DNA of 33,593 bases from Octopus sinensis (lineage: Eukaryota): the NCBI RefSeq assembly GCF_006345805.1, contig NW_021829937.1:1-33593 (forward strand), read 5' to 3'. Below are positions 1 to 33,593 of the stretch, piece after piece (the first letter of the stretch is position 1; every line of letters begins with the position of its first letter). Position numbers and translations under genes: made by a program. Below the pieces are notes generated by a model. The model searched no databases and was not told where the DNA came from. It saw nothing but the letters and a program-made list of their open reading frames with translations.

Positions 1-258
1 TCAAAAATCGACAAAATTCGGTTGAAAGCGGCAAAACTGCTAAATACTTTCTCCGATAAAGAGATTATCCCAAAAGCCTGGAACAACAGAGAGGTTCGTC
101 CTGAAAATCCCCGTCCGTACCGAAAATGCGTCGGGACAACGGCGGAACATCGGGAGAGAGGCTGCGCGAACTGCTGAGGGAGGCTGGGATCACCTGAATT
201 CTTCTTTCTTTTGGCGGTGGTTTTCTGGTTCAATAAATAAATAAATCCTATAAAAAAA
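1..258 (+). mobile_element. 3' end of the I/Jockey-like LINE (same sequence as 32618-32878)
   Basis: Continuation of the RT frame (...LRELLREAGIT*), followed by an (AATA)n/A-rich tail at 232-258. Confidence 0.8.
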
Positions 259-980
259 GCATGGAAATGACTTGATTGTCCGTGAGTTGACATCAAATGG
301 CTTTTTGTTCTTTGATCCACGTTTTTTGAAGCTCACAATAAATGGATCGCAGTTAAGTGTATATTCTCGGAATATTACAAGAAAGTCGAGAAACCAGAAA
401 GTATTTGCCAACTATATCCTGCCAGCGTGATTTCGTAGAAAAGATGGTGCTACAAAATATTATTAAAAATATTACAAACATCCAGTTTAAAATATGAAAG
501 AAATGTCAACATAAACCCGTAGGTTTACCGGAGATTTGACACGGGCACAGTGCATACACCACTGCATACCCCTTTCCTGCGCTATTGAGACTTTCTCCAC
601 GAGAGACCGGCGTTAAATTTACATTTTTGGTAAATATACGATGTCACCGGTTTTATAGCCCACCGGGTTGGATAACCCACCATCGAAAAAATACCAAAAA
701 AACATAAATATAATCTAAAAATCATCAGAAAATATAATTAACTTTAATTTCTTCCTTTTTATTATTTTTTATATTTCTGCCTGTTGCATAAATCACACAT
801 CATTCATTTGTGCTTTACATTTTTAAAATAAATAAAATTTTATTTATATTTAATGGGAGTCAATAAAAAATAAGAATTAATTCATTTAAAAAAATCAAAT
901 TTTTAATCAAATTTTTTTTAATCTACTTAAATGCACGTTTGATAGGTTTTCTTTATATCTTTATTAATAGTACACGTAGT
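1..980. repeat. Terminal direct repeat, copy 1 (matches 32618-33593)
   Basis: TCAAAAATCGACAAAATTCGG... at 1 and 32618; ...TAGTACACGTAGT ends at 980 and 33593; near-identical throughout apart from small indels. Confidence 0.97.
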
Positions 981-2120
981 TTCAAATTTTTCTGAAACTG
1001 TGTACTTATTTATATCCAGTTGTCATATAATGGGTATTTATTTATCGTCATTTTTAAAATAATTCGAATTTGACTCATCACTTAGTTCTGGATTTGTTCC
1101 GTCGAACATTAACAATGCATTATTTGATCTTCTGTTCTCCTTGAACTCTTTCCCATTGTCTGTTTGCAAGATAAACGGGGGTCGGATTGAGAAGAAAATC
1201 TTTTTTAACTTTCTTGTTTTATCAAAATATTTATTTCTTAAAAGAAAACAAAGAGAAAAGAGAGTTAACAAGAGGACTTCCCCGTCTCGTAGATGGAGAA
1301 GAAACAGTTTCCACGTACAATGGCAAGGGAAATCCTCTGAAAGAGCCATCCACACTCACGCGTGTCGTTTCTTTTGCGAGAAATCAGACGACCCAGCTTT
1401 TTGAGGAAAATGAGTGACCTGTCACGATTACGCCTGAGGTATCCACGGCGATCGGGGTAAACAGATAGCGTTCCGACAGATTGGTGTATTTTGAAATTTT
1501 TATTCTTCTGCTCTGCTCTACTTTCTTGTTATTTCTTCAGCTGATTTCGTTTTTTGCAGTTTTACCACTGCAAATTTGGAAAAGGAGTCGATTACAACAA
1601 CCAACTAAGACTTATTAAAAAAGACCCATCCATAATTGCTGTTAAGGTTTGAATTCTTAGATCCACTAAATCTACAATCAATAATTTTTAACTTTAGCTC
1701 ACTTTCTTCTAGAGTAAAAAAACGCAGTTTTTTATTTCTGACTTTTATATACGTTTTTTCAGGAACTTTGAAGCAAAAACGATTTTTAAGCGTCCTGAGC
1801 CTTCTCCTTTTCTCTTTATCGATATATAGTAGTGGTGTCATCAAAATTTTTTATTTCATTAAGTTGGTTTGTCGTTAATTTCAAAAGAACCATATTCTAA
1901 TGAACTTTATTGAACAACTCTACTTATTTTCACAGTTTAAACTTTATTAATAAAAAGTTATAGTTTTCACGCTAAAATATTAAAAAAAAAGAACAATAAA
2001 TTATAAAATAATTAAGAAAATCATTTTTTCCAATGAAATTAAATATATGAAAAATATTATTATTATAAAATATGTCAGTAGGTGGGTTATCCAACCCAGT
2101 GGGCTATAAAACCGGTGACA
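642..2120 (-). mobile_element. Ginger-like (integrase-type) DNA transposon, defective
   Basis: 40-bp TIRs TGTCACCGGTTTTATAGCCCAC(C/T)GGGTTGGATAACCCACC at 642-681 and 2081-2120 (1 mismatch); TGT...ACA ends; 5-bp TSD TACGA (637-641, 2121-2125). Minus-strand integrase core: DLVD..., YGW|LVVVIDSFSKF, KSAEEITRK|LKKIFFSIRPPFILQTDNGKEF. Confidence 0.9.
1219..1519 (-). mobile_element. 5'-truncated CRE-clade non-LTR retroelement nested in the Ginger integrase
   Basis: Minus-strand translation YLFTPIAVDTSG...WLFQRISLAIVRGN matches the C-termini at 16518-17182 and 21932-22405; 11-bp TSD ACTTTCTTGTT at 1208-1218 and 1520-1530. Confidence 0.85.
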
Positions 2121-2699
2121 TACGATATAATCAGATTGAAATTAATATTGATATGTTTATTCTTAAAGCAGGATAATTCCGAATTTAGTGTATATAACGC
2201 ATAGAGTTTTATGTGCACTATCTGCCCTTAAAAAACCCTGAAAAGTATCTCCTTTGGTGTTTGAATTAGGCGATAATTGTTGGGATGCACACATACGAAT
2301 GTTTTCAGAATCATTGAGGAGGACCGAAATGATGTATGTGAGCTTTATCTTTGTGAGTACTATGAATATTGTCATTTAATAACTATTTAATAAATTTTTG
2401 ATCGCTGTAACCTGTCGACTCAAAAAAGATTTTTTAATTTCAATATCTTCAATGATAAAATAGTTTTTAGAAATTATTAAAATCAAATGTAGTTATTGTC
2501 TGGTCAAATTACATAATTAAAAAGGAGAACATAATTATGATTCCAGAATAACAACGATTTTTCTATAATCAATATTTTAACACTTTAACACTTTTTATTA
2601 ACTTTCAAACGATAGTTACTCAAATCTTTTCTCCCAGATTATAAACTCAAATATATTTCGACATGCTAATTAAAAAAAAGCTTGCAATTATTTATTTAA

Positions 2700-2925
2700 A
2701 CCCAAGAAAATTGTTAAAAAACCTAGCTATTAAGTACTGGCTTGAAGGATTGAAAGACAATTCCCGCGTAAAACAGCCAGCGAGATCCTCTGAATAAGGA
2801 ATATAAATTTCCTGGGATCTCTGGAGCGATAGGTCCACAGACGGCCAAGCTTTTTAAGATGAGCAAGCGTCTTGGCCCTAAAAACACAGGAAGTCTCGAC
2901 GGCAATTGTTCAAAAGTAATGCATC
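2700..2925 (-). mobile_element. CRE-clade 3' fragment
   Basis: Reverse complement closely matches 22300-22420 (CTCCAGAGATCCCA...CAGAGGATCTCGCTGGCTGTTTTACGCGGG...TAATAGCTAG); contains a PIAVETS motif. Confidence 0.8.
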
Positions 2926-4319
2926 ATTATAAAAATATTTGATCTTGAATATTAAAATCAGTCGCAATCAGTGAAAAATTAGGATTAATAAAAATTGGAG
3001 GTCGTAAATAAAAAAAGTTTTCATTAATTGCTAAATTACAAAATATCGTTTATAGGATAAAAAAGGAAGTATTGGAAAAGAAATTTAACAGCGAACTTAA
3101 TTTTCACTAATTAGCAAGTATAAATACTGTATCGGGACGGGTTAAAATCTAACCGAATCAAAAAATGGAACCGATTGTGGCTATAGAAAACGAGGATTTT
3201 TACGAGATTGAAGATCTATATTGTTTTGCGGAAGAGAGGTCTTTCAGCAATTTTCCAATGATCATGAAGAACAATTAATCCTCTACAACTATTATGACTA
3301 ATTTTTTTGATTACTGTTTCTTAAATTTGGAAATTATTTTTATAAAGCCTGAGTTTTTCTAAGTCCATGAAACTCATAGATTGTAAGTGCTCTGAAAGTC
3401 AGTGGATCTACAATAGACTTCTTAAAAGTGTTCCGAACATACATGACAGATAATAATTGAAAAACCAGAGTGTTTTCTATGTCGAGTCAGCTTTGTTTTT
3501 TTAAACAGTGAATGCTGTAGTTGGTCGCGTATTCAAGAATGAGCCTCAACAAATAAAAGACAAATGAATTTTAAATTCAAACGTTACAATTCCACAAGTC
3601 AATATAAGCTATGATTCACGGATCTTCTGGGCTGTGTCCCCTGACTGATAAACGAACGAAGAAGATCTAGCGCCTCGTCTAATAGGTCCTGTGGTCTGTC
3701 TGGACTGTTCTCGCAGTCAATGAGACGTCTGGTAACCCGACTCTTACATTTTGAACAATGAAAGCGCATTTAGGGTCGCTTGGTTGTTCTTAGGCGTAAA
3801 AAGGTGAAAGGTCTCTTTTGGATTTTTTGACTTTCCAGTTTGTTGAGAAGACTTTGGGATTTTTTTGTTAGAAAAGAATGATGTTTTTTTTGTAATAGAC
3901 TAGAAGTTTTCTTGTTGAAACTTTATTGATTGTTAATTAACAATTTAAATCCAAACAGAGAGAAAATTATTTCGAATTATGTAATGCAATAATTGATTAT
4001 GTCTCTAGCGACCATGATGCCCTCATACTTGATAGGGTGAGTTGAAATTTCTAATAATTACTTAATAGTAATATTACGAAATAAAGGGGCGATACAAAAA
4101 TGAAGGGACGAATAAAATCGTCGGGTTTTCAGCACATCGATTCTTATAGGTCGCGAACTGCACATCTCGTAAAGACTCATTAAATTTATATATGTGGCCA
4201 ATATATATCAACGATTCTTCTTAACTGGTTTTTATATAAAGAATCCAACGACATAAATGATTTTTTGTAGATCCCCTAGTACCGGCGTTGTATAGAAGCA
4301 TTGACGGCGACGGCAGCTA

Positions 4320-5065
4320 ACATTTTTCTTTGGAATAGATAGACAGTTCCTCAATAAAAAGAGCCCAATGTGGCTATCCACAAAACGTAATTTTTCAGAG
4401 AGAAGGGAAAATTCCGATATTTTAGCTTTCATAACAGCTTTGATACAACTTTCGAAAATAGGAGATCCAAGAAAAATCAAGTCTTCTTTGAGGGGGAAGG
4501 TACATCCGGGTAGCAGTTTGTCGAATTCAGTCATCCACTTCCGAAAGGAAAGTTCGTCCGTGTTGAAATTCACAATTTCACATTTGCCGCAGTTGAATTA
4601 AAGCCCCAGCGCTCCGAAATTAAACACAAGCGACTTCAGCGTTTCCAAGATGTCTTTGGGGGTTCCTCTAATCATCCAAATACCACATTTTAAGGTCAGT
4701 TTTACACAATCTCGTTGTTTGGTGGATTGCGAGGGAGAATAAGAGAGGTCCCAGAGGGTCACCTTGTTGAACTCCATTGGTAGAATCAAGTATGTTGTCC
4801 CGAATATAAGCGCAGAAGGCTTGGAGTATGTCAAGTTGACAATCGGTAGGATGTACGGAATTTCTTTGGCGCAGGCTTCAAGGATACAGTCTCTTCTAAC
4901 AGAATTGAATGCATTCTTTAAATCGATCTTGGCCAGAATTCGTTAGGAATCCGTGAAAGAGTTAACAGACTCACGTAGACCGTGGACCCAGGCCTCGACG
5001 CCTCCTCGGATACAAACTCCGAGCTGTGTTGGTATGAAGTACGGTAGAAGTGCCCGAGAACCTGC
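4320..5065 (-). mobile_element. CRE-clade reverse transcriptase fragment (frameshifted)
   Basis: Motifs PTQLGV..GGVEA, KIDLKNAFNSVRRD, GVQQGDPLGPLLF, VWYLDD, FLGSPI and LLRNCLSIPK, spread across frames. Confidence 0.85.
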
Positions 5066-5196
5066 CTTTAATTAGATAATCTATCAGTTTATACTTTCTT
5101 ATAATAATATTTTAAATACAATATTAACTTTAATAGTAAAAATCAATTTTAAGTTTAAATAATTAATTTAAGTGCTGGACTTGATTTGTACGTCAT

Positions 5197-7280
5197 ATGT
5201 TAATTCAAAGAGTTCCTCATTTAATCAAAAAGTATAATTCTTTACTGATTTATCACTTTAGATATAATTACAGTAATTTAAATAAGCAAAATATAATAAA
5301 TATTCTACCAACCTACCATAATTCTCCACAAATCACAAAAAATGCCATTTTTTTAATCACACCAAACAGAAATTTAAACACAAACTCAAAATTGGACAAA
5401 GTAATCAAAAAACTCGAAGAAAATCAACTCTCAGACCCTCAAAAACCCACGTTAGACTCATCCCCGAAACACACAGACGTCGGAAAGACTCAAAAACCGT
5501 CTCTTAAAGACCGCTTTGTGAAGGAAGTGAAACATTACTACGACGGATTCCGCCTTTTCGCGATAGAACTGAAAATATCGGTTCGTCTTTTGACAAGAAT
5601 GTTACGTGGGCATTTCCTGACTAGAAGAGAGAGAAAACAGGCATAGATTGACATTAATTTTCAGTTAGTAAGGACCACTGCTGATTTGATTCGAATGGTC
5701 CCGTTGTTTATTATTATTTTGATACCCTTTTTGGAGTTGCTGATGCCGGTCTTTATAAAATTGTTTCCCAATATGCTGCCTAGCACTTTCAAAAATGAGA
5801 CCAAAGAACAGGAAATGGCTCGGAAAAGGCTTAAAGTTAAGCTGGAAATGGCAAAATTCTTACAAAATACGCTCGAAGAGTCTGTAACAGTAATCAAGAA
5901 AAATGACACCACAAGAACATCCAGTGTAGAAGAATTTGTTCAATTTATGAAAACAGTAAATATTAATATTTAAATAATTAATTAAATTAGATCCGCAACA
6001 ATGCTGAAATGCCAGAGACATCTCAAATTTTGAAATTTTGTAAATTATTTGAAGACGACCTGACCATGGATGGACTAAACAGGGACCAGCTGATAGCAAT
6101 TTGTCGTCTTTTGGACATGTCGACCCTCATCAATCCAACCTCGACTGTCCCACTCCTCCGATTCCGACTGGGCATTAAGCTCCGAATGCTGAAAGCCGAC
6201 GACAAAGTACTCCCAACTGACCAATTCAGATGATCCAATTAGAAGGAGTAGAAAGTCTCACTTCAGCAGAATTGGTCTCCGCTTGTAAAGCCAGAGGAAT
6301 GCGAGTGTTTGGACTGAGGAAGAACGACTCAAACAACAACTCCAACAGTGGCTGGACCTCCATATTGACCACCAAGTCCCTGCTTCTCTCATGTTGTTGT
6401 CGAGTGCGCTCTACGTTCCTCCAAATTTACCTGTTGAAGAGAAATTGAAGAAAACAATTCTTTCCCTTGACCAAGACACGGTTATAGATATTTCTGGATT
6501 GATAGGAGGAGGATGTCAAGTTGAGATGGCAGAGGAGAGTGGAGAGGTTATTTCCAACACGGACAGACTTGTTGTTGTTCTCAACGAAGAAGAGGCCATT
6601 AAGGACGACCACAGTGAGAAGAGTCCGGACATATCCGCACTCCCTGATGAAAATAACGTGGATCATGTCAACGTTCAATGTGATGACTTGGAAACGATTG
6701 AGAACCTCCTAATTCAGGCAGTCGACCACCGTAATCTGAGTTTGTCCTCCAGAGAATTCCGTGAATTGCAGGATGGGATCACGGAATATCAACAGGTGTG
6801 TTTACCATATGTTTAGAACATGGAAGAGTTAGAAAGACTGTTGATTAAAAAAACGTACCTTTGAGTGAGACCAGGGCTTCCAAACTATTGCGGGGCCGAC
6901 TGGCAAAGATGATTGAAAAAATGTCTTCCTCCACTCCCCAACCCGAGAGTGGAGATCTTCGCATGTTTTTGTAGCCAATGAGTTGTTTAGGCAGCAGTTG
7001 GTGAGCATTGACGAAGTTTTGGACCATTTGAATGACTCTGCAGGAAAGAAGAAAAGTTGAGACTGATTTTGGGGACCATCGACGACGATCGTGATGGAAA
7101 AATTGACGTGGAGAGAATTTTGAGGGTATTTATTCATTTTTTTATTTTCTAGGTTTTGAGGCAATTGGTAATCCTGACTTTGCATTGAGCAGTGAACAGA
7201 TATCTGATATGCTTAGACTTACTCAAAGGGAAAATGAGTTGAAGGACATACAAGTGGAAGAAGATGTGACCAGTAAATAG
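5197..7280 (+). CDS. LETM1: LETM1 mitochondrial inner-membrane cation/H+ exchanger (7 micro-introns; 5 apparent 1-nt deletions)
   Basis: KEVKHYYDGFRL, LTRRERKQ|LVRTTADLIRMVP..IPFLELLMPVFIKLFPNMLPSTF, KVKLEMAKFLQ, ACKARGMR, QQLQQWLDLH, and EF-hand DDDRDGKIDVE. Introns: 5641-5664 (GC-AG), 5956-5990, 6207-6229, 6481-6505, 6796-6816, 6949-6974, 7126-7152. Stop TAG at 7278-7280. Confidence 0.95.
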
Positions 7281-7488
7281 TTTATTTTGTACTAATATGT
7301 TTTTTCTTACTTTGTTTAGTGATTTTAAAATAGTTACAATTTTTTAATTGAGAATTCCTGTTTTTTGGTCAAAAATTGATCCAGAGAGTTTTTTATTGTT
7401 GATGTCTAGTTTAACTTTCGGTATTAAGAACTATAACTAAAATCTTATTATATTCGAAAAATTGTGTTAGTAACGTTAGAAAATGTAA

Positions 7489-10400
7489 CTACATTAAATA
7501 TCGGATCAAGAAACCAATTCCCATTATTAAATGGAATATTCCTCTGGGGATATTTTTCGTTTTTTCGTTATTGCAATTTTCAATATTTTTTTCTATCATC
7601 TCGAATTTTGGCATTTTTTCTATGCCATCAAGAAAAAAAATTTGTGCGAATAGTGGTAAAGATTTCCCATAACATGAAGCTAATGTCAGGATGGTTTCAT
7701 TTAGAGATCTAATATAGGCTCATAAATAAAATAAACTCGGCGCTAAGTCTTAGGTCTGACATTCCAGTTGCATTGTCTGGAAATTGTGCCAATTTTAATA
7801 AATAACTAGCTCGGCAGCTCGCTTCGCTCACCGCGACCTAGCTCCTGCGGAGGGCCTGTTTCATCAAACAACTATAAGTTTATGTAGATGTATAAAACTA
7901 CCTGTTTAATGTAACCCTATTCTATCGCCTGTTGATAAACGATGTTTGTCGTCCGTCCTTCCTTGGCATATATGAATAAATTTTCTCTTCTGCCTACCCT
8001 CGAACATCCCACATACAGCTGTCCATGTGAAAAACACTCACTTCTAAAAATAACCCAACTACCTTAATGACTGTCCCTGGGCCTTGTTTATTGTCATTGC
8101 AATTTTTTTTTCATTTTTTGTGGTTTATTTTTTTATATTTAATTTTTCTTTTTCCTTTGTAATTTCCTTTTTTTTCTTTTTTTATTTTTACTGGCGGAAA
8201 TGTGGCAGGGGGAGATGCGGCAGGCGGAAATGCGGCAGGCAAGAAAGCGACACACAAAAAAGATTTAATTAATTACCTTATTAAGCTGACCGTTTTTTCT
8301 TCAGCTTCGTTTTTCCTCCTTCGGTTATCTATTTAAAAAATTATTTTGAATAATAAAAAGTTTAGGAAAAGAGGCATACCGAAAATAAATTCTATTTACG
8401 AAAAACTCAAGTAAATAGTTAATATTTTTACGCAAATTCTTTCTGATTGCGCTGTCAATTGGTGGTAAATTGTGTTAATGGTTGTGCTAATGTGGTTTCA
8501 ACTATCAAAGTGTATTTCAAAATCTGTTAATTGCACACTCTATTCAAGGTCGTGCGTCAATTGGTGGTAAATTGTGTTAATGATTGTGCTAATGTGGTTT
8601 CAACTATCAAAGTAGTTTTTCAAAATCTGTTAATTGCACACTCTATTCAAAGTCGTGCAATCTGTGATTGCCAATTCTGTCAAAGTAAAATATGATAATA
8701 GCTTTAATTTGATTCATGGTCGATAATGATATATGCATTTAATTTTAAGAGAAAAACATAGGATGAATTGAATTTCTTTATCGCGAATAATTGGGAGTTC
8801 ATCATTGTTAATATTCTCGCTGTCGTTTTCATCAAGGATATTCTTAATACGTGAGATTTTGCTTGAGGTTTTAAGGACCTCATCATGAATGTCGAGGACA
8901 TTCGCGTTGTTCATTTTAATCAAAATGCAGAAAATAATTTTTGATTTTTGGGGGGAAGGTTTTAAGGACTTCATCATGTAAGTCGAGGACATTGTAGTTG
9001 TTCATTTTAACCAAAATGCAGAAAATTTTTTTTAATTTTTTTTGGGGGGAAGGTTTTAAGGACTCATCATGTAAGTCGAGGACATTGTGTTGTTCATTTT
9101 AACCAAAATGCAGAAAATTTTTTTTTAATTTTTTTGGGGGGAAGGTTTTAAGGACTTCATCATGTAAGTCGAGGACATTGTAGTTGTTCATTTTAACCAA
9201 AATGCAGAAAATTTTTTTTAATTTTTTTGGGGGGAAGGTTTTAAGGACTTCATCATGTAAGTCGAGGACATCGTAGTTGTTCATTTTAACCAAAATGCAG
9301 AAAATTTTTTTTTAATTTTTTTGGGGGAAGGTTTTAAGGACTTCAATGTAAGGAGGAGGACATTGTAGTTGTTCATTTTAACCAAAATGCAGAAAATTTT
9401 TTTTAATTTTTTTGGGGGGGAGGTTTTAAGGACTTCATCATGTAAGTCGAGGACATTGTAGTTGTTCATTTTAACCAAAATGCAGAAAATTTTTTTTAAT
9501 TTTTTTGGGGGGGGAAGGTTAACGACTTCATCATGTAAGTCGAGGACATTGTGTGTTCATTTTAACCAAAATGCAGAAAATTTTTTTTTAATTTTTTTGG
9601 GGGGGAAGGTTTTAAGGACTTCATCATGTAAGTCGAGGACATTGTAGTTGTTAATTTTAACCAAAATGCAGAAAATTTTTTTTTAATTTTTTTGGGGGGG
9701 AAGGTTTTAAGGACTTCATCATGTAAGTCGAGGACATCGTAGTTGTTCATTTTGACCAACGCAAGAAAAATTTTTTTTTAATTTTTTTGGGGGAAGGTTT
9801 TAAGGACCTCATATGTAAGTCGAGGAAATCGTATTGCCAATTTGAAGTTGGTGTGCACACACAGGGACAGACAGACAAGACACACAGACAGACAGGACAG
9901 ACAGACACACACCATACCATTTTATTATTAAGATATATTTTTTTTGGTGAAATTTCATACTAAAATGTATTAACAAAATCACCACTCCTTCTGGAATCAA
10001 ATTATTTAATATTTCTCTAGAATACTCGGATTCACGTTGATCGTTGTCTGTTCTAATGATTAGTTGTAAATGCGTTAATACAATCTCAAATCAAATAATC
10101 TCCGATTTTCTTCTGATCTATCAATCTTTATGATAACTAAAAATTAATTATTCCAATGTGATTAAAACATTGTGTTAATTGTTCAATTCCAATATTGTAG
10201 AACTATACATTCTTATTAAAATTTAATACTGTCTTTTTTCTCTTTCTGGGGATATTTCAAATTCCCATTTCGTTTATTTCTTGAATCGTCTTTTTTTACT
10301 TGAATAATTTTTAAAATGTTGTTTAATATTGGAGAAGCTTTATTGAAATCATCCTCATAGTCTATAATCTATTAAATTAACAATTTAACCATTATAGTTA

Positions 10401-10764
10401 ACATGTCCTATTCCATTGTCATAGCTAACTTCTCGAGGAAACAAATCCACTCCCACGGGAATATTAACCAATTTGAATACCAAATAGTTTAGAAGATCTG
10501 GTTGAAATTTCTTTAATTATATAGTTTAGAAAAATAAATTACATAATCTATTGGGATATTTATCTCGTCCATAGTAATAATATAAGTTTTATCTTCATTG
10601 AGATTGCTTTTAAGATCATTTAAAATCACTTACATTGTAATAGAAACACTCATTTTTAAACCATTGGTTTTGTGAAAGGCGATTTCTATTTCTTAAACAT
10701 ACATTTAATTAAAAGAACTTTCATTATTAAGCACAGTTGCAAAGGAAAATAGAATAAGGAACAT
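7489..10764 (-). CDS. Unknown secreted, putatively GPI-anchored protein; multi-exon; interrupted by a Helitron (middle exons unresolved)
   Basis: ATG at 10764 gives the signal-like MFLILFSFATVL. GT-AG introns of 27, 27 and 32 nt keep frame in the first exons. With 7806-9933 removed, the frame reads YEISPKKIY|YLLKLAQFPDNATG..., then a 28-nt intron, then ~73 stop-free codons ending in the hydrophobic tail GIFHLIMGIGFLIRYLM* (TAG 7489-7491). Confidence 0.6.
8192..8238. repeat. 15-bp tandem repeat x3 (GGCGGAAATGCGGCA-like) inside the Helitron
   Basis: ggcggaaatgtggca / gggggagatgcggca / ggcggaaatgcggca. Confidence 0.8.
8454..8658. repeat. ~103-bp tandem duplication inside the Helitron
   Basis: GTCAATTGGTGGTAAATTGTGTTAATG...CACACTCTATTCAA(G/A)GTCGTGC occurs twice in a row. 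Confidence 0.9.
8866..9828. repeat. ~93-bp satellite, ~11 copies, inside the Helitron
   Basis: Unit GGTTTTAAGGACTTCATCATGTAAGTCGAGGACATTGTAGTTGTTCATTTTAACCAAAATGCAGAAAA-Tn-AA-Tn-Gn; units differ mainly in homopolymer length. Confidence 0.97.
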
Positions 10765-10899
10765 TTTCTTTAAGCGGATGATTTCCTTTTATATTGAATT
10801 AAATATATTCATGACGTCACATATGTAAATGAAAGTTTAATTGGGTCATATATTTTCTTTCAAAAGTTCTAACAGAATATACAAAATCCTAAGTTAGTT

Positions 10900-11730
10900 A
10901 ATTGATCGAGATGTTTTTTGAGCGGATATCCCTCGCGATAGTACGCTAAAACTCTTTCTCGATCGCGTCAGCCTCTCGCCCATAAAGAATCAGCCTCTTT
11001 AATTCATTAAATTAATTAATTAGGACAAATTCCATTCTTCCGCGTCGCCTCTTCGGAAACAAGGGTGCCAACTGAGGTGTCAGTGTGGAGCATAATCTTC
11101 CTTCTGAACGAATTCAAATGTTCCGCTTTTGAACAAGCAATTGCAAACTTCCAGGCTGAGCAAGCATACTCAACCGTCGGGGCAATCGCTTGTTGGTAGA
11201 CCTTCCTGACACAATTTTCCAGGGGGAAGGGACTCTTCTTTAACAGCGCTTTCAAGACGTTCCACTTCCAAAGACCTTTAGCTAGAACCTCCTCCACGTG
11301 ACTTGAGAACGTCATTAAGGAGTCGAAAACTACGCCAAGGATCTTCTAGGTACTCGAAGAGGGAATAGGTTTGTCTCCAATGAATAGTTCCAGTCTATCC
11401 TTGAATCTTCTATCAGTAGTGAAAAGGGTGAACTGGGATTTAGATGCAGACACACACAACATGTTTGCAGATAGCCAATCACATACACGGTTGAGGTGTG
11501 ACTGGACCATTGCAACAGCCACAGAAGGAGATTTATCTCTTGCAGCGATAATCAGGTCGTCCGCATAGGATAAGAACATAATATCTGGGTCATTAGTAAT
11601 AGGTAGGTAATGTTAAAAAGGAGAGGAGATAAAGGGGAGCCTTGTGGGACACCATTGGGAAGTAGTCTTGATCTTGAAGTAGTATTGTCAATACGGACCC
11701 TTCCGCGTCGGCCAGTTAAGAAATTTCCCT
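10900..11730 (-). mobile_element. 5'-truncated, degenerate I/Jockey-like LINE RT fragment (paralog of 30800-32878)
   Basis: NFLTGRRGRV, NGVPQGSPLSPLLF, SYADD, KILGVVFDSLMTFS, EYACSAW. Confidence 0.85.
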
Positions 11731-11900
11731 AATAGTAAGCCCGACATTTTCGTTTCCGACAAATCGAGCAACACAATTATCAAATTGTTTCAAAATCGAG
11801 TAAAATCTCTAACTGGAAATGTGCCTAGATTAAAATCTCCTCGAAAGGAGTGTAATGAAATTGAAAGATTGGTCACTAATAATACCAAGAGAATTACTTT
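11728..11900 (+). mobile_element. REL-endonuclease (R4/NeSL-like) retroelement remnant
   Basis: SKPDIFVSDKSSNTII is similar to the NKPDIFV..DK motif in the 16200-18090 remnants; the right boundary is uncertain. Confidence 0.45.
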
Positions 11901-12227
11901 AGCAGTTAGATAAGGCTAATGTTCTTAAAACAACTCTAAAGACATCTCGTTCGATCATCGTAGCTTTTTCCAAACATTAAGTCAGCAACAGACGCTCAAC
12001 TACACTTTCTTGAAAGTTTGCAGAGCCAGAAAAAAAGATGAGAGGCAAGAAGAACTTTCTTTGTTTACATCGAACGCTCAGTACTCAATTAAACAGTTTA
12101 GTAAAAGTGTTAAAAAAATATTTTCACGTTTAGTAAAAGCCACTCATGTTTTGTAAAGTTGATTAATTAGTTTATTAATAAGAATTAAAGATTGACATAA
12201 AAATATCCAATTTATAAAACGACAAAT

Positions 12228-15200
12228 TCATAGCTTGTGCGACGACAGCAGATCTTCATATAAACAAATATCCGAGGACAATTCACCAATAGTCTTTGAA
12301 AACGAAGAAAAGTCCTATTATATCGCATAATCAAGAATTAACTTTACAAGAAGGACTCCAAACCAAATCAACCACAGGACAACACAATGCTGAGGTAAAT
12401 TGTCTCCTCATAAAGTCGACGTATCCCTCCATAACTCGTTCGTTGAATAGGAACCAGTCAAAAGACGCAATTTCAAACAAAAACGATATCACGTCTTCAC
12501 CAATGATAGAATAATTTGCAGATTTCATCAAAAAAAGACAACTTTCGCTCAACGACACAAAAAACTGATCTCTAAGGCATTTCTAAGCATTTTCTAAGAC
12601 AATAAAATACAAATTCAAAAATTTTGTTTTTGTTGATAAAATCTCTTAAAAATATAACATTTCGCTGACAAAGTTCAATATCAGGTTCCAAAAACGAGGA
12701 CTCATAGGCCTAAGATTTACAAAATATAATAATACTCGGAAAATGAGAATAAACAATGTTTGAACCGATTCAGTACGGAATTCCCCTTGGCAGGACTTTA
12801 AATAAAAAAATTGCCACTGAAACTTCAAAATGGATTCAAAGACATCAAAAATAGCGCGTAGTCCACTCACAGAAGACACATCCTTGAGTCTTTGAGCGAA
12901 ACAACAACAAACTTTTGAAAAAGTATAAAAACGTTTATTTAGCAATATTCCAAGAAATTGTTCTACCATGTCAAAGACAGAAGTATTCACATGTTCAAAG
13001 GCCACTGAAATCAGCTGCAAAAGTCTAAAATTAACTTTCTACGTCCAACCCATCAAACGTGGACGGATTTTCAATCAAATAACAGATATATTCAGATTTA
13101 TAATCGTTGCCCTCAATTAGCGGGCAAAAACACTCACAAAAAATCTAAAAGTCACCTTTCCCCAATATACTATCAATATATTCTTGACAATATTAATAGA
13201 TATATTTTTCTTGAAGCAAATCATGACCGAAGTTATAAACTCGAAATACCTCTGAGTTAGTCCACCTAATTTAAAGACACAGACACTCAACCTCTCAAGA
13301 GTGTGTTTGAATTGAGAAAATGAACACTTCCGTCTATAAAATCCTGCAGCGAGTCCATGCAAATATTTCTACTTTTGGCACAACCGTCGTAATGTAGTGC
13401 AGATATGAATCCAGTACAGCACTCCAGACATAACAAAAAATCATTTTTCACTAAAAATAAGATATTTTATCAACTTAAATCAGTAATTAATGTTTTTACG
13501 AAATACAAATGTTCGGATTTTCGGACGTCCCAATTTTGAAATCTTTCGTTTGGAACACTCCAAGGAAGAATCAAATAATTTGAATAAGCAACACAAATTT
13601 CAACAACAATCTTTACAAAAACCAACAAAAATACAACTTTTCCTGTCAGTTTTGTCCTTGTAGATAAACTACTCAGTTGGGAGACAAATCCTCTGAACGA
13701 TCCCATCAAATTTTCATGAGAAAAAAGCAACGGGGGACGCACCAATTGGACGTATTTCCCAAACATCAAGGCAGCAGATTTCAGCACGTGATTACTCTAA
13801 AATCCCAAAAACAAAAAAAACCAAATTCATATCAGTAAATGCAGCAAATATCAAATTTAAAGGACAAATCAACATGAAAGGAAATGATTCCCAGCCACAG
13901 GCTCTCTGGACTTGTTTCAACCAAAGGCAAAACATTTGACAGCACTCAAACACGTGGATTAGACTAGGATTAAACGATTAACAAACAGTTGGTCGTAGGA
14001 ATAGTTCAGAAGAATTCCTCCAAATTTGACAATACTGACAACTTAATAATCGTTAAAAACCTTTCGAAACAATTCCTCGACAATTCCTGGTATTCCTCAA
14101 AAAACGAGACAAGAAACGGGACAAGGGAACTTACAATAGTGAGGGAAATGATATTTTGTTTGATTAAAGTCGGAGTCACTAAAACATATTAAACCTGAAA
14201 AAAACCGTTATTTGGCAAAGAATCGAAAAAACGTTTCAAATTTTGTTGATTGAACTCAAACTAATTCAATTTGAACATAAAAATAGCAACCAAATGGCCG
14301 AGGATTTCCATTGGATATAAACTGACGACTTTATTGATAATAGAAAGCGTCACATGGGCCAAATCAGTCTGAAAAATCATGGAAGGATAATAAAAACTTC
14401 TTCAACGTAATCTTGTTGCTCTGTCTGGCTTATTTGTACGACTGAGCACATCAGTTCGACTGACTGTAGTGCCAACTTACATGTAAGATCTTTAAAGGCT
14501 AAATTTTGATTTTTTTGAATAAAATCTGGCTTTGATTGGTCAATGTAGTCCAGTAATTTTTCCCAAATTCGAAAACACTCGATCAGGTGGGTTTCATCCT
14601 CCTATTATTTAACGATTAAAAATATATAAACATGACAAAATGTGAACAGTTTTAAAATTTCCATCCATTTAGTTATCGTAAAACTGTTAAATCGAATAAG
14701 GTGTTTGTCGACCAAAATTTTTAAAAAATCAACCAATTCTTTAAAATAACTAAATTAATAAATTAATAATAATAAACTTAATTTCATAAGTATTATTTCT
14801 TATAAATACATTTGAACCGTTAGCAGGCACTTTTGCGAGGTGGTGTTGTAACATGACGAAAGAATGGTTTAATATTTCAGAAATAATCGCGTCATGTTTG
14901 TCAGAAATCGGCTTTTGGTTTATAATTCATTAATAGCACGTAGACTAAGCAAAGATAATTCTCCAGAATCATTAAATCCGTCTAAACAAATAGCCAATAT
15001 CACACAACATTTAAAAGAAATCCCTTCAAGTGCAGCTATATTGAATATAACACTCAACATGTGAGTCCTCAGAGATTCAGTTATCGAAATATGAATCATT
15101 TTTATCATCGAATTCAGTAAATTAGAGCACACAATATTCCAAATATCCCCACATTTTTCGTGTCCAAAATTTTGAAAGCTTGACGTTTCAGATCCTTCTT

Positions 15201-15862
15201 TGACACATAAATTAAAAATATTATCAAGCACATCTAAAAACACACATTTTATTTATTGCCAACTTGTTGACACGTGAAATATCACGGGAATTGAATTGTT
15301 TAGCAAATTTTGTAACGCTTGACTCGTTTTGTAAAGAACTCCCGATGGGTATAAAAACAGTTCAGAAAGACTGAGCATCATTCTTGACCCAACAAGGACA
15401 GTTTCCTTACAGGAAAGCAGCTAAAATGATAAAATTGATCGAGAAAACCTCAAGAATTTGATTGATGACATTATTGGGCTCATATTGAGCTATAAATACG
15501 ACTGTGTGGCATAGTTTTCGGTTTACCACTGGTTTAGGGATGGAAAGGGCCATTTCCCAAATGGACTGGAATATGAGTGATATGTCCTGTTGGTTTGAAG
15601 GCAGAAGACATTTCCTTTTTATGTATTTCTTTGCTAATAAGACTAATGACACCTGAATGATCGAAAGAGCTGAGATTTGGACGAATTCCTCCTGGCTATG
15701 TTGGATAATGTTGAGACATGTGACTCCACAGTCGTCGTTTAGTTCAAATGAGTGTAGTTTGTCCTCTATTAGTTATGGCTGGACTATACGGAGGAGTGAG
15801 GCCTCGGTGGTACAGGGTTGGTGTAACTGGCGGATCAATGAGACTAGTGATGATGCATGCAT
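12228..15862 (-). CDS. XPO6: Exportin-6 (importin-beta family), many 24-28 nt introns
   Basis: N-terminus HQPCTTEAS..., RKLCHTVVFIAQ, INQILE|LLSCKETVLVG; C-terminus FQWQFFYLKS, SFLEPDIELCQRNVIFL, DFSSFSKTIGELSSDICLY. These align with recalled XPO6 motifs (HDCTT, NKLCKVIVDIGR, SFLQPDIHLFKQNLFYL, DLPSF..LVNDLRYY). Stop TGA at 12228-12230; start codon tentative. Confidence 0.85.
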
Positions 15863-16199
15863 AGATTGTCTAGCAATGACGAAAGAGAATATATTTAAAT
15901 ATAGTCATCTCATTTTATAATTAGTAAATGATTTAAATCATTGGTTTTATTAATTTTTGTTAAAATGATATTTTTTTTATTTTAATATATTATTTCTAAA
16001 TTGGGTAATAAGTTGATTTTTGGCAATTTTTCAGATTTTGTTGATTGAGTTCCGAATTTCAAAAGCTGATGATATTTGTGTTAGGAAACGGCTGAAACTC
16101 CAAGTACCGGTTTATTTGATAACTTTGACTAAGAAATTATTTGGCGGAACTTTAAGGCATCTGAGCCAAGTGAAGTTCAAATTGTGGAAGAAACTGTCT

Positions 16200-18090
16200 T
16201 TGTAATTTTACTGGATTTGACAAACTACAACTTCCCTAATGTGAAACTAGGTCATTTCTGGGACTTTGTTTTCTCCAGAGACGGAAGAATGCGGATTACT
16301 TTTTTATTCGAATTGTAAAATGTTTTTATTCATGTCGAATTTATGGAATTAAAAAAAGCAAGAAGTTGAAAGGACACTCGTTGTGTCAATAATGTCGAAA
16401 TCAGAGTTGACACGCCAATTCTGACAGTAACGAAAATCTAGATCAATAAACGCTGTCTCCAATCAACACCGCGTCGCTTGCCTCCGTGCAGGTCGCTGCG
16501 AAGGCAGCGGTGTCTGGTTGAAGGCTCTCCCTCTCCCTTCCATCGGGAACCTGGTGGACAAGGAATGCCTGAGAATGGCAATTTCCCTCCGTGTCGGGCT
16601 GAAAATCTGCCAGTCGCACAAATGCCGTTGCGGGGGAACTGTTGACGAGTACGGTTTGCACCCCCTCGCTTGCCGGCGGAGTGCCGGTCGTGCCCCCCGT
16701 CACAGTGAACTCAATTCGATCATACAGAGAGCCCTCGCTTCAGCTGGCATCCCGTCAATCCTTGAACCTGTTGGACTGGATAGAGGGGACGGCAAACGCC
16801 CAGACGGGTTGTCCACCTTCCCATACGAGCAGGGGAAATCCCTTATTTGGGATTCTGCCTGTTCGGACACGTTCTCGCTTGGAAATCTCGCTCAGTCCGC
16901 CGCCAATCCTGGGCACGCTTCGAGGCAGGCCGAGGACCGAAAGATTCTCAAGTGCGGCCATCTTTCCAACTCGCTGTTCTTTACTCCAATTGCCGTGGAG
17001 TCCTCCGGAATTTTCGGCCCCAAGACACTCCGCTTCGCTCGCTCGGCCGACGGATTTCAAGGACTAGTCATGATCCAAGAGAGTATTCTTGGCTCCTGAA
17101 ACGTCTGTCGATTGCTGTGATCCGAGGGAACGGCTTCGCCATTCGCGAGGCTGGCCGGGTGTCTCGTGACGCCAGTAATTAGCTTAATTATCTTTTCACG
17201 TCCTTATCGTTTTAAAAATTAAAAAAAAATTTTACAATATAAAAAAATAAAAAAAATAAATCTGACATTTTTTGTTTACAAAATGACACAAATAGAACTA
17301 ACTTTAATCGGACACTACATCACAGAACCGCTTTATGCAAGATGAAGTGGAACAATTTTACAAATACGACCTGCTCGCAAACGAATTGTCGGGCCTCTAA
17401 AAGTAAAGATTATTCCAATTGTCTTGACATGGGATGGCGTTGTCTCTAAACTCTTTAAAAGTCATATGAACGTTATTAATCTAAGAACGGTTGTGTTAAA
17501 GGAGACGCTGGAGTATGTTCATTGAACACAGATATGGAATAAAGTTAGACAACGAAGAGTAAGCGTCTGCCGTTAATAAAATGTCGAAATACGAGTCGAT
17601 TCTCAAATAATCAGACACAAATATTCAGTGTAACGAGCCTGAAAAATTTGTGTACGACAAAAATAAGAACAAAATTACTTTCATCAAAGTGGAATTCACT
17701 TTCCAGGACCGTCTGAAGCAGGTCGAGAAATGCCATAAATACGATCTATTGGCAGGAGAGTTGTCAATTCTTTATGACGCTCAAGTGAAATAATTCAAGT
17801 TTTTTAAGAACTACATTAAAAAGTTGGCTATCGAAGACGGAACTCAGTCTTATATACAGTCATTTGTGTTGAAGAAAACACTGGAGAGTATGATTTTTGA
17901 GCACAGGCAGGGGATCAGAATCACTGTTGAGGAGATAAATTCAGCTAATAGCCTCTTAATTGAAGCAAGTCATTCGTATGAAGATAATATGGCGAATGAA
18001 GAAAAAAGAGTCGTAACTAACTTGTAGACGAGGATCAAAGAGTGGTGTTGGTTACTTCATCCTCTAAGAGAAAAAGATTAACCTCTAGAG
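16200..18090 (+). mobile_element. Two tandem degenerate R4/NeSL-like (REL) retroelement 3' fragments; the first is split by a CRE insertion
   Basis: VEIRVDTPILT...NK|PDIF, KYDLLANELS, IIPIVLTWDGVVSK; second copy from ~17578: VEIRVDS..., YDKNKNKITFI, KYDLLAGELS. Confidence 0.7.
16452..17254 (+). mobile_element. 5'-truncated CRE-clade retroelement (zinc knuckle + REL endonuclease)
   Basis: CRCG...HPLAC...GRAPRH, EPVGLDRGDGKRPDG, LIWD, PIAVESSG, RLSIAVIRGN; A-rich tail; short TSD AATAAA (16445-16450, 17255-17260). Confidence 0.9.
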
Positions 18091-18432
18091 GACAATGAAA
18101 TAATATTAACTTAATTATTCTATGTATGTTTTTTTAGAATTAAAAAGGTATCCTTGAATTTTGTAGTTTCCGTCATTGAAATTTTGGAAATAAGCAACAA
18201 AAAGACAATTTGGTTTATAATTACGATAAACAAAAATAAAATTCTAGTTAATATTTTTATTTGTTGTTAAAGATTTAAGTGGATTTATAACAACACATTT
18301 TCTCACTTGCACCATAAAATTTAGTTCCACTTAAATGATGCATCATATGTGCTCTCTTTGATCTTGATACAACATCTGGTCGAGGCAACAATTTAAATTA
18401 GGATATATACAGTCGATAATAATTATTACAAA

Positions 18433-19351
18433 ATGCTTTCTTTATTCCTTATATCACCACTACTAGGTATACTGTTTTAATTAAGACAATACTAGTAATG
18501 AACGAAATGGTTCATAACACAAAAAATGAAATATATTATATTCATACTGATTCTGAATATGATATATCAACAGGAAAAACTATATGCGATACATTCGGAT
18601 TGAAACTGATTTTAATCAATTCTGAAGCAGAAAATAACTTTGTGAGAGGTCAAACTAATTTATCTAAATATACCTTTTAGACTTGTCAGAGGAACACGAA
18701 AAAAACTTTTGGATTGGTTTGGAACACATTAAGAAAAATAATAGTTGGAATGGATATTACAATTTACCATTGGTTTTTTTATTTTTGAACCAAATTTTAG
18801 CGTTACATAAATTGGGGAAATCATCAGCCTTTTAGTTACAGCTGTAATATGTGTGCAGAGTTGGACGAGTGTGGGAAATGGCAGACACTATGCTGTAATG
18901 AGGAAAGAGGCTTGTTATGCACTATACCAAGTTAAATCGAACTTACTGTTTAACTAATAGATACCCGTCTTCATTGTGACGACGTTTATTGCTACTTTGA
19001 ATATTATCAGAAAGTACCCTGCAACATGATGAAGACCGTATGTGAAAAAATCAAAGGAGAGCCAGTCATTCCTGAAAATTTTACAATCAATAAGAACTTA
19101 AATCGTAGTTTTATTATTTGCGATTATTTTACAGAATTGTTTGTCAATTCCTACAACAATATGATTTGGATACAAATTCCACCTAAAAACCAAGTTTGTG
19201 AACAAAATTCAAATTTTAGAAATATCAAAATTGGGCAAATGAATATAGGAACAGTAAAGGAACCTGTGCTACGATGAATGCGTGTGGAAAATGGGAATTT
19301 GCAAATTCTCAAGAATTACACAAGCTTGTATGCAGAGTGAAAAAACCTTAA
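18433..19351 (+). CDS. Secreted protein with two tandem C-type lectin-like domains (6 micro-introns)
   Basis: Signal MLSLFLISPLL. CTLD1: ICDTFGLKLILINSEAENNFV, FWIGL, YINWGNHQPF, CAEL..GKWQTLCC...LLC. CTLD2: CEKIKG, IWIQ, YQNW, CATM..GKWE...LVC. Six GT-AG introns of 26-32 nt restore a single frame to TAA at 19349-19351. Confidence 0.85.
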
Positions 19352-19769
19352 TAATACTCAAAGTCTAGTTAAACCATTAACACAACTAATTTATCGATTT
19401 TTGACTAACTTTTTAATTAATTTGTAAACATTTGTAAACAATATAAAAAAGTTCACAGCATTTTATTAAGCCCAGAGTAAACACTGAAGATTGAAAAATT
19501 GTAGGAAAGCCATCTTTTCAAAAATATGGCTTATTCTTAGCTCTGTGCTCCCATGATTGCCACAGAAACCCAAATAAAAATCATTCACGAAGAATACAAA
19601 TCCTATAAACCATCTTGGATTATTAAAATATTAAATTAATGAAATGCCGCAAAATTATTAAAATTTATGACAGTAAAAATCATGTGTATGATTTGAAAAG
19701 TGACAGGTTTTTACACATCATTTTTATAAAATAGCAAAAACAGTCAAATATTAAAAATAGAGTAATCAA

Positions 19770-21154
19770 CTAATCTTCGTCGGCCTCAACTGGAAATCTG
19801 AGAATAGCACATACACCAGTCATCATGGAGACTTCTACAACAATGAAATAAATTACACGTTTTCCAGAAGAATGCTGACACGAAAGGATCTTGACGCGTC
19901 CATTTCCTCGCCGTATGTCCTCGACAAGACCTCTGTACGTCCTCCGAACACACACGTCCTCATCTCTTCTCAATAACAGAAAATCCAGAACCTCAACAAC
20001 TCATCAGTTATCAATAGCGTATCTACAGCCATCAAATCACGTGCCTTTAAGACATGTTTAGGTCTAAAATGCGACAAATCAAAAACCCATAAATGGCTCG
20101 TTCAGAATCGTTCTCGAGAAGTTTCATGAAGCGATTCAACTCTTTGATCTCATCAACAACTTGGACGTTTTCAAATTTAGAAATGACCTTGGGATCTTGC
20201 AATATTTCTATATTAAATCACTCCACAAACAAGAACGTTGGAGGGAATGTTTAAAACCAGAAGAAGAGTGAACAAGGAGAAATTTTGATTTATTTTGTGC
20301 AAGAACTTTATTTTCCAAAAGAACTTTATCATCCATTATGTACTTATAAAAAGACTCCTTCAAATTTATAAGTAAAAATACTCTATAAAATCCTGGGGAT
20401 GCAATAATAATGCATTTCAACACTACTACTAAACATATTTAAAAAACCATCAAAATTCGCATTTTTAAGCAACGAACGAAGCAACTGTTGATGAAATTTA
20501 TCCACTTGCTGTCATTTACCGACAAATAACCAAACTTTATTAAAATCGCCCATAAAATTGGGTCGTTTCCTGGGAATATTGACTTGAATCTTATCTCGCT
20601 CAATAGTCATAGACTTGGTAATCAGACAAACATAGGCAGTTCCCTCCTGCATTATAATCGCCATGAGATCAGAATTGGTCATTGGGTTGACTGCCTGACT
20701 TAATCTCTCAACACAGTATGAGTCCCATTCTGATTTCCCCAACGTGACTTGTCGGCCGATACCCAACTCTAAAGTGTGGTAGGCTCCGATCTGAGTATAA
20801 ATATATAAAAGAGGACCTTTACATATTTGTTCTCACATACATTCTTCCCTTCTACTCTAATCGTTGCTTCTTTAAGATCAACGTCAATTTTTTCTGATCG
20901 AATTGTGAGTTGAGTTTTCACTTTACAAGTCGTGACGGTCCCTGATGATGATTCGTTCACGACTTTTCTGTTATTAGAAGATTATTTATAAATTACCTTA
21001 AAGCATCTGATCGGAAAACGTCTCCGATATTCATAATGTTATAAAGGGACCAAATATCTTCGGAATCCTCGGGAAGTAAGCTTACATAACTTTATTTATA
21101 TACAAATATGTACCCATCCTGACCAATTGGAGGTATTCTTCCATATATTTTCAT
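19770..21154 (-). CDS. PELO: Pelota/Dom34 ribosome rescue factor (10 micro-introns of ~22-29 nt)
   Basis: LLPEDSEDIWSLYN, RKVVNESSSG, VEGKNVCENKYVK|IGAYHTLEL, MQEGTAYVCLIT, IPRKR, CIIIASPGF, LVHSSSGFKHSL, TGVCAILRFP; the frame is intact after splicing. Confidence 0.97.
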
Positions 21155-21460
21155 TTTCTATTATTTATAGGGTGTTTAAATATATTTAATTATATAATAA
21201 ATATAGTTAATATGTGGACTTTATTTTAAATTAAGTCTTTTAATGTTATGCCAGTAGTAGCTATTAGACATTTGGGGCCTAATAATGAATCAATGGCATT
21301 AAATAGATATATTTAAAATATTTATATTGACGTACCACAAGAATCCTATCCTGTATATAGTTTATTAGAAAATTATTAAATATAATATATATTTATTAAT
21401 AGTAAAGAAAATATTAAATATTATAAAAATTTATTTTGGATAAAAATTGGAAAAGTTCAA

Positions 21461-22420
21461 ACCTGGGCGGTCCGCCTGATGTTTTGCTAAAGGACTTAGC
21501 CAGTCTAATTCCGGCTTTATCCGATATTGGTCTGGTTATTAATTCCAGCAAGTCCGAGATTGTCAATCTCTCTGTTGAGCCATCCCTATTTAAGAACTCC
21601 TTCTCTCTTTTTTGCGGACTCCTTCCTAGTTGAGACAGACACCCCTGTCTGATCTGGAAATTCTGGGGTCACCGATTCTCGCCGTCTCAGCTACACGAAT
21701 CCTCCTTGCCAAAAAAATTTTATAGCATCTCTTTGTGAAAAACTTTCTGCCATTGATTCTCATCCTTCATTCTACATTCTCAAGAACTATTTTTTGATCT
21801 AAAGAAATCGTTTATATCCTGAGGAGTTCACTTTGTTTTTATGTCACGCAAGTGCTGGAATTTTATGATTCCTTGGTTCGGAGGTCCGCCTGTCAGCCAT
21901 ACTCAGGCTCCTGGCTGAATGTACTCCGCTTTTGGATACTGTCCTCGATAGGGATTCACTCCGTTTTGGTATCTGTAATCGCCTTGGACTCCCTGTCTGC
22001 AGACCTCACCCCTGTCGTTGTGGGGATAAAGTTGACGCCTTTGGGCTACATCCTCTGTCTTGTCGAATGAGCGCCGGCCGATTTCCTCGGCACACTGAAA
22101 TTAACAATATAATTCACAAAGCTCTGGAAAGAGCTGGTTTCCCTTCAATTCTGGAACCAAAGGGCTTTGTTTTCAAAGATGCAAAACGTCCAGACGGCTG
22201 TACACTTTTCGGTTTTGAATCCGGGAAGCAGCTCGTTTGGGACGTCACCTGTGCCCACTCTTTTGCCAAGGGAGCTTTGAATTCCACGGTTCGTCGGCCG
22301 ACTAACGCTCCAGAGATCCCAAGGGAATTTATATCCCTTATTCAGAGGATCTCGCTGGCTGTTTTACGCGGGAGTTGTCTTTCAGTCCTGCGAGCCAGTA
22401 CATAATAGCTAGATTCTTTT
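21461..22420 (+). mobile_element. CRE-clade retroelement, 5'-truncated with internal deletions
   Basis: LGGPP...GLVINSSKSE, ILGSPI, then CRCG..HPLSC..GRFPRH, KRPDG, LVWDVTC, QRISLAVLRG. Confidence 0.9.
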
Positions 22421-22538
22421 AACAATTTCCATTGATTTAATTTCAATTAACTTAATTAATTTAAATTATTATTTTTAAATAATATTGTAAATTTTAATAA
22501 ATATTTTAAATTGCTATCTAGTTCACTAGTTGGTGAAA

Positions 22539-23276
22539 ATGTCAAAACAACTAAAAAAGCTTACAATAATGAAGCAACTTAAAGATTTAAAATTCGATAA
22601 AACCAAGCCTTTTACTATCAACATTCCTGCAGGCGCTGCCGCTCCAGTACCCCCTCTTGGCCCAGCCCTTGGATGTGTTGTCATTTTACAACTATTTATA
22701 GAGAAACATTCAAATTGCTGCATTTTGCAAGGATTTTAATGAAAAAACAGAATCTCTCAAAGTCGGCTACCCAACTCCTACCACAATCTCTATAAATGTA
22801 ATGTCGAGCTTTATTCGAAGGCTGATCGGTCTTGTAATACTATTATTCATCCTCCTCCCATAGTCTTTTTGGTCAGACTCGCGGCAGGAGTGGACCCTAA
22901 TTCGGATGCACCACGTGAGCATATATTTAATAATTATTTTATTACTCAATTTAAATTAGAAAATTTTTAATCTGGAAAAATTATTATATTTAATAATTAT
23001 TTTATTACTAAATTTAAATTAGAAAATTTTTTATCTGGAAAAATAACATTAAAGCACGTGTATGAAATTGCACTCGTACAGGCTAAGGATCCATTCCTGA
23101 GAGGCCATTCCCTCCAGTCAATATGCAGAACCGTCGTTAAGGAAGCTCTGAGTGTTGGTATAAGTGTCGTGGACCACATCGATCCTACAGAATATAAGGA
23201 TTTTCTTCAAGGACAAGAGATTGAATATCAGCAATATTTGGTCCAACTTCAACAGAAACGAATTGGAATAAAATAA
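22539..23276 (+). CDS. MRPL11: Mitochondrial ribosomal protein uL11m
   Basis: IPAGAAAPVPPLGPALG, IAAFCKDFNEKT, GKITLKHVYEIA, and the metazoan mito-type C-terminal extension IDPTEYKDFL. Introns 22677-22701, 22798-22820 and 22915-23022. Confidence 0.95.
22922..23045. repeat. 63-bp tandem duplication spanning the MRPL11 intron-3 acceptor
   Basis: ATATTTAATAATTATTTTATTACT(C/A)AATTTAAATTAGAAAATTTTT(A/T)ATCTGGAAAAAT occurs twice; AGs at 22958-22959 and 23021-23022. Confidence 0.9.
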
Positions 23277-23559
23277 CTTAATAAATATGTTTTTGTTGCA
23301 AAAATAAGTAAAAGATTGTTGTTGTCTATACTTCTGAATTGTCTTAGATGAATTAAGTAAAATTTTAAAGAATTTTACAGTCTCTTCACTCTCATTATTT
23401 TAGAAATATGACCATAATTTCCACGATTTTTCCATTAAAAATAGATTCAAACATTTTTCAGAAATTTGTGACATTCTTCGACTTTTCTAATATGTACGCA
23501 ATGATGAATAATTTTAGTATGCTGCATTTTATTAGTTTTTTATATAAAAAGATATTAGA

Positions 23560-23847
23560 CAAAGAATTGGTCCCTGCATGTTAATGAAGAAAAGACCGAA
23601 CACATAAGAATCACAAGAGAATTAAAACATCTTTATGAAAACTGGAGTGAAAAAAAGAAACTGGGATCCCTGCTTTGTAATAGTGGGGACATGATTATAG
23701 AAGAGTCTTAATCAGTGCAATGCATAAGAAAATGCAAAAAATATGGAGTCGATCAAAGCAAATCAAAACAATACTATGAATAGGATTATATAACTCCTAT
23801 ATAAAGCCGGTAGTTGTGGCAACTCGGAAGAGTTCCACTGCCTAGAC
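23560..23847 (+). mobile_element. RTE-like LINE RT C-terminal remnant, cut by the hAT left end
   Basis: NWSLHVNEEKTEHIRI, WSEKKKLGSLL, TLLYKAGS-like motifs in broken frames. Confidence 0.55.
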
Positions 23848-25675
23848 CAGTGGTTCTCAACGGTGGGCGATTCGCTTCCTAGGGGCGATTTTTTTTGGTA
23901 GGGGGGCGATGGCTGATTGCTATTATTTGAAAAATTAAAATCTTATGTTAGAAGTCGATAATCTTTGAAAAAATAAAGATATATAATCGAGTCTAATAAC
24001 ATGATATTTTTATTATATTTTATTTAAATTTCTAAGCGTGATTTCTAGTTATCTTTATGGGTCGTGTTCAAAAAAAGTCAGAATGTATAAAGATGAATAT
24101 ATTTCTCTCGGATTTATTAAAGATCCTCAAGATCCTGATAAACCACTTTGTCTTCAATGTGGTACAATTTTTTCGAATAAGGCAATGAAACCGTCTCGTT
24201 TGATTGAACATTTAAAGCGAAAACATCATAATTCAATTGGAAAAAAGCCAGACTTTTTTCTAGAATTAAAAAAGAATTTTGAAAATAAAAACACCTTACC
24301 GTCAATCTTTAATAAAAATATATCTCAAAATGTCTCTGGATTATCTTATTCATATAAAGTTGCAGAGACAATCGCAAAAACTGGTTGCATTATTATTTTA
24401 ATTTATAGGTAATGCCCATTCGATTGCAGAAAATGTCATCCGTCCTTGTTTAAATTTATTTATAAACGATATCTTAAAAAAAGATTCTTCAAATATTATG
24501 AAGACTATTCCATTAAGCAACGACAGTATACGAAGAAGAATTGATGAAATTTCTAATGAAATTGAACAATCTTTAATTTTATTTCTCAGAGAACGCAAGT
24601 CTTCAGTCCAACTTGACGAATCAGTTGTCGTTGATAATCAGTCAATTTTGATGGCATATGTAAGGTATTACTTTTTATAAATACTTTTTATAAAGATATT
24701 TCGATGATGATTTTATTTTGCAAGAAGAGTTATTATTTGCAAAATCTTTAGTCACGGATAATACAGGATTGTCAATATTCAAAATGTTTGAATCTTATTT
24801 ATTCTTAAATGATATTCCATTTGAACATATTTTATCGTGCGCAACTGATGGCGCAATGGCTATGGTTGGAAAATATCGTCGTTTTTTTTAGCTTTTCTAA
24901 AACAAAAATCTCCAATGTCCCCTTCAATTCATTGTATTTTACATCGGCATCATTTAATTGCAAAAAAGGAGATTATGTTAATTTAATTAATTGCAAACGA
25001 ATTATAAATACATTCATTGAAAAAATTCAATTTTACAAATTTAATTTAAGTAATAGAAAATTTGGAAATTTCGATTTTTATGACCACACTTTTGATGACA
25101 ACGATCTGAAAATTTATGAATTTCATTTAGAATCTTTGGAACAAGATTTGAAAAAAGATTTGAAGATTTAATTAATTTAAACTTTTCTGATTGGATGATT
25201 AATCCTTGGTTGCCCATTCATTATGATTCTGATGATGAATGTCAAGAAGAAATAATAGAACTAAAAAACGACGAAGAACTGAAAATAAAATTTAAAAATG
25301 AAAACCTGACACAATTCTGGAGAGAAAAATCTATAAAAATGAAATTCCCGAAATTATGGGAAAAAATGATGCCAATAATAATAGGTTTTCCTACGTCATA
25401 CTGCGTAGAGAGAGGATTCAGCACTCTGAATAGTATGATCGGAAAAAAAAGAAACAAACTAAATATAGAAGAAAGAGGCAACATTAGAATTACACTTACG
25501 AAAAGAAGTACAAATTTTGAAAAACTTGTCAATCTTCATCAACCACAAGGATCTCATTAAAACTCTTATTTTTTAAATAAAAATTTTTACTAATGAAATA
25601 AGGGGGCGATATAAAAATTGGAGGGGCGAAAAAAATTCCAAGGGGGCGATACAAAAAAAAGGTTGAGAACCACTG
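23848..25675 (+). mobile_element. Buster-type hAT DNA transposon with internally deleted transposase
   Basis: 14-bp TIRs CAGTGGTTCTCAAC / GTTGAGAACCACTG; subterminal GGGGCGAT repeats. BED finger PLCLQC..MKPSRLIEHLKRKH, PLSNDSIRRRI, QLDES, CATDGA, HCILHR, FPTSYCVERGFS. Introns 24384-24408 and 24665-24695; the region after HCILHRHHLIAKK is missing (~24967). Confidence 0.95.
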
Positions 25676-25999
25676 ATTTAAAATGTAACAGGAAGGGTAT
25701 TTTCCCGTGGAAAGAAAACAAACATATGAAAAATCTGATTTAATTTGTTTTGATGTATAAAAACGATGTATTTCATTGTACAGAAAATTTATTTTATTTT
25801 TCATGTAATTTTTTTCAATTTAATAAATTTTTGTAATTTTATTTCCCTATTTTTATAAGTTGAATTTGGGGAGTTCTTTGCAGATTTTCCGGCAAAACTC
25901 CTAAGACACAGCCAATAGCGATAGACAGCTTTTCTCATCTTTTTTAAAATCGAAAATTTCTTCAGAAATTTTTAATGTCGTCAGAAATCAATTTAGTTA

Positions 26000-26390
26000 C
26001 ACTCAGAACGTTAATGTTTGATACAAAAGTTCTTTTTAAAGAGTTGGTTTTTGTACAAGCAAATGTTGCTCCTGAGTGTGTTTTAACCAACACGTCTTCT
26101 TTGAATAAATTTACTAATTTCATCTGCATCAAATGAACCATCAGTATAGTCAATAATTCCAGTCAGCACTGTGTCCTCATTTTTTATTGAACAAACAAAT
26201 TGTTAAATACGTCCAAGTTAAAGCCAGATTTATCAAAGAAAACAATTTTCTAATTCTTTCTAAGCATCATATCAGATGCATATACCGCCCTTTTTTTCAT
26301 GATCTCCTTCAAAGGATATTGAGGCTCTTTTTACAATCTCTTTTTAGGCCAGTTTCTCTTGTTGAAACACTCATCTTTGTTTTTGAGATA
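26000..26390 (-). mobile_element. Possible IS630/Tc1-like transposase remnant
   Basis: KIVFFDKSGFNL resembles the first-D motif (IFIDESGFNL); otherwise highly degenerate. Confidence 0.35.
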
Positions 26391-26396
26391 ATAATA

Positions 26397-28086
26397 TGTC
26401 ACATGGGCGACTATGTCGCTATGGGCAGCCAGTCCTTTTACGTGTTTCTATGGAAACTGCAGAAAAGGTATTAAATATTGAATATAGCAATTTATATATG
26501 GAAGAGTGTAGATTAATCAATTATTCTAATTAAAAATTACATTTGAATTATCTTTTAAAAATGGCTTACCCAAAACTATATTAATTTTAACAGCGTGGTT
26601 ACTCACACTTTGTGATGTCTGGGTTTAAGGGTTACGTCAGAAATATTTACGAATACAATCAAATTAAGGAAGCGTTAATCGGGATATTCCCGGAGGATAT
26701 GAATGCTCGAAGCAAACACCGGTTGGCCAAAAAGGCTTCCAATTTTTGTCAAAAATGTCAGAAGAATCGTCAGCAGAAACATCATTTAATTTTGAGTTAG
26801 GGTTAAGGTTAGGGTTCAGATTTTGAATATATTTATGTTGTCACTTGCCAACGTTAGGGTTTAGGTTAAGGTTAGGGTTAGATTTTGAATATTTATGTTG
26901 TCACTTGCCAACGTTAGGGTTTGGGTTAAGGTTAGATTTTGAATATTTATGTTGTCACTTGCCAACGTTAGGGTTGGGTTAAGGTTAAGGTTAGATTTGA
27001 ATATTTATGTTGTCACTTGCCACGTTAGGGTTTGGGTTAAGTTAGATTTTGAATATTTATGTTGTCACTTGCCAACGTTAGGGTTAAGGTTAGATTTTGA
27101 ATATTTATGTTGTCACTTGCCAACGTTAGGGTTAAGGTTAGATTTTGAATATTTATGTTGTCACTTGCCAACGTTAGGGTTTGGGTTAAGGTTAGGGTTA
27201 GATTTGAATATTTATGTTGTCACTTGCCAACGTTAGGGTTTGGGTTAAGGTTAGGGTTAGATTTTGAATATTTATGTTGTCACTGCCAACGTTAGGGTTT
27301 GGGTTAAGGTTAGGTTAGATTTTGAATATTTATGTTGTCACTTGCCAACGTTAGGGTTTGGTTAAGGTTAGATTTTGAATATTTATGTGTCACTTGCCAA
27401 CGTTAGGGTTTGGGTTAAGGTTAGGTTAGATTTGAATATTTATGTTGTCACTTGCCAACGTTAGGGTTTGGGTTAAGGTTAGGTTGTTAGATTTTGCAAT
27501 ATTTATGTGTCATTGCCACGTTAGGGTTTGGGTTAAGGTTAGGTTAGATTTTGAATATTTATGTTGTCACTTGCCAACGTTAGGGTTTGGGTAAGGTTAA
27601 GGTTAGATTTTGAATATTTATGTTGTCACTTGCCAACGTTAGGGTTTTGGGTTACGGTTAAGGTTAGATTTTGAATATTTATGTTGTCACTTGCCAACGT
27701 TAGGGTTTGGGTTAAGGTTAGGGTTAGATTTTGAATATATTTATGTTGTCACTTGCCAACGTTAGGGTTTGGGTTAAGGTTAGAGTTAAAGTTGTTACAA
27801 ACTTTGCAAAAAATTTGATGGAAATTATAATTTGCTAATTGTGCAATTTATATTATCAAAAATAAAAATAATTCACATTATAATTTGCTATGTTGTAAAT
27901 AATTTTACTATTTAAAGCAAGCATGGTTCAAATATAAAACCATTTCCTCAAAATTTAAAGTTCAATCATTAGTTCGAATCGTTTGCCTTTATATTAGTTG
28001 GCCTTTTAGTAAATATTTGCTATGTAGTTGCCATGGAAACACGTCAAGGCCAGGTTGCCCATAGGGGTCTGATAACCCATGTGACA
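26397..28086 (+). mobile_element. Ginger-like non-autonomous element carrying a telomere-like satellite
   Basis: Imperfect ~65-bp TIRs TGTCACATGGG...CTATGGGCA...ACGTGTTTC / GAAACACGT...TGCCCATAG...CCCATGTGACA; 5-bp TSD TAATA (26392-26396, 28087-28091); integrase N-terminal remnant FPEDM..KHRLAKKASNF|CQKCQK. Confidence 0.85.
26796..27790. repeat. ~47-62-bp satellite, ~17 copies: constant core plus variable TTAGGG-like tract
   Basis: Core ATTTTGAATATTTATGTTGTCACTTGCCAACG followed by TTAGGGTTTGGGTTAAGGTTAG(GGTTAG) variants. Confidence 0.97.
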
Positions 28087-28729
28087 TAATAGGTCTTAGA
28101 GAAGGTTTTATGCTTCAAGTCTTTTTCTTTTATTTGATATTTGATTGATATTTTCGATTCAAATTTATATTTTCAGCGTGAGGTTTGAGTAATGTTAAAA
28201 CTAAATTTAGTAAAAGAACTGGTTGATAAAGAATTTTAAAAAATAAACCATAAAAATATTAAAAAATCCATTTTATAGCTAAACTCATCCATTCTGTTTA
28301 GGAATTGTCCATTTAACCCTGATATAGTTTTTTTTCCTTAAAAAATAACGTTTTATAATTTTTTATGTGTATTGGTGTTGTATAAGGTCCTTTGCAATAT
28401 ATGTCAATAATCTCAGCTTGTAAATATCTATTACTACAATATATAAACATGGGATATCCCCTTGAACACAATACTATCTGAAATTTATGGTCCCAGGTTG
28501 ATGATTATTTTTAAGATTGATTTCAGCACATCATGTTTTTTAGTTCGTTTATTTTTAATTAACTTTTGGATTTTAATTTTAAAACGATATTTATTAAGTC
28601 GTTTGTGAGAAAACTGAATTGATATCTTAGAACTACCATATCTTGCTTCCTAATTTATTTCCTTTTATTTAAGTTTAGTTGGTCAGTAAAAAGCCAAAAA
28701 TAAAAAATTAAATCTATTTGAAAATAAAG

Positions 28730-29208
28730 TCAACTCCAAAACATGGAAGCAATTCGATTGACAATGGAAGAAAAAGACGAGACTTGATTAGGATTCCACA
28801 AATTGGATTTATTGAGAAAGGACTGCCAGCCTCCTCTGGACTGAATGAGTGAAGTGTATTCAACATGGCCGTCAATGTGCTCAGAAAAGGCAGTGACGAT
28901 CCTCTCCACGGCGTCAGGCCAGAGATATGAGATGGACCGACAGAACAACATGAACATCATCAAACGGCCACACACGCCAGAATTGGAACCATTCTCCACA
29001 TTTGCAAGGATCATTTCGATTTTGATTTGATGGGAATGTCGATGGAGGACACTCCTCGATTGACAATTGTTAGATAGTCCTGTCGCTCGGATATGAGCTC
29101 GTCAATCGATTTATCAGGGTTGGAGGTGAATTCGGAGTGGATTGCTTCACAGTTCTCATTTGATTGAGCAATTGTTTGGAATAATTCGAAAGTGGATATA
29201 ACAACCAT
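28730..29208 (-). CDS. Divergent Bcl-2-family protein (one apparent 1-nt deletion near 29020)
   Basis: BH1-like VCGRLMMFMLF, BH2-like LIQSRGGWQSFL with plausible spacing, BH3-like SIDELISERQDYL. ORFs 29011-29208 and 28730-29014 join if the A4 run gains one base. Confidence 0.7.
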
Positions 29209-29398
29209 TCACAACAACACAAAAACAATTCTAATCAATATTATGTACTATTAATTTTGAAAATTAATATAATAATTATTATTAAAAATAAATTAATTAA
29301 AATATATTATGTACAATATAAAATTTAATTTTAAAATAATTATAAATCTATAGAATTTTTGATCAATATTAGATTTCTGTCAAACAATATTAGAATCA

Positions 29399-29476
29399 TG
29401 AGGCCAGTAATTAGCTTAGCTATCTTTTCACTTCCTTATTGTTTTGGTAAATTAATTTATTGTGCTCCAAAAAAAA
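29399..29476 (+). mobile_element. 78-bp extreme 3' stub of a CRE-clade element with poly(A) and 13-bp TSD
   Basis: GCCAGTAATTAGCTTA..TATCTTTTCAC.TCCTTAT matches 17171-17207; TSD AATATTAGAATCA at 29386-29398 and 29477-29489. Confidence 0.85.
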
Positions 29477-29549
29477 AATATTAGAATCACGTTAATCAAT
29501 AATATAATTTTAATTTAAGTGGTTGGTCAATTAATTCTGAATTTGCTTC

Positions 29550-30780
29550 TTATAAACACACAAATTAGAAAATCAAATCTAATTGGAAGACTTAAATTTG
29601 ATGTTCTGTTTTTTGATCAAAAAACTGGAATATGTTTTACAAATTCTAATTCTAAAAAATCAGAAATATTATTTCGGTTTTAGTTTAGTTTTCGATAGAG
29701 AGCCTTTCAGTATGTCTTAAAATTGTTTATATAAATTCAGCTGTTTTTATGATTAAGTAGTGCTTGGATTATTTACTCTAAATCTTTGTCGCACTACTCA
29801 ATGATTATATTCTCCTCCTGTTTCATTTTATTAAATCACAAAACAAATAGCTGAACTATCTTCATTAGAAACACAGTTATTCCTTTTTAGTGTACGGCCG
29901 ATAAACAACACCCCAAACTGATTATACCGCTCTATAATATCTTGCTTTTCAAATACATCAAGTTCACAAATTTTTTGAGATATAGATATCTTTATGCATC
30001 ATTACAATAATCCAAAAAATATCTGGGGTTTATTTATTGTAGAGAAAAGTAAAATTAGTGAATTTTTGAATGTTAGTTATTTGATGATTTAAAAAGGACG
30101 AATAGTACAAAATTCTAAAATCATAAAAATGTTTTACTAGTAGTGTTATTGGAATCACGTTTGGTATAATCTGGATTGAATTAAAACATTATTTCCTTAC
30201 TTTTAGCAAAAAAAGTTATCATTTAATTCAAGACCTTTGATACTCGATTGTAGTCTTTTTATTAATTCACTCTCGGTTTTATTTTTTATTAATTCACAGA
30301 TACGAACATCTAACTAAACTAAAATGAAATATAAATCTATTTTACGTCTGTGTTTATGTTTTCTTTAAAATTCAGATTAAAACTAATTTACCTTCTAGAA
30401 TTTGTTTGCAAATTTCAATTTCTCTGAAATTATAATTTTATTATATCTATTATTTTCAGTTGTTGTATTCCCATCATCTGCAAAAATGAAAAAAAGTGAA
30501 ATACTTTTATCTACTCCTGAAGTAATATTCATACTATAATCAAATTAAATATTATTTACATTTTCGTTACATTGCTCTTTGTCATAAATGTCACTGTGAG
30601 CAAAATGGTCAGGAAAATCTTTTCTTTAAAGGAATCGTTATTTGTTTTATACTCTTATATTTTACTTTAATTTTGTACTATATTTCTAATTGCTGGTTAA
30701 AATAAATCAATAAATATTTCTATTCTATTTTAAATGCAAACTTTTGTTCAAAATACAAATATTTATGTACTAAATTGGTG
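29550..30780 (-). other. Possible micro-intron-rich gene or pseudogene of unknown product
   Basis: Several GT...AG segments of 23-30 nt on the minus strand (e.g. gtaaataatatttaatttgattatag, gtatttcactttttttcatttttgcag); no continuous frame or homology established. Confidence 0.3.
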
Positions 30781-30799
30781 AAATAATTGATAAACGATT

Positions 30800-32878
30800 T
30801 TTAGTTTGACAAACCCCTTACAACGAGAAAAATTCACTCACCTCACCCGATATTACTATTTGCTCACCACGACTGGCACATCTTGTTCATTAGTCCGTTA
30901 ATTTTGATTTGGGAGCGATCACAACCTATTCTTATCAAAATCAATTGCACCCCATCGACCCGGTCAAAGCATGCAATATTTCACGATTACGCTAATGCCG
31001 ACTGAACAGGATATAAAAAATATGTTGATTCATCCCTATGGAACTTTCATCCTCAGAATTTCAACTCCCTCGACACGGCAGTCAACTGCTTTAACAAAGT
31101 TATTCTAAAGGGGAGAGATCTATTTGTAAGAAAGGAGTCCTGAAACTCACGAAAAGAAAATACGACGCTAAAACAGTCAAACTAATAAAAGAAATCGCCT
31201 CAAACACAGTACACATCTGACGAAATTTACAACGAGAAGGATTCGGGTATTGAACATGGAGATCGCAGAAAGTGCGAGACGAGTGCAAAAAAGAAAATTG
31301 GACCGAGGGATGAACAAAAAATGCTCACTCTCGAAAATGTGGAGATGCTGCGTAACATTAAAAACGCCGACAGTACAAACGAAGATAAGTCACAAGGCTT
31401 ATAAAAAATCGGAATCCTCTTCAATTATTAAGGGCAAACCGAAAAGGGAGCCTCCATAATCGTACTTCCTACTCAAGAGTCGCTTTAGAAATTCCCGACT
31501 AAAGAATACACGCTCCTGCGGACCAGACGGAATCCCAGCGATCATGCTCAAAAAATTGGGCGATGCAGCTATCTCTGCACTTACGAGTATTTACAACTAC
31601 TCGTGCAACTTCAATTTCATTCCAACATTATGGAAACTGTCGTGCATTCACCCAATCCTGAAGCCTGGAAAACCGAAGGAGCAACCTGGATCATACAGGC
31701 CACTGTCCCTTTTATGCGTCCAGGCACGAATTCTAGAGAGAATGGTGATGACTTTGATTCGCCCCCTTCTCCCAGAAGTCAGTTTCCAACATGGATACAA
31801 AGAGGGGCGTTCAACTGTCACACACCTAAATGCTTTAATGAAGTTTATATCAGACGGTCTAAACAAGAAACCTAAACAGGAAAAATCCATTGTCTGCTCG
31901 ATCGGCATAAAGAAGGCTTTCGATTCGGTCCCAAGGAAAATACTCACACAAAAGATCTATTCCTCAAATATTGATACGAATCTAAAACTATGGCTTAAGA
32001 ATTTCCTGAGCGGCCGTCGGGGAAGGGCTTGCTGTGAAAACAGATCTTCCATATTGAGACTATTACCAAATGGGGTCCCTCAGAGTTCTCCACTATCTCC
32101 ACTTTTATTCAATCTCATGATGAACGACATACCACAGCCAGAAGGGGACAACGATCTGTTATTACTATATGCAGACGATATTATCGTCGCATCAAAGGAT
32201 GTGAGCATAATAAAAGCAACGGATAGAATACAGGATAACCTCAACAATCTGAGTTCATGGCTATATAAAAACGAACTGGAGGCAAGTCCGGAAAAATCTA
32301 TTTTGACTCTGTTTACGAAAAACAGAAGGCTTGGGAAAGTCTCAATTGAAGCGAAGTTAGACGAAGAAATTATACCGCAGAGCAAAACCCAGAAGATTTT
32401 TGGTGTTACATTCGACACCTTTCTAACCTTTTCAACCCACGTCGAAAATGTAGTTATGGCGGGTGCAAGAAAGGTTAACTTTCTGAATGCCTTCCTGAAG
32501 AACGCAGGAGAATGCAAAGGCCTATATGGCCTAAACAACATATATAATCAATACTTGGAACCTACGATCGGCTATGCGTGCGGTATCTGATGAACAAACT
32601 TAAGTGCAAACAATCAATCAAAAATCGACAAAATTCGGTTGAAAGCGGCAAACCTGCTAAATACTTTCTCCGATAAAGAGATTATCCCAAAAGCCTGGAA
32701 CAACAGAGAGGTTCGTCCTGAAAATCCCCGTCCGTACCGAAAATGCGTCGGGACAACGGCGGAACATCGGGAGAGGCTGCGCGAACTGCTGAGGGAGGCT
32801 GGGATCACCTGAATTCTTCTCTCTTTTGGCTATGACGGTGGTTTTCTGGTTCAATAAATAAATAAATCCTATAAAAAA
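30800..32878 (+). mobile_element. 5'-truncated, degenerate I/Jockey-like LINE (APE C-terminus + RT)
   Basis: SPDITICS...LG-SDH (APE), GPDGIP, KPGKP...SYRPLSLL, KKAFDSV, GVPQSSPLSPLLFN, YADD, KIFGVTFD. Stops and substitutions at conserved sites; (AATA)n tail. Confidence 0.92.
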
Positions 32879-33593
32879 GCATGGAAATGACTTGATCTCC
32901 GTGAGTTGACATCAAATGGCTTTTGTTCTTTGATCCACGTTTTTTGAAGCTCACAATAAACTGGATCGGCAGTTAAGTGTATATTCTCGAATATTACAAG
33001 AAAGTCGAGAAACCAGAAAGTATTTGCCAACTTATACCTGCCAGCGTGATTTCGTAGAAAAGATGGTGCTACAAAATAATATTAAAAATATTACAAACAT
33101 CCAGTTTAAAATATGAAAGAAATGTCAACATAATTCCTTAAACCCGTAGGTTTACCGGAGATTTGACACCGGCACAGTGCATACACCACTGCATACCCCT
33201 TTCCTGCGCTATTGAGACTTTCTCCACGAGAGACCGGCGTTAAATTTACATTTTTGGTAAATACTTCGAGTCACCGGGTTGGATAACCCACCATCGAAAA
33301 AACTACCAAAAAAACATAAATATAATCTAAAAATCATCAGAAAATATAATTAACTTTAATTTTTTTCTTTTTTATTATTTTTTATATTTCTGCCTGTTGC
33401 ATAAATCACACATTCATTCATTTGTGCTTTACATTTTTAAAATAAATAAAATTTTATTATATTTTAATGGAGTCAATAAAAAATAAGAATTAATTCATTT
33501 AAAAAAATCAAATTTTTAATCAATTTTTTTTAATCTACTTAAATGCACGTTTGATACTGTTTCTCCATTATCTTTATTAATAGTACACGTAGT
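32618..33593. repeat. Terminal direct repeat, copy 2 (matches 1-980)
   Basis: Same LINE 3' end, flank and Ginger left end as 1-980. Confidence 0.97.

Follow-up and report, generated by a model that had tools for sequence, protein, structure and literature searches.

Genes and source of the contig

The window, by which we mean the whole stretch of 33,593 nucleotides that was analysed, is one whole contig of a cobiont with tiny introns in the octopus assembly. Segment A (245–23,847, forward strand) carries LETM1, exportin-like, pelota and MRPL11 genes, all of which are also found on two linear contigs, C10363 (421 kb) and C12596 (247 kb). LETM1 (5197–7280, forward; PF07766) has six introns of 21–35 nt, and this copy contains several 1–2 base gaps that resemble consensus errors. 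The pelota-like gene (approximately 19,800–21,155, reverse) matches eRF1_1 and eRF1_2, and the MRPL11-like ribosomal protein L11 gene (22,539–23,276, forward) matches PF00298; like LETM1 they score above the Pfam cut-offs, in agreement with the LETM1, PELO and MRPL11 calls of an initial annotation made from the letters alone. Its XPO6 call fared less well: on inspection of the sequence, the gene at approximately 12,200–15,913 (reverse) is exportin/importin-beta-like, with an IBN_N match (E 7e-4) below the Pfam cut-off, while a search of PDB sequences gave no match that would confirm XPO6 itself. Segment B (25,676–30,814, forward) holds an intronless Bcl-2-like gene (28,730–29,208, reverse) that we keep as a lead only. 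The call is supported by an Atlas score of 0.94 for a paralogue on contig C9076, but the frame in the window, which carries single-base gaps, matched nothing in Pfam, PDB sequences, a homologue search or the Atlas, and its single-sequence structure model had a pLDDT of 45.

The cobiont is likely a dicyemid sequenced together with its octopus host. All six LETM1 introns fall within the miniature spliceosomal range of dicyemids (median 27 bp), and a different LETM1, taken as the host's, lies on the chromosome-scale contig C2, so the dicyemid guess of the initial annotation fits on both counts. Host origin was ruled out, as the C2 gene is 48–61% identical and has a gap of ~3.1 kb between two exon matches. 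No named dicyemid appeared among the 120 LETM1 matches listed of 447, and only four cobiont contigs carry a LETM1 exon.

Mobile elements and the two junctions

Mobile elements interrupt the segments. The one at 642–2120 has TGT...ACA ends, a 5-bp target duplication and no Pfam match, and we take it to be Ginger-like from its ends and a motif judged by eye; it is present in the window and in linear contig C8459 and absent from C10363 and C12596. A multi-copy element with a ~94-bp satellite (7805–9925) is an insertion private to the window copy. A non-LTR fragment with an A-rich tail (16,455–17,255, forward) is absent from C10363 and C12596, and C8459 ends before the site. Finally, a TGT...ACA element with a ~58-bp satellite and a 5-bp target duplication (26,397–28,086) is private to the window copy, with an empty site in C8459, C10363 and short-read run X1.

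Two further elements join the segments to each other. Where A ends and B begins, the join is a hAT transposon (23,848–25,675, forward; zf-BED and hAT dimerisation matches just below cut-off); where B ends and A begins, it is a LINE (30,815–32,864, forward; RVT_1). The LINE is full-length at ~2.05 kb, and its 5′ end is shared with other copies. No target-site duplication was found at either junction, and empty sites exist elsewhere for all four junction sides. A simple hAT or LINE insertion was ruled out, since the flanks are unlike and come from different sites. The hAT is flanked by two 8-mers that differ from each other, are both nnnTAnnn, which we take to be the hAT target consensus (a hAT pair in C8459 agrees), and each have an empty site in other contigs; this puts an element end at an 8-bp target site of the hAT type, as in alternative transposition. 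The A-end site occurs in only three copies, two of them empty, and the B-start site in three contigs. The A-hAT join itself is found in the window only, and no reciprocal hAT product with a matching 8-bp site was found in the assembly, an absence that carries little weight. The initial annotation had placed the junction at the contig ends and overlooked the hAT and the LINE, which are the true biological joins.

The terminal overlap

Self-BLAST of the window confirmed that 1–980 recurs at 32,618–33,593 (93.9% over 1002 columns, E = 0), with a period of 32,617 bp. The copies differ by 13 mismatches and 26 gap openings, and no exact overlap between the ends was detected. As first described, the repeat consists of the LINE 3′ end, a unique flank at the start of A and the left end of the Ginger-like element, and joining the window ends makes both elements continuous. 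This joined form is present once in C8459, which passes from 33,593 to 981 without a break. A single transposon at both ends was ruled out because the repeat covers two elements and unique flank, and a genuine terminal repeat on a linear molecule because C8459 carries the join once. An 8-bp deletion common to the first copy and C8459 is missing from the second copy, which has a ~16-bp deletion of its own in the Ginger-like inverted repeat. The 8-bp indel is a real variant between the ends, both states being found in other contigs, and owing to it the ends are not identical save for errors, as the two ends of an assembler overlap would be.

Comparing the first and last 3–10 kb of each contig, a screen that longer overlaps escape, we found a similar 1-kb overlap on 2 of 44 sister contigs (C12074 and C12669). 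Among the other contigs up to 40 kb, 2 of 16 close on themselves, both 25–26 kb long. On the three unrelated contigs with an overlap its copies measure 980/976, 991/1011 and 996/988 bp, a near-constant length in a small sample. C12074 has a pattern like that of the window, and linear contig C11448 reads through its join once. End overlaps were absent from 16 host-like and three further cobiont-like control contigs (C4350 was left out, its sequence not being whole), numbers too few for a claim of enrichment. Since C8459 reads through the join once and the overlap recurs at similar length on sister contigs, it is probably a software join made by the assembler where its path returned to a stretch already used. 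One assembler has a fixed node size of 1 kb; the one behind the present assembly may differ.

Wick and Holt (PMC6966772) describe start/end overlaps of long-read contigs for true circular replicons. As there, the sequence at the two window ends, where the path closes, is duplicated and contains errors, and the opening point is arbitrary and lies within elements; unlike there, long linear contigs run into the cycle and out of it.

Linear contigs and relationships among copies

C8459 (279,572 bp) runs from unique DNA into the unit at window position 25,679, in B, then through the join and on in the same sense as the window up to 16,229 in A; it also carries a small hAT-flanked inversion within the unit. 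C10363 (421,444 bp) begins in hAT-B′, with B (C10363:1727–4180) behind the hAT end as in the window, and exits the unit at 30,814 into Z. On this contig 48 kb separates A from B and the two are mutually inverted, A being inverted at C10363:74399–52544 and also at C12596:80503–56315. C12596 begins with broken, same-sense pieces of A followed by Z. This arrangement, in which duplicated segments flank a normal one and two junctions are inverted, is of the DUP-NML-INV/DUP kind. Both junctions occur in cis in the window only, and short-read depth gave no clear copy gain, depth being no copy number. Two full units were not found on any one contig, and no link was found between the window end and the start of C12596, the gap running from 980 to 10,887. 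Read-level data were contigs of short-read runs, with runs X2, X3 and X5 (small shares) left out of the evidence. As contigs of run X1 continue unbroken past 18,169 and 29,233, that run may contain some of the contig-end arrangements only rarely or not at all.

The window copy carries private insertions and substitutions, so that no assembled template matches it. It is 0.64% from its nearest assembled relative, as against 0.49% between two haplotype-like contigs, and has four insertions absent from every other contig covering those sites. The left part of its segment B is closer to B′ (20 C8459-private against 8 C10363-private sites in 1566 clean columns) and the right part closer to B (20 C10363-private against 5 C8459-private sites in 467 columns), with the change falling between about 29,160 and 30,250, a pattern expected from crossing-over between B and B′. 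The same pattern is also expected from an assembler switch or from a looped-out circle.

At the 8-bp indel the window end shares the state of the inverted copies, while the window start and C8459 have the other. The piece at the start of C12596 is intermediate between the two copy groups (4 vs 7 of 11 sites), and together with the window end it looks like a third copy, judging from these sites. Gene conversion or a mixture of genotypes may account for this instead; in the exportin part the window is 0.24% from C10363 and C10363 0.57% from C12596, and relationships shift along A. Many 1-base gaps in the window and the junction-bearing contig ends are a sign of thin coverage. Short-read contig depth, a weak measure that does not give copy number, was 79–108 for A, 86 for B and 79–96 for the single element-deletion joints used as reference, with no amplification; the short-read comparison covered the window from about 14 kb to 293 bases short of its end.

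Origin of the unit

We consider that the contig is one unit of a head-to-tail chromosomal repeat within a complex inverted duplication, opened by the assembler, with a probability of roughly 0.55. Two joins, arising from aberrant transposition or from element copies recombining with each other, would have placed an inverted copy of A between direct copies of B in the order Y-B-LINE-A-hAT-B′-Z-inverted A-X. The ~5-kb direct repeats B and B′ could then have crossed over unequally, adding a further B-LINE-A unit and bringing hAT-B-LINE-A into one molecule, and the copies would have been inherited, diverged and gained private insertions. A decayed second unit is expected to look like the start of C12596, where Z follows broken pieces of A in the same sense, and we count this contig in favour of the repeat. 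The initial annotation had offered either a gene-bearing circle or minichromosome or a head-to-tail segmental duplication, and the latter is the better of the two. The former is weakened by the presence of the A genes on 421- and 247-kb linear contigs, by B on C8459 and C10363, by the real variant between the ends and by the similar 1-kb overlap on unrelated contigs. At the level of contigs the unit is also entered from and left into unique DNA, the pattern that annotation had named as evidence against a circle.

A possible, though distinctly less favoured, explanation is a loop made by the assembler around a single chromosomal unit Y-B-LINE-A-hAT-B′-Z, where collapse of B and B′ sent the A-hAT-B′ path back into B-LINE-A; the duplication would then be real and the cycle would not. 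Window positions 1–29,233 form an exact bridge from the end of C8459 to the start of C10363, and the switch within B, the uniform 1-kb overlaps, the single read-through of the similar C12074 and thin coverage all agree with such a loop. Yet hAT-B in the window differs from that of C10363, lacking its insertion at 24,455 and its 1-kb deletion and having the private element at 26,397–28,086, so the window is no plain splice of two assembled copies. The real indel between the ends also speaks against it, as does the stretch needing a span, which is merely 2.7–5 kb.

We find it rather unlikely that the window is a sporadic or inherited extrachromosomal circle, in which B and B′ recombined within one chromatid and released the 32.6-kb B-LINE-A-hAT as a loop. 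Such an event would yield the identical cycle and B crossover, circular DNA is reported in dicyemids (PMC6543705), and two further contigs of 25–26 kb close on themselves. The private element is missing from an X1 contig spanning its site, which makes the window copy look like the form in the minority. Against this, the window ends are not identical, the divergence above the haplotype-like level and the four private insertions leave no assembled chromosome as template, and there is no sign of amplification, which is a weak point. A broader proposal, that dicyemids shed and keep circles of 25–33 kb that carry essential nuclear genes and are excised between repeats bordered by transposons, strikes us as improbable; were it true, a new size class, thirty to forty times larger than the dicyemid circles known so far, would have its first members in the window contig, C12074 and C12669. 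Programmed excision of gene-bearing blocks from dicyemid chromosomes during development is very improbable: developmentally regulated circles are reported in Dicyema (Noto et al. 2003, as cited in PMC6543705) and two other contigs, of 16 no longer than 40 kb, self-close, but the dicyemid circles described there are small (median 702 bp) and contain no domains other than mitochondrial ones, the identical gene set sits on 247–421 kb linear contigs, 42 of the 44 sister contigs do not close, and a fixed programme would use neither two polymorphic transposons as junctions nor the prior inversion that the unit requires.

Comparison with known rearrangements

The proposed chromosomal repeat resembles the DUP-NML-DUP with cryptic inversion and DUP-NML-INV/DUP alleles of PMC9851044, where a duplicated pair split by a normal segment is cross-linked by two inverted junctions. 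Those human cases are megabase disease alleles, whereas ours spans about 75 kb, has whole transposons filling both junctions and takes its phase from contigs, not reads. In maize, alternative transposition of reversed Ac/Ds ends gives both circles and tandem duplications (PMC3744419). As in that system, a hAT lies at the duplication junction and its unlike 8-bp flanks are genuine target sites; unlike it, the reciprocal product with a matching 8-bp site was not found here, the join has inverted orientation and a LINE forms the second junction. Instead of alternative transposition, two hAT copies may have recombined to give the hAT junction. With the dicyemid circles described in PMC6543705 the window shares the probable taxon and detection through terminal repeats in an assembly. 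Those circles are under about 1 kb (median 702 bp, long pool), non-coding or mitochondrial, and share short motifs of 12–20 bp, in contrast to a unit of 32,617 bp with intron-bearing nuclear genes and linear counterparts, which departs from them in size and gene content.

Implications

As best explained, the contig reflects an ordinary transposon-linked complex duplication together with an assembler overlap, and it offers a clean case of how end overlaps can mislead searches for circles in dicyemids. Should the circle reading be true, defined junction primers would offer a test of the long-standing question whether dicyemid somatic cells rearrange their genomes. Under the favoured chromosomal repeat, the chromosomes of the parasite would have been rearranged at transposons, multiplying housekeeping genes and a Bcl-2-like gene.

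Terminal Overlap and Self-Closing Contigs

The window is the entire contig C6408 of an assembly of 2.72 Gb in 13,516 contigs. BLAST of the window against itself aligned 1–980 with 32618–33593 at 93.9% identity (13 mismatches, 26 gap openings), confirming the recurrence reported in the initial annotation and its content: the 3′ end of a LINE, unique flanking sequence and the left terminus of a TGT...ACA element. The annotation had taken this redundancy as a sign of a circle or tandem duplication; the end match is real, but the overlap is not the biological junction. The linear contig C8459 (279,572 bp) carries it once, running continuously from window 25679 across the join to 16229.

Two of 44 other contigs, taken from search matches sharing repeats or genes with the window, were also self-closing (2/16 at ≤40 kb, 0/28 longer): C12669, flagged by script, and C12074, recognized from two adjacent matches that the flag overlooked. 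End overlaps were found in 0/19 further contigs (16 host-like, 3 like the cobiont). Overlap lengths were 976–1011 bp on all three self-closing contigs, and this fixed length points to a software origin; long-read assemblers are known to duplicate sequence at the start and end of contigs (PMC6966772).

C12074 (26,076 bp) has an anatomy like that of the window, with linear C11448 entering at 15604, crossing the join once and exiting at 1938. Part of it is common to C11448 and C500, the entry point adjoins a frame with a histone H3-like start, and close to the end of C12074 there is a WD40-like frame (both labelled by eye). In C12669 (24,865 bp) the first 739 bases are repeated internally; this contig also includes a tandem duplication of 4.1 kb.

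Source Organism

LETM1 was drawn with six introns of 21–35 nt; a 24-nt GC-AG intron, drawn by eye, lies at 5641–5664. Dicyema introns have a median of 27 bp (PMC6543705), and a mean intron of 38 bp with heterozygosity of 1.24% is given in PMC6736024. A second LETM1, 48–61% identical, lies on chromosome-scale contig C2. We infer that the source is probably a dicyemid sequenced together with its host. The LETM1 copy of C12596 is labelled an octopus protein in a public database, so the gene set of the host includes contaminating genes from the cobiont.

Segment Order

Segment A (245–23847) is found inverted at C10363:74399–52544 and C12596:80503–56315, two haplotype-like linear contigs, and segment B (25676–30814) lies in window sense at C10363:1727–4180, 48 kb from A. 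A hAT element (23848–25675) joins A to B; its 8-bp flanks are unlike, conform in both cases to nnnTAnnn, and are each present as an empty site in another contig. The LINE that joins B to A is full-length (30815 to ~32864; RVT_1; 5′ end common to other copies) and also has unlike flanks and empty sites elsewhere. In C8459, B-LINE-A was found independently following unique DNA Y, and in C10363, again independently, hAT-B′ (B′ being a second direct copy of B) leads into unique DNA Z; only the window shows the A-hAT join. These arrangements fit one linear order, Y-B-LINE-A-hAT-B′-Z-inverted A-X (X, a further flank), which would place the window as the cycle B-LINE-A-hAT between direct repeats B and B′. 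This order matches the DUP-NML-DUP pattern with inversion described in PMC9851044.

Window 29793–30814, cut by the LINE at 30814, belongs to a small local repeat family with three more members in C10363 and one each in C12596 and C8459 (84–93%). C10363 and C12596 (30–130 kb) show many element insertion differences, and also differ by a ~16-kb tandem duplication present in C12596. Open frames at 18300–19340 mark a gene conserved in both, with no Pfam match. The putative intronless Bcl-2-like gene (28730–29208), named from an Atlas lead only and too divergent for Pfam detection, occurs in at least five places: the window, C8459 twice, C10363 and a 78% paralogue on C9076.

A hAT-linked rearrangement occurs within the B-LINE-A-hAT unit, since C8459:13861–18333 (window 1707–1902) holds a 190-bp piece inverted between a pair of oppositely oriented hAT copies of 2.1 kb, with both 8-bp target sites duplicated in inverted form. 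One copy carries a 382-aa open frame. Such rearrangement of maize Ac elements produces duplications and circles (PMC3744419). The reciprocal product of hAT alternative transposition was not found in the assembly contigs, so recombination between element copies is also a possible source of the joins.

Copy Relationships

Segment A gave 8997 clean columns, in which the window and C8459 stand together against the inverted pair C10363/C12596 at 55 sites. Private sites numbered 47 in the window, 47 in C8459 (partly alignment clusters), 38 in C12596 and 13 in C10363, with 6 conflicting; isolated substitutions were 0.64% for window-C8459 and 0.49% for C10363-C12596. Four window insertions are absent from every other contig covering those sites. 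Because of these insertions and its own substitutions, the window copy has no template in any assembled chromosome.

The two ends of the window differ in sequence. At 4 substitutions (with a fifth in the LINE tail) the window end agrees with the window start and with C8459, but at an 8-bp indel it has the state of the inverted pair. A broken A piece at the C12596 start sides 4 against 7 of 11 sites. This piece and the window end both resemble a third copy, which is what a second tandem unit would give, although copy relationships shift along A, no link between the two was found, and coverage is evidently thin, with 7 private 1–2 base gaps in the LETM1 of the window and 28 in that of C8459.

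Short-read run X1, known through its assembled contigs, contains 0.65 of the words; it possibly comes from the same sample and is therefore not independent. Depth was 79–108 over A and 86 over B, and reached 145 over the Bcl-2-like part, of which C8459:128915 holds an extra copy; five joints made by a single element deletion or skip had 79–96, and others 129–246. These depths, which are not copy numbers and lack a flank baseline, give no hint of amplification. Since an X1 contig spans 26397–28086 with the site empty, and others cross 18169 and 29233 unbroken, the window copy, like some of the contig-end forms, may be rare in X1. Among the X1 matches listed, none settles the four junctions.

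Interpretation

We favour the window as a unit of a chromosomal head-to-tail repeat, at a probability of roughly 0.55. Window B resembles B′ at its left and B at its right, a pattern equally compatible with unequal crossing-over, looping out and a switch by the assembler. The last would suit a loop made by the assembler, which we consider unlikely. Looping out would suit a sporadic circle, slightly less probable again; for Dicyema circles the median length is 702 bp (long pool) and the only domains are mitochondrial (PMC6543705), and among the papers listed we found no description of gene-bearing dicyemid circles of tens of kb, though the supplements of PMC6543705 may include circular contigs of greater length. 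A programmed minichromosome is very improbable. For a circle to be excised anew in every generation, an assembled chromosome would have to supply the template for the window copy, and none does.
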